Source of the DNA: Alphaproteobacteria bacterium
Lineage (GTDB): Bacteria > Pseudomonadota > Alphaproteobacteria > Caulobacterales > Aquidulcibacteraceae
Direction: 5' to 3'
Assembly: GCA_027485915.1 (NCBI GenBank)
Contig: JAIXQA010000071.1
Span: 30,567-94,566 of the forward strand
Length of the DNA stretch: 64,000 bases
The position numbers and the translations under genes were made by a program. How positions within the stretch are numbered: the stretch's first letter is position 1; every line of letters starts with the position of its first letter. This document shows positions 1 through 64,000 of this stretch, piece after piece. Under the pieces are notes generated by a model, which was not told the DNA's origin, ran no database searches, and was given only the letters and a program-made list of their open reading frames with translations.

Positions 1-1
1 C

Positions 2-289
2 CGCCTCGTCGGAGTTTATCTGATTGAGGACGAGAATAAGGTTCAAGTCGCCGTGCGCGGCAGCCGCGTCTATCTTAGCAAAGAGGCCGTGGCCCCAAAA
101 GCCTTGATTGTTTGGCGGGCAGGGCGGTCTAATCAGGCCGAAACCCTGTTCCAATATCTGGATTATTTGTTGGGCTTGCCCGTTGGCCTCGGGATTTTGG
201 CTTGGGGCTTGATTATTCGCTCCAAGCGTTCGGATCCATTCGAAGAAGCGATGGCAGACCGCGCCGATGAGGGCGGATCAGCTGCATGA
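2..289 (+). CDS. Membrane protein, 3' part (5' end outside window)
   Basis: Frame open from base 2 to TGA at 289; one hydrophobic segment (LLGLPVGLGILAWGLII); stop overlaps rlmJ start (ATGA). Confidence 0.6.
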   Translation, partial: RLVGVYLIEDENKVQVAVRGSRVYLSKEAVAPKALIVWRAGRSNQAETLFQYLDYLLGLPVGLGILAWGLIIRSKRSDPFEEAMADRADEGGSAA

Positions 290-1119
290 ATTATCGTCAC
301 GCATTTCATGCGGGGAATTTCGCAGATGTCTGGAAGCACTTAGCGCTGGTACTCAGCCTTGATCATTTGAGGCTGAAGGAGGCCCCATTCCGGGTGCTGG
401 ATGTCTTTGCGGGCATTGGCACCTATGACCTCGCTAGTGAAGAAGCGGCCCGCAGCCCAGAGTGGCAGGACGGGATTGGCCGTCTGTGGGCTGCCGACGA
501 CCCGCCGATGCCGGTGAAGCGTTATCTTGAACTGGTGGCAGCAGCGGGGGATGGCCCCAATACCTATCCCGGCTCGCCAGCGCTAATCGCCGAAATGTTG
601 CGCGATCAGGACAAGGCTTTGTTCTGTGAGTTGCACCCGGTCGATTATGAAACCCTCGCAACACGGTTTGAGCGCGCGCGCGGCATTAAGGTGGAGCGTC
701 GCGATGCTTGGGAAGCGGTGCGCGCGCATCTGCCGCCGGTTGAGCGGCGCGGGCTTGTCCTGATCGATCCCCCTTTTGAGCGTCCGGGCGAATTTGAGCG
801 CTTGATTGAATCCCTGCAAGATGGTCTTACCCGTTGGGCCACTGGTACCTATATCTTGTGGCACGCAGATAAGGACAGCCACGTCACCGGGGAATATCGC
901 CGCGCCTTGGCCGAGACTGAGGCCCGCCTTTTGGTTGCTGATTTACAAGTTTGTGCGCCCCATGAGGGCCAAGGATTGGTGAGCGCAGGCGTCACAATAG
1001 CCAACCCACCATTTGGTTTGGAAGAGGCTTTGCGCGAGGCTGGGAGCTATTTAGCCGCACTTTTTGCACGCGGAAGTGGGGCAAAGGCTGAAATAGCGCG
1101 CATTTCAGGCCGCTGGTGA
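286..1119 (+). CDS. rlmJ: 23S rRNA m6A2030 methyltransferase RlmJ
   Basis: N-terminus MNYRHAFHAGNFADVWKH, YPGSP, and DPPF catalytic motif (LVLIDPPFE). Confidence 0.95.
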   Translation: MNYRHAFHAGNFADVWKHLALVLSLDHLRLKEAPFRVLDVFAGIGTYDLASEEAARSPEWQDGIGRLWAADDPPMPVKRYLELVAAAGDGPNTYPGSPALIAEMLRDQDKALFCELHPVDYETLATRFERARGIKVERRDAWEAVRAHLPPVERRGLVLIDPPFERPGEFERLIESLQDGLTRWATGTYILWHADKDSHVTGEYRRALAETEARLLVADLQVCAPHEGQGLVSAGVTIANPPFGLEEALREAGSYLAALFARGSGAKAEIARISGRW

Positions 1120-1325
1120 GGTTGCTTCTCGTCTCACACTCGCGCATAAGGCGATAGCAGGTTCGTTTTTAACAAACTGAAATGACCGCACCGGCCCCGC
1201 TCCTGGTCGCACACGCCCCATTCATTGCGTGCAAGACCAGTTAGCTTCGGCTCTGTGCTGGTCTGCCTCAGTCGAGATGGCCCTGTGGCGGCGCAACCCT
1301 GCTCCGTCGGTTCCCGGGGAATTAC

Positions 1326-2285
1326 ATGCGTTTCGACGACGACGACGAAGATACTAAGCCAGGCGACAAGAAGAAGAAGCCACGTGAACGCGCACGTGGC
1401 ATGGAAGAACCTTCCTTCGACGCACCACCACCTTCATTTAATGACCGTCCACCACGCCGTGACTTTGGTGGTGGCGGTGGCTTCGGCGGCGGCGGCGGCG
1501 GTTTTGGTGACCGCCCACCGCGCCAATATGGCGACCGTCCACAGGGTGGCGGCGGCTTTGGTGACCGTCCACCGCGCCAATATGGCGATCGTCCACAGGG
1601 TGGCGGCGGCTTTGGTGACCGTCCACCCCGTCAATTTGGTGACCGCCCGCAGGGCGGCGGTGGCTTTGGCGACCGTCCACCCCGTCAATATGGCGACCGT
1701 CCGCAAGGCGGCGGTGGCTTTGGTGATCGTCCACCGCGTCAATATGGTGACCGTCCACAAGGTGGCGGTGGCTTTGGCGATCGTCCGCCACGCCGTGACT
1801 TCGGCGGTGGTGGCGGTGGCGGTGGCTTTGGTGACCGTCCACCCCGTCAATATGGTGACCGTCCACAAGGTGGCGGGGGTTTTGGCGACCGTCCGCCACG
1901 TCGTGACTTCGGTGGCGGCGGCGGGGGTGACCGTGGCCCACGTAACTTCGAAGATCGCGGCCCACGTGAGCCCTTAGAGAACCACGAAGGCACGGTGAAG
2001 TTCTTCAATGCTGAGCGTGGCTTTGGCTTCATCACGCCAGATGGCGGTGGCGCAGATGTGTTTGTACACATTTCGGCAGTCCAACGTTCCGGCTTTGAAG
2101 TCTTGGAACCAGATCAGCGTTTGGCATTCCAAACCTTGCCAGACCGCTTCGGCAAAGGCCCAAAGGCGATCAATCTGTCCTTATTGGATGGCTCGGCCGC
2201 GGCGGCTCCGGCGCGTGATATGGGTCAAGCTGCGCCTAGCGGCGATGATGATCAGCCGGACCTGGGCGATTATAATCCAGAATAA
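1326..2285 (+). CDS. Cold-shock domain protein with long N-terminal Gly/Arg/Asp/Pro repeat region
   Basis: C-terminal CSD: GTVKFFNAERGFGFITPDGGGADVFVHISAV (RNP1/RNP2). Confidence 0.9.
   Translation: MRFDDDDEDTKPGDKKKKPRERARGMEEPSFDAPPPSFNDRPPRRDFGGGGGFGGGGGGFGDRPPRQYGDRPQGGGGFGDRPPRQYGDRPQGGGGFGDRPPRQFGDRPQGGGGFGDRPPRQYGDRPQGGGGFGDRPPRQYGDRPQGGGGFGDRPPRRDFGGGGGGGGFGDRPPRQYGDRPQGGGGFGDRPPRRDFGGGGGGDRGPRNFEDRGPREPLENHEGTVKFFNAERGFGFITPDGGGADVFVHISAVQRSGFEVLEPDQRLAFQTLPDRFGKGPKAINLSLLDGSAAAAPARDMGQAAPSGDDDQPDLGDYNPE
1440..1940 (+). repeat. Coding tandem repeat, ~54 bp unit (GGGGFGDRPPRQ[Y/F]GDRPQ x6 plus DRPPRRDF x3)
   Basis: Visible in DNA and protein; synonymous variation between units. Confidence 0.95.
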
Positions 2286-2291
2286 GTCAAC

Positions 2292-2316
2292 AATCGGGGC
2301 TGTTTCAGTCCCGATT
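2292..2316. terminator. Probable bidirectional intrinsic terminator
   Basis: Hairpin AATCGGGGCTG-TTT-CAGTCCCGATT between convergent genes. Confidence 0.7.
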
Positions 2317-3100
2317 ATTTGCTTTCATTGACGCGATAGCGCCGCCCTTGGACTTTGATCTGGGGCGGCGTTTTTGTGCGTTCAAAGACGCGCCATGCAG
2401 GTTCTAGGTCACGCCAGAAGCTTGCCTTTGGCCCTTGGCCGATTTGCAGCATGCGAAATGACGTCATTTGAAATGGAAAAATATGAAAGGGGATGGCGGC
2501 TTGGCCATTCACCAGCGCGGAATAAGCAATGGTATAGACCTCCTCCATGTCCTGATCCGTCAGCCCATAGTGACGGCCCGACGCACAGCCCGCCTGCAGC
2601 AGGCTGGGCGCGCCGCGCCAACCGCGTGCGCGATCATACGCGTTTGGCCAATTGAGATTGATCCCAAGATAGCCCACGCCCTGTGGCCGCATTTGAGTCG
2701 CCGTTAGCGTGTAAAAGCCTTCGGGCTGCCCCGATGAAGCGCTTTGGCGTGGACCCAAGGCCCCATCCTTGCTGCAGATTTTGAAGTTTCGCAGACGGCT
2801 ATAAGAACCAGACGGGGCTTTGACCCATACTTCAAGGCGGTCTTGCTCTCGGATGAGGCGAAAATAGACAGGGGCACCCAAAGTCAGGCCGAGGTCCGAA
2901 TAAGCAAAGGCCAGACGTTGCCGCGTGCGCTCAATCGCATCGGCACCGACGGAGGAAACAGCAACCCGCACGCGCTGGCTTGCCTTGGCTTTGGTTTCTG
3001 CGCTGGCAGTCCCAATACCAGCTGTCGCGACCAGCCAAGCTCCTCCACACGCTGCCAGCACGAGGCGGCGAAACAGTGCCTTTGGTAACTTACAGCCCAT
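2315..3100 (-). CDS. Exported L,D-transpeptidase family protein (YafK/DpaA-like)
   Basis: Signal peptide; LEVWVK, PEGFYT, NLNWPNAYDR; catalytic region divergent (LQAGCASGRHYG). Confidence 0.8.
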   Translation of the reverse strand: MGCKLPKALFRRLVLAACGGAWLVATAGIGTASAETKAKASQRVRVAVSSVGADAIERTRQRLAFAYSDLGLTLGAPVYFRLIREQDRLEVWVKAPSGSYSRLRNFKICSKDGALGPRQSASSGQPEGFYTLTATQMRPQGVGYLGINLNWPNAYDRARGWRGAPSLLQAGCASGRHYGLTDQDMEEVYTIAYSALVNGQAAIPFHIFPFQMTSFRMLQIGQGPKASFWRDLEPAWRVFERTKTPPQIKVQGRRYRVNESK

Positions 3101-3278
3101 GGTGCTTCCCAGAATATGTATTGGCAGCGCGTGCGGGTGTCGCCTGCTTGGACCCGCTTTGATGCCCTAAATTGAAACGATCTTGTCAGCAAAGTCTATG
3201 GGTCTTTCGACGCCAACCTGCCGACTTAATCCAGACGGGGCTATAGGCCGACGACCGTTAAAGCGATATAAAACCCAG

Positions 3279-4262
3279 ATGCAGTCACTCATGAACTTAA
3301 TAACTGATGTCCCCGGCCTGAAAGTGGGCCAAGCTGAGGATCAAGCCGCGAGGACAGGCGTGACGGTGCTTTACCCCGATGTCGCAGCCGTTTGTGGGGT
3401 GGATGTGCGCGGCGGTGGCCCAGGAACTCGGGAAAGCGATGCTTTAGCGCCAGAGAACCTTGTGGATGCCATAGACGCGTTGGTCTTATCGGGTGGCTCT
3501 GTTTATGGTCTTGCCGCCGCAGACGGTGTGGCAAGCGCTCTGGGCGCACGGGGGCGTGGGTTCGGACTGATAGACCTTCCTGGTGTGCCCCGCTCCCCGG
3601 TTGTCCCCGCCGCGATTCTCTATGACTTGGCCAATGGCGGGGATAAGGGCTGGGGCCAGGACCCGCCCTACCGCGCCTTGGGTGCCCGTGCATTGGACGC
3701 GGTGTCAGATCGGTTTGAGCTGGGCGCACACGGGGCGGGCATTGGCGCGCGGGCTGGGCAAGTGCGCGGTGGGCTGGGCTCTGCCAGTCAGCGCACACAA
3801 GATGGGATTCATGTTGGCGCGATTGTCGCAGTCAATTGCTTTGGCAGTGTTACCATGCCCGGCAGTGATGCCTATTGGGCATGGGCATTAGAGCAAAATG
3901 GCGAAGCCGGCGGCGTGCGGCCAGACCCCGCCTTAGTCGTTTATGGCGACGATTGGGGCCCCGCCAAAGCCAATCCCGCCGCCATCGGCCGTACTAACAC
4001 CACTATTGCCTGTGTTGCCACCGATGTGGCGCTGACACCGGCACAAGCTAAGCGCGTCGCTCAAATGGCCAGCGCCGGCCTTGCCCGCGCAATCCGGCCT
4101 GTATTTGCCCCATTTGACGGCGATGTGGTGTTCGCGCTCTCAACCGCCCAACAGAATTTGGCCGAGCCAACTCACTTCAATATCGCTCGAATTGGCGCCT
4201 TGGCTGCGGATTGTTTGGCTCGGGCTGTCATGCGTGGGGTCTATGCAGCCAAAGACGCTTGA
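3279..4262 (+). CDS. P1/S58 family peptidase (DmpA-like)
   Basis: NLITDVPGLKVG, DVRGGGPGTRE, LSGGSVYGL, NTTIACVATD, PFDGDVVF; start placed at ATG 3279 (alternative 3291). Confidence 0.9.
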   Translation: MQSLMNLITDVPGLKVGQAEDQAARTGVTVLYPDVAAVCGVDVRGGGPGTRESDALAPENLVDAIDALVLSGGSVYGLAAADGVASALGARGRGFGLIDLPGVPRSPVVPAAILYDLANGGDKGWGQDPPYRALGARALDAVSDRFELGAHGAGIGARAGQVRGGLGSASQRTQDGIHVGAIVAVNCFGSVTMPGSDAYWAWALEQNGEAGGVRPDPALVVYGDDWGPAKANPAAIGRTNTTIACVATDVALTPAQAKRVAQMASAGLARAIRPVFAPFDGDVVFALSTAQQNLAEPTHFNIARIGALAADCLARAVMRGVYAAKDA

Positions 4263-4299
4263 TCTTCGCCTCAGTGACGTCTAATGACGCCGCCTCAGC

Positions 4300-4376
4300 G
4301 CGCCCGTAGCTCAGCTGGATAGAGCATCAGACTACGAATCTGAGGGTCGGGCGTTCGAATCGCTCCGGGCGCGCCA
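4300..4376 (+). tRNA. tRNA-Arg (ACG)
   Basis: GCGCCCGTAGCTCAGCTGGATAGAGC...TCAGA-CT-ACG-AA-TCTGA...GTTCGAATC...GCGCCA, 77 nt cloverleaf with CCA. Confidence 0.98.
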
Positions 4377-4378
4377 TT
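4329..4378 (+). repeat. attL core (tRNA 3' half)
   Basis: AGACTACGAATCTGAGGGTCGGGCGTTCGAATCGCTCCGGGCGCGCCATT, identical to 26072-26121. Confidence 0.95.
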
Positions 4379-4400
4379 AAATCAAACACTTAGCTAGATC

Positions 4401-4672
4401 CAAGCCAAACCCCACTGGGGTCTGCTACCAATTTGCTACCAAATGCCAAAAACCTAACGGAATGATCTGGAACGACTTTTTTCTGCAGTGGTAGCAGCAG
4501 TGACCACCAGATTATTGGTAGCAAACGGGCATTTCGGCGCTTTCTGGGTGTTTCCAGCGCATTTTGATCGTTGCGATTCGTTTCGATGGCTGTGCAATGT
4601 GCCTTCACTAATAACGCAAACGGCACTTTCCTTTAATAACGATTTTCGCTGTTAACGCGTGCGTGAATAGCC
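4401..4672 (+). repeat. Element left-end backbone block A, copy 1
   Basis: Closely similar to 26143-26404; segment 4653-4691 recurs at 29773-29811 (37/39). Confidence 0.9.
4423..4523. repeat. Putative integrase arm-type sites, left arm
   Basis: TGCTACCAA at 4423-4431 and 4434-4442; inverted TGGTAGCA 4489-4496 and TTGGTAGCA 4515-4523; the same 20-mer occurs at 25927-25946. Confidence 0.7.
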
Positions 4673-4740
4673 AGTCTTCGATTTTCAACCTCTTTTTGCC
4701 CAAATCGCCGGAGCCAAGTCGGGCAACTTGCAGCAAGTGA

Positions 4741-5103
4741 TTAGCTGGTTGATTTCAATATATCGACTAGGTGTCGCGCGCGTGCAGGATCGAGCGGATG
4801 TGTCAGGCTCGGATTAGCAAGTTCATGAAGTACATCCCGGACGAGAGCTTCGAAGCTCTGATCAAACTCGACGTCGTCTCGTCCTTCAATCAGGTTCGCC
4901 CAAGTCTCGACATCAACTTCGGACATTTCGCCCCGCAGATGCCGTGCCAACACATTGGAAAAATGGTCGGGAGTTAAGCGCACGCCTATGCCTTCGTAGT
5001 CCCAACCCAGTTTTGCAAGCTGCTCAGCTATATCTGTCAAAGGCAAGGCCATCGTGAGCAGGCTGTCCACGAGTGCGAGGCGGAATTTTTCGTCGGATGT
5101 CAT
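4741..5103 (-). CDS. Hypothetical protein, possible orphan immunity protein
   Basis: 120 aa acidic ORF with GGAGGAG RBS; start overlaps the stop of a short upstream frame. Confidence 0.65.
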   Translation of the reverse strand: MTSDEKFRLALVDSLLTMALPLTDIAEQLAKLGWDYEGIGVRLTPDHFSNVLARHLRGEMSEVDVETWANLIEGRDDVEFDQSFEALVRDVLHELANPSLTHPLDPARARHLVDILKSTS

Positions 5104-5170
5104 TGAATTGCTCCTCCCCTTCGCTGCACGATCGGGCCCGCGCCATTTCTAATCTTTTGAAGGGCACCCA

Positions 5171-5372
5171 AAGCTGGTGGTCAAGGGGCATGGTCGGCCT
5201 GCCGATCACGCGACGCGTGACCCCTTGAGGGCCAGATTTGGTGCAACAAAATCACCTAGCAGCTTCAGGGCAAGCAAAGCGCCGCATTGAAGCTGTTCCT
5301 AGGCGTCCTAGAGAGTGACTGTTACCTGCTCCATTTGTGTCTTGGATTTGCGAACTAACTTGGTCTGCTTTG
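5171..5372 (+). repeat. Element backbone block B, copy 1
   Basis: Similar to 26539-26789 (which carries a ~50 bp insertion); similarity ends at GGTCTGCTTTG. Confidence 0.88.
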
Positions 5373-5838
5373 CGCGAAGGGTGGTTTACAAAACTGCTTG
5401 GGTTCGAGTTTCAAAGGAGACATTGCGAAAACGAAAAATGGAGGCTGATGAGGAAACTCAGCATGTTAAATATTCAGACTACCAAAATTTGGGGCATGGG
5501 AATTTTATGTACTGCATTGGGCGGTTCTTTGACATGAGAACCACCAAATGATGCTGTTGCGCTTCGCGGGTTGACAAGTGCTATCCCTTTCTGCTCAGCG
5601 CGGTTTATAGGTGGGTGCATCTTGCACCTAACGTACAGTATAACGATCTCAAGTAAATTTGACTGTGCTTACATCCTTGTTATTCTAGATCTGGCGGTTA
5701 ATGAATCGTCCTGCTCGCCCTAAAATGGCGTTTGGCACTCAATTGCAGAATGCTGCGCCTTGGACCGGATTCTATTCAGACCCAGGACACAGCCCCGCCG
5801 AGCCATTGACGGTGCTCTTTTATGCTTGGATTTCGAAA

Positions 5839-7245
5839 ATGTTGCTGACCATTTCTACAACCCATCAACCAGCAACAGACTTGGGTTACGTCCTGATGAA
5901 GCACCCAGATAGTGTTCATAGTATTGACGTATCCTTTGGTCGAGCCACGCTATTCTACCCTTTTTCGACAGAAGAACGCTGCACTGCCGCGATAACACTC
6001 CAAGTTGACCCGGTTGCGTTGGTGAGGGGTAAAACGAGTATCGAAGAACAATATGTCAATGATCGGCCTTATGCCGCCTCTTCATTGCTTTCGGTTGCCT
6101 TGGGGCGATTATTGAATACTGCAATGGCGGGTCGTTCCAAGCTCCGTCAGGAGCTGGCCGACACGCCAATTCCGCTTGAGTGCTTTCTAACACCGCTCCC
6201 AGCGCGTGGCTCGGCTGACTTACTCGCGCGATTGTTTGAACCATTGGGATACAAAGTTACGGTAGAGCCAGTTCCCCTTGATCCGGCTCATCCCGATTGG
6301 GGCCCAAGCCCCTACGTCTCGCTAAGCTTAAAAGGCAACGTACGCGTTCAGGAACTCCTCACGCATTTGTTCGTGCTGATTCCGGTTTTGGACAACGCGA
6401 AGCATTACTACGTCGGCGAAGATGAAGTCAAAAAATTGCTTAAAAAAGGTGACGGTTGGCTTGAAGTTCACCCTGATAAGGAGCTGATTGTTCGCCGGTA
6501 CCTATTGGGCTTCAAGTCTTTAGTGCGGTCTGCATCAGAGAAACTGGACGACCGAGCAGAAGCAGAGGAGTTTGAAGAGCACGCGACACGAGATGCTGTG
6601 GAGGAAAAACTCGAAAAGCCAATTAGGCTCAACACACAGCGAATGGACTATATAGCCAATTTGATCCGCCAGCTTGATGCTGCGAGCGTTCTTGACCTTG
6701 GTTGCGGGGAGGGTCGCTTACTACGCCAACTCTTACTGATAAAAGGACTGGACCGGATCGTTGGGGTGGAAGTTGCACCGCGCGTTTTGGCCAAGGCAGG
6801 TGAGCGCTTGAAACTAGATCACATGCCCGACATTAAACGAAAACGTATCGAGCTTCTTCAAGGGTCACTTGTTTATCGCGATGACCGCCTGAAAGGCTTT
6901 GATGTTGCAGCTCTTGTTGAGGTGATAGAGCATGTCGATGCTGAACGGCTACCCGCGCTAGAAGCGGCACTGTTCGGTCATGCGCAACCAGCCAACGTCA
7001 TCGTAACAACGCCCAATAGTGAGTATAATGTATTGTTTGAAGGCATGGAGCCAGAGGCGCTGCGGCACCCAGACCATCGGTTTGAATGGTCACGTTCACA
7101 ATTCAATAACTGGGCCGAGGCAGTCGCTAAAGGATATGGGTATAATGTGCGGTATGAAGGGATCGGGCACGAAGATCAGACGCATGGATATCCGACCCAA
7201 GTCGCCATTTTTTCGCGCGCAAAGCCAACACAGGTAACTGTATGA
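5839..7245 (+). CDS. hen1: 3'-terminal RNA ribose 2'-O-methyltransferase Hen1
   Basis: MLLTISTTHQPATDLGYVLMKHP N-terminus, YVNDRPY, SAM motif VLDLGCGEG, EVIEH and HPDHRFEW; start moved from 5701 to ATG 5839. Confidence 0.95.
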   Translation: MLLTISTTHQPATDLGYVLMKHPDSVHSIDVSFGRATLFYPFSTEERCTAAITLQVDPVALVRGKTSIEEQYVNDRPYAASSLLSVALGRLLNTAMAGRSKLRQELADTPIPLECFLTPLPARGSADLLARLFEPLGYKVTVEPVPLDPAHPDWGPSPYVSLSLKGNVRVQELLTHLFVLIPVLDNAKHYYVGEDEVKKLLKKGDGWLEVHPDKELIVRRYLLGFKSLVRSASEKLDDRAEAEEFEEHATRDAVEEKLEKPIRLNTQRMDYIANLIRQLDAASVLDLGCGEGRLLRQLLLIKGLDRIVGVEVAPRVLAKAGERLKLDHMPDIKRKRIELLQGSLVYRDDRLKGFDVAALVEVIEHVDAERLPALEAALFGHAQPANVIVTTPNSEYNVLFEGMEPEALRHPDHRFEWSRSQFNNWAEAVAKGYGYNVRYEGIGHEDQTHGYPTQVAIFSRAKPTQVTV

Positions 7246-9785
7246 AGATCGAGGTTCCAGAATTTGCGCTTGTCCTACTTGTCGGTGCGTCGGGGATGGG
7301 TAAGTCCACCTTTGCTGCAAAGCACTTTCTACCTACAGAAGTCGTTTCCTCAGATCGCATGCGTGGCTGGATAGCCGACGACGAAACCGATCAGTCCGCG
7401 ACGAGTGATGCTTTTGATGTGCTGAATTTGATAGTTGAAAAGCGCCTTAAGAATCGCCGGTTTACCGTTATTGACGCAACAAACGTTCAACCCGAAGCTC
7501 GAAAAGGCCTCGTTGCCTTGGCGCGCAAATGGCACGCCTTGATCGTCGCGATTACATTCGAATTGCCAGAGGCAGTTGCAATATCTCGCAACGCTTTGCG
7601 GCCGGATCGACAGTTTGGAGCCGGGCCTGTTCGGCGGCAAATCTTGAACTTAAAGCGCTCCGTAAAAAATATGACGCGCGAGGGGATTCGCTATGTACAC
7701 CGACTGCAATCTCTAGACGAGGTCGAAGCCGTTGAAATCACTCGGACAAGGCTTTGGACTGACCGACGCAATGATACCGGCCCGTTTGATATCATTGGTG
7801 ACGTTCACGGTTGTGCAGACGAACTTGAGATAATTCTTGATAAACTCGGCTATGAAGTCAGGTGGGACGACAAAAAGGTAAGCGTAACGCCGCCGCCGGG
7901 CCGTCGTGCAATCTTTGTTGGTGACCTGGTTGATCGCGGTCCGCGATCTCCTGATGTCTTGCGCATCGCCAAGCATATGGTGGATTCTGGGACAGCGCTG
8001 GCTGTAGTGGGAAACCATGATGACAAGCTGAAGCGTCACCTAGATGGACGAAACGTCAAAACGACGCATGGGCTTGCGGAAACGATTGAGCAATTGGCGC
8101 AAGAACCGCCGGAGTTTCTGGCAGAAATGCGCAAATGGCTTGATGGCCTGATAAGCCATTACCTCCTTGACGATGGCAAACTGGTTGTCGCGCATGCGGG
8201 CCTAAGAGAAGAAATGCAAGGGCGCGCATCTGGTGCGATTCGAAGTTTCTGCATGTATGGTGAGACAACTGGCGAGATTGATGAGTTTGGCCTTCCGGTC
8301 CGTTGGGACTGGGCGTCAGAGTACAAAGGGCGGGCTAAAGTTGTCTTTGGTCATACGCCTGTTCAAGAAGCAAGTTGGGTCAATGGGACAATTTGCATCG
8401 ACACTGGCTGCGTGTTCGGTGGCAAACTGACTGCACTTCGCTACCCTGAGCTGGAATTGGTTTCGGTTGATGCCAAAGAGATGTATTACGAGCCAATCCG
8501 CCCGCTTCAATCACCAATTGCCGAAAGGCTCAGTGGTCCGGTCGACCAACTCGATATCGCAGATGTCCTCGGCAAACAGGTCATTCAAACTGATCTTTTT
8601 GGATATGTCACGATCCAAGAAGACAATTCTGCCGCAGCACTTGAGATTATGACACGCTTTGCAGTGGATCCTCATTGGCTGATCCACTTACCGCCTACGA
8701 TGTCTCCTTCACAATCGAGCAGCCAAGATGGATGGCTCGAACGACCCGAAGAAGCTTTTAGCTATTACGGCTCAAGGGGCGTAAAGCAGATTGTACTTGA
8801 AGAAAAGCACATGGGCTCGCGCGCTCTAGTAGTTTTATCAAAGTCGGAGGAAGAGGCTGCAAAGCGATTTGGCGTCCGCGATGGATCGCGCGGCTCTATC
8901 GTTACACGCACCGGCAGGCGTTTTTTCAATGATTTAGAACTCGAAGCAGAAGTCTTGCAGCGCATCGATGACGCCATGAAAGTTTCGAACCTTTGGGCGG
9001 AGCTCGAGACCGATTGGGTGCTTTGGGATTGTGAAATTATGCCTTGGAGCATGAAGGCCGGGGCACTTGTACGTGGACAATATGCTTCAGTCGGCGCGGC
9101 GGCCAATGCCGGCCTATCAGCGCTCGATGAAGCCTTGCAGGCCGCACTTGCCCGTGGGGTCGACATCGCAGGTCTGGCATCACAAACATCGCAGCGGCTT
9201 GAGGCAGCGGCCAACTATCGAACTGCTTACAATCGCTACATCAGGCCATTTTCGGGCATTGCTGACCTAAAGATTGCGCCGTTCCACCTATTAGCTTCAG
9301 AAGGTCAGGTACATAGCAATCAGAATCACCTCTGGCACATGAAGATGGCGCATGAATTGGCGGCTGGAGACAGCGCCTTATTGCTGGCAACTGACTATCG
9401 GTCCATTGACCTCGAAGATGCATCGGAAGTCAAAGCGGCTATAGAATGGTGGGAAGAATTAACGGCCGGTGGTGGTGAGGGCATGGTCGTCAAGCCGCTA
9501 GACTATGTCTCACGGGACAAGCGTGGCCTTTTGCAGCCAGCCATCAAGTGCCGTGGCCGAGAGTATTTGCGGATAATCTACGGACCTGACTATGATCATA
9601 CAGGCAATATTGAGCGTCTCAAGAAACGAAGTCTTGGCCATAAGCAATCAATGGCATTACGTGAGTTTGCCTTGGGGATCGAGGCCCTCAAGCGGTTTGT
9701 AAATCACGCCCCGCTAACCCGTGTACACCAATGTGTGTTTGGGGTGCTGGCAATGGAGAGTGAGCCCGTTGATCCGAGGCTGTAA
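7242..9785 (+). CDS. pnkp: Polynucleotide kinase-phosphatase-ligase Pnkp
   Basis: P-loop GASGMGKST; phosphoesterase GDVHG/GDLVDRG/GNHD; ligase motifs EEKHMGSR, EGMVVKP, KCRGREYL; overlaps hen1 stop. Confidence 0.95.
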   Translation: MKIEVPEFALVLLVGASGMGKSTFAAKHFLPTEVVSSDRMRGWIADDETDQSATSDAFDVLNLIVEKRLKNRRFTVIDATNVQPEARKGLVALARKWHALIVAITFELPEAVAISRNALRPDRQFGAGPVRRQILNLKRSVKNMTREGIRYVHRLQSLDEVEAVEITRTRLWTDRRNDTGPFDIIGDVHGCADELEIILDKLGYEVRWDDKKVSVTPPPGRRAIFVGDLVDRGPRSPDVLRIAKHMVDSGTALAVVGNHDDKLKRHLDGRNVKTTHGLAETIEQLAQEPPEFLAEMRKWLDGLISHYLLDDGKLVVAHAGLREEMQGRASGAIRSFCMYGETTGEIDEFGLPVRWDWASEYKGRAKVVFGHTPVQEASWVNGTICIDTGCVFGGKLTALRYPELELVSVDAKEMYYEPIRPLQSPIAERLSGPVDQLDIADVLGKQVIQTDLFGYVTIQEDNSAAALEIMTRFAVDPHWLIHLPPTMSPSQSSSQDGWLERPEEAFSYYGSRGVKQIVLEEKHMGSRALVVLSKSEEEAAKRFGVRDGSRGSIVTRTGRRFFNDLELEAEVLQRIDDAMKVSNLWAELETDWVLWDCEIMPWSMKAGALVRGQYASVGAAANAGLSALDEALQAALARGVDIAGLASQTSQRLEAAANYRTAYNRYIRPFSGIADLKIAPFHLLASEGQVHSNQNHLWHMKMAHELAAGDSALLLATDYRSIDLEDASEVKAAIEWWEELTAGGGEGMVVKPLDYVSRDKRGLLQPAIKCRGREYLRIIYGPDYDHTGNIERLKKRSLGHKQSMALREFALGIEALKRFVNHAPLTRVHQCVFGVLAMESEPVDPRL

Positions 9786-9938
9786 CTTAACTTCTTCCGA
9801 AGCGCTCGTTTAACGGTCCGTCTGGCTTGATTTTCTCGAAGGGTATTCTGTTGCTACAATCTGACTAGCGTGCAGAAATAGAAGCAGCTGCTAAGGTGGG
9901 TCTAATGCCAAACAGGGCTGCTTCTTTAGTATTAATGT

Positions 9939-9966
9939 CCAAACCAGACCAACCGCTTTCGGCCAA
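9939..9966 (-). repeat. Palindromic spacer repeat R0 (reverse orientation)
   Basis: Reverse complement TTGGCCGAAAGCGGTTGGTCTGGTTTGG matches 17453-17480 at 26/28. Confidence 0.75.
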
Positions 9967-10060
9967 ACCCGGCCAAAACAAGAACCAATTTCCGGATTAG
10001 GAAAGCATCGCAGGGCTGGCCATAAAACCACCAAAAAAGCCCCATTCGGGCCTCTGAACT

Positions 10061-10217
10061 GACGACTTAAGACGACTTATATTGCCCAAAAATGGACGAC
10101 TTAAAGCAAGTTATAGGGGGTGTAAGATAACTTGTCTAAAATCACATATAATCAATAGGATAAACAAACTGACGACTTGGGTCCTTTTATCTTGCCCCGC
10201 AACACAAAAAACGACTT
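10061..10217 (+). repeat. Iteron-like direct repeats, [G/A]ACGACTT x5
   Basis: Copies at 10061, 10071, 10095, 10171 and 10210 in AT-rich non-coding DNA. Confidence 0.7.
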
Positions 10218-10455
10218 ACATTTCTCTGTCGCCATTCAATCATTACCATCCAAAAGCCCGCCTCATTTTCAAGCAAAGCCAACATGGCCAGCAAGTCAGG
10301 GGATCTCTAAACAATCGCGGTTGCCTGGTAGAATCGGCTGCATCCATAACTCGGGCAGTTATTGGCCATGTAGGCCCCCAGATAGGCCATGAGCGCTTGA
10401 AGCCCCACAAATGACTCCTGAGGCGTGATTTGGCTAAAGGCTAAAGCTGAGGCTG

Positions 10456-10833
10456 TTAGAACGGCAAGGGCATTGAGGCGGGCGCTAATTGCCTTTGGCG
10501 GCGCAGTTTTGATTGAGGGCCTCGGGGTTTGGACAGTGACGGGGGCAGGGGGCTTGGCGCTCGATTGTCTTGTTCGGCTGCGTAGGCTGCGACGCGCGGT
10601 TCGCTCGAGGATCTGCGGGGCGCTGAGAGGTGTTCGTGGAAATAGTCGTCGAGGTGGCGTCGCCAATACATAGCGCGGTCACCGACATGGGTGCAAAGCG
10701 GGCCGCACCCTTCATGGAATTTCCGCGCGAGTGTCTGGGCTGCCATCTCTAAGCCCAAGTCTGTCAAATAGGCTGCTGCGTCCTTACGGTTCAGCAAGCG
10801 ATCCCGTTTTGTCTCGGTCTCTCCATCATCCAT
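10456..10833 (-). CDS. Excisionase/AlpA-like winged HTH protein
   Basis: RLLNRKDAAAYL...AAQTLAR....G.GP......RAMYWRRHLDDY pattern typical of recombination directionality factors; basic low-complexity tail. Confidence 0.75.
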   Translation of the reverse strand: MDDGETETKRDRLLNRKDAAAYLTDLGLEMAAQTLARKFHEGCGPLCTHVGDRAMYWRRHLDDYFHEHLSAPRRSSSEPRVAAYAAEQDNRAPSPLPPSLSKPRGPQSKLRRQRQLAPASMPLPF

Positions 10834-11195
10834 GGATTCAATCCTTTTCGTCTATTTCCTTCCCTGTCAGCTGAATTTTGCTGGCAAAGGTGGTCGCTGC
10901 AGGATTTATGCCGTGAGGTTGCGAGGCAATCACCTCAAGGCCATCGCATGGCTAGCATTTCCTCGGAATTGCGCGGAATTGATTGGAATGGGTAGGTTTG
11001 AGGCCATTATGTTAAGATTACTCTGAGCGATGATGACTCAATACTTTGGAGACTTAATCGTCACGGATGTTTGTCTGATTTTGGGACAGTCTTTTTTAGG
11101 TTTAATTGAGACGGTCCCCCGCTTTTCAGAGCGAATCCGCGCCATGGGGTGGCCCATCGTCCTGCCAGTTTGTGGGTTCAAGGAATGGCGACAAT

Positions 11196-11227
11196 TTGCC
11201 GAATGCGGCTGGTCTGGTTTGGGGGCG
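11196..11227 (+). repeat. Palindromic spacer repeat R1
   Basis: TTGCCGAATGCGGCTGGTCTGGTTTGGGGGC, about 20 bp from the stop of ORF 11249-11911. Confidence 0.7.
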
Positions 11228-11248
11228 CTTGGACACAAACCGCGCAGA

Positions 11249-11911
11249 TTAGCTCCTCGTTGCGAATACCTTGCGCGTTCCCTTGAACTCGCTGTCGTTG
11301 TCTACGTTTCCGTCCGTCGAGAATCGAACCTGATCGTTGAGAAATGCATCAAAGATCGATGCGATCTCGGACTGCGTGAAATGAAATAGCTGAGTCCTGC
11401 TTTGAATGTCCGACGCGATGAGAAGCCCATCGGGCATAAATCCATTGCCAGATAGCACGCCGATGACCCGCGCGTGCAACATCTTGTCGGATATGAACTT
11501 CGGAGTCCCCATCTCGGGGTACCTCGCCGTCAAGTCGTAGTTTTTGAAGATATTGCTGGCCGTTTCGCTTACAAATGGTTCGCGCCAATCCTCGTCGGCC
11601 CTCGCAACCACCTTGTGGATCTGAAGTGCCGTGTCGCGAAAATGATCTGTTACCAGCCGACATTCGATAAGCCGCCGCATGCAGACCGCGGCAACGCCGA
11701 TCGCTCGCTCGAGCATATGATAGGGATTGTGTTCGGTTTCCGCTTCCCGCAGCGCCTCGCCAAGGTGCAAGTCGATGCGCCTCTGTTGCTCGGCCAGTTC
11801 GTTCTTCCATACATAGTCCTGCCAGCTGGAAGAGCGGACGCAGCCCATTTTGCGCATCTGCTCAAGCTGCTTTTCGATATCCTCTTGCTGCATCTGAATC
11901 CTCAGCCCCAC
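11249..11911 (-). CDS. Hypothetical protein (cassette-like)
   Basis: 220 aa globular-looking ORF between R1 and R2; true start may be an internal Met. Confidence 0.7.
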   Translation of the reverse strand: MGLRIQMQQEDIEKQLEQMRKMGCVRSSSWQDYVWKNELAEQQRRIDLHLGEALREAETEHNPYHMLERAIGVAAVCMRRLIECRLVTDHFRDTALQIHKVVARADEDWREPFVSETASNIFKNYDLTARYPEMGTPKFISDKMLHARVIGVLSGNGFMPDGLLIASDIQSRTQLFHFTQSEIASIFDAFLNDQVRFSTDGNVDNDSEFKGTRKVFATRS

Positions 11912-12140
11912 TTATGGGAATAGATATTCATCCAACTTCAGCAAACTGCAAGGCTCTTGCGGAGAGCTGCCGGAACAACGCCTGCACCGGAACCAACGGA
12001 TCGAGCCATTCAGCCTAGGGGACGCGTTCGAGGATAACCTTCTGTCGGTCATAGGTTCCACCGGGAACACTAGCCAGCCTCCTCAGAAAGCGGATTCACC
12101 GGACGGTGCGATTGCACAGCAATGTCGGGGGCGCTTATTC

Positions 12141-12277
12141 AACGTCCGGTTTCAAGCAACCGCCGCCCCGTCCCATAACGACCATCCTTGGAGCAGTTGA
12201 GACCGGCGGCATTTCGGCAATAGTTGGCCGATTGCTGCTGGTCCGCTTTGGGAGCTTGGGCGGCGTAAGCGGACGTT
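12141..12277 (+). repeat. Palindromic spacer repeat R2 (long form)
   Basis: ~135 bp similar to 14390-14523; ends GGTCCGCTTTGGGAGC...AAGCGGACGTT. Confidence 0.85.
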
Positions 12278-12393
12278 TTGAGCTCCTGCGCGCCAAAGGC
12301 AGCTTTCGCTCTATCTAGCTTGTTCCATTTCCTTGATGCACGTTCTAAGAATTCAGATAATTCAAGTACGCGTTTAACCTTAAAGTAGATGGA

Positions 12394-12981
12394 TTGATGA
12401 ACAAAATGATCACCCCAGCGCTCCTTACTGAAGAACGAATACTATGGGAAGGTAAGGCGTTCCGAGGGATCATATTCCGGCCAATCGATTTGTTCTTGGT
12501 GCCGCTTAGCCTTGTTTTTGGTGGCCTATCACTGGTCTGGATTGGGAGTGCTGAGGGCACAGCTGAAGATCTAATTCTGAAACTAGGTTGCCTACCGATC
12601 CTTATTTTTGGCTTGTATGGGGCGTTAGGTAGATTTGTAATCGACGCCAGCATACGAAGGAAAATCGCCTATTTCGTGACGAATAAGCGGGTGCTCATCG
12701 TAAACAGCCATGACGGATCGACCGCTGAATGGGTCGGGATTGACAGCCTTCCTTCACTAGAGCTCGATGAGCGTCCAGACGGCTCCGGCACGATCCGTTT
12801 TGGTAAATCAGTTGGTTGGTGGACGGGTAACTTTACCCCGGAAAATGGAAGGGTCTTGGACCAGCTAGAAAGTGACATGGACATGATTTGGCAACCAATG
12901 TCGGACCCAACACCACAGTTTATAAGGATTCCGAATGCCCGCTCGGTGTATGAATTGATCCAGAGTCTGATTAAGCAATAA
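12394..12981 (+). CDS. Membrane protein with bacterial PH-like domain
   Basis: EERILWEG, two TM helices, YFVTNKRVLI, DGSGTIRFG, FIRIPNARSVYELI. Confidence 0.75.
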   Translation: MMNKMITPALLTEERILWEGKAFRGIIFRPIDLFLVPLSLVFGGLSLVWIGSAEGTAEDLILKLGCLPILIFGLYGALGRFVIDASIRRKIAYFVTNKRVLIVNSHDGSTAEWVGIDSLPSLELDERPDGSGTIRFGKSVGWWTGNFTPENGRVLDQLESDMDMIWQPMSDPTPQFIRIPNARSVYELIQSLIKQ

Positions 12982-13067
12982 GCAACATCTCCTGGCAGTT
13001 TGACGAAAACAAATTGGTGTGTCCGTTGGCTCCAGTCAGGATCTCCAAGTTTCTTTCCGCAAGGCAA

Positions 13068-13124
13068 CCTCTGGCCGAAAGGGGCTGGTCTGCTTTGGGG
13101 GCGTTGCTGGCGAAAGCGGACGTT
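13068..13124 (+). repeat. Palindromic spacer repeat R3
   Basis: CTCTGGCCGAAAGGGGCTGGTCTGCTTTGGGGGCGTTGCTGGCGAAAGCGGACGTT. Confidence 0.8.
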
Positions 13125-13240
13125 CAAAGGGTCTAGGCCCAATTTGACTGTCGCCAGCTGCCTTGGAAATGGAGCAGGCCAGATGGATGGCACATTCCGG
13201 CTCTAACTATCCAGTTACGCCTATAATTGGCTGAAGGCGG

Positions 13241-14212
13241 TCATCGCTCAAGTCCATCGGCGACGACTTCGCGGCCTAATTGCGGGGCTCGAATGAGGTG
13301 CCGGAAACGGTTAAACGTGTCTTCGCCTAGCAAACTTGAATAGGCCATAAGGCAACGCGGGTCGTATGGTTCTCTGTCTAGCCACGACCAAGGTTCAAAG
13401 CGTGCACCTGCTCGAACCAAGGCTGCATCGATTTTTTCCACTTCAGTTACCCAATTCGCTGAAACTGGTTTGGCACCGTCAATCCGGGTGCTACCATCAT
13501 TTTTGAAGTGAACTTCATAAATCGGATCGTCTCCGTCATCGGTGTGGTTGCACCCGACTTCAATTCGATTTGCATTGGCCCAGTAGCGGATTGTACGGTC
13601 GGGCAAAAAAGTATGCTGTTCTTCATATCGATCTGAAAAATAGAGTGTGAACGCGTTAAGCTCGCGTGCGGTAACGATAGTTGATGCAAGTGCAAATGCG
13701 GCTGCCAAAAGTCCAAAGCGATTTGCTGATAAAATTATGAATCTCCGGATGTAGCGAGTCGGATGCGGATCGTCCGCACGCTCGCTGCTCACCATTCGTA
13801 AGCGAGTGCCTGCTGCTCGAAAGGTACCCAAGGAACTTGTGACCGCTTGCAAAAACTCCACCGCAGCCTGCCTTGGTACAAACGCGACTATTACAAGGAA
13901 GATCCAAGCGGAAGCAAAAATCCAAGCGAAGAGGCCAATCACCGGGCCTATGCCAAAGTTATGATAGTACAATAGCGCACCGGAAGACTTGGCTGCAGAA
14001 AGCGCATTTTGCTCGATTTGCACTTCGAGAATAGGCCAAACCCAGAGCCATTTGACTATGATACCGGATACAAACACAATGTAAAAGCATACCGTTGGCC
14101 ATCGAATTAAAGGTGGTTCTTGATTACGAAGATAGACAGCGACGGGTCTCGGCACACCAATACTCACGAGCTCCTCTTCAGTCATTACCTGGTCGGAATT
14201 ACTCATGAACAC
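13241..14212 (-). CDS. Hypothetical multi-pass membrane protein (cassette-like)
   Basis: 323 aa, three hydrophobic helices and a soluble C-terminal domain; between R3 and R4. Confidence 0.7.
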   Translation of the reverse strand: MFMSNSDQVMTEEELVSIGVPRPVAVYLRNQEPPLIRWPTVCFYIVFVSGIIVKWLWVWPILEVQIEQNALSAAKSSGALLYYHNFGIGPVIGLFAWIFASAWIFLVIVAFVPRQAAVEFLQAVTSSLGTFRAAGTRLRMVSSERADDPHPTRYIRRFIILSANRFGLLAAAFALASTIVTARELNAFTLYFSDRYEEQHTFLPDRTIRYWANANRIEVGCNHTDDGDDPIYEVHFKNDGSTRIDGAKPVSANWVTEVEKIDAALVRAGARFEPWSWLDREPYDPRCLMAYSSLLGEDTFNRFRHLIRAPQLGREVVADGLER

Positions 14213-14389
14213 CTCGCAATTGGCCTAGCTACAGCCCACCTCAAAAAGTGGCATCAATCCTCCAACGCCTAATCCAGTTCCGAACAGTCATCAACCTTGA
14301 GTTCTGGTGGTCCAACTTTCCTAGAATTTAGCCATGAGCCTGTGGCATCCTTAGACGAATTTGGAGCGCACTTATTACTTGAGCCATTT

Positions 14390-14523
14390 AATGTCGGCTT
14401 TCAAGCAACCGCCAGCCCACCCCAAACAACCACCCTTGGCGCGTTTGAGACGGTCGGCATTTCGGCAATAGTTGGCCGATTGCGGATGGTCTGGTTTGGG
14501 GAGCGAGGGCGGTGAAAGCTGCC
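14390..14523 (+). repeat. Palindromic spacer repeat R4 (long form)
   Basis: AATGTCGGCTTTCAAGCAACCGCC...TTGGCCGATTGCGGATGGTCTGGTTTGGGGAGC...GAAAGCTGCC; aligns with R2. Confidence 0.85.
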
Positions 14524-14619
14524 TTTTAATGGCGAACAGATTCTTCCGATAAATCGCGGAAGCTGCGGCTCGACGGCAGGCCGCACCTTTTTTTATGATG
14601 GTTGTTTCCTAAGCTCGCA

Positions 14620-14940
14620 CTATTCGTTATCGTGCGATTTCAAGGCAGACAATTCGGCGCTTTCACGCTTTAATGGGCGCGAAACTGGACAAACTTCTTG
14701 GACGTAGGAATTCAGAGTGTTGACCAGATTCTCGCCAATCAGGCGGTAATAAACATATTGGCCACGCTTTTCACCGGCGATTAAGCCGGCATTTTCTAGG
14801 ATCGAAAGATGCTGAGATACCGCTGGCTTGGACATGTCAAAGCGCGCGGCAATCTCACCCGCACTGAGCTCTGCCTCAGACAAATAAGCAAGGATCTTCC
14901 GTCGGGGGGTAGAGGCGAGTGCTTCGAAAATTTTCTGCAT
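14620..14940 (-). CDS. ArsR/SmtB family repressor (SdpR-like)
   Basis: IFEALASTPRRKILAYL...SAGEIAARFDMSKPAVSQHLSILENAGLI...KRGQYVYY. Confidence 0.92.
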   Translation of the reverse strand: MQKIFEALASTPRRKILAYLSEAELSAGEIAARFDMSKPAVSQHLSILENAGLIAGEKRGQYVYYRLIGENLVNTLNSYVQEVCPVSRPLKRESAELSALKSHDNE

Positions 14941-14958
14941 AGTTATAATTAAGGAATA

Positions 14959-14996
14959 AGCTAATCACTTGACAAGCCCCCTTGTGTGATTAAGCT
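14959..14996. promoter_or_regulatory. Putative ArsR operator overlapping a -35 box
   Basis: Inverted repeat AGCTAATCAC..ACAAG/CTTGT..GTGATTAAGCT containing TTGACA (14969-14974), between divergent genes. Confidence 0.55.
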
Positions 14997-15030
14997 ATGA
15001 GTTAATTACTTTGCAAAATGGGAGGGGGCA

Positions 15031-15993
15031 ATGGAGGCCGGCCAACAAGGGGAAGACCGCTGTCGTGTAAACAGCCTTGAGGAGACACCTGGCTGCGATC
15101 CTACGCGCGGCTCGGTGCATTGGGACCCCGTGCACTCGCTATGGAATGGTGGAATGCTTGCCGCTTCGATCATACTGGGCCCGGTCTTGGTGACATGGGA
15201 CGCAGTTTTGGTTTTCCTCCTTCTGACTGGGGTATCGCTGCTCCTCGGGCATAGCGTTGGCTTTCACCGCCGACTTATCCATCGCAGCTTTGCCTGCCCA
15301 CTTTGGTTAGAGCGGTTCCTGGTTTGGGTAGGCACCTGTGTTGGTATGAGCGGACCGTTCTGGATGATCAGGACGCATGATTTACGAGATTGGGCGCAAA
15401 GGAACCCGCATTGCCACGACTACCTGGCGCACCGAGGTGGGATGCTGCGGGACTATTATTGGCAAGTACATTGTCGCCTTGCGCTGGATAATCCGCCTCG
15501 CTTTGATCTTGGGCGGATCGGGCGCGATCCGTTCTACCAATTCTTAGAACGAACCTGGATGTTGCAGCAGCTCCCCATTGCGGCTGTGCTATTTGGTCTC
15601 GGAGGATGGAGTTGGGTGGTTTGGGGCATTTGTATGCGGGTGACCGCATCTGTCACGGGTCATTGGTTTGTTGGCCATTTGGCACACACGCGCGGGCCGC
15701 AGAGTTGGCAAGTTGTAGCCGCCGGTGTTCAAGCCCACGACGTGCCATGGGCTGCGATCCCCACTATGGGCGAGGCTTGGCATAATAATCATCATGCTTA
15801 TCCGGGTTCGGCACGGATGGGACTCTATCCCGGTCAATCCGATTGGGGCTTCAGATTTATCTCGCTCCTCGAACGAATGGGCCTAGCATGGGATATCATT
15901 TTACCCGAGCATTTGGACCGCGCGTGGGCGATTAGATCCGTTCAATCCGATCTGATTTCCGACCAGCGCGAACTGGGGAGTCGGGCATCATGA
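15031..15993 (+). CDS. Acyl-CoA/fatty acid desaturase
   Basis: His boxes GHSVGFHRRLIH, HDLRDWAQ, WHNNHH; TM segments. Confidence 0.9.
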   Translation: MEAGQQGEDRCRVNSLEETPGCDPTRGSVHWDPVHSLWNGGMLAASIILGPVLVTWDAVLVFLLLTGVSLLLGHSVGFHRRLIHRSFACPLWLERFLVWVGTCVGMSGPFWMIRTHDLRDWAQRNPHCHDYLAHRGGMLRDYYWQVHCRLALDNPPRFDLGRIGRDPFYQFLERTWMLQQLPIAAVLFGLGGWSWVVWGICMRVTASVTGHWFVGHLAHTRGPQSWQVVAAGVQAHDVPWAAIPTMGEAWHNNHHAYPGSARMGLYPGQSDWGFRFISLLERMGLAWDIILPEHLDRAWAIRSVQSDLISDQRELGSRAS

Positions 15994-17303
15994 ACATCTT
16001 TTTCACTGAACTCGCCCGGCGCGTGCGCTATTTGGTGCTTTCGCTCTCACTCATTGCTAGCCAAAATCTTATGGTTTGGAAGGCAATGCAAACTTTTGCG
16101 CCCGATGCATCGCTTGACTCAGAGTTTTGGCTAACCCCATTGCGCAGTGCGCTTGAAATCATAGGCCTTCCGCCTCTGTGGGGCGCCCTGTTTTTCGCCT
16201 ACTTTCTCGGGGTCGCCTACATACTTGCTTTGCTCGCATTCAGCCTCGCCCGCCGAACAAAGCGTGGCTTCACGCTTGCGGTGTTGTGTGTAGTTCCTGT
16301 GATCCAGCTTGGCGCGATCGTCATCAACACACTTCTTCCTTCTAGAAAGGAAACTAACGACGATAGTCGCACTTCAAATCATGTGGCAAAGAGCATTGTT
16401 GTGGGGCTGATAGCTGGGACTGCAATCATTGTCCTCGCAGTCCTCATTTCTGCTGTCACATTTGGTGCCTACGGTTGGGGCCTATTCGTGATGACGCCTT
16501 TTCTTGTGGGGGCGGTCACTGGGTACTTGCTAAACTCAGAGTCCGACCTTGGCCTTAGTACAACGCTAAGCCTGTCCGTATTGGCTGGCGGGCTTGGAAG
16601 CCTCGCCCTAATTGTCATGGCACTGGAAGGAATTGTCTGCATCATACTTGCAGCCCCCTTGGCCCTTCCGTTGGTGATGATCGGCGCAGGGCTAGGCCGG
16701 GCTATTGCCAAGGCTCGCCATACGCGTGGCACCCCACTCATGAGTGTTGCCGTGCTGCCAATAATCTTCATGCTGGAGGGAGCTATTCCACCTGAAGCGC
16801 CGATTCATACGCGCTATGATGTCGAGATTAGTGCGCCGGCGGAAAAGGTCTGGGCTGCCTTAGTCAGCGATGAGCCAATTAGAATTTCGCCGGGGCTACC
16901 TGCCGTAGCTGGCCTTGCCTATCCAATACGCTCGAAACTTGAAGGTGAAGGCGTCGGCGCAAAACGCTTAGGCACCTTCTCCACTGGCCAAGCGACAGAA
17001 GTCGTCACCAAGTGGGTTCCCAATAGACTGCTAGCCTTCAAGGTCCAGCATCAGCCTGCTGCCATGGAAGAAATGAGCCCTTACCGGCGGGTCCATGCCC
17101 CGCATGTAGAAGGCTATTTTGTAACCGGGGAGACCCGCTTTGATCTGGTCCCCCTTACAAAGGATCGGACGCGGCTACAGATCACTTCAGAACATGTGCT
17201 AGGAATTGATCCGATCCCCTACTGGGAGCCGATTGCGCGCTTGGCAATCTGGTCCAACGTCAGTCGCGTTCTCGACGACATAAAGGCAAAGTCGGAGACA
17301 TGA
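15990..17303 (+). CDS. Multi-pass membrane protein with C-terminal SRPBCC domain
   Basis: Many TM helices, then VEISAPAEKVWAALV...EGVGAKRLGTF...WVPNRLLAF; overlaps desaturase stop. Confidence 0.8.
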   Translation: MNIFFTELARRVRYLVLSLSLIASQNLMVWKAMQTFAPDASLDSEFWLTPLRSALEIIGLPPLWGALFFAYFLGVAYILALLAFSLARRTKRGFTLAVLCVVPVIQLGAIVINTLLPSRKETNDDSRTSNHVAKSIVVGLIAGTAIIVLAVLISAVTFGAYGWGLFVMTPFLVGAVTGYLLNSESDLGLSTTLSLSVLAGGLGSLALIVMALEGIVCIILAAPLALPLVMIGAGLGRAIAKARHTRGTPLMSVAVLPIIFMLEGAIPPEAPIHTRYDVEISAPAEKVWAALVSDEPIRISPGLPAVAGLAYPIRSKLEGEGVGAKRLGTFSTGQATEVVTKWVPNRLLAFKVQHQPAAMEEMSPYRRVHAPHVEGYFVTGETRFDLVPLTKDRTRLQITSEHVLGIDPIPYWEPIARLAIWSNVSRVLDDIKAKSET

Positions 17304-17448
17304 TCGGCATTTGGTTTGCAGAATGCGCTCTGCTTGGGTTTGGCAACAGCATTTGCCCCCTCTCTGCCTCACAAGCCAGCGAAAGACTGGTCGCGAATGC
17401 GGTTCCAAATGTCTGACTGGTTGGTTCGTCTGCCTTGAACGAATTACC

Positions 17449-17507
17449 ACTCTTGGCCGAAAGCGGACGGTCTGGTTTGGGGTGCGTAAGGTGGGAAAGC
17501 TGCCGTT
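17449..17507 (+). repeat. Palindromic spacer repeat R5
   Basis: CTCTTGGCCGAAAGCGGACGGTCTGGTTTGGGGTGCGTAAGGTGGGAAAGCTGCCGTT. Confidence 0.8.
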
Positions 17508-17754
17508 CCGAAGAGTGGGAGCACTTCAATCGCCGAATAATTTTAGTCAGAAATGATCCCGGTAAGCAGGCCGGATTCTCTCCTTTTAAATATAACAAAC
17601 TAGCCTTCACTTAGGCCTCAGAGCCTTAGTCTAGTCCTTAGCAAACGATTATTACGGACAGAGATTATTTTTTGCTTGTGTAATCCTAAATCCGTGGCAA
17701 ATTTCCTTACCTTAAATGTTTAATAACCAAGAAAATAAAATTGGGTGGGTTTTC

Positions 17755-20700
17755 ATGGCTGACTTAGAGAATAAAGTTATTGCCAATTCAAATTGTTTGG
17801 AACTCGCTGCTCCAAGATGGGCGGCGCTTCTTGCCTTCTTAATCGGCCTCCTGTCCGGCAATCTGGCTTTAGCCCAAGCCAGTCCAGCTTACGCAGGTTT
17901 GCATGCTCCACTTGTGCGGAGCATGGACAGCAACAATGTAAACTTGTTGGCGGGGCCCAGTTTTGTCGTAACCGACGTTACAATTGGTGATCCCCAAGTT
18001 GGTGGCCTCGAGTTTTCGAGGTCCTTCAATACAGTACACGGAGGTCTCTTTGGGAGCTGGACAGTCAGTCCGGGGTCCGAGCAGGTAGTTGGGACCAATG
18101 GTTGGGTGGCGGAAGACTATTCAGCTTATCTCGGCTATGGCGTCACGTATGGGCACGGCAGCCAAGTTTTCGAACTCACAGGTGGTGCTGAAGCTGGCGG
18201 CACATATATCTCGCAAGCAGCAAACGGCGAAACTCTAGAAATCGATTTATTCAATAATCAATTCACTGATCGCAGTCGCTTTTCTTTCTACAAAAGGGAC
18301 GGAAGCCGATTAGTTTTTGAGCGGCGTCTTTTGAGGTCCGTCGAAAAGCCAAATGGAATTGTGATTACATATAACTACGCAAGTGTTTTGGATTCTGGCT
18401 ATACGCGAGAAATTCTGCGGTCGGTGACCTCCAACGCGGGCTATATGCTTCACTTCCAGTACGGCTCTCCCGGTACAGGTCTGAGATATGAAGTGAGCGA
18501 GCATAGCTTTGAGATAACCAAAGTTGTCGGGATTAATACGAGAATTTATCCGTGCGACCCGCTGGCGGTAATCTGCGCTGATGCATTCAACGGAGTGACT
18601 TGGCCTTCCGTTACTTTTAGGCGGGAATCAGCTGGGCTTATGCTGGTGGGCAGCTATTCAGACGGGCGCTTAACAAAATTTAGGTCTGAATACTCAAATA
18701 CCGCAACCTATATGCCAGGTAGTTGGGCAAAAGCGGAATTGAGCATTCAAAGCGCAGCTGGAAACAGCATTTCGATTGGAAGCTATCAGGCGACCCGCTT
18801 TACCAACTATATTCAAACGAGCCAAGTATCACGCAATGGTTCGTTCAACTATCGGTTTGATACCCAAGGCGGAGGTCAAAACGGGATTATTGAGCCATTG
18901 CGGATAATTGGCGGTTCAGTAACTGGACCCGCGAGCTATACCTCCAGTTGGACCACCGATCAGCAGTGTCAGTTTACAGTCTTCGGCATTTGCAGTCCTG
19001 ATCTTCTTTCGACAGTAACCGTCAATGGCCGCACCACAAGGTATGCCTATGGCTGTGCCAACCCTGAATGCATGATGACTGATTGGAATCCTAAGCGATT
19101 AATCCGTGTGACTCAGCATGATGGAGACTATACCGATGTTCAATACGATAAGCGGGGCAATATTCTAAAGCTTATAAAGACCCCGAAGCCAGGTTCTGGC
19201 CTCGCTGTGATCGTTGAAACTGCTGTTTACCCAGAGGTTGGCAGTCTTTTGTGCGTTAACCGGAAAACCTGCAATCAACCTATCTCGACTAGGGACGCGG
19301 CAGGTAACCAAACAGATTATATTTATGAGGCTGCCCGCGGTGACTTACTGAGCAAGATTGCACCGGCTCCGGGTGGAACGGGGCCCTATGCAACAGTGCG
19401 CCCAACAACCAATTATACCTATGAGAATGTTGGCGGCTCCGGTATCTGGAAACTCAAGACGACCTCAATATGTGCCATAGCAGCGACTTGCTCCGGAAGC
19501 GCAAGCAATTCAGTAGTTCAATTCAATTACAATCATCCCAACTATCTCTTGTCAGACGAGACAAAGTCCTCTGGAGATGGTGCCATTACGGCCACGACAG
19601 CACTGACTTACACCGCACTTGGTGACCTGGAGTCGACGGACGGACCGTTGCCTGGCACCTTTGATAAGTCGTGGGCTTTTTACGATGTGATGCGCCGAAA
19701 AGTTGCAACAGTAGGGCCTGATCCAGACGAAGGGGGGCCACTATTGCCCCGTGCTCAAAAATTGACTCTAAACGCTGCTGGGCTTGTTACACTGACAGAT
19801 ATCGGGACGGTTGCTTCGCCACAAAATTGGGCCAGCCTTACCGTCCTTAAACGAGAGGAAACAGCATACGATAGCTATGGGAGGAAAACGCGCCAACTGG
19901 TGCGCGATTATACTTTGGCGGGCGGAGCCATCCAAAGGGCAACAAACTGGAGCTATGATGGTGCAGGAAGGGTCCAATGTGAAGCAAATCGCATGAACCC
20001 CGCCTCCTTTCTGCAGGCAGTTTCGGCGTGCGTCCAGACAACTCAAAATCCAAGCTTTGGTCCAGATCGAATTACCCGTACTAGCTATACGGCGAATGGC
20101 GACATTTCGAAGATTGAAGAGGGCTTAGGCACACCGCTTTTGCGAAATGCACGAGTCATGACCTATCTGGCACCAGGGCAAGTCTCCACAATTTCTGACG
20201 CCAATGGGAACCGGACTACTTATTCATATGATGGATTTAATCGTCTGATTAAGACGCGTTTCCCTAGTGCGACAACGGCCGGGACCAGCTCTACTACTGA
20301 CTACACCGCCGAAACCTTTGATAATTTCGGTCGACCGAAAACTCAGCGCACGCGAAGCGGTTATGTCTTTACTTTGAGTTACGACAACCTCAGTCGGGTT
20401 GTGTCGCGTATTGGAGCTGGAAATTCAACAACTTATGCCTTTGCGTATGACGTAAAGGGCCGAACACTAAGCACCACAAATGTTCAGTCGGGTGTAAGCA
20501 CCATTGCATCGGCAACCTACGATGCATTTGATCGGCAGATTACCGATACGACGCCAAATGGCACTGTCAGTTATGTCTATGATGCGGCTGATCGCAGGGC
20601 TCGCCTGACTTGGCCCAATGGTTATTTTGTTACATACGAATATGACAGGACTAATGCCTTAAAAGCGATTAGGGACAACACTGCAGCACTTTTGGTGAGC

Positions 20701-22137
20701 TACAATTATGACAATTTAGGCCGACGCTCGCAAATTGCGCGTGGCAATTCAACAACAACTAACTATGCCTATGAAGCCAGCGGGGGACTTGATAGTTTGT
20801 CTCACGATCTTGCGGGGACAGTCAACGACACCGCAAGTGCCTTTGACTATAATAGCGTTGGCCAAATCACTACGCGAAACATTTCAAATGCTGCTTACCG
20901 TTGGAATGCGTCAACATTGGTCAATGATGCTTATGTTCCAAACGGACTCAACCAGATCGGTTCACGAAACGGAATTGCCTTTTCCTATGACACACAAGGC
21001 AACCTCACTTCTGACGGCAACAACACGTTTCAATACGACAAAGAAAATCGGCTAATCGCATCACCTTCGCGTGGTATTGCCATTAAGTATGACGCCCTGG
21101 GAAGGCTTGCTAGCACAAGTGCGGCCTTGATCGGAACTGCTCAGTTCCTTTATGATGGCAGGCAATTGATTTGGGAAAGCAGCGAGGATGGGTCACAGCG
21201 GCTTTTTGTGCACGGGGTAGGGCCCGATGAGCCCGTCTTGGCAATCGAGAACGGTACGAAATATTGGTACCACGCTGATGAACGCGGTTCGATTGTCGCG
21301 CGATCAGATAGTGCGGGTAACCTCGTAGGTGCAGTCAATACATATGACGAATTTGGCATTCCCTCGGCATCGAACTCGGGAAGGCTGCAATATACCGGGC
21401 AAATGTGGCTGCCTACTTTGCAACTCTATCACTATAAGGCTCGCCAGTATCGACCTGACCTTGGTCGATTCATGCAGACTGACCCAATTGGATATACGGA
21501 TCAGATCAACCTGTATGCTTATGTTGGTAATGATCCTATTAACAAGAGCGACCCCACAGGGCTAGCGCAAGATTGCGGAAACGGAACAGCAGCCATGCCT
21601 GGCGGGTGTCCAATTTCGCCAAATATGATGATGCCCGCAGATATGGCGGGCGTTAATTTCTACGGAGGCCGAATAGGAGTATCTTCGCCAGGTTATGCGC
21701 GAAATCAGAGAATAAGCGCGGAAGCCGCAAACAGAGACGCTGCCTTTGGCCAGTATAATGCGCCACCATATCGCGCTGGCACAACTGTTGTAGAAGGACG
21801 CACTACACGAGAAATGATCACTTTGCGGTTTTCGGCGCCATCTGCAACCAATCCCAAGGGGCAAGGTGGGTGGGTTGCGCCAAACGATCCAGCGCTACTG
21901 GCCATGACACCGAAAGAGATTCAGATCGCACTACAATTGCCAACCACGCCAACTCACGTTTCAATGGTCCGCATTCCCGCTGGCACCGAGACACAAATTG
22001 GTATGGTGGGCCAACAGCCAGGCTTAGCGGCTCCGCCTTCGAGCAGCGTTCAAATCCGATTGCTTGAAAGAGTTCCAAGCAGTAATTGGGGTGACCCGGT
22101 TCCAATAGGGGAACGGCCACCCCTTCCACAGCATTAA
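17755..22137 (+). CDS. RHS/YD-repeat polymorphic toxin with signal peptide
   Basis: YD repeats; RHS core end LQYTGQMW...[22 protein letters not shown]...[18 protein letters not shown]; ~145 aa variable tip; Sec-like leader ending ALAQA; start ATG 17755 (ORF track 17716). Confidence 0.95.
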
Positions 22138-22158
22138 TAGCATTTAAGGACAGTTGTT

Positions 22159-22551
22159 TTGGATAGAGACCTTCAAATCCTTTTGTCGCGTCAAATAACC
22201 ATGTCCGTTGCGATGCCTTGGGGCAGGATCGCGTGTTACGAGACTGAAAATGGGACGATCGACGACATAACTGACAAACGAAAGCCGGCTGTCAATTTAA
22301 ACTATGAAGAGCGATTGGCCTATTACAAGATTTTCCTTTTCAAATATGCGAACAGCAATATCGTGGCGACAAACCATGATGGAAGCGTCAGATGGATTAT
22401 TCATGGGTTTACAGATTTTGGCGAACACCAACCGTTCATTGGGGTGGCGTTTGTCGATGGAAAAATTAAAGCTGAAAATTGGGTTGGGCGAGTATATGAT
22501 GTGGATCCAGAAACAGGACAATGTTCGAATGAAGTACTAAAATTACTCTGA
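22159..22551 (+). CDS. Candidate cognate immunity protein
   Basis: Small ORF 21 bp after the RHS stop, same strand; NIVAT..DGSVRW...PFIGV.....AENWVG....VDPETG. Confidence 0.65.
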   Translation: MDRDLQILLSRQITMSVAMPWGRIACYETENGTIDDITDKRKPAVNLNYEERLAYYKIFLFKYANSNIVATNHDGSVRWIIHGFTDFGEHQPFIGVAFVDGKIKAENWVGRVYDVDPETGQCSNEVLKLL

Positions 22552-23161
22552 TTCATCTATTGTTTTCAGGACATGTGACTAAATGATATTGGCGCGGCTT
22601 GCCAGCACGTGAACCACCATTTTTCAAGGGCCCTGTGAGATCTGATGGCATCGGAAGAGCAAGGTTGAGTACTGCGGAAGGGTAAGCGTTCAAGCTTGGC
22701 GGACCGGAGGTGTAGTTGGTTGATGTAACGCAATGGTCAGACCCACGGATGTAGAGCGACATATTCGCTTTAAAGCTTTGGACTCTAGGGCAGCCTGAGT
22801 CCCCAAAAGCGAAAGTACAAGACCATCACAGTAGCTACGACTCTTGCCAATAGCATCTCGATCATTGAGCTGGACTGCCCCGTTAGGGGTAATATAACTC
22901 CAATGTTTTAGTACCTCCGGCAAGCTAGGCTTGGAGTGTTCGAACATCGTGAAGGCGACTGATGCGCGCGGGACCTTACAACCTGATTGACAGGGCTGAT
23001 CATTTAAAGGCCAAGACAATGACGACCTTGCCGCGATTAGACGAACGGACTTTGAGCAGCCAATGCGGGTAACGCAGCGCGTCCCGGCGGTTTACGATTT
23101 ACTAGGCGCTTACGGCTCGCTTTAAAATTGTCATTAGCCTACAATCTAATAGTGAATTCTT

Positions 23162-23584
23162 TTAGTTGCAACTCGCAGTTTGCAAAACACGCGTCCCGCC
23201 TGAACAAACATAAGTCGCAGTACCAGTCCAGATAAACCGGCCAGGATCCACAAATGACTGCGAGACGCCGGGACTGACTGCGGGAACAAAGCTATCGCCT
23301 GACGTGCAGGTTTTTCCGGCAACAGTCCATGTGAGTGGCTGGCCGCTCATTTCAGGACAGCTTGTCGCCGGAGCAGACATAGCAGCTCTTGCTGCCGGAG
23401 ACGACACCGAAACACGGTTGTCAGCTTTATCAAAAGCATAATTGACTGTTTTGCCATTATCTTTAACAACTTGTACAAGCCTGCCAAGTGCATCGTAAGT
23501 GTAGGTTTCCGCAGATGCAAACGGGACCGCTACAGCCATCACTCCAAGCAAGCCTAGTAAAATAAGAGCTCTTTTCTTGATCAT
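23162..23584 (-). CDS. Small secreted YD-repeat protein with Cys-rich C-terminal module
   Basis: Signal peptide (…PFASA), ETYTYDALGRL…YAFDKADNR, C-terminal domain with 4 Cys. Confidence 0.8.
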   Translation of the reverse strand: MIKKRALILLGLLGVMAVAVPFASAETYTYDALGRLVQVVKDNGKTVNYAFDKADNRVSVSSPAARAAMSAPATSCPEMSGQPLTWTVAGKTCTSGDSFVPAVSPGVSQSFVDPGRFIWTGTATYVCSGGTRVLQTASCN

Positions 23585-23621
23585 CTTACCACTCCAGAAG
23601 GCTTGGTTGCCGAATAAATAA

Positions 23622-24140
23622 TTACTTATTCTCTCTAGCTAGCGCTCCGCGAGCACGAGAATATTGGTTAGCATATTTGTAGGAAGCTTGCACGCAATTT
23701 GTTGCAAATACAACTAGCCGCTCATCTTGGCCTGGAAATTGGCGTGCAAACAATCGAAGTTCGCGATTACGATCTAGGCTAGGCCGTTCTTCGTTTACTT
23801 CAAGCATCCGCGAAAGTGTGCCGATAACTAAGGAGGCCTTTAGAAGGTCATTCTGCCGAAGTCTTGCAGCCCCAAGGCTCAAAGTAGCTTGCTGGTTTGG
23901 CAATGTGCCCGCGAGATTTTGTAATGCCGCGCTGCACCGACCAAAATAAATCGCCCGCCCCGGATCACTTGGAAGACGCCCCGGCCCTCGGTTATTGCCT
24001 TCCCTGGCAGTTGGCAAGAAAAGCGCATCAGCTGGCAACCTTTGAAGCTCTTGGTTTCGGAAATATTCTTGGAGCCCGGCGGACACGAATAGTAGGACTA
24101 CAAATGCGAAGGCAATCAAACCTGAGTTGCGGATTATCAT
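23622..24140 (-). CDS. Hypothetical N-terminally anchored protein
   Basis: 172 aa, N-terminal hydrophobic helix; 37 bp upstream of the YD gene, same strand. Confidence 0.6.
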   Translation of the reverse strand: MIIRNSGLIAFAFVVLLFVSAGLQEYFRNQELQRLPADALFLPTAREGNNRGPGRLPSDPGRAIYFGRCSAALQNLAGTLPNQQATLSLGAARLRQNDLLKASLVIGTLSRMLEVNEERPSLDRNRELRLFARQFPGQDERLVVFATNCVQASYKYANQYSRARGALARENK

Positions 24141-24589
24141 AGAAACACACGACTACTTAAAGGACACAACAGTACCCTGCCTCTTTTGTGCGCTAGCTGC
24201 AACATGGCTTGGCCTTCGCATCAAACAGAGTCTCAGCAAAAGATTGGGTAGGACACAAAATCCAGCTTAGAACACGACACTGGGGCCACTTTCACTAGTC
24301 CGAAAAACTACTTTGAATTTCGCCTACCTTGGTTGACCTCTCGGTCTCGGAAAAGGCGAAACTGAGGCCAAACAATACCTCTCAGCTTTGGGCTACTCGC
24401 TAGTGTTAAGACACCTGAGGTATGACCCAGGCCCGTAGCATGTGCTGCACGCTATCAGTATCTATAATCGACTTGAAGTGCACCCATTCTGCTTCCCAGT
24501 TAATGTCCGCTTTCGAGCCACCGCCAACACACCTCTATCGGCAACCCTTGGCGCAAAGCAGACGAGATGGCTCCCACTCAACGCCTCGC

Positions 24590-25822
24590 TCACCCCACGC
24601 GCGTCCCCAAAATCTGATCCGCCACGGTTTCCGCCGCGCGGCGGACCGGGTCATCCGACAAGTGCGCGTAGCGTTGCGTCGTTGAGGCTTGCGTGTGGCC
24701 GAGGGCTTTGCCGATTACGTAGAGGCTCGCGCCGCGTGCGGCGGCGAAGCTGGCGAACGAATGGCGTAGGTCATGCAGCCGCACACCCTGAAGGTTCAGG
24801 CTTTGGCGGACTTTTTCCCAAGACTTGTAGAGCCCGACCGTTGGGCCATCTGACCCAGTGAGAGAAGGGAACACATAGCGGGAAGAGCGGGGGCGGTCTG
24901 TTAGCTCGGCCAGAGAGGCAGAGTTTAGGGGAATGACTTTCTCGCCGGTTTTGGAGCGTCCTCGGGGCAGGACAATCCGGCCACGTTCAAGGTCGAGCTC
25001 GTTCCACATCAGGCCCAAGATCTCGCTCTTTCTGGCACCAGTGAACAGAAGCAGGCGGATAATGGTTGCATGACTCTCGTCGATCTCGGCATTCTCGGTC
25101 AAGACCACGAGTTTGGCTAACAGGTTTCGCGCTTCTTCGGTCGTCAGGAAGCGCTCACGGCGACCTGGCTTAAATTTCTCGACCCCAATGCAGGGATTGG
25201 TCTCGCTAAACCCGTTGCGCACAGCCCAAGACATCATGGCCGAAAACGAACGAATGAGGCCACCAGCTGAGGTTTGCCCGCCCGAGATGCGTGCGAGGCC
25301 TCGGGCCTTGGTTTTGATCCTTGCGGCTGTTTTCCCTGCGGCGACGTCTGCCTGCATCCGCTCAATATCTTGGCGGGTGAGATCGCGGGCAAATCGCTTG
25401 CCGATGAGGGGAATGGCATGGCGTCGCAGGAGCGATGCATCGTTGGCCCAAGAGGATTCCCGCTTGTTAGGCTTCGCCATCCGGCCTTCTACCATATAGC
25501 GTTCAATCAGCGCCGCCACGGTCAAAGCGGCGCGCGCTTCCTGCTTCTCAAGTTGGGGATCAATGCCATCGAGAGCGTCAGCCAACATATAGCGTGCCCG
25601 TTCGCGTGCTTGCTCGACCGTCCAGGGGCTGCCTAAGTCTCCGATCGTCATCCAGCGTTGCAGCGAGCCGATGCGAAGCTTCACTCCAAAGGACACCCGA
25701 CCGTTATGAAAGATGCGCGCGACAAAACCTTTCGCGTCGCTGTCCCAAAGGCGCGTCTCGCCAGACGCAGGCCGCACAACTGAATCGAGAAGTCGCTTTG
25801 TTAGTTTAACCCGCTCGCCCAT
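24590..25822 (-). CDS. int: Tyrosine recombinase/integrase with N-terminal arm-binding domain
   Basis: FTGARKSE (R), KTGEK (K), LHDLRHSFAS (HxxR), LGH, TQRYAH (Y); P4-type N-terminus; 250 bp from attR. Confidence 0.96.
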   Translation of the reverse strand: MGERVKLTKRLLDSVVRPASGETRLWDSDAKGFVARIFHNGRVSFGVKLRIGSLQRWMTIGDLGSPWTVEQARERARYMLADALDGIDPQLEKQEARAALTVAALIERYMVEGRMAKPNKRESSWANDASLLRRHAIPLIGKRFARDLTRQDIERMQADVAAGKTAARIKTKARGLARISGGQTSAGGLIRSFSAMMSWAVRNGFSETNPCIGVEKFKPGRRERFLTTEEARNLLAKLVVLTENAEIDESHATIIRLLLFTGARKSEILGLMWNELDLERGRIVLPRGRSKTGEKVIPLNSASLAELTDRPRSSRYVFPSLTGSDGPTVGLYKSWEKVRQSLNLQGVRLHDLRHSFASFAAARGASLYVIGKALGHTQASTTQRYAHLSDDPVRRAAETVADQILGTRVG

Positions 25823-25926
25823 AATCTACTCCTGTCGAACAAACTTGACCCAATTTTCGACTGCCAGATTTTGCTACCTTTCAGACGCATAAAACGTGCC
25901 AAATCGTCAGTCTGAATCTCGCAGTT

Positions 25927-25946
25927 TGCTACCAATTTGCTACCAA
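25927..25946 (+). repeat. Putative integrase arm-type sites, right arm
   Basis: TGCTACCAATTTGCTACCAA identical to 4423-4442; partial TTGCTACC at 25871. Confidence 0.7.
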
Positions 25947-26071
25947 CTGAACGGATTTCGTCAGAAAATGACGGAAGCGTCAAGAATGAGGCGGAATGGC
26001 AACCCGATGAAATATATATGAAAAATCACAAATTGGAACGTTCAGGAATAAGGCAAAAATGTGGCATGAAA

Positions 26072-26121
26072 AGACTACGAATCTGAGGGTCGGGCGTTCG
26101 AATCGCTCCGGGCGCGCCATT
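26072..26121 (+). repeat. attR core (duplicated tRNA-Arg 3' half)
   Basis: Exact copy of 4329-4378; lacks the tRNA 5' half. Confidence 0.95.
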
Positions 26122-26965
26122 TTCTCCGAGACATTTTCGGTTCAAGCCAAACCCCTAGCGGGGTCTGCAGCCAAATACCAAAAACCTAGTGAAGTTATCT
26201 GGAACGACTTTTTTCTGCAGTGGTAGCAGCAGTGACCACCAGAACATTGGTAGCAAACGGGCATTTCGGCGCTTTCTGAGTGTTTCCAGCCCATTCTGAT
26301 CGTTACGATTCGTTTCGATGGCTGTGCAATGCGTCTTCACTAATGACGCAGACGGCACTTTTCTTTAGTAACGATTTTCGCTGTTAACGCGTGCGTGAAT
26401 AGCCCAGCTTCTTAGTATTCGGCATTCGTCATCAATCTGAGCTTTGACTAATGACTCATTGCTTCAACTTGCGCTTGAACTGGCGGCTCGGATTCTAATC
26501 AAACTTGATCGCGGCCGTTGTCCTTGTGAAATGCGTCCAAGGCTGGCGGTCAAGGGGAATGGTCGGCCTGCCGATCACGCTAATTTCGATCAACGCGCAA
26601 CTTCGACCCTTGCGGATCGAAACGCGCTAAGGCGTGACCCCTTGAGGGCCAGATTGGGGGCTATAAAATCACTCAACAGCTTCAGGGCAAGCACAGCGCC
26701 GCATTGAAGCTGTTCCTAGGCGTCCTAGAGCGTGGCTCTTGTTTGCTTCATTTGGGTCGTGGATACGCAAACTAACTCGGTCTGCTTTGTGCCAAACTAG
26801 GTCACTAAACCGCAATTCAATGGAGCCCGAAAGCGGACATAGGTTGGGGGGAATAGTGGAGGTCGGATAAGCTTAAGCTGGGGTACCTCGTTAGCGAAAA
26901 TCGCACAAAGACAAAATTAACCGAAGCAAATTCCTCTCTCTTTGATAGAATTGAGAGGAGCGCCT

Positions 26966-27499
26966 ATGCAAAAGCATCCATCGGGTGGAGCACCGCTAAC
27001 AAACCTAGAGCCTGCAATTCTGTTCAGCCAAGATCGAAAGGTCATTGCTGCTTCGCCGTATCAAATGGATTGGCAGGATATCAGAGCGCGGTTCGCCAAA
27101 ACGCCTTATCGCCACGCTTTGGCCGACAAATTTGAGGCTTGGGCAAGGCTGGCTACCGAAGCCCTTTTCATCGAACAAATTTGGTTAGGCGGCAGCTTTT
27201 GCTCTGATAAGGAGTTTCCCAAGGACATTGATGCAGTCTTATTCTTTCGTCATCCTCGGCCCCTCTTTAAGTCAGAGGAGCGCGACCAGTTTCTTTATGA
27301 CAATGCCGATGTCTTTGATCGCGCTGTGGTTCAAGAACAGTTCAGCCTTGATCTAGCCTCCATCGCTATGGATATCAGCCGCATCTCTTTGGTGAACTTT
27401 GCTGCTTACTGGGCGATGGTTTATTCAAACGGGCCAGATGGGACACGACGCGCCTTCTACTCCGTTCCCGGGGAAACGCTATCCAGACAAGAAACCTAA
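26966..27499 (+). CDS. Minimal Pol-beta-type nucleotidyltransferase-like protein (DUF6932-like)
   Basis: IWLGGSFCSDKEFPKDIDAV (GS...DxD); GAGGAG RBS before ATG 26966. Confidence 0.7.
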   Translation: MQKHPSGGAPLTNLEPAILFSQDRKVIAASPYQMDWQDIRARFAKTPYRHALADKFEAWARLATEALFIEQIWLGGSFCSDKEFPKDIDAVLFFRHPRPLFKSEERDQFLYDNADVFDRAVVQEQFSLDLASIAMDISRISLVNFAAYWAMVYSNGPDGTRRAFYSVPGETLSRQET

Positions 27500-27523
27500 A
27501 GCAGAAAAAAATATATTTAACTC

Positions 27524-27539
27524 TTAAGTAAAATTTAAC
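27524..27539. promoter_or_regulatory. CtrA consensus box
   Basis: TTAA-GTAAAAT-TTAAC is a perfect TTAA-N7-TTAAC ~60 bp upstream of 27598; AT-rich context makes a chance match possible. Confidence 0.45.
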
Positions 27540-27597
27540 TAACTCACAGCAATTCTATCAGAATTGATTATCCATACCTCGTCTGAGGAGGTTTGCC

Positions 27598-28923
27598 ATG
27601 AGTGGTGTGAATCCGTTCAATTTCAGCTGGAATCTGGGTGGCCTTACTTGGAACGCTTGGGGCGAACCGAATGAAGTCGGCCTTGACGATGCGCCGCCTG
27701 TCACAACCACGCCGCCACCCCCACTGCCCCCGCCGCCCCAGGCGACCGACACCGTGACGATCGGCTCAAACTTCACCTTCGATCTCGGCTCTTACCAACC
27801 TCCCCCCGGTTGGAATATTGACGAGTATCTGAACACTCCGTTGCCCATTGAGAGCGAAGCAATCTTCGTTGAAATTGACCTCCAAGACCCCTCATTTTGG
27901 TTGAGCAGCAGTGATATGTTTCCAGAAGGTCGGCATAGGGAGTTAACCGAAGAGCAAGCGACCGCGATTGATTTTGAGAACTACAACAATTCACTTGCGA
28001 AGGCGCTTGGTGTGCCATGGCCTAAATATCAAATGGAAGTGGAGAGCGCGAGGGAGGAGTTCTTAAACTCAATCGTTCAATCCCATCACCAAGGTGGCAG
28101 CTATTTTTTCAGTCTCGAACCTTCGGCTCGCGTAACCAGTCAGTACGCTAACCCACTTGTTGAACGTTATGAAAATCATCAAGCTGCTAATAATTTGAAC
28201 CAACAACTTAATGACCTGAGGAAATCGTCGAAAGAAGACTTCTTAAAATTGGTAAAAGAACTCGAGGCCAATGGTTATAGCGTGCAGGGGCATAAATTTG
28301 GCGGTGCCTACGATCGTAACCCAAACGACGGCGTTACTGAGGTTTACCAGCGTGTTTACTATACACTTAATGGACGGGTTATTCCCGGACTTGGCGATGC
28401 CGACGGCCCTAATTTGACTGGCGGGCTAGACGGGCTGCAGAATGCTGGCTGGTTTGGGCAAAATTCAACTGTAGGCTCCTCGCCAAGGAGCGGGGTAATC
28501 TCTGGCGGGTCCAGTTCTGATCCTGCAAACCGGCTTCAGATCGCCGAGCGCCTTGCAATGAGTTTTGCCTCGGCAATTGGAAGTAAAGGTGCGCGTGAAG
28601 GCGGCTCGAACACAGAAGCAGGCGCTGCAGTCTTTGAAGAAGGCGAGAAGATCGTGCTCTATTGGCTATCGGCGGGTTCACAGGACACTGTTCCCGCGAC
28701 TGGGTTTGCTAAAGGATTAATGCAGGCGAATCAAAACCGCAAATTGCTGTGGGTTATACACAATCATCCAAATGGGTCGGAATTTAGCACCGATGACATA
28801 TTGAATGGCAAAGCACTTGCATTTGCGACTTCGCCACAACTGGATAGATTTCAGGGTTTGCTGCTAGGAAAGCCAGGCGGTAACGTAAGCGTGTTCCCAG
28901 CCGAAAGACTTCGTGACAACTGA
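27598..28923 (+). CDS. Toxin-like protein with C-terminal JAB/MPN motif
   Basis: GAGGAGG RBS; Pro-rich N-terminus; TEAGAAVF...VIHNHPNGSEFSTDD (E, HxH, S, D). Confidence 0.7.
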   Translation: MSGVNPFNFSWNLGGLTWNAWGEPNEVGLDDAPPVTTTPPPPLPPPPQATDTVTIGSNFTFDLGSYQPPPGWNIDEYLNTPLPIESEAIFVEIDLQDPSFWLSSSDMFPEGRHRELTEEQATAIDFENYNNSLAKALGVPWPKYQMEVESAREEFLNSIVQSHHQGGSYFFSLEPSARVTSQYANPLVERYENHQAANNLNQQLNDLRKSSKEDFLKLVKELEANGYSVQGHKFGGAYDRNPNDGVTEVYQRVYYTLNGRVIPGLGDADGPNLTGGLDGLQNAGWFGQNSTVGSSPRSGVISGGSSSDPANRLQIAERLAMSFASAIGSKGAREGGSNTEAGAAVFEEGEKIVLYWLSAGSQDTVPATGFAKGLMQANQNRKLLWVIHNHPNGSEFSTDDILNGKALAFATSPQLDRFQGLLLGKPGGNVSVFPAERLRDN

Positions 28924-29470
28924 TATGAGCCGCACTTTTTTTGCATTCGCAGTCGCAATCGGGGTGACGCTGTCGCTTGTAGCCTCCATGACAGCCCTGA
29001 AACTGTCTTGGGATACGCGGCAGCGAGTGGAGTCTGAGTTCGGTAAGAACCCCTATAAGTCAATATACAGAACGGATGAACAGGCTGCGGTACGAACTGA
29101 ACCTGACAGCAAGCCTATATTTGCCGATATGACTGATACACAGATTGCCAGGCGCGCTCTCATTGCTCTCTGCAGACAGATTGAATGCGCCAATCTCGAT
29201 CATTATGTTTACTCTTTTGGAAGAGACGGGAGTGATGTTGAAGGCGCATTTTGGTACCGGCCACTCAATCCAAAGAGCTTCGAAGAGGTTCGCAGAAATG
29301 AACATTTCCTTTGCCGCTTTCGTAATGAAAGTTGGGTCTTTTGCTATGTTTCATCAAGGAAACGGCCCAAAATCGAGATGGTGTTCGCCCGCACAGCTTC
29401 AGAAGCCGAAATGAAAGATCGAGACCTAGATCGAAAAGTTGAGATGCGAAAACGCTATCCCAATGAATAA
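28913..29470 (+). CDS. Hypothetical protein with N-terminal TM/signal; possible partner or immunity protein
   Basis: Overlaps the upstream stop by 11 bp; hydrophobic residues ~8-30. Confidence 0.65.
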   Translation: MTTDMSRTFFAFAVAIGVTLSLVASMTALKLSWDTRQRVESEFGKNPYKSIYRTDEQAAVRTEPDSKPIFADMTDTQIARRALIALCRQIECANLDHYVYSFGRDGSDVEGAFWYRPLNPKSFEEVRRNEHFLCRFRNESWVFCYVSSRKRPKIEMVFARTASEAEMKDRDLDRKVEMRKRYPNE

Positions 29471-29890
29471 GTCGTCATGAGCCTTAGCAATGCGCTCCGC
29501 GCGGTAGGGTGCATTCCATCCATGGAATGCACCGTGGTCAAGCAATTCCTGAGTTCGTCGATGCTGGGCCTTAGCTAAAGCACTTGGAACGGTTCATGGC
29601 CGTACTTCGCTTGCCTTGAAGCTCCATCTTGCGCGCCAAAACTCGAACACGGCTTTTGCATAGGCCTAGCCTGTGGCAAAGGCGATCTAGGTAAAAAATA
29701 ATCTAAAAACAGTTATGTATATGTGGTGCATTCCTGTCGGAATGCCCCCTACAGGGCGAAGCGCATTTCTGCTAACCCGTGCGTGAATAGCCAGTCTTCG
29801 ACTTTCAACCTTTTCCCGCTTCTCACACGTTGAGCTCGGGGCCTTGCGAGCCCGCGCCAATCGACAGAATCATGAAGGCAAAACGCATTA

Positions 29891-29928
29891 GGTTTGGTTT
29901 TGGGAGCTTTGTCCGTGAAAGCAGCCGT
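29891..29928 (+). repeat. Degenerate palindromic spacer repeat R7
   Basis: GGTTTGGTTTTGGGAGC...GAAAGCAGCCGT, same spacing as R4/R5. Confidence 0.55.
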
Positions 29929-30018
29929 CCCGCGATGGATTGCGCTTTAAATTAGACCAATTTGGAAAACCGCCACATACAATCTAGTTGTCAAAATGGG
30001 TTCAGCGAAGGAATGTTT

Positions 30019-30372
30019 ATGATGGTGGATCGCGACACGCTGATATTGATTAAGCCAGACTTTTTGGATCCCGCCTTTCCCGATACGCGCTTTTATTGTT
30101 GGCATTGCGCTTTGCTTGAGGGCGTATTGGTTAGCTTTCCCGCTCTACTAACTCGGCTAAATATTGTTCGGATAGAATGGACTAAACCAAGGCAAGAAGT
30201 CATCTGCTTGATCGGTGAAGAAAATCAATCACTCCCAGTTCTCATCTTTGCAGATGATGCCACAGACCAGTCTGGTGCCAGCAATTTTAGGGGGCGACAG
30301 TTTGTGGCAGGCAAGGATGATATCCTCTCTGCCCTTTCTATGCGCCACAATATTCCAACGCCCCATCCTTAG
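30019..30372 (+). CDS. DUF3088 family protein
   Basis: RDTLILIKPDF.D...FYCWHCALLEGVL...GEENQSLPVLI. Confidence 0.85.
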   Translation: MMVDRDTLILIKPDFLDPAFPDTRFYCWHCALLEGVLVSFPALLTRLNIVRIEWTKPRQEVICLIGEENQSLPVLIFADDATDQSGASNFRGRQFVAGKDDILSALSMRHNIPTPHP

Positions 30373-30492
30373 ACGAAACAACCAAGGCTCCATCAGGTGG
30401 CGACACTTGATGCGCTTTACTTGATGCGCTTTATCCGCAAGCGCAAATGGCCACTGGCTTCAGGGCTTGGTGTAGGGGCGGAAACAAAGCAC

Positions 30493-31260
30493 TTAAAAGT
30501 TTGCGGACTTAATGCCCCCGCCATCCACCCGTAGATTGGCGCCGGTAATGAATGAAGCCTTTGGACTGGCAAGAAACACAGCGGCTGTGGCAACTTCTTG
30601 GGCCGTCGCGTGACGTCCCAAGGGAGCTAAACTTGCCGCGCGTTCAAACATGGCGGGGCTCTTCTGTCGGACTTGATCCCAGAACCCCCCGGGGAAATCA
30701 ACAGGTCCCGGGGACACCGCATTAAATCGGATGGCCTTGCGAGCCTGAGTGGCACCCATCTGGCCAACATAATTGATTAGGGCCGCCTTCATGGCCCCAT
30801 AACCTTCCTCGCCTGGGGGAAGATGGGTCAAGACTGACGCAATTGACGAAATGATCGTGACCGAACCGCCTTTTGCCTTTTCAAGATAGGATAGGCAGGC
30901 ATTCACAACGCGCACATGTTGGAGGAAGTCGACATCAAAACAATCCCGCCACATCGCCTCGCCTTGCGAGTAAATGCGCGTGGTTACATTGCTGATGAGG
31001 ATGTCGATACCGCCCAAATGCTCAGCGGATTGATCCACCCACGCATTAAATGCCGCCTCATCTCTGACATCCAAGCTGGTCCCGAATATGTTTGCGCCTT
31101 GGGCGCGCAACTGATCTTCAGCTAACCGAACGTCGCTTTCGGTTCGCGCACAAAAGGATACCGAGGCACCATCAGCGATCAGCGTTTCAACAATGGCACG
31201 CCCGATACCTTTGCTGCCACCCGTCACAAGCGCGCGCTTACCCTGTAGACCAAGATCCAT
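30493..31260 (-). CDS. SDR family oxidoreductase
   Basis: TGGSKGIG, YGAMK. Confidence 0.92.
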   Translation of the reverse strand: MDLGLQGKRALVTGGSKGIGRAIVETLIADGASVSFCARTESDVRLAEDQLRAQGANIFGTSLDVRDEAAFNAWVDQSAEHLGGIDILISNVTTRIYSQGEAMWRDCFDVDFLQHVRVVNACLSYLEKAKGGSVTIISSIASVLTHLPPGEEGYGAMKAALINYVGQMGATQARKAIRFNAVSPGPVDFPGGFWDQVRQKSPAMFERAASLAPLGRHATAQEVATAAVFLASPKASFITGANLRVDGGGIKSANF

Positions 31261-31286
31261 GGCCAAAACCTCCACAAATGAGCTGA

Positions 31287-32060
31287 TTATTTCGCCTTGA
31301 CGCCGCCATCGACGGACAAGACTGCGCCTGTAATGAAAGATGAGTCCGGCCCTGCCAGAAACGCGATGGCCGCAGCAATCTCTTCTGGTTCGCCATAGCG
31401 TCCCATTGGGCAGTTGTTTTCAAACCGGCTCCGGATAAAGCGAATTTCATCTTCGCTGCGGCCGATTTCCAGCTTGCGCATCATGTCTGTATTGGTGGGC
31501 GATGGACAAACTGCATTCGCGCGAACGCCGGAGCTTGCCATTTCGACCGCTGCCAGTTTGGTGAGGCCAATGACAGCATGTTTGCTTGTCGTATAACCGA
31601 CTGTGTTCTGGCCGCCACCAAGCCCTGCGGTGGAGGAAACATTGATGATCCGCCCCTTGGTCTTGCGCAACTCGGCTGCTGTTGCGCGGATGCCGAGCCA
31701 GCTGCCTTTGAGGTTGATGCCGACCACGGCGTCGAAGTCTTCAATCGCATATTGGTCAATGGGCGCAAACGGCCCTGAAATGCCTGCATTATTGACGAGA
31801 ATATCAATCCGGCCAAAGGCTTGGACCCCAGATTGAACGGCTGCTGTCCAATCCGAAAACACGCGCACATCGCCTCGATTACAAATGACCTGCCGATCTA
31901 GGCTTCCAATTGCAGCCTCTAGCTCGCTGAAGTCGGCGCTAGCAAGGTCCATTGCGACAATGTGGGCACCATCGGATGCCAGCCGCTTTGCGGTCGCAAG
32001 GCCAATGCCGCGAGATGCACCGGAGATGAGAGCAACTTGTTGATCAAGGGGTTTTACCAT
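31287..32060 (-). CDS. SDR family oxidoreductase
   Basis: SGASRGIG, NNAG, YTTSK. Confidence 0.93.
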   Translation of the reverse strand: MVKPLDQQVALISGASRGIGLATAKRLASDGAHIVAMDLASADFSELEAAIGSLDRQVICNRGDVRVFSDWTAAVQSGVQAFGRIDILVNNAGISGPFAPIDQYAIEDFDAVVGINLKGSWLGIRATAAELRKTKGRIINVSSTAGLGGGQNTVGYTTSKHAVIGLTKLAAVEMASSGVRANAVCPSPTNTDMMRKLEIGRSEDEIRFIRSRFENNCPMGRYGEPEEIAAAIAFLAGPDSSFITGAVLSVDGGVKAK

Positions 32061-33031
32061 TGGAACCTCGGGCGGAATGAAAGGGTTTGTAAGTTCGCGC
32101 GGATTTCGCCCAAGCGAGGCATCCAGCCAAAATCGGATCGCTGCCGCAAAGAGCGGGGATCGTCTGAGGATTTGTCAAACGACACAAACGTAAGGGCATT
32201 ACCGTCAGGGTCGGTCCCTTCAAGCCACAATCGGTTCTTGTCTTCCTGAATGAGGTTGTCAGCAAACTCGACGCCTGCTTCCACTAAGTGCGGCAATGCC
32301 GATCTCACGTCTTCGACTTCAAAGGTGAGTGCGTTTAGGCCTGCCGATTTCTGGCTTTGGGTCGCGGGCCGAGGTTGGGTCTCAGGGTGTAGATATTGCC
32401 AAAACTCCAGCATGATATTGCCACATGCAACCCAACAAACCTTCAGATCAACATTGGCAACACCGGTAATCAAGTCATTCGCGGGGTTCTGCTTGACGCG
32501 ATACCCGCCAAACCACGGCCGACCCGTCAGCTTAGCATAGAAGTTCGAAAGATTTTCCAGATCGTGCGTACACAAAGCAACATGGGACAACCAAGCTTTT
32601 GGCGCATCTTCAGGGGCGTATTCGGCGCTCTCCACTTCAACAACAAAGCCTGATGCCGTGTTGCCATAGGCGTACCACGTTCCGTTTCCTAAGGTGGTTA
32701 GGTCCGCATTGAATGTGATGTCAGAGGTTTCAAGCTCGGCTTTGAGGCGCGGCGCGTCGCGCGCCTGTAGGCAAATGTGAGTGATTCCGGGTTCATACAC
32801 CTTGGGTGCGGATGGAGACTGATCGAAGTGGTCATCGACATTGATATTGAGGACCAGATTGCGGATCGCCCAAGCAGAAGTTGAGGAATGGTTGGTCGCA
32901 TTTTCATCGCCAAGCTCGATTTCGAGCCTTTGTGCAGCCAATTGGCTCAAAATGCCTGAGACGTCAGCCTCTGACCGCACTTTCATGTCTATTGCATTGA
33001 TTCCAATAATCACTTTCTGACTATCTCCCAA
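32054..33031 (-). CDS. VOC/glyoxalase family protein
   Basis: GITHICLQ, WLSHVALCTHDLE...FY, LEFWQY, DPDGNAL; start uncertain. Confidence 0.8.
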   Translation of the reverse strand: MGDSQKVIIGINAIDMKVRSEADVSGILSQLAAQRLEIELGDENATNHSSTSAWAIRNLVLNINVDDHFDQSPSAPKVYEPGITHICLQARDAPRLKAELETSDITFNADLTTLGNGTWYAYGNTASGFVVEVESAEYAPEDAPKAWLSHVALCTHDLENLSNFYAKLTGRPWFGGYRVKQNPANDLITGVANVDLKVCWVACGNIMLEFWQYLHPETQPRPATQSQKSAGLNALTFEVEDVRSALPHLVEAGVEFADNLIQEDKNRLWLEGTDPDGNALTFVSFDKSSDDPRSLRQRSDFGWMPRLGEIRANLQTLSFRPRFQW

Positions 33032-33190
33032 GTATTGGCTTGTTCGTTTCCGTCAGCCTTTTTGATCATCTGCATCGAACTTGAGTTTCCTGTCAAGCTA
33101 ATTGACACAAGTTAATTAGCGAATTTTACGCTGGACAAATTGAAAGGCAATGGTACCAATAGATATCTTATGAGTTTTATGGGTATCTAA

Positions 33191-33841
33191 ATGATGGGTA
33201 GCGTTACCACACTTTCGGACGATCCACGATCAGCGCATGGGCGAATTCTGGAACTCTTTTCCCAGCGTGCCCGCACGGGTGTACATGACGTTGTCATGGC
33301 GGAGTTGGCGCGCGACTTGCGGATGAGCAAGCGGACCATTTATCTGCATTTCCCCAGCAAAATGGCGCTGATTGAAGAGCTTTTAGACAATTGGGCGACG
33401 AAGGTTGAACACCAATCTGCTAACCGCTGGAATAGCGATGAAACCTGCGTCCAAAGCCTAAAGCGCTGGGCTTCAGAGTGGTCGCAGGGTATTGGTCAAT
33501 ACTCACCCCGCTTTTGGACTGAGGTTCGCGACTACTGCCCAGACGCATTCGAGAAGTATCGCAAGCGCATGGACGCGCTTCGCGAACATTCACTGGAGCG
33601 GATGGCATTTTGGCTGCGGCCGGGGCTTAGCCCGGGTGTCGCTTTGGAGTTGTTTTTTGCAGCTGTCCGAACTGCCATGGATCCCGCGATTTGTGATCGG
33701 CATAACATCACGCGCTCAGATGCATTGGACAGCTTAGTAGAAGTATGGGCGCGCGGCGCCTTGGTCGACCCAGACGCGTTGATCGGGCAGGTCAACAACG
33801 CTTCCCGCCAAGCAAAAACATTGCGGAGCGACCAGCCATGA
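33191..33841 (+). CDS. TetR family regulator
   Basis: MAELARDLRMSKRTIYLHFPSKMALI. Confidence 0.9.
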   Translation: MMGSVTTLSDDPRSAHGRILELFSQRARTGVHDVVMAELARDLRMSKRTIYLHFPSKMALIEELLDNWATKVEHQSANRWNSDETCVQSLKRWASEWSQGIGQYSPRFWTEVRDYCPDAFEKYRKRMDALREHSLERMAFWLRPGLSPGVALELFFAAVRTAMDPAICDRHNITRSDALDSLVEVWARGALVDPDALIGQVNNASRQAKTLRSDQP

Positions 33842-35010
33842 CAATTATCGATGTCGATTCCCATTTCTACGAGCCCGTCGACTGGCTGGAACAAACGGAC
33901 CCGAAGTTGGCCGCAGAGATTCCAAAAATTGATATCGTCACCTTAATGACAACGTCGATTGCCGGGGATTTGCTAGCGAGCCTGCCACCAGAATTGCGGC
34001 CAGATCCTATGTCCTTGCTGCCTGATCGCCTGCGGCCTTTGGCGGAAAAGTACCGCAATGCACCCATGACCGAAGTCGCCAAAGTTCTGCGCGACTTACA
34101 GGGTCAGACCACTTTCTCGCCACAAGGTGCTTATCAGGCCAGTGACAGACTGGCTTTTATGGAGGCACGCGGCGTGGACGCACAGTTTATTCTGCCGACA
34201 TTCGGCTTCCGTGCCGCTGCCGCTATGAAGCGGGTCGATATGAAGATCGCTCTACGAGCCGTGAAAGCTTACAACAGCTGGGCTGCCAACACGACTTACG
34301 GCCATACCGATCGTCTGATGCAATCGACAATGTTGGATATCGCCGATGTGGATTGGGCGGTCGCAGAGTTAACCAGAACGCGGGCCTTAGGCAGTCAGTC
34401 TTTTTCCTTTGGGGCCTTTCCACAAAATGGTCGTTCGCTGGCTCATGCAGACTATGATCGGCTGTGGTCAGCCGCAACAGATTTAGGGATGATCGCGATC
34501 ATGCATGTGGGTGGCGGGCGCCCCACACTTGATCCGGGCTGGGGCAATTCTCAGGGCGGCTTTGCCGAGCTCTCGCTCTTGACCTTCTCGATGGTCCATC
34601 AAGTTCCCCAAGTTGCCCTGAACGCCATGATATTTGGGGGCGTGTTTGAGCGCCATCCAAAGCTTCACATCATTGTTGCGGAATATGGCGTCGGTTGGGC
34701 ACCATTCTGGCTTCAGAACTTAGAGGACATCACGCATCAGACTTTGTCCAAGCCGGTCTTAGATAAGCTTAGCATGCGTCCCATCGACTATGCCCGCCGC
34801 AATGTGAAGTTTACGCCCCTGCCAGATATGGACGTGGCTGCCCTGATTCATGGGGTTGGCGAGGATATGGTCGTGTTTTCTTCTGATTACCCCCATCCCG
34901 AGGGATCAGCCGATGCTGTCGCGCACTATCGACGGGCGCTCGAACCATTTCCAGAGACAGTCTCAAAAAAATTCTTCGGAGAAACCATGGGGGCATTGCT
35001 GGCGGCCTAG
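33838..35010 (+). CDS. Amidohydrolase family protein (LigW/ACMSD-like)
   Basis: IIDVDSHFYEP, MHVGGG, FSSDYPHPEG; ATG 33838 overlaps the TetR stop. Confidence 0.88.
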   Translation: MTIIDVDSHFYEPVDWLEQTDPKLAAEIPKIDIVTLMTTSIAGDLLASLPPELRPDPMSLLPDRLRPLAEKYRNAPMTEVAKVLRDLQGQTTFSPQGAYQASDRLAFMEARGVDAQFILPTFGFRAAAAMKRVDMKIALRAVKAYNSWAANTTYGHTDRLMQSTMLDIADVDWAVAELTRTRALGSQSFSFGAFPQNGRSLAHADYDRLWSAATDLGMIAIMHVGGGRPTLDPGWGNSQGGFAELSLLTFSMVHQVPQVALNAMIFGGVFERHPKLHIIVAEYGVGWAPFWLQNLEDITHQTLSKPVLDKLSMRPIDYARRNVKFTPLPDMDVAALIHGVGEDMVVFSSDYPHPEGSADAVAHYRRALEPFPETVSKKFFGETMGALLAA

Positions 35011-35072
35011 CTTCAGTCCGAGGCGCGCGCAACTAAGAAAAAACAATAAAACAAATATAAACTGGGGGAAAT

Positions 35073-36542
35073 ATGGCAAATATCACCGACACGAGGCATA
35101 GTCTGCTCCCACCCGTCACAGGTCGGCTGGCCTATAGTGTGGGGACCGTTGGGTTTGGTTTTTTTGATGCAGCTACCCGTGCCTTTCTGCTCCTCTATTA
35201 TAGCCAAGTGCTGGGCCTTTCGGCTGGGCTAGCCGGCTTAGCGATTGGGGTGTCGCTGTTGTTTGATGCAGTTTCCGACCCCATCGTCGGGGCTATTTCA
35301 GACCGGACCCGTTCAAAACTAGGTCGGCGTCATCCTTATTTGTTTGCGGCAATTATTCCTGCAGCCTTGCTTTTTATCTGCTTGTGGAACCCGCCCAGTT
35401 CACTCACTGAGACTGGACTATTTGTCTATCTGCTGGTCTGCGCTGCCTTGTCGCGCATGTGCCTATCCATCTTTGAGATCCCAGCCGCTGCCATGTTGCC
35501 CGAGATCATCTCTGACTATCAGGAGCGGACGCGGCTGATGGGCTGGCGCTATGCTGCCCAATTCTTGGGTGGGATGACTGCAACGCTTGGGGGCTTTGCT
35601 ATCTTTTTTAAGGCTAGCGCAGAGCATCCAAATGGCGTGCTGAACCCAGAAGCCTATCTTCCTTTCAGCCTCTTTGGTGCGGCGGTCATTGCGTTATCCT
35701 TGGGCCTTTGCGCCTTTGGGACCTGGCCAATGATGGCGCAGTCGCGAGCCGTTCAAGCCGCGAGTAAAGCCCCTAACCAGACTCTCAAAATGGCGTTTCG
35801 GGCTGTCATAGAGAGCTTCTCAAACCCATCTTTCCGCCTTTTGATCGTTTTCAGTGTCCTGACGAGTTTGGCATTCGGTATGAGCGGCGCGTTGGCCGTA
35901 TACGTAAACACATTCTATTGGAACCTAGCCTCTGAGCAGCTAAAATTATTCTCACTCTTCAGTCCAGTTGCCATTGTTCTGGCAATGGTTTTGACCCACG
36001 TGATTGGAAAGACTTTTGACAAGCATGTGGCAGCCATTGGTGCCTCATTCGGTGCAATCGCCCTGATACCCTTACCCTTTGCCTTGCGGGAGATGGGACT
36101 CCTGCCAGCGAATGGCGATCCAAACCTGATGTTGATCTTGCTTATAACCAACACTTTGGATTTGGCGATGATCATCTCAGCGACCATTCTAACCTCTTCA
36201 ATGGTCGCTGATATTGTTGAGGATTCTGAAATTAAGACGGGTCGCCGAGACGAAGGCGTGTTCTTCTCCGTCCGAAATTTTGCCAAGAATGCGGTTGGTG
36301 GTGCGGGTGTTGCCAGTGCCGGTGCAATCCTGTCGCTAGTTGATTTCCCCAAGAAAGCAAAGCCAGGAGAAGTACCAGAGGCGACCATTGACCTCTTGGT
36401 TTGGACCTATTTGCCAATCTTCATTCTTCTCTTGATCGTCGGGGTTCTGGCGCTGTCTCGGTATCAAATCAGTCGATCTCGCCACAATGAAAACCTTGTC
36501 ACGCTAGAAAATACGCGGCAAGCCGGTTTGCAAGTTGAGTAA
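35073..36542 (+). CDS. MFS transporter, GPH/MelB-like
   Basis: FDAVSDPIVGAISDRTRSKLGRRHPY; MVADIVEDSE..TGRRDEG. Confidence 0.9.
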   Translation: MANITDTRHSLLPPVTGRLAYSVGTVGFGFFDAATRAFLLLYYSQVLGLSAGLAGLAIGVSLLFDAVSDPIVGAISDRTRSKLGRRHPYLFAAIIPAALLFICLWNPPSSLTETGLFVYLLVCAALSRMCLSIFEIPAAAMLPEIISDYQERTRLMGWRYAAQFLGGMTATLGGFAIFFKASAEHPNGVLNPEAYLPFSLFGAAVIALSLGLCAFGTWPMMAQSRAVQAASKAPNQTLKMAFRAVIESFSNPSFRLLIVFSVLTSLAFGMSGALAVYVNTFYWNLASEQLKLFSLFSPVAIVLAMVLTHVIGKTFDKHVAAIGASFGAIALIPLPFALREMGLLPANGDPNLMLILLITNTLDLAMIISATILTSSMVADIVEDSEIKTGRRDEGVFFSVRNFAKNAVGGAGVASAGAILSLVDFPKKAKPGEVPEATIDLLVWTYLPIFILLLIVGVLALSRYQISRSRHNENLVTLENTRQAGLQVE

Positions 36543-36587
36543 AGTGTAATAGGAGCATGGTCCGACACTCTATGGGAAGACCATTTC

Positions 36588-37211
36588 ATGCCTGCAGCTG
36601 CTGGCCCTCTTCGTAAACGTGAGCGCCTCACGCGCGAAAATCGACGCGAGTTGATCTTCAAAGTAGCAACTGAGATCGCTTTGGAAGAAGGCGTGCGTGG
36701 GATTACAATTGAGCGTATTGCCAGCGATCTGTCTGTGACAAAGGGCTTGCTCTACCAACATTTTGAAAGCCGGGAGCAGTTATTGGCTGCGCTGGCCGAG
36801 CGCGAGATTAAGGACCTCATCGAGCGGCGCATCTTTAATGCTGCACGGGAAGAGGAATTTTCACAAGCGGTTCGTAATGTTTTATCCATTTATTTCAATC
36901 ATGTAGGTGAACGTGGCCCACTTCTACAAGTGTTTGTTTCTGATCCCCTCGTCGTTGAAGCTTTACCACAGGAATGTTTGACAATTTGGGCGCAAGCCAA
37001 AGGTGTCACCCGGCAATTGGTCAAAACTCATTTTGGCCTTTCTGAACCTGTCTTGGGCGATGCGGTTGGTCTCATCCTGGCTTTGGTTGCCCAAGCTGGT
37101 CGACAAGTTGCCGATCGGCTGACCACAAAAGAGCTTGCGGAAGACCTGACTCTGAACATGATCGTGGGCGGCCTGACCAGCCTCAAGAAATTTGAAGCCC
37201 AAGCAGAGTGA
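36588..37211 (+). CDS. TetR family regulator
   Basis: TIERIASDLSVTKGLLYQHFESREQLL. Confidence 0.9.
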   Translation: MPAAAGPLRKRERLTRENRRELIFKVATEIALEEGVRGITIERIASDLSVTKGLLYQHFESREQLLAALAEREIKDLIERRIFNAAREEEFSQAVRNVLSIYFNHVGERGPLLQVFVSDPLVVEALPQECLTIWAQAKGVTRQLVKTHFGLSEPVLGDAVGLILALVAQAGRQVADRLTTKELAEDLTLNMIVGGLTSLKKFEAQAE

Positions 37212-37335
37212 TCGCAGAATTTTCACTAATTAAATAAAGTCAATTAAGGCTTGACCAAGAGCTACTTTCCCACTCTAATGCACTAAAGTGCATTAAGCCC
37301 CCTCGAGAGGGCGTTGGCACATGGGAGAGAGAAAC

Positions 37336-39735
37336 ATGAAACCAACTCGCGCACGTGTATCATCGCAGGGCACCAGCCAGTTCAAATCTTGGCTCATTGC
37401 TGGGACTTCGGCGGTGGCGCTGTTGGCTGGACCGGCCCTAGCCCAAACTACGCCCAATGCCAGTCCAGACCCGCGTAGCGAGCCTGAAGCAGAGGTCGTT
37501 ATCGTAACTGCAGAGCGGCGAGAAACGCGCCTGCAGGAAACGCCGCTTGCTGTGACCTCTTTGAGTGGGTCGGCACTGAAAGCGCAACAGATTGAATCCC
37601 CTCTCGATCTGCAGTTCTCAATTCCCAATACTTTGATTGCCGCGTCAACGGCGGTAACAATCCGTGGCGTCGGCCGAGCGCTTACCGGGGAACAGGGTGT
37701 CGCCACCTATGTAAATGGCGTTTACACAGCACCTTTGCTTGGCAATGAATTTTTTGATCTGCAACGCATTGAGGTCCTGCGAGGTCCTCAAGGTACCCTC
37801 TATGGACGCAATGCCACCGCCGGTCTGGTTAACGTCCAAACCCGTCGGGCCGGAGAGGCGTTCTCGGCTGAGGGATCCATTATGATCGGGAACTTCAATT
37901 CCCGGCGGTTTGAGGCGGCTGTCGACGTCCCACTAGGTCCAGTCCGCCAACGCTTTGCAGGCTACAAACAAGGCAGAAACGGCTATATCAAGAATATCTA
38001 CACCGGCAATCAAATCGATGGGCGCGATCAATATGCGGTCCGCAGCACGACAGAGTTTGAACTCGGTGGTGTTGAGGTCAAGCTTTATGCTAGCTATTTC
38101 GAAGAAGAGGATGATCGGGCCTTTTTGACGAAGTCATTGTGCACGTCAAACCGTGCCCTTGGGTGTAGCCCTGCAGAATTGAGCACTGGCGCACCAGACA
38201 GTCGCGCCACCGTTTTCCACACATTCTACGCAGCTCTCGGGCTTTTAACTGCCCCAACCGCGGACTTTTATGCGGGGGCGGTCAATCCAAGCGACCTGCG
38301 TGAAGTATCGGTGGATGTGAACCCCTACTATTTTGCAAGTGAGAAGAACGTTACTCTAAACCTCACCAAAAACTTCGGTTCGCTTAAACTTGCCTATGTC
38401 TATGGGAACACCAAGACGCAGTTTCGCTATCAGCAAGATTATGACAATGTGTCGACTGAGGTGCGCCTGACGCGGCCCATCACCTATACGCTGGATGGCG
38501 ACACAAGCATCACGTCAGACCGGATACAAATCGCCAATCGCTTTGATTCTCGCAGCACAATTGAAACCCATGAGCTCAGTCTTGCCTCGGACTTTGATGG
38601 TGCCCTCAACTTCAATGTCGGGCTCTATTGGCTCGACGCGGATACACCAAGCCGTCAGCGTGTGTTCAATTCAGCTTTAGCGGCTCGGGGGCAGGCTTTG
38701 GGACTCCCGGCTGCTATCTCTGTCAGCGATGTTGATACGATTGCGAGGCCAACAAAGAGCCAAGCGGCTTTCGGACAAGTCTATTATCAGTTTACCGAAC
38801 GGGCAAAGTTGACAATTGGGGCACGCTACACAGTCGACAAGGTCGGCTCTGAAAGCCGCTCGGTCTTGTTGAGCAACCCAGCCTATGTGAAGCGGCAAAC
38901 CGAATTCGAAGTTTGGACTGGACGCGCCAGCTTTGACTATAAGATCCCGGTGCCTTTAACAGACGCCAGCTTGGGCTATGTCTCCTGGTCGCGGGGCTAT
39001 AAGGCTGGTGGATTTAACCCGGTAAACGCCACAAACCCCAACCCCACCTTTGAACCTGAGTATGTTGACGCCATTGAAATGGGTCTCAAGAACACACTCT
39101 GGGGCGGCAAGGCCCAAGCCAATGTCACCCTATTTCAATACGACTATCAAAATCTGCAATTGACCCAGCGTATTGCGGCCTCATCTGTAACCACCAACAG
39201 CAATGCCGATATTCGCGGTGCTGAGTTTGAATTGTTTGCCAAGTTGACAGATCGACTTCGTATCGACGCAAACCTCTCCTTGCTAGATACAGAGGTTTTG
39301 GGGTTTAGTTCTGTGGATGCGGCTAACCCAGCCCAAAGTACAACAAGCGCAACGCCTGTTGTGGTGGTCAATTTGTCAGGTAATCGCCTGCCTTATTCGC
39401 CGGAGTGGTCGTACAAGCTGGGTGCCCAATATCGCTTTGATCTGATGGGCGGGTGGAACGCGATGGCACGCTTGGATTACTTCCAGCAAGATGCTTTCTT
39501 TGCCCGTGAATACAATACCCGCAACGATCGATTGGCCGGTTGGAGCCAAATGAATCTCAAGGTCTCGCTCTCAAAGCCGAATGTACCGCTGGAAATCGAC
39601 TTCTTCGTGAAGAACCTTGAGGACAAGGACAATATCACTGGCCTAACCGTGCAAGACTCTTTGGTTGGACGTTTCCGAAATGCCACCATCATGGACCCAC
39701 GAACGTTTGGGATCATTTTGTCGAGCAAGTTCTAA
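37336..39735 (+). CDS. TonB-dependent receptor
   Basis: Signal peptide, VIVTAERRE, RIEVLRGPQGTLYGRNATAG, C-terminal Phe. Confidence 0.95.
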   Translation: MKPTRARVSSQGTSQFKSWLIAGTSAVALLAGPALAQTTPNASPDPRSEPEAEVVIVTAERRETRLQETPLAVTSLSGSALKAQQIESPLDLQFSIPNTLIAASTAVTIRGVGRALTGEQGVATYVNGVYTAPLLGNEFFDLQRIEVLRGPQGTLYGRNATAGLVNVQTRRAGEAFSAEGSIMIGNFNSRRFEAAVDVPLGPVRQRFAGYKQGRNGYIKNIYTGNQIDGRDQYAVRSTTEFELGGVEVKLYASYFEEEDDRAFLTKSLCTSNRALGCSPAELSTGAPDSRATVFHTFYAALGLLTAPTADFYAGAVNPSDLREVSVDVNPYYFASEKNVTLNLTKNFGSLKLAYVYGNTKTQFRYQQDYDNVSTEVRLTRPITYTLDGDTSITSDRIQIANRFDSRSTIETHELSLASDFDGALNFNVGLYWLDADTPSRQRVFNSALAARGQALGLPAAISVSDVDTIARPTKSQAAFGQVYYQFTERAKLTIGARYTVDKVGSESRSVLLSNPAYVKRQTEFEVWTGRASFDYKIPVPLTDASLGYVSWSRGYKAGGFNPVNATNPNPTFEPEYVDAIEMGLKNTLWGGKAQANVTLFQYDYQNLQLTQRIAASSVTTNSNADIRGAEFELFAKLTDRLRIDANLSLLDTEVLGFSSVDAANPAQSTTSATPVVVVNLSGNRLPYSPEWSYKLGAQYRFDLMGGWNAMARLDYFQQDAFFAREYNTRNDRLAGWSQMNLKVSLSKPNVPLEIDFFVKNLEDKDNITGLTVQDSLVGRFRNATIMDPRTFGIILSSKF

Positions 39736-39746
39736 GGTGCGGGCTT

Positions 39747-40490
39747 ATGGCCGAACCTAGAGACGCCGCAACTGACGTGGAGAAGGTGCGGGTAGAGCTT
39801 GCAGCTTTGTATCGATTGGTAGCAATCCATGGCTGGGCGGACGCGATTTATACCCATATTTCTGCGCGTGTTCCCGGAACGGAAGATCGCTTTTTGATCA
39901 ATCCCTATGGCCTCTACTTTGATGAGATAACAGCATCTTCGCTAATCGAAGTCGACGCGCACGGCACAATTTGCCAAGAAACGCCTTATAGAGTGAATCC
40001 TGCGGGATTCACCATCCACTCCGCGATCCATAGCGCACGCGCGGACGCGCATTTTGTGATGCACTTGCACACACGGGACGGCATCGGTGTCGCCGCTCAA
40101 GAGCATGGGCTATTACCGCTGTCTCAACACGCACTGATTGTTTTGCCCAGACTTGCCCTGCATGCGTATGAGGGCATCGCACTAGATCATGCAGAACGGG
40201 CGCGATTGGTTGAAGATTTGGGAGACAAGCACTTGATGCTCCTTCGCAACCACGGAACATTGGCGTTAGGGTCGTCTGCGGCAGCGTGTTGGAACGCGAT
40301 GTATTATCTAGAGCGAGCCTGTTCAATCCAAATTGCCGCCCTAAGTGGCGGATTGGCCCATGCTCGCTTGGCGCCCATGGCGGCGCAGGAAACCGTTGCG
40401 CAGCAGATCTCTAAGGGAACATCGGCAGAATTGGCTTGGCCGGGTGCGCTCCGCATGCTTGATCGTCTCTGCCCAGACTATGTGAATTAG
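39747..40490 (+). CDS. Class II aldolase/adducin family protein
   Basis: IYTHISARVP, IHSAIH, MHLHT, LRNHG. Confidence 0.92.
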   Translation: MAEPRDAATDVEKVRVELAALYRLVAIHGWADAIYTHISARVPGTEDRFLINPYGLYFDEITASSLIEVDAHGTICQETPYRVNPAGFTIHSAIHSARADAHFVMHLHTRDGIGVAAQEHGLLPLSQHALIVLPRLALHAYEGIALDHAERARLVEDLGDKHLMLLRNHGTLALGSSAAACWNAMYYLERACSIQIAALSGGLAHARLAPMAAQETVAQQISKGTSAELAWPGALRMLDRLCPDYVN

Positions 40491-40494
40491 TCAA

Positions 40495-41451
40495 ATGCCA
40501 CCGGCCCATGATCCCAAGGAGAAATTCGGTTCTGAACCAGCTCTCGGCGCTTTTGACCATGAGTTCATCGAACTTAACGGGCTTGAAATGCATATCGCTA
40601 AGCTTGGCAGGCCAAGTGCCGACAAGCCTATCCTCATTTTTCTGCACGGTTTCCCCGACTTATGGTGCGGTTGGGCCCGCATCATGGGTCAATTAAGTGG
40701 CAGTTGCGTTTGCCTGGCACCAGACCTGCGCGGGTATAATCTAACCAGCCGTCCCATAGATGTGGCGGATTATGCGCCGAGTCATCTGCTCGCCGATATT
40801 GAAGCTTTGATTGCCGCGCTTTCTCCCGATCAGCCAGTCATTCTGATTGGCCATGATTGGGGCGGCATCCTCGCATCTTGGTTTGCCGCGCTGCATCCAA
40901 CAAAGATTCGAAAGCTTGTCTTGATCAATAGTACGCATCCGGCCCATTTTCAGCGGACTTTGTGGACTGACCCTAACCAACGCGCCGCGTCCGCCTATAT
41001 CGAACATCTGCGCTCTGGCGTGGCGGAAACTCTGTGGCTGCAGGCCGGGACAAACACCTTATTTGAGAGCAGGACCGCGCCACTTCGAGAAAGTGGTGCC
41101 ATGAGCGAGGCTGAGGCTGATCTCTACAAGGCGGCGTGGGCCAGCCCCATGGCTTGGACGGCCATGATCCATTGGTATCGCGCGTCGCCTTTCGAGCTTT
41201 CTGATGGACCGAGCCGTGAGGATTGGACAGCTGCAACTAACTGGCAGATTTCGTGCCCAGCCCTCCTGATTTGGGGTGATGCTGACCCGATTTTCCTGCC
41301 GGTCCTGAGAGATGGCCTGCACACCTATGTGCATGACTTAAGCGTCATCTCCCTAGAGGGCATTGGACATAATCCATTGCGAGAACGTCCCATGGTGGTT
41401 GCCGCACACATCCAAGCATTTGTTGAGAAGCCTGCTTCGGACGCAACCTAA
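40495..41451 (+). CDS. Alpha/beta hydrolase (epoxide hydrolase-like)
   Basis: LHGFPD, PDLRGY, GHDWGG, IWGDAD, GH. Confidence 0.9.
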   Translation: MPPAHDPKEKFGSEPALGAFDHEFIELNGLEMHIAKLGRPSADKPILIFLHGFPDLWCGWARIMGQLSGSCVCLAPDLRGYNLTSRPIDVADYAPSHLLADIEALIAALSPDQPVILIGHDWGGILASWFAALHPTKIRKLVLINSTHPAHFQRTLWTDPNQRAASAYIEHLRSGVAETLWLQAGTNTLFESRTAPLRESGAMSEAEADLYKAAWASPMAWTAMIHWYRASPFELSDGPSREDWTAATNWQISCPALLIWGDADPIFLPVLRDGLHTYVHDLSVISLEGIGHNPLRERPMVVAAHIQAFVEKPASDAT

Positions 41452-41974
41452 ATGCGCCAAGTTTTAAACCCGACCAATTCGACCCTTGTCAGACTGGCAT
41501 GCCTTAGTCTGCCCATGGAAGGCAACATTTGGGTGATGGTTTAGAGGCTCGCACGTCGTGTCGGGGGCCCATTTGGCCAACGTCATCTGGAAGACCCTTG
41601 GCCAATTGCAACCAAGCGGAGGCACGCAGAGCCAAACATGCCCATTTGCACGATGACCAGCTTCTGGCCGCGCGTGCCTTTGGTGGATTTTTGGCAAACC
41701 ATTGCAGCCAACCAAAGTTCAGCGTGACAATAAATTTCAATCTTGAATGGCCAAGTTTGCAGGCAACAGAGAACAAGCGGATGACAATTCGTTAAAGTAA
41801 AATTGACTGGTTTGGCGATTGCAAGCAGGGTGGAGGGCGTTACAAATGGTACGTTACCAATACCTGACTAGCAGCCATCGCCAGACCTTGGGCAATCGAC
41901 TAAACATTTGTATTGGTTTCCTAAAATGGGCTTGATTCTATCTGATCGAGATAGGTTAAAGGGGAAGTGCGGGG

Positions 41975-43129
41975 ATGGATCGGCGAACTTTGGTCACGGC
42001 CGTAGCAATTGGCACGCTGTCGGGTGCTGGGGCAGGCATTGCTGCGGCGCGCGTTGCAGGTGCTGGAGCGGGTGCGACTTCACTAGGCAAGGCGGCTACA
42101 CAAACGGCGGTTGCCGGGGCGGTTCGGCTGAATATGGTCACCTCTTGGCCTAAAGGCATGCCGGGCTTGGGGATGAGCGCAGAGCGCATCTCTCAACGGG
42201 CGCTGGCCTTGTCAGGCGGCACGCTGGATATCAAAGTTTATGCGGCAGGCGAGCTCGTTGGCGCGTTTGAAGTGTTTGATGCTGTGGCGACAGGGTCCGC
42301 CGATCTCTACCACTCAGCTGAGTATTATTGGCAGGGCAAAAACCCCGCCTATCCGTTCTTTACAGCGGTGCCCTTTGGCATGACGGCGATGGAGCAGATG
42401 GGCTGGCTCGAACACGGTGGTGGCCAAGCTCTCTGGGAAGAATTGGCAGCAGGCTTTGGCATTGTGCCCATTGCAGCGGCAAACACATGTCATCAGGCGG
42501 GCGGCTGGTTTAAGCGCGAGATCAACAGCTTGGCTGACCTCAAGGGCCTCAAAATGCGGATACCTGGCATCGGTGGGGAAATGATCCGGCGATTGGGTGG
42601 TGCTGCTGTGGCGATGCCGGGTGGGGAAATTTATCAAGCGCTACAATCTGGTGTGATTGATGCGGCCGAATTTGTTGGCCCTTGGAATGACATTGGCTTG
42701 GGCTTTTATCGCGAGGCCCCTTATTATTATGCGCCAGGCTTACAAGAGCCGGGTGCGATCTTGGCGGTGGGCGTGAATAAGGCCAAGTTTGATAAGCTCT
42801 CCCAAGTACATCAAGAGATCCTGCGCGCGGCGTGCCGGGAAAGTTATGCTATTTCGGTCGGCGAATTCACCTATCAAAATGGCGTGGCCTTGGAAGCGAT
42901 GAAGACCCAATACGGGGTCACCTTGCGTCGACTACCCGATGATGTCTTAAAGGAAGCTGCCAAAATCGCACAAGTCATGTGGGCTGAGGCAGGTGCCACG
43001 GACCCGCTGGCGGGCCGCATCTATCAAAGCTGGCTGAAAGCCTATCGCGCGATGCGGCCTTGGAGTGAAGAAGCTGAAGGGATTTATCTCGCCGAACGCA
43101 AGCGCAATTTGATCTTGGGTGCCCCATGA
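41975..43129 (+). CDS. TRAP substrate-binding protein (DctP/TakP-like), Tat signal
   Basis: MDRRTLV leader; GLKMRIPG, EFVGPWND. Confidence 0.92.
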   Translation: MDRRTLVTAVAIGTLSGAGAGIAAARVAGAGAGATSLGKAATQTAVAGAVRLNMVTSWPKGMPGLGMSAERISQRALALSGGTLDIKVYAAGELVGAFEVFDAVATGSADLYHSAEYYWQGKNPAYPFFTAVPFGMTAMEQMGWLEHGGGQALWEELAAGFGIVPIAAANTCHQAGGWFKREINSLADLKGLKMRIPGIGGEMIRRLGGAAVAMPGGEIYQALQSGVIDAAEFVGPWNDIGLGFYREAPYYYAPGLQEPGAILAVGVNKAKFDKLSQVHQEILRAACRESYAISVGEFTYQNGVALEAMKTQYGVTLRRLPDDVLKEAAKIAQVMWAEAGATDPLAGRIYQSWLKAYRAMRPWSEEAEGIYLAERKRNLILGAP

Positions 43130-43788
43130 GTCCGCAGGTTTTAGGGGAGCCCTTGGGGGCGGTAGCCCTTATCATGCTTGGCGGATTGTCACCTTTTTTG
43201 ATCTCGCCTCTCGCAACAGCCATCTGGGGTGGGCCTGTGGCAAAGGTCCAGCGGACTTTGAATGGAATTGCTGAGGATATTGCGACGTGGCTCGGCCGTT
43301 TTGCCCAAATGTGTTTGCTTGTGCTGGCAATTGGAATGCTGACCACCGTCCTCTTTCGCTATATTTTTGGCGAGAGTTTCACCCGTCTCAATGAAACCGT
43401 GATGTATGCCCACGCGCTAGGCTTTCTGATGGCGGCACCGGTCGCCTTGATTACAAATGGGCATGTGCGGGTCGATATTGTCTATGAGCAAGTCAGCGAA
43501 CGAACGAAGGCCTTATTGGATCTCATTGGCTTTTGTCTGCTTCTGGCCCCCGTGATGTTGCTGCTGCTGATTTATAGCGGCCCCGTTGTCGAGTTGGCTT
43601 GGCGCATCGGCGAGAGAAGCCCAGAGACAGACGGATTGCCGTTCGTATTCCTCTTGAAGACCGCCATGCCAATCTTTGCGGTCACCATGCTCATGGCAGG
43701 TGTGGCCCATGCAGGACACGCTGCCCTACGCTGGCGCGGGCTTGAGGCCGTCGACTCTTCCGCATCCGCTCAGCAAGCGGGGACATAA
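43126..43788 (+). CDS. dctQ: TRAP small permease
   Basis: GHVRVDIVY; TM helices. Confidence 0.88.
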   Translation: MSPQVLGEPLGAVALIMLGGLSPFLISPLATAIWGGPVAKVQRTLNGIAEDIATWLGRFAQMCLLVLAIGMLTTVLFRYIFGESFTRLNETVMYAHALGFLMAAPVALITNGHVRVDIVYEQVSERTKALLDLIGFCLLLAPVMLLLLIYSGPVVELAWRIGERSPETDGLPFVFLLKTAMPIFAVTMLMAGVAHAGHAALRWRGLEAVDSSASAQQAGT

Positions 43789-43791
43789 TAG

Positions 43792-45369
43792 ATGGACCTA
43801 CACGGGATTTTGGACATTGCGATGTTTCTGACCCTCATCGTGGTTTTGATGATGGGCTATCCGGTGGCCTTTACGCTGGCAGGTGTGGCCTTGGCTTTCG
43901 GGCTTTTGGGCATGGTACTTGGCGTGTTTGAACCCTCTTTTTTTGCCGCCTTCCCGCAGCGTGTGTTTGGCACCATGACAAATACGACCTTGACTGCGGT
44001 GCCGCTGTTTGTCCTGATGGGAGTGATTTTAGAACGTTCGCGGATCGCCGAGGACCTGTTGACGACAATGGGCGACCTATTTGGGCGATTTCGGGGTGGT
44101 TTGCTGTATTCCACCACCCTTGTGGGCGCGCTCTTGGCTGCTTCGACCGGTGTTGTCGGCGCCACCGTGGTCACCATGGGTCTGTTGGCTTTGCCTGCGA
44201 TGTTGGCGCGCGGTTATGATGTGAAAATCGCAACTGGTTCGATCGCAGCTTCTGGCACATTGGGCCAAATCATTCCCCCATCCATTGTTTTGATCCTGTT
44301 GGGCGATGTCATTGGCAATGCCAATCAACGTGCGCAGATTGAAATGGGTAAGGCAGGCGGCGAAGCTGTTTCGGTTGGGGATTTGTTTGCTGGCGCGATT
44401 ATTCCGGGCTTAGTTTTGGTTGGGCTCTATCTGCTTTACCAAGTCTTTATTGCGTGGAGCCAGCCTCAAGCGGCCCCTGCTGCTGGCGGTGATTACCCCA
44501 AATTGTCGCGGGTAATTCGAGCATTGCTGGCTCCCTTATTGTTGATCTTAGCTGTTCTCGGTTCCATTCTTGCTGGCATTGCAACCGCAACCGAAGGGGC
44601 GGCGGTCGGCGCTGCTGGGGCAGCCATGCTCGCAGGGCAACGGATCGAGCAAGACGCAGGCAGACCGCGCAGTCTAACGGTAAGGGTCATCGGGTTCGGT
44701 GCTGCAGCGCTGGCCCTATTGGTCGCGTTCCGATTGTTCATCGATATCCCAAGCCTCACCGCGCAGCCAACTTTCTCTGGCCAGCTTGTGATGTTTGTCT
44801 CGGTGACGTTGAGCCTATTTGCCGGTGCAGCTGTGATCGCAGGACTTTGGGCTATGCACCGGGCCAAGTCGCTTGGGCCGGCGTTAAAGTCCACCACCGA
44901 CATCAATGCGATGGTGTTTACAATCTTGATTGGAGCGGCGCTATTTACCTTGGTGTTCCGCGGGCTTGGTGGCGATGAGTGGGTCAAGGGCATGCTGGAA
45001 GCTGTTCCAGGCGGCCTTACCGGAGCGTTGCTGTTTACGCTTACAGTCATGTTTATTTTGGGTTTTTTCCTCGACTTTATCGAGATTTGTTTCGTGGTCG
45101 TGCCATTGGTAGCCGTACCACTCATTGTCATGGGCGCAGATCCGATTTGGTTGGCGGTGATGATGGCGATGGTCTTGCAAACATCCTTTTTGACGCCACC
45201 ATTTGGCTTTGCCCTATTCTACCTGCGCGGCGTAGCCCCGCCGGAGGTCAAGACAATCGACATTTACCGTGGCGTCGTACCTTTCATCGGCCTGCAGCTC
45301 CTTGCTGTTGCCTTCATTTGGTTCATGCCAGGCTTGGCAACTTGGCTACCCAATCTGTTGTACCGATAA
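43792..45369 (+). CDS. dctM: TRAP large permease
   Basis: AVPLFVLMG, SGTLGQIIPPS, LTPPFG. Confidence 0.92.
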   Translation: MDLHGILDIAMFLTLIVVLMMGYPVAFTLAGVALAFGLLGMVLGVFEPSFFAAFPQRVFGTMTNTTLTAVPLFVLMGVILERSRIAEDLLTTMGDLFGRFRGGLLYSTTLVGALLAASTGVVGATVVTMGLLALPAMLARGYDVKIATGSIAASGTLGQIIPPSIVLILLGDVIGNANQRAQIEMGKAGGEAVSVGDLFAGAIIPGLVLVGLYLLYQVFIAWSQPQAAPAAGGDYPKLSRVIRALLAPLLLILAVLGSILAGIATATEGAAVGAAGAAMLAGQRIEQDAGRPRSLTVRVIGFGAAALALLVAFRLFIDIPSLTAQPTFSGQLVMFVSVTLSLFAGAAVIAGLWAMHRAKSLGPALKSTTDINAMVFTILIGAALFTLVFRGLGGDEWVKGMLEAVPGGLTGALLFTLTVMFILGFFLDFIEICFVVVPLVAVPLIVMGADPIWLAVMMAMVLQTSFLTPPFGFALFYLRGVAPPEVKTIDIYRGVVPFIGLQLLAVAFIWFMPGLATWLPNLLYR

Positions 45370-45638
45370 GGTATGCGGAGCGATCCGAACGCACAAAGTA
45401 GGGTCTCTCCTTAGCTGGGGGTCGGCTGCATCTGGCTCTGTCGCCGATTGCCTCGGCCAAAAGGCAAAGGCTTTCTCCGCATGGCGAGCCATGCCGCCAG
45501 CATCCACGGAAACCAAACGACCTGTCTCCGTCGCCCGCGCATGTGAAGTGCCATCCAGCCTTTCACTATAGTGTGATTTGACAGGCCGGGGTTGGGCACA
45601 CAAGCCGCATGCACGATGCGTTTTCCGGGGGGGCTTTT

Positions 45639-47183
45639 ATGCGTGCATTGATTTTGTCGTCATTGAGTATCGTGCTTGGCAGCGTGGTATCGACATCTGC
45701 AATGGCTTTGCCCATTTCGTTTGTGACTGCGGCACCACCGAGCACAGGTGCGATTGCCCTACCGGTTGCCAAAGATGGCAGGCTGGGCGAGGCGGCTATG
45801 GTAGTTGATCGGACCACAAATGGCGGGATTTCGCGCGCCATCACTGCTGCTTCGTTCAAAGGCAATTCAGGTGACACCCTAAACCTTTACAGCGTTGGGC
45901 CATACAGCCGCGTGACTTTGATCGGCATTGGCGAGAGTGCCAATAGTCGCACCAGCCTTGAAGACTTTGGCGGCAGAGTGGCGCGTGCCGCACTCGAAGG
46001 TCAAGCAACCAGCTGGTCCGTCGTGCTCCCCGATGCGCCGGCTTTTGTCGATGCTGGCGCGTTGGTGGCATTGGGTGCACGACTTGGCTCTTATGACTTC
46101 CCGCACCTTGGCAAAACGGCCCGGACCACCACAGACCGAGCGCTTCGCTTGCATGTTGCCAACGCAAGCGCCGCAAATTCGGCTTGGACAGGACGCTGGC
46201 AACCGGTTGGTGAAGGCGTGAAGCTCGCGCGTGATCTAATCTCGACCCCGTCCAACATCAAAAGCCCGCAATGGTATGTCGACTTTGTTAGCAAGGCTTT
46301 TGAAGGGATTCCCAATGTGTCCATCACAGTCATTGACGAGAAAGAGGCAGCGCGCCTTGGCATGGGTGGATTGGTGGGGGTCGGGCAAGGCTCAACACGG
46401 CCTGTACGTCTGCTCGCGATCCAGTATCGTGGTGGGGATCGTAACAGCGCTCCAATTAGTTTTGTCGGCAAAGGCATCACGTTCGATACCGGTGGCATTT
46501 CACTCAAGCCCGGCGAAGGCATGTGGCGTATGCGCTATGATATGGCGGGTTCGGCGGCATCGATGGGCGCAGTATTGGCCGCAGCTAAGCGCGGTGCCAA
46601 GGTCAATGTCGTGGGCGTGGCAGCCTTGGCCGAGAATATGCCAGACGGCAACGCCATCCGTCCAGGCGATGTACTCACCTCCATGTCTGGCAAAACCATG
46701 GAAATCCTCAATACCGATGCTGAGGGGCGAATGGTCTTGGCCGATGCCAATTGGTGGACTCAGGAAACCTTCAAGCCCAGCCTCATGATCAATATCGCGA
46801 CCCTCACGGGATCCGCACGGGGCGCGCTCGGCGATGATTATGCAGCCTTGTTCCATAATAATGAGACCGCGGCCAAGCGCGTTGAAGAAGCTGGTGCCAA
46901 AGTCGGAGAAATGACGTGGCGTTTGCCGATACACCCATCAACCCGTGCTGATATCAAATCTGATGTAGCTGACGTCAAAAACGTCGTTGAAGGCGGCGCA
47001 CCCGGCGCGTCAATTGGAGCCGCCTTTATTGAGGAATGGGTTAAGCCAGAAACCGCTTGGGTACATCTTGATATCGCTGGTGTCGCTTGGGCCACCACAC
47101 GCAAACCAACCATTCCTCCTGGGGCTGTTGGCTTTGGCGTAAAGCTTTTCGATGAAGTTATTGCGCAAAGCGAAGGGCGTTAA
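45639..47183 (+). CDS. M17 leucyl aminopeptidase with signal peptide
   Basis: VGKGITFDTGG, MRYDMAG, NTDAEGR; hydrophobic leader. Confidence 0.93.
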   Translation: MRALILSSLSIVLGSVVSTSAMALPISFVTAAPPSTGAIALPVAKDGRLGEAAMVVDRTTNGGISRAITAASFKGNSGDTLNLYSVGPYSRVTLIGIGESANSRTSLEDFGGRVARAALEGQATSWSVVLPDAPAFVDAGALVALGARLGSYDFPHLGKTARTTTDRALRLHVANASAANSAWTGRWQPVGEGVKLARDLISTPSNIKSPQWYVDFVSKAFEGIPNVSITVIDEKEAARLGMGGLVGVGQGSTRPVRLLAIQYRGGDRNSAPISFVGKGITFDTGGISLKPGEGMWRMRYDMAGSAASMGAVLAAAKRGAKVNVVGVAALAENMPDGNAIRPGDVLTSMSGKTMEILNTDAEGRMVLADANWWTQETFKPSLMINIATLTGSARGALGDDYAALFHNNETAAKRVEEAGAKVGEMTWRLPIHPSTRADIKSDVADVKNVVEGGAPGASIGAAFIEEWVKPETAWVHLDIAGVAWATTRKPTIPPGAVGFGVKLFDEVIAQSEGR

Positions 47184-47412
47184 AGTCGCCCTGGGCTAGA
47201 ATGCCGCCAAAGCTTCGCCAAATCGGCAATCCTTGGCGCAAAGCAGCGCAAACCATCCGACACACCAATGGCCTCCCGTGTTGTACTCAATTACGAGAGC
47301 GTCAAGCTTGTCAGCATGTGGCTTCACACCCGCTTTTTCACTTAAAACGAGTTGAATTCCTTTACGTAATTCAAACTAAGCTATGCCACACTAAACTTGT
47401 CTTTACTTATAC

Positions 47413-48696
47413 TTGGATTGGCATCTGTTGGTACAAGGCCCGTATCGGTCTTCTCTGAACTGGGCTTCGGCCAAGCTGCGCCCCAAGCGCGGCAACGTTA
47501 CTTTATTGACCGCGCTCGCGGTCTTGCCCGTCTCCTTGGCCATCGTCGGTGCGGTAGAATTAACCTCCCTCAGCAATGAGCGCGCCTTGATGCAAGCGGC
47601 GGCAGATGCTGCCGCACTGGCCGGCGCGCAAAGCCGGACCATTGCAGGAACCAACGACAAGAGCGCCACTGAATTTGCCCAAAAATTCGCGCTTGGCCAA
47701 GTTGGTGATTTCGCGCGCCGGGCAAAAGTGCGCTTCGTTGCCAGCGATGGCCCGGATGGATCGTTCACCGTGCGCGGATATGCGACGAGGCACTCGTTCT
47801 TTGGAGATTTTGTGCCACGTGGGGGATTCAAAATCTCGGTCCAATCGGTGGCGGAGGCATTGGTCAAGCAGCCGCTTTGTATCCTCGGTATTGATGCAAC
47901 GGCCGGCAATTTTGCGATTTCCAGCGCTGGTTCTTCAAAGATCACGGCCAAGGGGTGTGTTGTCCACTCCAATGCCAATCACGAAGTCAGACAGCTTGCC
48001 TCCATCCAAGCAGGCACGGTTCGGATGACGGGAACGGCAAGTGGCACTGCATATTCGCCCTTGCCGCAAACCGGTGCCTTAGCAATCCCAGACCCATTTA
48101 TCGACCGCACTATTCAAGCGCCGGTCACATGCGCGTCATTACCCAGTGGCGGTCTGCAAGCCCATTCGGCAGGCACGGTGACCTTAAGCCCCGGCGTGCA
48201 TAAGACCCAATATAAGATGAGCGGAACAGCAACCTTAGAGCTCCTGCCGGGGGAGCATTATTTCTGTAGCGACCTGACTTTCACCGATAGCTCGCGCCTT
48301 GTCGGCGAAGACTTGGTCATGGTCCTGATGAATGTCACAATGATGGTTGACGGCAATGCCTATGTCTCTTTGGAAGGTCGGACTGTGGGCCCTTGGGCTG
48401 GCTTTGTCATTGTGAGCAACCGGACTAGCACCAAGCATGTAAGTTTTAAGTCGACCCAAATCGACCGACTTCTGGGAACGATCTATCTGCCGAACACAAC
48501 TGTCTATGTCACGGCACCGGGCAATGTGGCGCAAGACTCGCAATGGAGTGTCGTGGTCGCCCGCTATGTGATTACGTCCAACTCGTCCAATCTGGTCATC
48601 AATTCCGATTATGATGGCTCGCCCGTGCCGGTACCAGATGGCGTTGGTAATCGGGCCGGTGGCGCGGACTCCATCCCGCTGCGCTTGCGGAACTAA
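47413..48696 (+). CDS. TadG/TadE-like Flp pilus assembly protein
   Basis: RGNVTLLTALAVLPV...MQAAADAAALAGA; start uncertain. Confidence 0.8.
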   Translation: MDWHLLVQGPYRSSLNWASAKLRPKRGNVTLLTALAVLPVSLAIVGAVELTSLSNERALMQAAADAAALAGAQSRTIAGTNDKSATEFAQKFALGQVGDFARRAKVRFVASDGPDGSFTVRGYATRHSFFGDFVPRGGFKISVQSVAEALVKQPLCILGIDATAGNFAISSAGSSKITAKGCVVHSNANHEVRQLASIQAGTVRMTGTASGTAYSPLPQTGALAIPDPFIDRTIQAPVTCASLPSGGLQAHSAGTVTLSPGVHKTQYKMSGTATLELLPGEHYFCSDLTFTDSSRLVGEDLVMVLMNVTMMVDGNAYVSLEGRTVGPWAGFVIVSNRTSTKHVSFKSTQIDRLLGTIYLPNTTVYVTAPGNVAQDSQWSVVVARYVITSNSSNLVINSDYDGSPVPVPDGVGNRAGGADSIPLRLRN

Positions 48697-48894
48697 GCAT
48701 CTTATAGGCTTCGGGCAAGGACGCAGGGGCAAAGGGCCCTATGGGCGCGCCAGTTGGATTGGTTCTAGTCGGTGCCTGATGGAGAAAATAGCGCCCCAGA
48801 TAGAGGCTATGTGGGCGCGCTTTGGAGGCATGGACGAGACATGCCGCTTTGTCCGCGCGTCATCTGATTGCACAACGGGCGGCCTAGGGTAGCC

Positions 48895-50724
48895 TCAAGC
48901 GAGGTTTTGGTCGAGTTGCCAGGCTGGTACCGACAGGTTTGACGCAATGGCTGGCTCGGACGCTTGGGTCACGGGGCTTGTCACATCGGCCATGCTAGCT
49001 TTGGCGCAAGTCAGGATGGTTTGGATTAAGACACTTGGGTCCAATGGCTTTGGCACAAAGGCATCGGCACCGGCCTCCATAAAGGCGGCGCGGTGGTGGT
49101 CCATGGCATTTGCAGTTAGCGCAATGATGGGGACATGCTGGGTATAGCCGGGTGTCGCGCGCAAGCGTCGCGTCGCCTCTAGGCCGTCCATATTGGGCAT
49201 TTGCATGTCCATCAGAATGGCATCAAACTCTTCCAAGGCGGCCATTTCAAGGGCTTCTACCCCATCATTAGCCATCGCCAACGACCAACCCATCGTCGAT
49301 AAGAACAGGCTGACGATCTTTTGATTGGTTGGATGATCTTCGGCGACCAATATCCGCAAGGGCCGCACGTCTAATTCCACATCCTCGTCTTCAGCCAGTG
49401 CATCTTGGCTCTCGGCCAATTCATAGGGCAGGGTGACGGTAAAGATGGAGCCTTCGCCCTCAATGCTTCGCACGTCTAAGGAACCATCCATGAGTTCGGC
49501 CAAACGGCGGCTGATCGCAAGGCCAAGGCCTGTACCGCCTTTTTTGCGTGCAATCATCTGATTGCCTTGCTCGAACTCGGCGAAAAGACGCGACAGGATT
49601 GCAGGCGAAATGCCACAACCCGTATCGGCAACTTCCAACACCATGGCGCGGCGGCCTCTCGCATCGATGCAGGTCCGCGCGGAAACGTCGATCGAGCCCG
49701 TTTCGGTGAATTTAACGGCGTTGGATATGAGATTGAACAAGATCTGGCGGATGCGCAGCGGGTCACCTTTGATCGCACTGGGGAAGTCCGGCGCGGCTTC
49801 AAAGCGCAAAACAAGATTTTTGTCTGATGCACGGGGGTCCCAAATGCGGACAGCGGCCTGTAATTCGTCAATGACCGGGAAGTCAACGCGTTCGACCGTC
49901 ATTTTGCCGGCTTCGATTTTGGACATGTCGAGCACGTCGTTCAAGAGCGCCAACAGAGTATCGACCGCATCATTGAGCATGTCGACATGCTCACTCTGGG
50001 CCTTGGTCAGTTTTGTGCGGCGGAGAAGGATCGCGGAGGCCATAACCGCATTCATGGGCGTGCGAATTTCATGGGTGACCGTGGCCAAAAAGTCAGACTT
50101 GGTCTGGCTGGCGCTCTCGGCGCGTTTCTTTTGATCTTGGGCCTCCTCATTGGCCCGGACCAGTAGGTCTGTAGATTCATAGGATCGGCGAATAATGATC
50201 GCCAAATGGCCGAGATAGACTAACGCCCCTATCAAAATCACGGTTGATGTAGCAGGCTCCATCTGGAAATAAAGCCAGGAAGTGATGGGAAGGCCGATCA
50301 AATAGAGGCACATCGGCACAGTTGACGCGGCCAAGAGGGCCGTTGATCTCGCGGCATGCAAGGTGGAGTGCAGCAAAGCGCCACAAATGATCAAAGTCGC
50401 AAAGATGCGCCCAGCTTCCCCACCTTTTGCCCACAAAAGGGCGGCAATACTTGTGTAGATAAAGGCATTGAGGGTCACGATTAGGACGCAAGCAATTTGC
50501 CGTCCCAGCAGAACATCACCGTCTGGATTCATGCGCAAGGGCTTGAAAATAAACCAATCCAGTGCTTGGCCAACAATGACAACGGCCAGCCAAATGACGG
50601 GTTCAACCCCCCCCACGATGAAATAACAGGCAAGCGAAAGGAACACGGCGACCGCGAGGCGCGTTTTCAGCTCCTTGGCCCGATTAAGGCCGACCTCGGC
50701 AAAACCAGCTGCGTGCTTGTCCAT
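48895..50724 (-). CDS. Membrane hybrid histidine kinase/response regulator
   Basis: THEIRTPMN, NLISNAVKFT, GTGLGL, ILMDMQMP; N-terminal TM helices; alternative start 50784. Confidence 0.93.
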   Translation of the reverse strand: MDKHAAGFAEVGLNRAKELKTRLAVAVFLSLACYFIVGGVEPVIWLAVVIVGQALDWFIFKPLRMNPDGDVLLGRQIACVLIVTLNAFIYTSIAALLWAKGGEAGRIFATLIICGALLHSTLHAARSTALLAASTVPMCLYLIGLPITSWLYFQMEPATSTVILIGALVYLGHLAIIIRRSYESTDLLVRANEEAQDQKKRAESASQTKSDFLATVTHEIRTPMNAVMASAILLRRTKLTKAQSEHVDMLNDAVDTLLALLNDVLDMSKIEAGKMTVERVDFPVIDELQAAVRIWDPRASDKNLVLRFEAAPDFPSAIKGDPLRIRQILFNLISNAVKFTETGSIDVSARTCIDARGRRAMVLEVADTGCGISPAILSRLFAEFEQGNQMIARKKGGTGLGLAISRRLAELMDGSLDVRSIEGEGSIFTVTLPYELAESQDALAEDEDVELDVRPLRILVAEDHPTNQKIVSLFLSTMGWSLAMANDGVEALEMAALEEFDAILMDMQMPNMDGLEATRRLRATPGYTQHVPIIALTANAMDHHRAAFMEAGADAFVPKPLDPSVLIQTILTCAKASMADVTSPVTQASEPAIASNLSVPAWQLDQNLA

Positions 50725-50978
50725 AAAATCTGACCAATTCTTTATCGTGGAAAAAATCGCCGGGTCAAACCCTAGAACTCCCAAGTAAAAATAAGGTGAA
50801 GTTTACCGTTGTACTTGGCTGGTTTGCGATAAGGTAAATTGTGCAATTTGATCCGTATACCTACACTTTAGATTGAATTATGGTCATGCCTCAAAACTAT
50901 TCGGGCCTTTTCTTGTCGCACTAATACTCCCTTAAAGTGTTTGTGCGATGCCATTAGTCTCTGTTTTGAGGATAGACT

Positions 50979-53090
50979 ATGGCTGCGCCTACTCCCCACA
51001 ATGAAGCTCAGCGTCTCGCGGAACTGATAGACTTTGCGGTTCTCGATACACTGCCCGATCCGTCCCTCGACGCCATTGTGGCTTTAGCTTCGAGCATTAT
51101 GGATGTGCCAATTGCGCTGGTTTCATTGGTCGATGCCGAGCGGCAATGGTTTAAGGCGCGTGTTGGCTTGGATGCTTGCGAGACGGATCGAGAAAGCGCA
51201 TTCTGCGCGCATGCAATCATGGATGATGAGCCGCTGATTGTCACAAATGCGCTGGAAGATCCGCGCTTTGCCAATAATCCGTTGGTTTTGGGTGCGCCCA
51301 ATATTCGCGCTTATTTTGGCTTCCCCTTGATTGTCGGTCCAGATCTGCGACTTGGCACTTTGTGTGCGATCGACCTAAAGCCTCGCACCATCACCCCGAC
51401 CCAAATTGAGCAAATGAAGTCACTGGCAAAAATCGTTGTCGGTCAATTGGAAATCACCCGCTCCACGCGCGATGCTTTGGCTTTGGCGGAGGCTAATGAA
51501 ACACTGAACCGCGAAGCGGGTCATGCCCGCGTGATTCTTGAGACCATGTCTGAAGGGGTGTTGATCAAGAATCGTATCGGAAAGGTTGTCGAAGCCAACC
51601 TTAGCGCGTGCAAGATCCTCGGCTTGGCCCGCGATGAGCTTGTTGGCATGATGGTCAACGACGTCCGCTGGCGACGCTTGCGAGAGGATGGGACTTCTTA
51701 CCTAGCGCATGAAATCCCAGCCATTGAGGTTTTGCGTAGCGGAATTCCGGTCAGCAATGAAGTGGTTGGTGTCCCGGATGACGACGGCGGCATCAAATGG
51801 CTGCATCTTTCGGCCAGCCCATTGTTTGAACCCTTCGATGAGACGCCATCCTTTGTTGTTTCCACTTTCTCGGACATTACGCATCTGAAAGCCCAACAAG
51901 AGCATTTGCGCGAACTGTCCGTGAAGGCCAACGCCGCCAACGCTGCCAAAACGCAATTTTTGGCAAATATGAGCCACGAGTTGCGCACCCCCCTGAATGG
52001 GGTTGTTGGTGTGGCCTCTGCGTTAGCAAATACCCCTTTGGATGATCGACAAAAGCGGATGGTGGAACTAATCCGCTCGTCTGGCAAAGATCTTGAGCGT
52101 CAATTGTCAGACATTTTGGATTTGACCAAAGTCGAAGCTGGCGAACTACAGCTCGAAGCCGTCCCAACAGATATTGGTTTGATCATTCAAGACGTGGTTG
52201 CCCTGATGTCTGGTGCATGTGCGCAAAAGAGACTTGCGCTCGCTTTTGACAATCGATTACCCGCCAAACAGCTTTATCTTGGCGACCCAGTTCGCTTACG
52301 CCAAATTGTAACAAATTTGGTCTCCAATGCCGTTAAGTTTACGTCCGTGGGCAGCATACGCGTGACGGCGTCGCCCCGCCCAACAGGGGCAGGTTTAATC
52401 ATTGAAGTGGCCGACACCGGCATTGGGTTTGATGAGGCGCAAAGTCAAAGATTGTTCGAGCGCTTCTCTCAAGCCGATAGTTCCATCACCCGCCGCTTTG
52501 GCGGCACCGGGCTTGGCCTTGCGATCTCTAAATCGCTGACTGAATTGATGGGCGGCACAATCACAGCCAAGTCGACGCCCCAAGTCGGTTCCGTGTTTAC
52601 GTTGGACTTGCCGCTACCGTTGCACCGCGCCGTGACTTTATCCCAAGCAGGCGAGGATCTGGCCGAGATTTGCCGCGATATCCCAAAGGACTTGCGCGTC
52701 CTCTTGGTGGAAGATCAATTGTTAAACCAACAAGTCTTTGGCTTCATGATGGAGCCGTTCGGGGCAGAGTTTTTCACTGCAACCAATGGGGACGAGGGTG
52801 TGGAAGCATTCGAGACCGCGACCTTCGACATCATCTTCATGGACATGCAAATGCCCGTGAAAGATGGGCTGGCCGCGACACGTCAAATCCGGGCACTTGA
52901 AGCGCAAACTGGAGCCAAGCCCACACCCATCATTATGCTGACAGCCAATGCCGGCGAAAACCATCGGCGCGAGGCATTAGCTTCGGGGGCAGACCTACAT
53001 GTCGCAAAGCCTGTCACGCAAGTCGCGATTGGCGAAGCGATGCGGACGGCCTTGGCAACTTATGGAAAACTCGCTCGCGAGCAGGCTTAA
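50979..53090 (+). CDS. GAF-PAS hybrid histidine kinase/response regulator
   Basis: GAF (AFCAHAI, GTLCAID), PAS, SHELRTPLN, GTGLGL, FMDMQMP. Confidence 0.93.
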   Translation: MAAPTPHNEAQRLAELIDFAVLDTLPDPSLDAIVALASSIMDVPIALVSLVDAERQWFKARVGLDACETDRESAFCAHAIMDDEPLIVTNALEDPRFANNPLVLGAPNIRAYFGFPLIVGPDLRLGTLCAIDLKPRTITPTQIEQMKSLAKIVVGQLEITRSTRDALALAEANETLNREAGHARVILETMSEGVLIKNRIGKVVEANLSACKILGLARDELVGMMVNDVRWRRLREDGTSYLAHEIPAIEVLRSGIPVSNEVVGVPDDDGGIKWLHLSASPLFEPFDETPSFVVSTFSDITHLKAQQEHLRELSVKANAANAAKTQFLANMSHELRTPLNGVVGVASALANTPLDDRQKRMVELIRSSGKDLERQLSDILDLTKVEAGELQLEAVPTDIGLIIQDVVALMSGACAQKRLALAFDNRLPAKQLYLGDPVRLRQIVTNLVSNAVKFTSVGSIRVTASPRPTGAGLIIEVADTGIGFDEAQSQRLFERFSQADSSITRRFGGTGLGLAISKSLTELMGGTITAKSTPQVGSVFTLDLPLPLHRAVTLSQAGEDLAEICRDIPKDLRVLLVEDQLLNQQVFGFMMEPFGAEFFTATNGDEGVEAFETATFDIIFMDMQMPVKDGLAATRQIRALEAQTGAKPTPIIMLTANAGENHRREALASGADLHVAKPVTQVAIGEAMRTALATYGKLAREQA

Positions 53091-53157
53091 AGGCAGCCCG
53101 GGGTAAGCCCTATTGGCCGTAATTGAAGTGATGAAGCAACGGTAGCGGGCTTGAAGC

Positions 53158-54276
53158 CTACCAAGTCACCATGGTTGAGCGCTTGGGAGCCAGGCCATTT
53201 TCGAACTCGCGCAGGATGTCGAGATATTCCAAGACCTCAACATTCTTTTCCTTGTCCTTATTGAAGCGATATGCCCAAAAGGATGAGATATGCGAGATAA
53301 TGCCCATGGAATGGCCGAGTTCAATGAAGAGAACAGGCGCATCAAGCAGGAATTTGCGGAATGCGGCCGTGTTACCCTTGTCGACCAGGTCGCGGAATGC
53401 ATCGTCATATAGCGACAATACTTGTTGGCAGCCTTTGGCGCTGTCGCGAATTCGGCCGCGGATCGATTTTTTTAGGTCATCAATTTCTTCGCGAATATTC
53501 TTGTCGATCCGGCCTTTTATCTTGATCGAGTCCATCTCCGCACTGATACGGGTTAGCTTGTGGAAGGTCTCAGAAAACTGCCACTTATAATAGATGAAGC
53601 CCTTCCAGCTGAAGATGCCTTGGGTGAACTTTTCGCCTTCAAGGCCAAGCGTCATGCGCAAAGGATCAAGCCGGGAATCTGCATTGGTCGACAAGAGCGC
53701 ATCTGCCAATTTCTTGACGAGCTCGGGCGGAATACTGCCGTTCTTGCTGCCAAACGCCATGGCGATCAGCGGCGCCATTTCGTTGGAAGTAAAGCTCTGC
53801 ATCCGCGCATTATCGGCTGGTGAGATCGCAAAATAGCAATCGGCAGGGTGATGGTGATAGCGGCGCAATTGCTCGCGCACCAGAAAAGGGTCGAGCGAGG
53901 GTAACTCATTGAGCATTTCGAGGATTTCAAAATCCTTTTGCAGCTCCGCTTCGGTGGCACCGAGCACATCGCACAATGTCGCGCGCCAACCCATTTGGTT
54001 GACAAGAATTGAGCGGCCACCTGCTTTCAGGTCGGATCTGTCCAGCGGGAACATGATCTTGGTGGCAACCGAAGTCCCATCACTTAGGAGATAAGTTTCA
54101 TCGGTACGCAGCCGATGCTTGATGATGATCGCGCGATTAAGCACGGCGTCGAAGAAGAAGGGGGCACTCACCCGCGCCAAATCGTCGGCAAACTCCACGG
54201 TGACCAAATGCAGGTTCAACACCCGACTGGTAGAGGCGGTGGTAGTCAATGCTGCTAAGCTTCTTACGCCACTCAT
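53158..54276 (-). CDS. Conserved-looking hypothetical protein, paralog 2
   Basis: Collinear with 54423-55562 (VRSLAAL, TSRVLNL, ELPSLDPFLVREQL, GIFSWKGF.YYKWQ). Confidence 0.85.
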   Translation of the reverse strand: MSGVRSLAALTTTASTSRVLNLHLVTVEFADDLARVSAPFFFDAVLNRAIIIKHRLRTDETYLLSDGTSVATKIMFPLDRSDLKAGGRSILVNQMGWRATLCDVLGATEAELQKDFEILEMLNELPSLDPFLVREQLRRYHHHPADCYFAISPADNARMQSFTSNEMAPLIAMAFGSKNGSIPPELVKKLADALLSTNADSRLDPLRMTLGLEGEKFTQGIFSWKGFIYYKWQFSETFHKLTRISAEMDSIKIKGRIDKNIREEIDDLKKSIRGRIRDSAKGCQQVLSLYDDAFRDLVDKGNTAAFRKFLLDAPVLFIELGHSMGIISHISSFWAYRFNKDKEKNVEVLEYLDILREFENGLAPKRSTMVTW

Positions 54277-54422
54277 GGACACACACCCCAAATTTCCAAC
54301 TGGCGAATCTAAAGACGCTTTTGTTCGGCAGCCTACTAGTAGGTCAAGTCCAATTGAGAATTCGTAAACCTTGGTTACATTTGTTCAGGTAGATTGCCAA
54401 AAAATACGACAAGTTGCATAAA

Positions 54423-55562
54423 CTAACGGGCCTCCCTTGGGGATAGGCCCATGTCGAAGTCTTTCAAGAGTTCGAGGAATTCCTCAACATTATGCACTTC
54501 CGTCTGCGAAGGCCGGAATTGATAGCGCCAATAGGAAACGATATGCGAGATCATGCCCATCGCATGGCCCAGCTCGATAAAAAGGCCGGGTGCTTCAAGC
54601 AAGAATCTGCGGAATTCAACCGCATTGCCCTTTTTTGTTAGCCCTGCAAGCCCATCGTCATACAAGGCCAGAATAACCTTAGTTCGCTCAAGGGCCGCTT
54701 GGATGCGTGCCTTAATCGAGGCGCGTACCGAGCCGATCAAATAGCCCATGGTTGGGTCAAGGCGGCTCCAAATCTTCATCGAAAGCATTTGGGAAACCAC
54801 TTTGTCGAGCTCTGGCTTTGTCTCGTAGAGTTGCCATTTGTAGTACAAAAAGCCCTTCCAACTGAAGATGCCGCGTTGGAATTGTTCGCCCTCTAAACCA
54901 AGTGTCATTTGAAGTGGAGCCAAACGGTGGTCGGCATTCGTCGCAAGAATGGCGTTTGACATGCGTTTCACCAATTCGCCCCCAGCCTCACCGCCGGATT
55001 GGAAAGCCAGGATGACTAAATCGCGAATTTCGTTGTAGGCAAATTTTTCGAGGCGTGCCGTGTCGTTTGGTGTGATCGCAAAATAGTCGTCCGAGGGCGT
55101 GAACTCGTGCCGCTTGAGTTGCTCACGAACCAAAAAGGGATCTAGGGATGGCAATTCGTTCAACAGCTCCAGGACTGTCAAATCCGCATCGAGTGAAACA
55201 GCATCCTTACCCAAAAAGTCGCAGATCGTGTTGAGGTAGCCAATCTGATTAACAAACAGAGCTCTTCCCCCGACCCTCAGGTCATGATTGTCGAGCGGAA
55301 AGATGATCTTGGTTGCGACAGGCACATTCTCATGGAAAAGGTCGATCTCATTCGGTCTTGGGCGATGCTTGGTGATGATGGCGCTATTCAAGAGGCGATC
55401 TTGAAAGAATGGCGTATGTTGCTTGATGTTCGCACCCTGTACCGACGCATCGACGGAGTTCAGGTTAAGTACTCGACTTGTGGAGCAGGTTTTTGCGAGC
55501 GCCGCCAGACTGCGGACACCGGTAGTACTTGGAGTGCTGAAGTTACGAGAATGCATAGTCAT
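54423..55562 (-). CDS. Conserved-looking hypothetical protein, paralog 1
   Basis: Shares long motifs with 53158-54276 over the full length. Confidence 0.85.
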   Translation of the reverse strand: MTMHSRNFSTPSTTGVRSLAALAKTCSTSRVLNLNSVDASVQGANIKQHTPFFQDRLLNSAIITKHRPRPNEIDLFHENVPVATKIIFPLDNHDLRVGGRALFVNQIGYLNTICDFLGKDAVSLDADLTVLELLNELPSLDPFLVREQLKRHEFTPSDDYFAITPNDTARLEKFAYNEIRDLVILAFQSGGEAGGELVKRMSNAILATNADHRLAPLQMTLGLEGEQFQRGIFSWKGFLYYKWQLYETKPELDKVVSQMLSMKIWSRLDPTMGYLIGSVRASIKARIQAALERTKVILALYDDGLAGLTKKGNAVEFRRFLLEAPGLFIELGHAMGMISHIVSYWRYQFRPSQTEVHNVEEFLELLKDFDMGLSPREAR

Positions 55563-55666
55563 AGAGAGTACTTCCCTATGAGTAATTTCAGATACGCAAA
55601 ATTACCCGGCCATTTTACTGATTATTTGACGGATACTAACGCGTATAGAATATCGCTATACAATGC

Positions 55667-56359
55667 CTATATTAAACCAAAAGCCTTAAGGCTTCGTGTA
55701 TCTTGGGCTCCAACAATTATGTGATCAATCACCGTTACTTTAAGGGGGGCGAGTGCATTTATGATTTCGCGGGTCATTGCAATATCCGCGCTCGAAGGTG
55801 TTGGGTCGCCGGACGGGTGGTTATGGGCCAAAATGACAGAGCTTGCGGATAATTCTAAGGCCCTGCGGGCAATCTCTCGGGGGTAGACGGGTGCGTGGTC
55901 AACCGTGCCTTCGCTCATCTTTTCATCCACGATCAAGCGTAGCTTTTTGTCGAGGAAGAGCACACGGAATTCTTCGCGCTTTGCCCCGCCTAGATTGAGT
56001 TTAAGATAAGACAATACACTCGACCAAGACCCCAAAACGGGCTTGCTCATAATCTCGCTTTGGCTGCCCCGAACTTGAAGCGCATGCATGGATTTCAAAT
56101 GGATGGCTGCGACTTGGCCGACGCCATCAACGCGCAGCAGGTCGTTTAATGGGGCTTGAAGGACCTCATTTATCCCGCCAAACTGTGTCAGCAAGTTGCG
56201 GGCTAAGGCTTTGGTGTCTTGCCGCTTGATCACGCCGAACAACCACAGCTCAAGCAATTCATGGTCGGCTAGACCATCTGGCCCGGCGCGCAAGAAACGC
56301 TCACGCAGCCGTTCACGATGGCCTTCCAGATGGGCATTCGACTTGTTGATTGTTCCCAT
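55667..56359 (-). CDS. radC: RadC family JAB-domain protein
   Basis: GHRERLRERF, EEFRVLFLD, HNHPSGDPTPSSAD, DHIIVG. Confidence 0.95.
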   Translation of the reverse strand: MGTINKSNAHLEGHRERLRERFLRAGPDGLADHELLELWLFGVIKRQDTKALARNLLTQFGGINEVLQAPLNDLLRVDGVGQVAAIHLKSMHALQVRGSQSEIMSKPVLGSWSSVLSYLKLNLGGAKREEFRVLFLDKKLRLIVDEKMSEGTVDHAPVYPREIARRALELSASSVILAHNHPSGDPTPSSADIAMTREIINALAPLKVTVIDHIIVGAQDTRSLKAFGLI

Positions 56360-56365
56360 GGGCCC

Positions 56366-57208
56366 TCAAACTGGATCAGACAGTGTGTGGGGTGTGTCCA
56401 AGCCAAGAGGGGAGAGGGTGAAAATCTCGCATCCGTCCTCAGTCACACCAATCGAGTGTTCAAACTGCGCGGATAAGGAACGGTCGCGCGTCACAGCGGT
56501 CCAGCCATCAGGCAGGATCGATACTGAATGCTTGCCTAAATTCACCATCGGCTCAATGGTGAAAAACATGCCGGCGCGCAATTCAGGGCCTTGGCCCGGC
56601 TTGCCGAAATGCACAATATTCGGATTGTCATGGAACACGCGGCCCAAGCCGTGGCCACAGAAGTCACGCACGACAGAGCAACGCTGTGCTTCGACAAAAC
56701 TTTGGATCGCATGACCGATATCGCCCAAGGTCGCACCGGGCTTTACCGCCGCGATGCCCCGCTGCAGGCTTTCCCATGTGACATCCATCAAGCGGCGCGC
56801 TTTGCGCGACACATCGCCAATGCCGTACATGCGGGAATGGTCGCCATGCCACCCATCGACAATCACGGTGACGTCGATATTGGCAATATCGCCGCTTCTG
56901 AATTGGCGCGGACCAGGAATGCCGTGGCAGACCACATGGTTCAAAGAGATGCAGGTGGTATGATTATAGCCCCGATAGCCCATACAGGCTGGAATCCACC
57001 CATGGTCTAAGACATAGTCACGCGCCAGCGTATCAATGCGTTCTGCGGTAACGCCTTCTTTGACTTCGCTAACCAGCATGTCCAGCACTTCGGCGGCGGC
57101 GCGGCCTGCGGCACGCATGCCAGCAAAAGCCTCTGGCCCATGCAATTTGATCGCATGGTCATTACGGCTGTCGGGTGCGGTGTCTGCGTCGATATACATC
57201 CCTGTCAT
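56366..57208 (-). CDS. map: Type I methionine aminopeptidase
   Basis: NHVVCHGIP, NIDVT, GDHSRM, GHGLG, TIEPMVN, AQFEHS. Confidence 0.96.
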   Translation of the reverse strand: MTGMYIDADTAPDSRNDHAIKLHGPEAFAGMRAAGRAAAEVLDMLVSEVKEGVTAERIDTLARDYVLDHGWIPACMGYRGYNHTTCISLNHVVCHGIPGPRQFRSGDIANIDVTVIVDGWHGDHSRMYGIGDVSRKARRLMDVTWESLQRGIAAVKPGATLGDIGHAIQSFVEAQRCSVVRDFCGHGLGRVFHDNPNIVHFGKPGQGPELRAGMFFTIEPMVNLGKHSVSILPDGWTAVTRDRSLSAQFEHSIGVTEDGCEIFTLSPLGLDTPHTLSDPV

Positions 57209-57241
57209 ATAGCCTTCAAAATGGCTTTTGGGCAGGGGGTC

Positions 57242-58471
57242 TTATGTGGATTGCTCGGCTTCATCGTCATCTTGCCGCGCAACGGTCGCGGTGACGGCCA
57301 TATCCATCGTCACATTGCCTAAAGTACGGAAGATGTCGGGGAAGGTTTCAACCGCAATCAACAAGGCCAGTGGCTCGACTGGTGCACCCAGGGCCAAGCA
57401 AATGGGCGCAATGGAACTGATAAAACTGATGGAACCTGGAAGGCTAACCGCGCCCAAAGTCGTCGTGGCACCGGCCGCAATGCCTAGAGCAATCTGGGCG
57501 GGACCTAACTCCACCCCAAACCAATTGGCAATGTAAAGTGCCACGCCAAGGTTCATGGCAGGACCGGTGGCGCGAAAGATGGCAACCGCAATCGGCAAGA
57601 TCACATCGGCCTTGGCCGCTGGCACGCCCATAGCCTGCACGCCCTTCAGCATAGCGGGCAGCGACGCCAGCGAGGACTGGGTCGAGATGGCCACTGCTTG
57701 GGCGGGAATGGCAGCTTTGAAGAACTCCCCCAAACCCCGCTTGGCCCCAAAAACCGCCAAAGCAAAGGACGCCAGCCACACAATCACACCCAAGGCCGAC
57801 AGCACGATGACATAATGGGCCAATGCGCCAAAGGCTTCTGCCCCAGCTTTTGCCCCAACCACAAAGGCCAAAGCAAACACGCCAATGGGGGCGAGCGCCA
57901 AAACCCAGCCAATCACCAAAATCATCGCCTCAGCCACGGCTTCAAAAAAGCCTGTCACAGGCGCGCGCTTTTCCAGCGGCAGGCGCGTCAAGGCAAAGCC
58001 AAAGGCAGCCGTAAAGATAATCAGCGGCAAGATGGCGTCATTGGCGGCAGCCGCAATCGGATTGGTCGGAATCATGGCGCGCAGGAAATCGCCCAACGGC
58101 GGCACAGGGCCAGGCTTTTCGGTAATGCTCAGGGCTTCTCGCAAAGCGTCCGCCGATCCATCGGGCATCGGGAAAATGTTGAGGATCAGAGGCAAAGTCA
58201 GTGCCGCCATAATGGACGAGCACCAAAGGATGACCAGCATGGTGCCAACCCCGCGCGCAGCCAGCCTTCCAGCGCGCGCTGCTAAGGCCGTTTGCGCGAT
58301 CCCGGTGATCAGGAGGGCAACCACCAAGGGCACCACCGTCATCCGCAAGCCATTCAACCACACCGAGCCAATCGTGTCGGCCGTCGCCTTGATCCCCTCG
58401 CTTGAGCCCAGCCAAATGCCAGCCAGAAGCCCCAAAACAAGTGCCGCGAGGATAATCAGTGCTTTTGACAT
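57242..58471 (-). CDS. Dicarboxylate/amino acid:cation symporter (DAACS)
   Basis: LRMTVVPLV, STQSSLASLP, FRTLGNVT. Confidence 0.9.
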   Translation of the reverse strand: MSKALIILAALVLGLLAGIWLGSSEGIKATADTIGSVWLNGLRMTVVPLVVALLITGIAQTALAARAGRLAARGVGTMLVILWCSSIMAALTLPLILNIFPMPDGSADALREALSITEKPGPVPPLGDFLRAMIPTNPIAAAANDAILPLIIFTAAFGFALTRLPLEKRAPVTGFFEAVAEAMILVIGWVLALAPIGVFALAFVVGAKAGAEAFGALAHYVIVLSALGVIVWLASFALAVFGAKRGLGEFFKAAIPAQAVAISTQSSLASLPAMLKGVQAMGVPAAKADVILPIAVAIFRATGPAMNLGVALYIANWFGVELGPAQIALGIAAGATTTLGAVSLPGSISFISSIAPICLALGAPVEPLALLIAVETFPDIFRTLGNVTMDMAVTATVARQDDDEAEQST

Positions 58472-58675
58472 GTTGGAATACTTTCAACCAAATCTGCCAA
58501 TCCCTTGGCCCAGATGAACCAATCTGGCTGAGCTTTCAGGCTTCGGCAAGCCAAGCGCCAGCTAAAACCTGGCCCAGACGCTGCATGCTCGCCCACGTGT
58601 GCGTGCAGAAAGGCGATGGATTACATCATCACACTCTTGCTCAAAAAGCGCGTATGACGCACAAAGCGCGCAGAT

Positions 58676-58760
58676 GGGGACGTGGCGAAATAGGTAGACG
58701 CACCGGACTTAAAATCCGTTGGAGCAATCCGTGCCGGTTCAAGTCCGGCCGTCCCTACCA
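58676..58760 (+). tRNA. tRNA-Leu (TAA)
   Basis: GGGGACG acceptor paired with CGTCCCT-ACCA, CT-TAA-AA loop, long variable arm, GCCGG-TTCAAGT-CCGGC T arm; one mismatch in the anticodon stem. Confidence 0.93.
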
Positions 58761-58784
58761 AACCTTATAGCCCGAAAACACCAA

Positions 58785-58815
58785 ACCCCGCGACTGGACG
58801 TGCCAATCGCGGGGC
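58785..58815. terminator. Hairpin between tRNA-Leu and convergent S8 gene
   Basis: CCCCGCGA...TCGCGGGG. Confidence 0.55.
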
Positions 58816-58842
58816 TTGTGGTTTGGAAACCTTTCGCTTCGA

Positions 58843-61011
58843 TCAGAAGCTGGTCTGATAACGGACCATCACGGCCTGATCTTTTTGACCCGAGATGCCA
58901 TCAGCATCTTGCCGCGCCATAACGGCGAAGGCGAGGGCGGAGTCTGGGCTCAAGGTCCGCGTATAGATGGCCTCTATGCGTTGTTCGGGTGTTTTGGAGG
59001 CGAGGCTGATGCCACGACGGGTCATGATGGGCGCGCCAGTTTCAGGATCGGCACCTGTTGCCAAGAACAAATTCATCATGCCGCTGCGGCTGGTCAAAGG
59101 CGTCCCGATAGCGAGGTCGAGTTGGTCTCCCTTGGCCAACAGGTCACGCTGGGCGAAATTGATCGCATAAGCAGTGGCCTCGGTTGCGCTGATCGAGCTG
59201 ACCAAGCTTGCGCCGGAACCCACCTGCGAGGCAGTTTGTGTATGGGTCATCCGGGCGCTCAGCGACGCCTTGGAAGTCAAGGTCCAAGCTAAATCGGTTT
59301 GGATGGCCAAGGTGTGGGCGGGGCCCGATAGGCCAAAGAGTTCGCTATCGACGTCGCCCAATCGGCCTTGGGCTTCTTGGATAGCCGCAACACTGGCACT
59401 GAGGCTGATACGCTCAAACTGGCGGCTCACGCCAGCTTCGAGGCTGCTGGCTTGGCTTGTTGTATTTGGCGTCCAATTTAGGCCCCGGCGCTTGTCTTGT
59501 TCACCCTGTAAGCGCGCCCCAAAGGTTAAGCTGATGCCGCTGTCAAAAGTCTGTTGGCTGGCGACGCTGGCAGCAGTGCCTTCAAACAAGGCGCTATGGT
59601 CGGCAAAGCCCAAGAGGCGGCCACTGGGGGCAGTACCTGCGGTCAGGCTTGCACCCAAGATCGGGGAAGCTTGGCCTATCGCGACGGCCCAAGACTGGCC
59701 TTGATTGCCGACAAAGTGCAGGCCACCGCTGGTGTCATTATCTGCCGATTGAGCGGGGCTTGCCACCAGGGAGAGGGTTCCGCTTGGGGTTGCAACGCTG
59801 GCCAAAGTCGATTGCAGTTTATTGGACAAGGTTGCGGCCAAGATGGAGACCGTATCAGGCCGCAGGTCTTTCGCTCGCGCACCGAAGTCATAAGCGAAAT
59901 CACGACCAAACGCGTCAAAAACCACGCCCTCAAAAGCGCCACCCTCAACCGCGAAGGATTTTGCGCCAATTGCGACGGCACCCGCATTCGTGGGGGCAAG
60001 GGCGAGGGGGGTTGTTCCAGCCGAGCTGACTGTGGTCACGGTGCCGACGGGCAAGAGGGCACGTTCCAGATTCAGAAGCCCACGGCCGTAAATCGGGTCA
60101 ATACCCCTTGCACCAAGGTCTGTTGCGGTCACAAACAGGACTTCGGCTACCTTTGGCGCGGTCAAATAAGGCCAAGCGCTTTTGACCACGGCCGCAGCCC
60201 CTGCCACCACTGGGGCAGCCATCGACGTGCCGCTCATATAGGCATAGGCGTTGGGGGCAGATGGAAAGGCACCAATCAGATTGACGCCTGGGGCTACCAA
60301 ATAGAAATTGCGGGCATCGCCAGCCCGGTTTGAGAAGCTGGCGATGACATTATTGGCGTCCACCGCACCCACGGCAATGATCTGGCCCCGAGCCCAAGCT
60401 TCAGAGGCGTGGCGGGCAGGAAAGGATGGGTTTGCGAGGCCTTCATTGCCTGCTGCAATAACCATCAACAGGCCAGCGGCTTGGGCCCCTTGTAAGGCGG
60501 TGCGGATGGTTGGGCTCATGGTCGAGCCGCCCAAGCTAAGGTTCATCACAAACGCGCGCTGGCTGGTCGCATAATTAATGCCGCGCGCCACATAAAAGTC
60601 TGACGTCGAAGAACCCATGAAAACTTGTACTGGCAGAATGCGCGCATTGGAGGCAACGCCTACCATACCGACCCGATTGGCACGGGCGGCTGCGAGTGAA
60701 GCCACATGCGTGCCGTGGCCACTGGTATCATTTACCGCTGCGGCACCAGTCAAATTGGTAAAGGCGTTATAGCCGCCTGTGATCGCGCCGGCAAAATCGA
60801 TGTGGTCGCGTCGGATCCCGGAATCAATGATTGCGATGGTGACATTGGTGCCGCGTGCCGCCCAAGGGCGTGGCTTAAATGCGCCAACGCGTGAGGCCGC
60901 AGAAGACCATGCGAGTTCTTGGCCTGTTGGAAGGGCGGCTGTTTGGGCAAGGGCAGCGCTGCAAGGAATGAGGCCTGCAAAAGCAGTCATGGAAAGTAGA
61001 ATGGCTTTCAT
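58843..61011 (-). CDS. Secreted S8 subtilase with C-terminal beta-rich domain
   Basis: IIDSG, GHGTHVA, AAGNEG, SGTSMAAP; signal peptide; ends YQTSF. Confidence 0.92.
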   Translation of the reverse strand: MKAILLSMTAFAGLIPCSAALAQTAALPTGQELAWSSAASRVGAFKPRPWAARGTNVTIAIIDSGIRRDHIDFAGAITGGYNAFTNLTGAAAVNDTSGHGTHVASLAAARANRVGMVGVASNARILPVQVFMGSSTSDFYVARGINYATSQRAFVMNLSLGGSTMSPTIRTALQGAQAAGLLMVIAAGNEGLANPSFPARHASEAWARGQIIAVGAVDANNVIASFSNRAGDARNFYLVAPGVNLIGAFPSAPNAYAYMSGTSMAAPVVAGAAAVVKSAWPYLTAPKVAEVLFVTATDLGARGIDPIYGRGLLNLERALLPVGTVTTVSSAGTTPLALAPTNAGAVAIGAKSFAVEGGAFEGVVFDAFGRDFAYDFGARAKDLRPDTVSILAATLSNKLQSTLASVATPSGTLSLVASPAQSADNDTSGGLHFVGNQGQSWAVAIGQASPILGASLTAGTAPSGRLLGFADHSALFEGTAASVASQQTFDSGISLTFGARLQGEQDKRRGLNWTPNTTSQASSLEAGVSRQFERISLSASVAAIQEAQGRLGDVDSELFGLSGPAHTLAIQTDLAWTLTSKASLSARMTHTQTASQVGSGASLVSSISATEATAYAINFAQRDLLAKGDQLDLAIGTPLTSRSGMMNLFLATGADPETGAPIMTRRGISLASKTPEQRIEAIYTRTLSPDSALAFAVMARQDADGISGQKDQAVMVRYQTSF

Positions 61012-61393
61012 TGGTCGTCCCCGAAAGTGAATTTAGTGGGGGACCGATATATCCGAAGTTTTAAAGGGGGATTTTGAAACAAGGCATAGAATTTCTACCC
61101 TTTCGTTCGGCCTTTTTAGTCAAAAATAGCTCAAATTTGGATGGAAGCATGTTTGTCCATTATCCTAAGCCAATTTGTGAAACGGGAAATCGCAGTAAAT
61201 TTCTCCTAAGCATGGTTTGCTTTGGCGCGGATTTAGGGGGGCATTTCGCCAATTTACGCCCGCGTCGCCCGTCTACAGCACGCACCTTGGGTGAAAAATA
61301 AACTGAACAATTGGCCCCCGAACTAGATTTCAAACGTGATGTGCGTAGAGAAGACAAAACGCGAGGTTTGCTGGAGGGGCGCAAGTGCGAATT

Positions 61394-63439
61394 ATGAAGA
61401 ACTGGGGCTTGATCGGTTTAGCGGCTGTCGGATTGGTTTGGGCTAGTGAGGGCCTTGCGCAATCCAATGCGGCAAAGGGCCCGCTCACGCCGGAACTCAT
61501 GTGGCAACTCCAACGCGTTGGTGTGCCTTCTTTGTCGCCAGATGGTAAGTTCTCCGTTGTCACGGTCACTCGTTTTGATGCTGAAAACGACCGCAGCTTT
61601 ACGGCACTCTGGGTGATCGCCAATGACACGGGCACAAGTCGACAATTGACCACTGGCGAGGGCAATGACCTCTCACCTGTCTGGAGCCCTGATGGCAAAT
61701 GGATCGCCTTTGTTTCAAAGCGTGGTAATGACCAAGCAAACCAGCTTTATGTGATCGCGCCCGACGGTGGAGAAGCACGCCGACTAACTGGCGTGCCAAC
61801 TGGCGTGTCTGCGCCCAAATGGTTTCCAGATAGCCAAAGGATCGCTTTCATTAGTTCTGTCTGGACTGATCTTCAGAGCTGGGACGAGCAGGCCAAGCGT
61901 TTGAAGGATCGCGCGTCGACAACCATGCAGGCACGTGTCTGGGACAAAGCGCCCATTAGCTATTGGGATCGCTTTTTGGACGAGCGCCAGCCCCACCTGT
62001 ACGCGATATCGATCAATGCTGGCGACCCAGTCGCGCTGACCCGCCCTGCCGGTGTGGCGATTGAATTCCGCACACCGGGCTTGGAAGATTACGACATTGC
62101 ACCCGATGGTCAGGAGATCGCTTTTGTTGGGGAAAGCGATACCAATGGCACGCGTCCCAATTCCGATGTTTTCGCTCTGTCGCTCTCCGCTGGGACGGTT
62201 CGCAATCTGACCAAGGCCAATCAGGCAGGCGATAGTGAGCCGCATTATAGTCCCGATGGCCGCTATCTGAGCTGGAGCTCGAATGTGATCGTCGCAGCGG
62301 CTGATCGCCAGCGTGTGATGCTGCTGGATCGCCAAGTAAACGAAGCCGCACCTCGAGACCTATCTGCAACTTGGGACTGGTCGGCTGCCGAAGTTACTTG
62401 GGCAGCGGATTCGAAATCACTCTTGGTCATTGCTGAGGACCGGCCAACGCGGCGCTTGTTCCGGATGGACCTGACCGGGGCAACCCCCCGTCGCATCACG
62501 AAAGATGGCGATTTCGCTGGGGTTGCTGCTGCTGGACGCACTGTGGTGGGCCTGCAGGCGAGTTTCTCCAGCCCAGCTACTTTGGTTCGGATCGATGGGG
62601 CAACGGGGCAAACAACGCAGCTCTCACGCTTTAATGACGCTTTGCTTGCAAAAGTTGAAATGGGCAAAGTGGAGTCGATAAGCTATCGCGGTGGCAATGG
62701 AGCAGACATCCAAATGTGGGTAGTGAAACCACCCCGCTTTGATGCCGCCAAAAAATATCCGGTTATGTTCTTGCTGCACGGTGGGCCCCATGTCGGCATT
62801 ACCGATCAATGGTCTTACCGTTGGAACGCGCAAGTCTTTGCGGGGTGGGGCTATGTGACGACGTGGCACAATTTCCATGGCTCTTCGGGCTTTGGGGATG
62901 CCTTCACCGATGCCATCCAACCAGATTGGGTGACCTTGCCCTATCAGGATACCTTAGCAGCAGCAGACTATCTAAAGGCTCAAAAATGGGTGGATTCCGA
63001 ACGCATGGTGGCCGCCGGGGGAAGCTATGGCGGCTATTTGGCGACGGTTCTTTTGGGCCGTCCTCATCCGTTCAAAGCTTTGGTGGCCCATGCCCCTGTC
63101 TATAATCAATACACCCAAATCGGGGCGGATTATGGTGCCAATCAGAACCGCTATTATGAGGCGTGGGAAGAGCCTGCAAAGTTCCAGGCCATTAGTCCGA
63201 ATATGATGGCGGCCAATTTTCAGACACCAACCTTAGTCATACATGGCCAGTTAGATTTACGGGTGCCGGTCAATCACGGGATTGAGTTGTTCAATACCTT
63301 GCAGAAGAAGGGCATACCATCACGGCTCATCTATTATGCCAATGAGAACCATTGGATTCTTCGCCCTCAGAATTCCTTATTCTGGTATGAAGAAGTCAAG
63401 AAATGGGTCGAGACTTATGCCCCCGCTGGCGGGAAATGA
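61394..63439 (+). CDS. S9 family peptidase with beta-propeller
   Basis: WSPDG repeats, HGGPH, GGSYGG, HGQLDLRV, ENHW. Confidence 0.93.
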   Translation: MKNWGLIGLAAVGLVWASEGLAQSNAAKGPLTPELMWQLQRVGVPSLSPDGKFSVVTVTRFDAENDRSFTALWVIANDTGTSRQLTTGEGNDLSPVWSPDGKWIAFVSKRGNDQANQLYVIAPDGGEARRLTGVPTGVSAPKWFPDSQRIAFISSVWTDLQSWDEQAKRLKDRASTTMQARVWDKAPISYWDRFLDERQPHLYAISINAGDPVALTRPAGVAIEFRTPGLEDYDIAPDGQEIAFVGESDTNGTRPNSDVFALSLSAGTVRNLTKANQAGDSEPHYSPDGRYLSWSSNVIVAAADRQRVMLLDRQVNEAAPRDLSATWDWSAAEVTWAADSKSLLVIAEDRPTRRLFRMDLTGATPRRITKDGDFAGVAAAGRTVVGLQASFSSPATLVRIDGATGQTTQLSRFNDALLAKVEMGKVESISYRGGNGADIQMWVVKPPRFDAAKKYPVMFLLHGGPHVGITDQWSYRWNAQVFAGWGYVTTWHNFHGSSGFGDAFTDAIQPDWVTLPYQDTLAAADYLKAQKWVDSERMVAAGGSYGGYLATVLLGRPHPFKALVAHAPVYNQYTQIGADYGANQNRYYEAWEEPAKFQAISPNMMAANFQTPTLVIHGQLDLRVPVNHGIELFNTLQKKGIPSRLIYYANENHWILRPQNSLFWYEEVKKWVETYAPAGGK

Positions 63440-63502
63440 GGGTGAGTCGTCCTATTTTAGGCTATAGCTCAGACACAGCCGGCACATCGTCCACTTAAGG
63501 AA

Positions 63503-63536
63503 AAAGGCCAACCTGCCGCAGGGCAGATTGGCCTTT
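63503..63536. terminator. Bidirectional intrinsic terminator
   Basis: AAAGGCCAA-CCTGCC-GCA-GGGCAG-ATTGGCCTTT. Confidence 0.75.
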
Positions 63537-63576
63537 CCAGTGTCTTCGACGGGCTGTTGCCCAGTCCGAAAATCAC

Positions 63577-64000
63577 TTATTGAACGGTCACGCCGGTGAC
63601 GCTCAAGCTGTTGCCAATCGCAGCCGTCGTCAGAGCGACATTGCCGGCCACGTTCGACAGCGACAGGTTTGCCGTTGCAACGTTTTGAGCGGCGTTGATC
63701 TGACGGTTGTTCAGCGTCAGGGTCGAACCTGGCAGGGTTGTAGCCGAGAAGGTGTTGCCAATCGCAGCCGTGGTCAAGGTGACTGCACCACCGACATTGC
63801 TCACCACAGCATTGGTGGTGGCAGTTGGGTCGATGTTACAAGCTTGGTCGTTTTTGATGTAGATGCTGGCAGCGGTGGTGGCTTTCACAGAGCCGCTGTT
63901 GCAGATCGCAGCTGTGGTTGCATTCACGTCGCCGCTGACATTGTTCACGCGGGTGTTCATCTCGCTGACAACATTACCAAAATAGCGCTGGGTATTGTTG
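63577..64000 (-). CDS. Asn/Thr/Ala/Val-rich repeat protein, 3' part (HfaD/curlin-like by composition)
   Basis: Frame runs off the window edge; repeats of N..Q...NV.G.V.(A/L)TTAAI[G/C]N. Confidence 0.65.
   Translation of the reverse strand, partial: NNTQRYFGNVVSEMNTRVNNVSGDVNATTAAICNSGSVKATTAASIYIKNDQACNIDPTATTNAVVSNVGGAVTLTTAAIGNTFSATTLPGSTLTLNNRQINAAQNVATANLSLSNVAGNVALTTAAIGNSLSVTGVTVQ

Follow-up and report, generated by a model that had tools for sequence, protein, structure and literature searches.

To our knowledge, integrons are the only well-understood bacterial system that stores and shuffles genes as cassettes at dedicated sites. The pdif modules of Acinetobacter plasmids are XerC/XerD-dependent, and their sites are 28 bp long (11-6-11) and alternate in orientation. 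In Neisseria, clade-specific short repeats (the Neisseria intergenic mosaic elements/dRS3) and minimal mobile elements are found with different genes between conserved flanks; exchange there is ascribed to transformation followed by homologous recombination, and an IS110/Piv-type recombinase also targets the dRS3 repeats. In P4-like satellites and other integrative elements, alternative conflict genes occupy fixed slots of a conserved backbone, and such hotspots are set by flanking core genes.

The window, i.e., the whole stretch of 64,000 nucleotides that was analysed here, contains two related integrative islands, arranged in tandem at tRNA-Arg(ACG) (Table 1). The 3' end of this gene is the insertion point, and an exact direct repeat of its last 47 nt, for which two matches were found and none is expected by chance, flanks island 1 (4377-26119). 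The arm-type repeats TTGCTACCAA, which are putative integrase-binding sites, start at 4422, 4433 and 4515 at the left and at 25926 and 25937 at the right of island 1. A search for TTGCTACCAA gave 11 matches (4.1 expected), and the exact ones cluster at the island ends, five of the six in the 64 kb being located within ~150 nt of the two att repeats. Island 2, which starts at 26120, is an older remnant that has kept its tRNA-proximal arm and lost its integrase. Each arm is made up of block A, which holds the arm sites of the integrase, followed by a variable slot, block B and a ~60-nt site. The first-pass annotation of this DNA had described the two copies as sister backbones; they are not free-standing elements, and each is the attL-side arm of one of two tRNA-Arg islands that accreted in tandem. 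The backbone is duplicated because both the tRNA-Arg gene and the 47-nt repeat of its 3' end, neither of which the first-pass annotation had noticed, are present, with an island at each. The tandem layout recurs in UKL13-1 (a complete PacBio genome) and in genome G013, and is therefore not an assembly artefact. In every genome of the genus examined, upstream synteny extends over the tRNA and block A, and among the relatives none with an empty tRNA-Arg site was found.

Table 1. Coordinates of the features of the tRNA-Arg region, given as positions in the window
Feature	Position	Strand	Remarks
tRNA-Arg(ACG) gene, integration target	4300-4376	+	ARAGORN; Rfam tRNA 65 bits
Left att repeat	4330-4376	+	Last 47 nt of tRNA-Arg
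Block A copy 1, att-proximal arm	4377-4679	+	TTGCTACCAA at 4422-4442 (two direct) and 4515-4524 (inverted)
Variable slot 1, copy 1	4680-5153	-	Orphan 120-aa ORF at 4741-5103 (minus strand)
Block B copy 1	5154-5361	+	Conserved non-coding, hairpin-rich
Long-loop site (hp2), copy 1	5362-5424	+	39-nt loop; left bracket of cargo
First cargo of island 1, Hen1-Pnkp RNA repair operon	5701-9785	+	Pfam
Short-loop site (c1)	9904-9991	-	A-B-loop-A''; nhmmer
Module X	9939-11223		Inverted c1 sites at its bounds
Short-loop site (c1)	11170-11260	+	
Short-loop site (c1)	12198-12289	+	Preceded by partial inverted long-loop site, 12135-12193
Short-loop site (c1)	13046-13138	+	
Module with 323-aa ORF	13072-14501		
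Short-loop site (c1)	14446-14533	+	Preceded by partial inverted long-loop site, 14384-14442
Short-loop site (c1)	17434-17516	+	Divides ArsR/desaturase module from Rhs toxin module
Long-loop site (hp2), alpha loop allele, inverted	24505-24564	-	Right bracket of cargo; 26 nt downstream of integrase stop
Tyrosine integrase, P4-type, 410 aa	24590-25822	-	Arm-DNA-bind_3 + Phage_integrase (PF00589, 2.4e-23; PF13356, 8.8e-12)
Two direct TTGCTACCAA arm-type repeats	25926-25946	+	Right end of island 1
Right att repeat	26073-26119	+	Exact 47-nt copy of tRNA-Arg 3' end; island 1 end / island 2 start
Block A copy 2 (island 2)	26120-26411	+	Direct arm-repeat pair degraded by 11-nt deletion
Variable slot 1, copy 2	26412-26522		Short allele; also in G005 (UKL13-1), G013 and G012
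Block B copy 2	26523-26778	+	Extra nested hairpin of ~50 nt
Long-loop site (hp2), beta loop allele, copy 2	26779-26840	+	
Island 2 cargo	26942-29470	+	DUF6932 protein, 441-aa protein, 185-aa partner
MITE copy, ~355 nt	29431-29755	-	Genome-wide family, derived from IS110-family element
Weak c1-like site (29875-29934), then DUF3088 gene	29875-30372	+	

As in tRNA-integrated islands of the P4/lambda type, insertion is at the 3' end of a tRNA gene with a direct repeat on the far side, the integrase has an arm-binding domain, and arm-type repeats lie inside both ends; the second, decayed island behind the first is typical of tandem accretion at one tRNA. Unlike such islands, the platform described here behaves as a resident and is orthologous in several species of the genus; almost all of the cargo has been replaced, and a dedicated family of sites brackets and subdivides it. 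The integrase, encoded between the att repeats, has 99% protein identity to its orthologue in UKL13-1, and a dN/dS of 0.022 (at dS 0.38) shows that purifying selection on it is strong. The cargo, in contrast, turns over, and only 1.29 kb of ~19 kb is common with UKL13-1. The platform (arm and integrase) is thus inherited and conserved across genomes, and it is the modules that are replaced.

Block A (4434-4679 and 26166-26411) shows 91% identity between its two copies and block B (5154-5211 plus 5215-5378, and 26523-26580 plus 26632-26795) 86%, each block being present twice at 86-91% identity overall. As the first-pass annotation had reported, the copies match up to GGTCTGCTTTG, which is exact at 5362-5372 and 26779-26789, after which copy 1 runs into Hen1-Pnkp (Pfam: Hen1 PF12623, 4.7e-101; Pnkp PF16542, 2.5e-169) and copy 2 into nucleotidyltransferase and JAB genes. 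In the latter, the DUF6932 protein carries the nucleotidyltransferase motif G[GS]x9-13DxD, and the 441-aa protein, for which no match was found in Pfam or PDB, carries the RadC/JAB-like motif HNHPNGSEFSTDD. The accompanying claim, that the copies diverge right after this core, is correct in that the sequences differ from 5373/26790, but the site itself continues, through a loop that exists in different alleles to a right motif ~39 nt further on.

Block B is related to, but has diverged from, the non-coding 5' region of an IS110-family element. It is predicted to form large conserved hairpins, with compensatory change in only 2 of 77 pairs. The sole match in an Rfam search of 4000-32000 (E up to 1) was the tRNA; block B, the sites and the MITE can thus be assigned to none of the RNA families described so far. 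A third remnant of the tail of block A is located at 29769-29814, abutted by the MITE copy. Block A also contains GGTCTGCT, a 7-8-nt resemblance between the sites and the tRNA att core/arm repeats that was treated as chance; comparison of the sites with the tRNA att core and arm repeats revealed no likeness beyond 7-8 nt. The variable slot that had been noticed between blocks A and B was recovered, with the 120-aa orphan ORF (no match in Pfam, NCBIfam or PADLOC) in one copy and the short allele in the other. Across genomes its alleles are short or empty (111-132 nt), the orphan gene, or a Fic gene of ~1.2 kb, and the slot behaves as a classical hotspot of the kind known from P4-like elements. 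It has fixed breakpoints and several alleles, yet is without the repeat, so that a fixed breakpoint is by itself no proof of site-specific exchange.

When one mismatch is allowed, GGTCTGCTTTG has 10 matches in the window (1.4 expected), a number reached in none of 100 shuffles. The long-loop site (hp2) is ~60 nt long and consists of the B motif GGTCTGCTTTG, a loop, and the right motif A'' CGAAAGCGGAC. The right motif is represented by a degenerate CAAAGGAGACATT at 5412-5424 and by CGAAAGCGGACAT at 26828-26840. The site of copy 1 forms a 20-nt inverted repeat with 24544-24563; with this inverted long-loop site just 3' of the integrase, the whole cargo of island 1 is bracketed. The two backbone copies diverge after B because their loop alleles differ, and backbone copies with the same loop allele stay alike to 3 nt beyond the right motif. 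The short-loop site (c1) consists of A GGCCGAAAGCGGAT, B GGTCTGSTTTGG, a short loop and A''. The B-A'' spacing is 12-15 nt in short-loop and 38-39 nt in long-loop sites, and TGGCCGA is invariant in the conserved tripartite architecture. The short-loop site is present in 16 of 16 genomes of the genus and in 0 of 132 other genomes of the family, and is confined to the genus. There are 18-20 copies in this genome and between 1 and 31 per genome, clustered in variable regions, at about one site per 100 kb. These short-loop sites divide the cargo into successive modules.

Relatives with blocks A and B were tabulated, and many cargos were found behind the same breakpoint at GGTCTGCTTTG. Alignment of 10 backbone copies, drawn from 7 genomes, showed block B to be kept as far as GGTCTGCTTTG(CGCCAA); the DNA beyond it holds at least seven distinct gene sets (Hen1-Pnkp; DUF6932; a two-component system with a TonB receptor; DUF4132; TadG/VWA; a BAAT hydrolase; and a flavoprotein with adenosine deaminase). 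Within the cargo, all matches between genomes of more than 250 nt end inside a repeat copy. In a census of 72 sites, 32 pairs were alike in one flank only and 7 in the other flank only, i.e., 39 pairs were discordant in one flank as compared to 3 non-redundant pairs concordant in both; no empty-versus-filled site triples were found among the 72 sites. In dozens of comparisons, identity between genomes is lost 0-5 nt 3' of the B motif. The junction is found a few bases 3' of B: A-B stays with one module and loop-A'' with the next. Its position within the site is constant, and most of one site thus travels with each module, as in integrons. The earlier proposal of the repeat as a cargo-swap point at fixed slots holds for the cargo boundary, where the 10 backbone copies and the census agree, but not for the repeat-free A-B slot. 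From its suggestion of site-specific exchange, the single breakpoint with several gene sets was retained, but no recombinase is tied to the repeat.

The same modules were found in several contexts. Module X is common to UKL13-1, G013 and G009 at 89-91% identity, with different neighbours there. The module at 13072-14501 is also found at a different locus of G013 (C1:21043-22473, bounded by c1 sites), and its loop and A'' are identical in 24 of 24 positions although the module as a whole is 80% identical. The DUF3088 module adjoins c1 sites at other loci in four other genomes, and three genomes carry a RelE toxin-antitoxin module in their tRNA-Arg island, a module that is also present at two G002 loci. 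The sites at 14384-14442 and 14446-14533 jointly form an imperfect palindrome of 147 nt. A five-site array at 2.71 Mb in UKL13-1 is far from any integrase. With co-oriented sites, a fixed junction and modules in several contexts, the arrangement is that of a cassette array. Hen1-Pnkp, Fic, Rhs, the nucleotidyltransferase with a JAB-like protein, and RelE as slot content are as in P4-like hotspots; unlike those, one slot here is set by a specific repeated site. Tandem islands with a repeat-marked exchange of modules are probably the best explanation of the region as a whole. Modules would enter and leave by recombination at the sites, in a cassette-like manner.

Adjacent sites are co-oriented in 29 pairs and opposed in 4, and the direction of the flanking genes relative to the sites is mixed (34:22 and 25:31). 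From these orientation counts, the role of the sites is at the level of DNA and not of transcription. It is very improbable that the sites are terminators, mRNA-stabilising hairpins or operators travelling with genes, the breaks there merely marking intergenic gaps: site orientation is independent of the direction of the neighbouring genes yet uniform within arrays, and the breaks fall within 0-5 nt of one position and not anywhere in the gap, although all sites are intergenic, some have a short T run 3' of A'', and the long-loop sites point away from the integrase and block B, as insulators would. Folding of the B:A'' stem as compared to shuffled sequence gave z-values of +0.05 to -1.85; the stem folds no better than shuffled sequence, and there is thus no attC-like hairpin, nor the stability and upkeep by covariation that a transcriptional hairpin would call for. 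Covariation between B and A'' was sought, and the variants GGTCTGG and GCTGCC do not compensate each other, which fits the two motifs belonging to different modules.

Several features are shared with integrons, sedentary chromosomal integrons and CALINs: a conserved tyrosine recombinase beside a variable array, modules of 1-3 kb between co-oriented sites of ~60 nt, toxin-antitoxin cassettes, arrays that also occur without a nearby recombinase, and an associated IS110-family element. Unlike in integrons, there is no IntI, the sites have no R''/R' boxes and no stable hairpin, the site is at the 3' end and not the 5' end of the integrase gene, and the module genes point either way, probably with their own promoters. 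The genome (99.96% complete) encodes five tyrosine recombinases, and no integron integrase, serine recombinase or Y1 transposase (PF01797) was found in it. With TIGR02249 (cut-off 265), two Xer-like (XerC/XerD-like) proteins reach 115 and 87 bits and the island integrase 35 bits. No RYYYAAC/GTTRRRY pair is present in the sites, and the reading of the region as an integron was rejected for lack of IntI, attC boxes and a stable hairpin.

In common with pdif modules, gene modules that include toxin-antitoxin pairs are bounded by short recombinase-type sites in varied contexts, and module X is bounded by inverted sites. Unlike in pdif, the arms are 12-15 or 38-39 nt apart, a third motif is present, and the sites are mostly direct. 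A search of the genome with a dif-like consensus gave nothing convincing, and a Xer/dif reading was rejected on this result and on the misfit of the site geometry. REP/BIME elements with RAYT resemble the sites in being intergenic, dispersed, imperfect palindromes that sometimes form composite inverted pairs, but here there is no Y1/RAYT gene, only 1-31 copies per genome, and no GTAG-type head; the RAYT/REP reading was rejected for want of a Y1 gene. The Neisseria repeats are alike in that a clade-specific short repeat marks the places of gene swaps between conserved flanks. They differ in sequence and architecture from the sites described here, which form co-oriented arrays in integrase islands and have a fixed junction.

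The driver of the exchange may quite plausibly be an enzyme-catalysed site-specific reaction, with the resident island integrases as candidate enzymes. B and A'' would then be inverted recombinase-binding arms around the crossover, and A an accessory site. The tripartite architecture, the invariant TGGCCGA, the fully identical loop and A'' of the 13072-14501 module, and the long-loop site behind divergent integrases (the same site follows three integrases that are mutually 27-39% identical) point to an enzyme. The exact run common to two sites has a median of 11 nt (90th percentile 17 nt; mostly 8-14 nt). RecA in E. coli needs roughly 23-27 bp, and the runs, being below this length, were counted as a further pointer to an enzyme. 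Against an enzyme are the integrases adjoining the long-loop site, which are too divergent to assume one specificity, the distance of some arrays from any integrase, a variable B-A'' spacing where classical tyrosine-recombinase cores have a fixed overlap of 6-8 bp, and one right-shared site pair with a different loop. Only tentatively, the region is described as a non-integron cassette platform, in which the integrase, an attI-like long-loop site and attC-like short-loop sites would capture, excise and shuffle modules with promoters of their own (toxin-antitoxin pairs, conflict systems and metabolic genes) among islands and genomes, by a double-stranded, site-specific crossover whose position 3' of GGTCTGSTTTGG is fixed.

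The driver could also be recombination that follows gene transfer and depends on RecA or on short homology. It is a serious possibility that no dedicated machinery exists and that a genus-specific dispersed repeat (cf. REP and Neisseria NIME/dRS3) provides homology patches only, by which RecA or short-homology recombination swaps, deletes or inserts the DNA between them, after transformation or within the cell. A-B (~33 nt, the most conserved part) is on one side of every junction; since every site keeps it, crossovers at any point within A-B give the same apparent junction, and homologous recombination is thus compatible with a fixed junction. While the arrays without a nearby integrase, the A-B slot with its fixed breakpoints, and the genome without integron integrase, serine recombinase and Y1 transposase agree with homology patches, the exact identity between sites is short for RecA, A'' is kept at a fixed distance across the junction although homologous exchange does not need it, and the long-loop site lies in fixed position and orientation directly 3' of four different integrase genes.

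Mobilisation in trans by a transposase is an unlikely driver, and so is any other that is not named above. The modules would in the former case be non-autonomous transposon-like units, moved by an IS110-family enzyme as candidate, possibly guided by an RNA-like 5' region, and the sites would be abutted ends or preferred targets; this is improbable, as none of G004 (which has 21 sites), G006 and G007 carries an IS110-family gene and the IS ends are unlike A-B or loop-A''. An IS110-family gene (PF01548 and PF02371) is nevertheless located inside two UKL13-1 arrays, 5 of 7 copies of that IS110 subfamily are within 2.5 kb of a c1 site, and in four places the long-loop site lies directly before the left end of an IS or MITE. 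IS110-family elements insert in an orientation-specific manner, which would fit co-oriented arrays. They occur near the repeat more often than by chance, as is expected where the repeat is their target, and the association is equally explained by an IS merely targeting the repeat; IS1111-attC elements likewise target attC. The MITE derivatives keep the RNA-like 5' region of the IS110-family element.

The UKL13-1 genome paper (PMC5248499) makes no mention of these repeats or islands, and a full-text literature search for integron-like cassette systems in islands gave nothing equivalent. The genome-level pattern of integrons is seen here in a different lineage, with unrelated sites and no integron integrase. 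If exchange is driven by an enzyme, this would be a second, independent cassette system with a new set of recombination sites. If it is due to homologous recombination, it would be a clean natural example of a clade-specific repeat that organises the flexible genome, and a caution against taking fixed breakpoints as proof of site-specific exchange. In either case, exchange at the sites would explain why different conflict genes (Hen1-Pnkp, Rhs, Fic, RelE, nucleotidyltransferase/JAB) are found in each genome at this tRNA.

Blocks A and B, the conserved tRNA-proximal arm, are duplicated in the window, as the first-pass annotation had described (A, 4434-4679 and 26166-26411, 91% identical; B, 5154-5378 and 26523-26795, 86%), with a nested hairpin of about 50 nt additional in the second copy of B. 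The motif GGTCTGCTTTG is matched exactly at 5362-5372 and 26779-26789, and the copies diverge from the first base after it: copy 1 continues into Hen1 and Pnkp, an RNA repair operon, and copy 2 into a protein of the DUF6932 family that has a minimal nucleotidyltransferase motif, followed by a 441-aa protein with a JAB-like motif. Allowing up to one mismatch, the motif has 10 matches in the window against 1.4 expected, nine of them between 5.3 and 26.8 kb. The proposal that the repeat is a cargo-swap point was right at its core and incomplete with regard to the tandem tRNA islands, the longer site and a second slot that has no repeat. Block B is 82-93% conserved over nine copies (window 5160-5372 and 26529-26789 among them); long hairpins are predicted in it, the nested one being optional (present in seven of the nine), at a divergence too small to judge covariation.

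In its anatomy the segment 4377-26119 (island 1) is a typical tRNA-gene island with integration at the gene's 3' end. The decamer TTGCTACCAA occurs just inside the left repeat, within block A, as two tandem copies and one inverted copy, and just inside the right repeat as two tandem copies; block A is the att-proximal arm of island 1. The DNA past the second repeat opens with the same arm and is therefore another, older member of the same island family (island 2), which lacks an integrase and a distal repeat and has a degraded arm-repeat pair. Genome G013 of the genus has the identical tandem layout, as has Hyphomonadaceae bacterium UKL13-1 (G005), whose genome is a complete PacBio one; the layout can therefore be neither recent nor a product of assembly. 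Tandem islands in themselves are ordinary. The G013 integrase breaks off at codon 84, where it is joined directly to the middle of a second block B (G013C2 33796-34933 = L029 13796-14933); attR, the tRNA fragment and the next island's block A have been lost by deletion. The same tRNA-Arg island is present on CALRLV020000002.1 (38966 nt), from a MAG that bears the name Ferrovibrio terrae. This contig has the length of G013:C2, which is placed in the genus of the window, and either the name or the binning seems to be in error.

Features and their positions (window coordinates unless a locus, L, or a contig of the same assembly, C, is named; G, genomes of the genus)
Feature	Position	Strand	Remark
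tRNA-Arg(ACG) gene	4300-4376
Exact copy of the last 47 nt of tRNA-Arg	26073-26119
Tyrosine integrase with arm-binding domain, 410 aa	24590-25822	minus	between the 47-nt repeats
Third fragment of the block-A tail	29769-29814		interrupted by MITE
c1 site	9940	minus
c1 sites	11211, 12240, 13087, 14488, 17469
RelE/HTH module, 1.17 kb	L026 16482-17662 (G005); L032 5703-6884 (G009)		c1-bounded
RelE/HTH module, two copies in G002	L046 13011-14256; L043 about 2640-3890
Fic/DOC gene, about 400 aa	L033 1034-2251 (G010)	minus	same gene in G014, G012, G006
Second Fic/DOC gene, about 400 aa	L036 5991-7178 (G011)	minus	unrelated version
IS110-family element	L041 4293-5742; L051 3056-4508		382-aa transposase
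MITE	29431-29755	minus
MITE, same assembly	C4, C11, C19, C46, C49, C61, C62, C70, C72, C76 and others

As motif B, GGTCTGCTTTG forms the left part of a longer site, the long-loop site hp2 (about 60 nt), which continues after B with CGCCAA, then a loop of 38-39 nt, then the motif CGAAAGCGGACAT (A''). Two loop alleles are seen among ten backbone copies, taken from seven genomes, and all sequences differ beyond A''. Copies with the same allele remain alike until 3 nt beyond A''; the window copies have a degenerate alpha-like loop (copy 1) and the beta allele (copy 2), and part right after B because their loop alleles differ. An inverted hp2 lies 26 nt past the integrase stop codon, so that the whole cargo (5425-24504) is bracketed, as it also is in G005 and G013. 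Alpha-type hp2 sites are also located behind two further UKL13-1 integrases, only 27-39% identical to that of the window, and behind a truncated integrase on contig C28 of the window's own genome.

Within the cargo a short-loop site, c1, has the sequence TTGGCCGAWWGCGGAT-GGTCTGSTTTGG-(12-15 nt)-GGCGAAAGCGGACGTT, one 12-nt motif occurring three times, direct (A), inverted (B) and direct (A''). With a sequence model it was detected throughout the genus (16 of 16 genomes) and in none of the 132 other genomes of the family; copies are clustered and number from 1 (G015) to 31 (UKL13-1) per genome. The B:A'' stem is no more stable than shuffled sequence, and covariation between B and A'' was looked for and is absent. 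Of 33 pairs of neighbouring sites, 29 have the same orientation; the genes flanking the sites run in either direction. The site therefore acts as double-stranded DNA, and is neither a terminator nor an attC-like hairpin. A c1 site is also found about 300 nt downstream of tRNA-Thr(CGT) in the window's own genome (C30:31105-31582) and in G005 (L050 18049-18518), and the sequence beyond it is different in the two genomes; this is apparently another variable locus linked to a tRNA gene and using the same repeat.

When the cargo of five islands was compared, all matches longer than 250 nt stopped inside a site. The module 9939-11223 is common to the window, G005, G013 and G009 at 89-91%; in all four the common sequence extends up to GGTCTGGTTTGGG, after which each has a loop, an A'' and a neighbour that differ from those of the others. 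A census of 72 sites gave 32 pairs with only the A-B flank in common, 7 with only the A'' flank, and both flanks in common in only 3 non-redundant pairs. Identity is lost 0-5 nt past B, loop and A'' belonging with the other module (one exception). Modules also recur elsewhere: 13072-14501 in an array on another G013 contig, and a RelE/HTH toxin-antitoxin module in three genomes within the tRNA-Arg island and in G002 at two loci, giving at least three different genomic contexts, two of them within one genome. Four further genomes have the DUF3088 gene (29962-30372) beside a site, at loci other than this one.

An enzyme acting on the B/A'' site would exchange modules by site-specific recombination, a reading that we hold tentatively, at little short of even. 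It is favoured by the conservation of the tripartite site, the fixed distance of A'' past the junction, the identity of loop and A'' at 24/24 positions in a module only 80% identical overall, and the fixed placement of hp2 behind integrase genes. Against it, the integrases adjoining hp2 are divergent, spacer length is not constant, and no enzyme could be assigned to the sites. The tyrosine recombinases of the genome are limited to XerC, XerD, two island integrases and one integrase fragment; integron integrases, serine recombinases and Y1 transposases are absent. Exchange driven by homology between sites is a somewhat less likely alternative; a crossover at any point of conserved A-B would give the same appearance and some arrays lie far from any integrase, but exact identity from site to site is only about 11 nt at the median, which again points to an enzyme.

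Mobilisation in trans by a transposase would draw on the IS110-family element (1.45 kb) present inside two UKL13-1 arrays and on contig C76 of the window's own genome. In its transposase subfamily, five of seven copies have a c1 site no more than 2.5 kb away, and hp2 directly precedes the left end of an IS or MITE in four places. This explanation is improbable, as G004, with 21 sites, lacks any IS110-family gene; we therefore read the element as a probable guest targeting the repeat rather than the engine of module exchange, by analogy with IS1111-attC elements, which target attC. The MITE (about 355 nt) combines the 5' non-coding region of 270-400 nt from the IS110-family element with the last ~20 nt of that element, has no match in Rfam, and is dispersed genome-wide in dozens of copies, often at contig ends. 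IS110 elements encode a guide (bridge) RNA in that region, the central part of which is here a diverged relative of block B.

The slot between blocks A and B is variable, as had been noted, copy 1 having an orphan ORF of 120 aa there and copy 2 a stretch of 111-132 nt; no repeat is present at its edges. It has at least four alleles with identical breakpoints (a 132-nt allele, the orphan ORF, a Fic gene of 1.2 kb in four genomes, and a different Fic gene) and behaves as hotspots with conserved flanks ordinarily do, which shows that fixed breakpoints are by themselves no proof of site-specific exchange.

In every genome of the genus examined, upstream synteny extends across the tRNA and block A. 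The window integrase and its UKL13-1 orthologue differ at dS 0.38 and dN 0.008 (dN/dS 0.022); the gene is under strong purifying selection, in an island behaving as a resident. The proteins are 99% identical, the DNA only 92%. Cargo in common with UKL13-1 amounts to only 1.29 kb of about 19 kb, and the same left-hand site is followed by seven different gene sets. The 441-aa protein (27598-28923) is rich in proline at its N-terminus and has as its only recognisable feature a RadC/JAB-like HNHPNGSEFSTDD motif at the C-terminus, without a sequence match in Pfam, NCBIfam, PADLOC or PDB; the DUF6932 protein upstream matches the PADLOC candidate PDC-M63A (4.7e-10). Downstream of the islands, 30400-36500 carries genes for short-chain dehydrogenases, glyoxalase, TetR, amidohydrolase and MFS proteins with no DNA match in the other 15 genomes of the genus, and the strain-specific region therefore reaches well past the second island.

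The UKL13-1 genome paper (PMC5248499) does not mention the repeats and islands, and a literature search found no description of integron-like cargo organisation by such a site family. Genus-wide organisation of this kind by a non-integron site family thus appears to be undescribed, and it merits experiment.

Follow-up and report, generated by a model that had tools for sequence, protein, structure and literature searches.

Organization of the genomic island

The window, by which we mean the whole 64,000-nt stretch of DNA analyzed here, contains a genomic island that runs from a tRNA-Arg(ACG) gene (4300-4376, +; ARAGORN and Rfam) to a partial copy of the tRNA 3' end (26072-26119, +). The 3'-terminal 47 nt of the tRNA gene form the left att copy and are perfectly repeated at 26072-26119, the right att copy; within the window this 47-nt core occurs only at 4345 and 26088. 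A P4-type tyrosine integrase carrying Arm-DNA-bind_3 and Phage_integrase domains (Pfam) is encoded at 24590-25822 (-). The remaining genes of the island are punctuated by two kinds of palindromic element, R and E. R is a 65-base palindromic repeat found at points where small gene modules swap in and out of genomic islands. E is the hairpin of the right part of R, reversed and with a longer loop: the reversed E reads GGTCTGCTTTG-loop-CGAAAGCGGACGTT, the same as positions 51-89 of R.

The left cargo zone holds a single unit, the Hen1-Pnkp RNA-repair pair (5701-9785, +; Pfam Hen1_L and PNKP_ligase). According to the repeat positions, this unit lies between an inverted R copy, R0 (9905-9991, -; nhmmer E=1e-12, 0 pattern mismatches), and a degenerate E that closes the zone (5361-5432, -; profile search). 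The degenerate E is part of a ~1-kb segment, X1, that is duplicated past the right att copy; the duplicate, X2, carries another degenerate E (26778-26847, -; profile search), the remnant of a second tandem island. R0 is also the left bound of a segment that we call the c1 platform (9992-11164), recognized as conserved island backbone by its identity in G010, G006 and G007 and by codon-position bias.

The right cargo zone opens with R1 (11165-11252, +; profile and pattern), the 3' half of which is degenerate. It is followed by cargo c2, a protein of 220 aa that matches no family (11249-11911, -); by a composite in which E is joined to R, E.R2 (12133-12283, +; profile search); by c3, a 195-aa protein (12394-12981, +) for which the genus search found a 69%-identical gene in G007; and by R3 (13044-13130, +; profile and pattern). 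Cargo c4, an open reading frame for a 323-aa protein (13241-14212, -), is also represented in the genus, the whole R3-to-R4 unit having 80% identity with G007 C1:21043-22473. A second composite, E.R4 (14381-14537, +; profile search), precedes c5 (14620-17303), which comprises an ArsR regulator (-), a fatty-acid desaturase (+) and an SRPBCC protein (+) by Pfam; no homologue of c5 was found elsewhere in the genus by the same search. After R5 (17429-17515, +; profile and pattern) comes the last cargo, an RHS protein (Pfam RHS_repeat) with small neighboring genes (17716-24493), and the zone is closed by an E (24494-24575, +; nhmmer E=2e-21) directly after the integrase stop codon. Pfam and PHROGs returned nothing for the proteins of c1 to c4. 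Outside the island, an S fragment, S being an IS110-derived miniature element, and then another R copy, R6, occupy 29486-29939 (+; repeat search). The description of the enclosed genes as unrelated and in mixed orientation, made earlier from the nucleotide sequence, agrees with these assignments, which range from unknown proteins to ArsR, fatty-acid desaturase and SRPBCC.

Composition of the repeat family

When the window was scanned with the pattern TGGCCGAWWGSGGNNGGTCYGSTTTGG, allowing at most three mismatches, we obtained six matches, at 9939(-), 11196, 12225, 13072, 14473 and 17454, against 0.01 expected by chance; none of 100 shuffled sequences gave six. The motif copies recognized in the sequence-only reading are thus real, and they lie where that reading placed them. 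In the profile search the R copies extend over 9905-9991(-), 11165-11252, 12194-12283, 13044-13130, 14442-14537, 17429-17515 and 29856-29939, all but the first on the forward strand. Three further places had been listed as decayed copies of the motif. Those at 5362 and 26779/26830 are instead the degenerate reverse E units, and 29891 belongs to a real R (R6), while the E adjoining the integrase stop codon was missing from that list.

The repeat family consists of three linked modules, R, E and S. A common segment of ~130 bp had been claimed for R2 and R4; we find ~145 nt in common, because each of the two is a composite of the palindrome E (at 12133-12222 and 14381-14470) joined to R. E.R composites have 14-nt terminal inverted repeats. 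S is ~300 nt long and qualifies as a deleted IS110-family element, and composites of S, E and R reach ~430 nt. The general layout of an array is R-cargo-(E.R-cargo)n-E, with a polarity: R opens a cargo zone and E closes it. Cargo units lacking E exist, namely c3 and c5. Two further, divergent P4-type integrases and a 210-aa tyrosine recombinase, encoded at C28:50566-51195, likewise have an E immediately after their stop codons. R and E are always intergenic, and the orientation of R is independent of the direction of neighboring genes.

Within R we recognized a 16-nt motif, A, with the consensus KKGGCSSA|AAGCGGAY, which occurs twice in direct order with one inverted copy in between. The hairpin of R was also considered as a conserved structure. 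At the variable stem positions 53/85, 55/83 and 57/81, the mispairs T.C, T.T and G.G are found in 24-43% of copies, and pair counts revealed no compensatory pairs at these positions. Single-sequence folds gave no common structure, and neither R nor E matched Rfam at gathering or E-value thresholds; R is accordingly not assigned to a known RNA family.

Distribution of R and variation of the arrays

This genome (G000) contains 18 solid R copies. R is present in all 16 genomes examined from one genus, that of Hyphomonadaceae bacterium UKL13-1 (freshwater Hyphomonadaceae), with 1-31 copies each, and in none of 25 genomes from other, related genera. We examined 29 R copies in G010, a complete genome of the same genus. 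Twelve of them are no more than 350 nt from a border where DNA in common with G000 gives way to DNA that G000 lacks, the remaining 17 are inside DNA not shared with G000, and none is inside the core collinear with G000. All 29 are therefore in unshared DNA or at its edge, and 22 of the 31 copies in G010 have a neighboring copy within 5 kb. R is restricted to one genus and to the flexible genome, unlike REP sequences with their scatter; an ordinary REP or MITE placed between core genes, the outcome that would have spoken against the sequence-only reading, is not what the collinear core of G010 contains.

The number of units also varies at a given place. One intergenic hot spot has five cargo units in G010, one in G000 and G013, and none in G003, G005 and G002, where only a 28-38-nt terminator is found. 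For several arrays there is no integrase in the vicinity. At the C3 hot spot no target duplication is readable because the empty alleles carry a different intergenic sequence than the filled ones; the hot-spot comparison, with empty alleles that differ in this way, yielded no target-site duplications or clean filled-empty pairs for R or E.

Comparison of islands separates what is constant from what is exchanged. A sister island in G010 (CP012156.1) encodes an integrase 99% identical in protein sequence, and it has only window positions 24473-26277 and c1 in common with the island described here; everything between R and E differs, and homology restarts at the E at 24494-24575. On the basis of this alignment, the island between tRNA-Arg and the 47-nt repeat has a conserved backbone of c1 together with E, integrase and attR. 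The c1 platform is placed between inverted R copies, has the left half of the A motif at each end, facing outward, and contains a small HTH-type gene (10456-10833, -) and GACGACTTA direct repeats. It is 90-92% identical in G010, G006 and G007, with different neighbors. In its gene, 22 of 26 substitutions are at codon position 3, and homologues of its product are ~90-aa proteins, one of which is named an HTH regulator. An AlphaFold model of the c1 protein from the single sequence consisted of one long helix (pLDDT 67) and was left unused. The c1 segment had been taken for an enclosed cargo unit: it is indeed bounded by R, but it is a conserved backbone module rather than cargo.

Junctions within R

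Homology between the flanking regions of related genomes stops inside R. As had been proposed, the repeats form borders between modules, and they do so in the flexible genome. We mapped the points at which this occurs by linkage analysis of pairs of R copies; the pairs are non-independent and fall into 12 upstream and 10 downstream clusters. Among pairs that share only upstream DNA, 41 of 43 lose linkage between R positions 35 and 46 (J1). Among those that share only downstream DNA, 9 of 16 begin to share at about position 78, the equivalent point of the second A copy (J2). The junctions, at about 42|43 and 77|78 of R, are located to zones of ~10 nt and not to one bond, because the conserved stretches are separated by no more than 5-7 informative positions. 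In three clusters all of R is shared, the break being at or before position 35, and in one cluster the break is near position 68. A junction at position ~63 that was considered is an artefact of the family-wide conservation of positions 45-62.

The exchange points are thus two equivalent places in the 16-nt motif, TTGGCCGA|AAGCGG and GGCGGCGA|AAGCGG. J1 is further defined by independent elements. Six copies of a module encoding the 210-aa tyrosine recombinase are identical up to TTGGCCGA and then have four different continuations, and an IS91-type element sits at the exact J1 point in four different R copies. Recombinase module and IS91-type element therefore end or insert exactly at TTGGCCGA|AAGCGG, one junction point common to six plus four independent elements. 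A hypervariable trinucleotide occupies positions 43-45; it could mark a mutational hot spot within the loop of a small hairpin, rather than an overlap region.

The recombinase is found in 4 of the 16 R-bearing genomes and the IS91-type element in 3 of 16; each was rejected on this count as the universal enzyme or driver, and no recombinase common to all 16 was found. The IS91-type element has a left end similar to the right half of R. Three IS families use R/E sites as landing pads. Near-identical elements are present in species with only 83-88% identity between their core DNA, and DNA therefore flows between these species.

Comparison with known systems

Arrays of R share several properties with integrons and CALINs. 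These include co-oriented series of short cargo units, each followed by a conserved imperfect palindrome; arrays both with and without an adjoining tyrosine recombinase; a half-site, at the start of variable DNA, with a recombinase gene next to it; and IS110-family elements that target the sites. The system is nevertheless not an integron. The sequence-only reading had noted that IntI is lacking, and the two recombinases reach 34.8 and 20.9 bits with NCBIfam integrase_gron, for which the cut-off is 265. The R''-L''...L'-R' layout of attC is absent as well. The comparison of the repeats with attC made in that reading holds for module boundaries, variable arrays and the missing IntI, and fails for an attC-like single-stranded hairpin: variable stem positions break pairs with no compensatory upkeep, and the junctions are away from the GTT end of the repeat, in contrast to G|TT in the GTTRRRY of attC. 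Unlike integron cassettes, the cargo is in mixed orientation, has its own regulators and reaches 7 kb, and the island has two cargo zones that diverge from a central platform.

The pdif (Xer) modules of Acinetobacter plasmids are likewise discrete gene modules in varied contexts, bounded by 28-bp recombination sites. However, pdif sites alternate and are found on plasmids, while R sites are mostly direct and belong to chromosomal islands, and the dif candidates of this genome, TTCGCATAAT-N-TTATGGGACAA (C15 and C42), share nothing with R. Species- or genus-specific mosaics of short palindromic units are known as REP/BIME, Neisseria NIME/dRS3 and rhizobial RIME, and IS110-family and other IS elements use REP-type repeats as landing sites (IS110/REP: PMC11208160). 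R differs from these in its low number, only ~20 copies in a genome, in its restriction to accessory DNA and the borders of modules, and in its polarity. A RAYT-driven REP can be dismissed, since PF01797 (Y1) is absent from this genome and from 14 of the 16 genomes of the genus, with positive controls in six genomes. The tRNA-Arg island with an integrase at one end, integrase-less cargo units and the remnant of a second tandem island (X2, with its E) is reminiscent of ICE/CIME tandems and of tycheposon arrays. In contrast to such tRNA accretion, the repeats inside the island do not reproduce the att core, and R arrays are also present at non-tRNA hot spots that have no integrase. The suggestion that the repeats are scars of repeated insertion does not apply to the island's own att, as R is dissimilar to the 47-nt tRNA-Arg sequence.

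Possible mechanisms of exchange

The repeat and array anatomy, the restriction to one genus, the location in the flexible genome, the hot-spot arrays of zero, one and five units and the two junction points are direct observations. With regard to what they represent, we see about an even chance that R copies are genus-specific joining sites and that cargo units are exchanged at the A motif between fixed parts of the island backbone. Units of 1-4 genes have the right half of an A motif at their start and a left half at their end, and joining the ends of a unit would rebuild a full A site. Insertion of a unit into a resident R would give R-cargo-R, and repetition would give co-oriented arrays. 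The backbone is fixed, with the att sites, the c1 platform with its two outward left halves, and E followed by the integrase; the two cargo zones between these parts would be refilled independently of it. A tyrosine recombinase that acts on the A motif may carry out the exchange. The 210-aa recombinase, the gene of which is itself such a unit, is the candidate, and the island integrases, which always adjoin E, are possibly exchange enzymes too. The fullest version of this scheme, an integron-independent cassette capture in which a duplicated 16-nt site and a minimal tyrosine recombinase of 210 aa, which is one of the cassettes itself, build divergent arrays around an HTH platform in tRNA islands and at integrase-less hot spots, is put forward only tentatively, and we consider it distinctly less probable.

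It is also conceivable, although we lean against it, that exchange is driven by homology with no dedicated recombinase. R, E and S would then be dispersed mosaic repeats of the BIME/NIME/RIME type on accessory DNA, and modules would change by RecA-dependent crossovers in the repeats after interspecies transfer, or by Campbell-type loop-out and re-insertion. The lack of a universal recombinase, breakpoints at more than one place in R, a linkage that falls stepwise and not at a single base, S+E+R composites of ~430 nt (enough for RecA) and the flow of DNA across species with 83-88% core identity all fit this explanation. Against it, the longest homology, S (~300 nt), was free of junctions, which fall in or beside a 7-nt conserved block; both zones are equivalent points of a duplicated motif, and six recombinase modules and four IS91-type insertions meet at exactly one point.

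We regard as unlikely a transposon-type origin, in which an HUH (IS91-family) or other transposase acts in trans to move non-autonomous units bracketed by inverted R/E hairpins, each comparable to a mobile insertion cassette or to the product of a one-ended ISCR/IS91 capture. Since the reversed E equals R positions 51-89, units are indeed flanked by inverted repeats of ~40-65 nt; the IS91-type element, with a left end like the right half of R, lands in R; and a small CCG-AWWG-CGG hairpin would have J1 in its loop, a geometry typical of HUH cleavage. Yet the hot-spot comparison, in which empty alleles differ, gives no target-site duplications or clean filled-empty pairs, Y2 transposase is encoded in only 3 of 16 genomes and Y1 is absent from 14 of 16, and the c3 and c5 units have no E. 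Least probable of all is a passive or regulatory role, with R and E as terminators, insulators or protein-binding sites that coincide with borders because they are intergenic. Their invariably intergenic position and the ordinary terminator at the same place in an empty hot-spot allele agree with such a role, whereas the missing T-run after the element, the orientation independent of neighboring genes, stem positions that do not covary, confinement to accessory DNA and the lack of an Rfam family disagree.

Implications

The cargo is rich in conflict functions, including Hen1-Pnkp and RtcB-PrfH RNA repair, RHS toxins, and Imm11 and WapI immunity genes; in G014, G005 and G002, the DNA that follows the recombinase module past its R-type site encodes Fic and PIN proteins. 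With sites of 16-28 nt, a candidate recombinase of 210 aa and natural alleles of zero, one and five units, the system is a compact test bed. It also shows three different IS families homing in on such repeats. Should exchange be driven by homology, the case still illustrates how the flexible genome can be organized by a small repeat family specific to one genus. If exchange is enzymatic, Alphaproteobacteria would have evolved, independently, a second answer to the task performed by integrons, in which small gene units are captured and reshuffled as modules at a defined site.

Anatomy and distribution of the repeats

In the window (C79:30567-94566 of an assembly of 82 contigs and 3.31 Mb), the pattern TGGCCGAWWGSGGNNGGTCYGSTTTGG with up to three mismatches matches at 9939 (minus strand), 11196, 12225, 13072, 14473 and 17454. 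Six matches compare with 0.01 expected, and none of 100 shuffles reached six, so the motif that the sequence-only reading described between cargo units is real. The window contains seven hits of a profile made from the copies of this repeat, termed R; across the genome 18 copies are solid (E < 1e-9), and many of the genomic copies lie on short contigs or at contig ends. The R unit is about 65 nt long, with the consensus GGCAAnAnT TGGCCGAAAGCGGATGGTCTGSTTTGGGG-loop-GGCGGCGAAAGCGGACGTT; Rfam contained no family matching it. Copies R2 and R4 owe their greater length to a second palindrome, E (AAYGTCCGCTTTCGAGCAACCGCC..CCCTTGGCGCA), joined upstream. E alone is followed by AAGCAGAC, and E joined to R by TTTGAGAC.. 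The supposed decayed copies at 5362 and 26779/26830 are indeed degenerate repeats, but they are reverse-oriented E units and not R; a well-preserved E at 24494-24575 had escaped the earlier list.

A sequence model of R found 1-31 copies per genome in all 16 genomes of the genus and none in 25 genomes from 20 other genera of the family and order. In the complete genome of Hyphomonadaceae bacterium UKL13-1 (CP012156.1), 22 of 31 copies have a neighbor within 5 kb, and the copies of an array point the same way, as do five on the plus strand at 2.714-2.724 Mb. We compared 16 UKL13-1 regions, carrying 29 R copies, with this genome: no copy is in collinear core; 12 are at most 350 nt from a point where shared DNA gives way to unshared DNA, and the remaining 17 are embedded in the latter. 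Because all of these copies are in or beside unshared DNA, R is not strewn between core genes as an ordinary REP or MITE, which the sequence-only reading had set against its own proposal. A search for a Y1/RAYT transposase found none in this genome and none in 14 of the 16 genomes of the genus. One R copy of this genome (C28:70149-70227) lies about 150 nt from a tRNA gene (about C28:70375-70453) and edges DNA that has a counterpart in G003 and, in part, in G001 and G005, further genomes of the genus, but in no other; here R borders a second tRNA-linked island. The public record of another genome, G007 (L092, CALRLV020000002.1), is labelled as a Ferrovibrio terrae MAG; the label is probably wrong, since the genome groups in the UKL13-1 genus and its integrase is 98% identical.

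The tRNA-Arg island

The last 47 nt of tRNA-Arg(ACG) (4300-4376) are repeated perfectly at 26072-26119, and the island is therefore about 21.7 kb long, with a P4-type integrase (24590-25822, minus strand) at its right end. The stretch of about 1 kb that follows one att copy recurs after the other at 78-91% identity, which points to the remnant of a second, tandem island. From the left, the island holds E (minus) at 5361, hen1-pnkp, R0 (minus) and the unit c1, followed by R1 (plus), c2, E.R2, c3, R3, c4, E.R4, c5, R5, rhs with small genes, E (plus) and the integrase. This order defines two R-to-E cargo zones diverging from c1. To the left, ORF 1326-2285 contains a 54-nt unit repeated eight times in tandem (1437-1954) and thus encodes a repetitive protein; similar sequence occurs on contigs C7, C80 and C2.

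The UKL13-1 island has an integrase 99% identical in amino acids to that of the window and shares with the window island only w24473-26277 (89% nt; E, integrase, att and the start of the second duplicated segment) and c1 (92%); the remainder differs. In G006 and G007, c1 is 90% identical and has different right-hand neighbors. The first enclosed unit, previously taken as cassette cargo, is thus backbone, retained in three genomes beside different DNA. Its ORF (10456-10833, minus) has 22 of 26 substitutions at codon position 3 among four species and is under purifying selection. It belongs to a large family of proteins of about 90 aa from Hyphomonadaceae and metagenomes, one member of which is named a helix-turn-helix regulator in one source; Pfam and PHROGs gave no match, and we read it as a putative excisionase- or regulator-type protein. 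Five GACGACTTA-like direct repeats between R0 and this gene (10057-10197) may be binding sites for the c1 protein or the integrase arm domain.

Variable cargo between R and E

One intergenic site, flanked by two core genes (in this genome, C3:9059 and 10283), varies in content. In UKL13-1 it carries R, four E.R junctions and a closing E, with five cargo units in 13 kb including a decarboxylase, an ECF sigma factor, an AraC regulator, a porin and an IS110-family element. This genome and G013 have one unit there, G007 has about 1.6 kb, and in G003, G005 and G002 the site is just 28-38 nt long and holds a plain terminator. On C28, this genome has a second cluster, in which RtcB-PrfH, Sel1 and DUF4288 units stand between R copies; it adjoins genes for a 210-aa tyrosine recombinase and TniA/B/Q. 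Two different RNA-repair pairs each form one R-bounded unit, Hen1-Pnkp (window 5701-9785) and RtcB with a PrfH-like RF-1 protein (L001 5801-7533); other units carry Imm11 (twice), WapI immunity and RHS genes, and the cargo is therefore rich in conflict systems.

Break points inside R

Simple BLAST end points placed a junction at R position ~63; this is an artefact, because positions 45-62 are conserved across the family. We rely on linkage among 110 R copies from 13 genomes, comparing the R state position by position in pairs sharing only the upstream or only the downstream flank. In upstream-only pairs (43, in 12 clusters), linkage held over positions 24-34 (mismatch 0.14, background 0.52) and was gone by positions 43-46; the loop was already unrelated in 41 pairs. 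The 16 downstream-only pairs (10 clusters) fall into two classes, seven sharing everything from about position 46 and nine only from about position 78. Both break points occupy the equivalent place in a 16-nt motif, the A motif, which occurs twice in direct order in R: TTGGCCGA|AAGCGGAT and GGCGGCGA|AAGCGGAC. The same form recurs at the joint of stand-alone E (the a|e joint, TTGGCGCA|AAGCAGAC) and of E.R (the a|b joint, TTGGCGCA|TTTGAGAC). Immediately past the first junction stands a trinucleotide (AAA, ATT, AAG and others) that shows no linkage to the flank on either side.

The first junction is seen directly in two kinds of element. A module with the 210-aa recombinase (six copies, four genomes, 97-98% identity) is alike up to ...CTGATTGGCCGA and then has four different continuations, one of them into TniQ and another into a Fic/PIN/HTH region. 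At its opposite end the module stops at the a|e point of E, and it thus spans from the right half to the left half of the motif; its ends, if joined, would read TTGGCCGA|AAGCGGAATGTCTGCTTTCG, a near-consensus R core. At L001 12564-17992 (C28:50563-55991) the order is tniA-tniB-tniQ, an R-like site and the recombinase, a layout like that of Tn5053/Tn402 but with a tyrosine recombinase in place of the resolvase. In G005, G014 and G002 the recombinase part is found with no tni genes, and Fic and PIN genes lie beyond its R-type site. An IS91-family element (2,662 bp; Y2 transposase with a 324-aa tyrosine recombinase upstream) has a left end similar to the right half of R. Four different R copies in three species carry it at the identical point, between TTGGCCGA and AAGG.., with two insertions in UKL13-1, one in G001 and one in G014 (L045 7333-9994, i.e. 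UKL13-1 2412333-2414994; L038 11564-14225; L114 from 12658; L115 to 8177).

A third module, S, is palindrome-rich and about 300 nt long; this genome has more than 25 transposase-less copies, always immediately 5' of E or R (for example, window 29486-29697 and C49:2289-2706). S derives from an IS110-family element by internal deletion; the full form measures 1,457 nt and encodes a 382-aa DEDD transposase (UKL13-1 2715292-2716748, i.e. L048 9292-10748, and a second copy at 95% identity; in this genome the element lies at C76:3052-4242). The transposase is 98-100% identical between species whose core DNA differs by 12-17%, and was not found outside the genus. Two parts of the full element persist in S: the ~20-nt tip past the transposase stop (AATGCGCTCCGCGCGGTAG), and the ~265-nt non-coding stretch that precedes the transposase, the end that holds the bridge RNA in IS110-group elements. 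In that group this is a long left end, and REP sequences are often the target (PMC11208160). An IS1182-type element also occurs in or beside R and E.

Nature of the exchange

R differs from several known kinds of recombination site. It is not part of an integron: both recombinases fall far below the integron-integrase cut-off, in agreement with the earlier statement that no IntI-type integrase is present. The proposed attC-like hairpin is not supported: compensatory changes are lacking, pairs give way to T.C, T.T or G.G in 24-43% of copies, and the junctions, unlike those of attC, are not at the GTT end. R does not consist of copies of the island's own 47-nt att core, and it is not a Xer site, as the dif candidates differ from it. 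Two dif-like sites (TTCGCATAAT..TTATGGGACAA) at C15:28981 and C42:4608 suit a genome of two replicons, such as G003 with its two contigs.

Site-specific exchange at the A motif is the reading that we favor, at about even confidence, because the junctions occupy equivalent motif positions, one exact point is used by ten independent elements, and no junction was seen in the much longer homology offered by S. Homologous exchange on the repeats is a serious rival, if a less probable one: there is no universal recombinase, few informative positions are available to place the junctions, and some of the breaks are at other points. That the cargo moves in the manner of a transposon seems unlikely, and a passive or regulatory role of R and E more unlikely still. 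Stated most safely, R and E are the boundaries of cargo modules that can be exchanged in the flexible genome of the genus, with the exchange occurring inside R.
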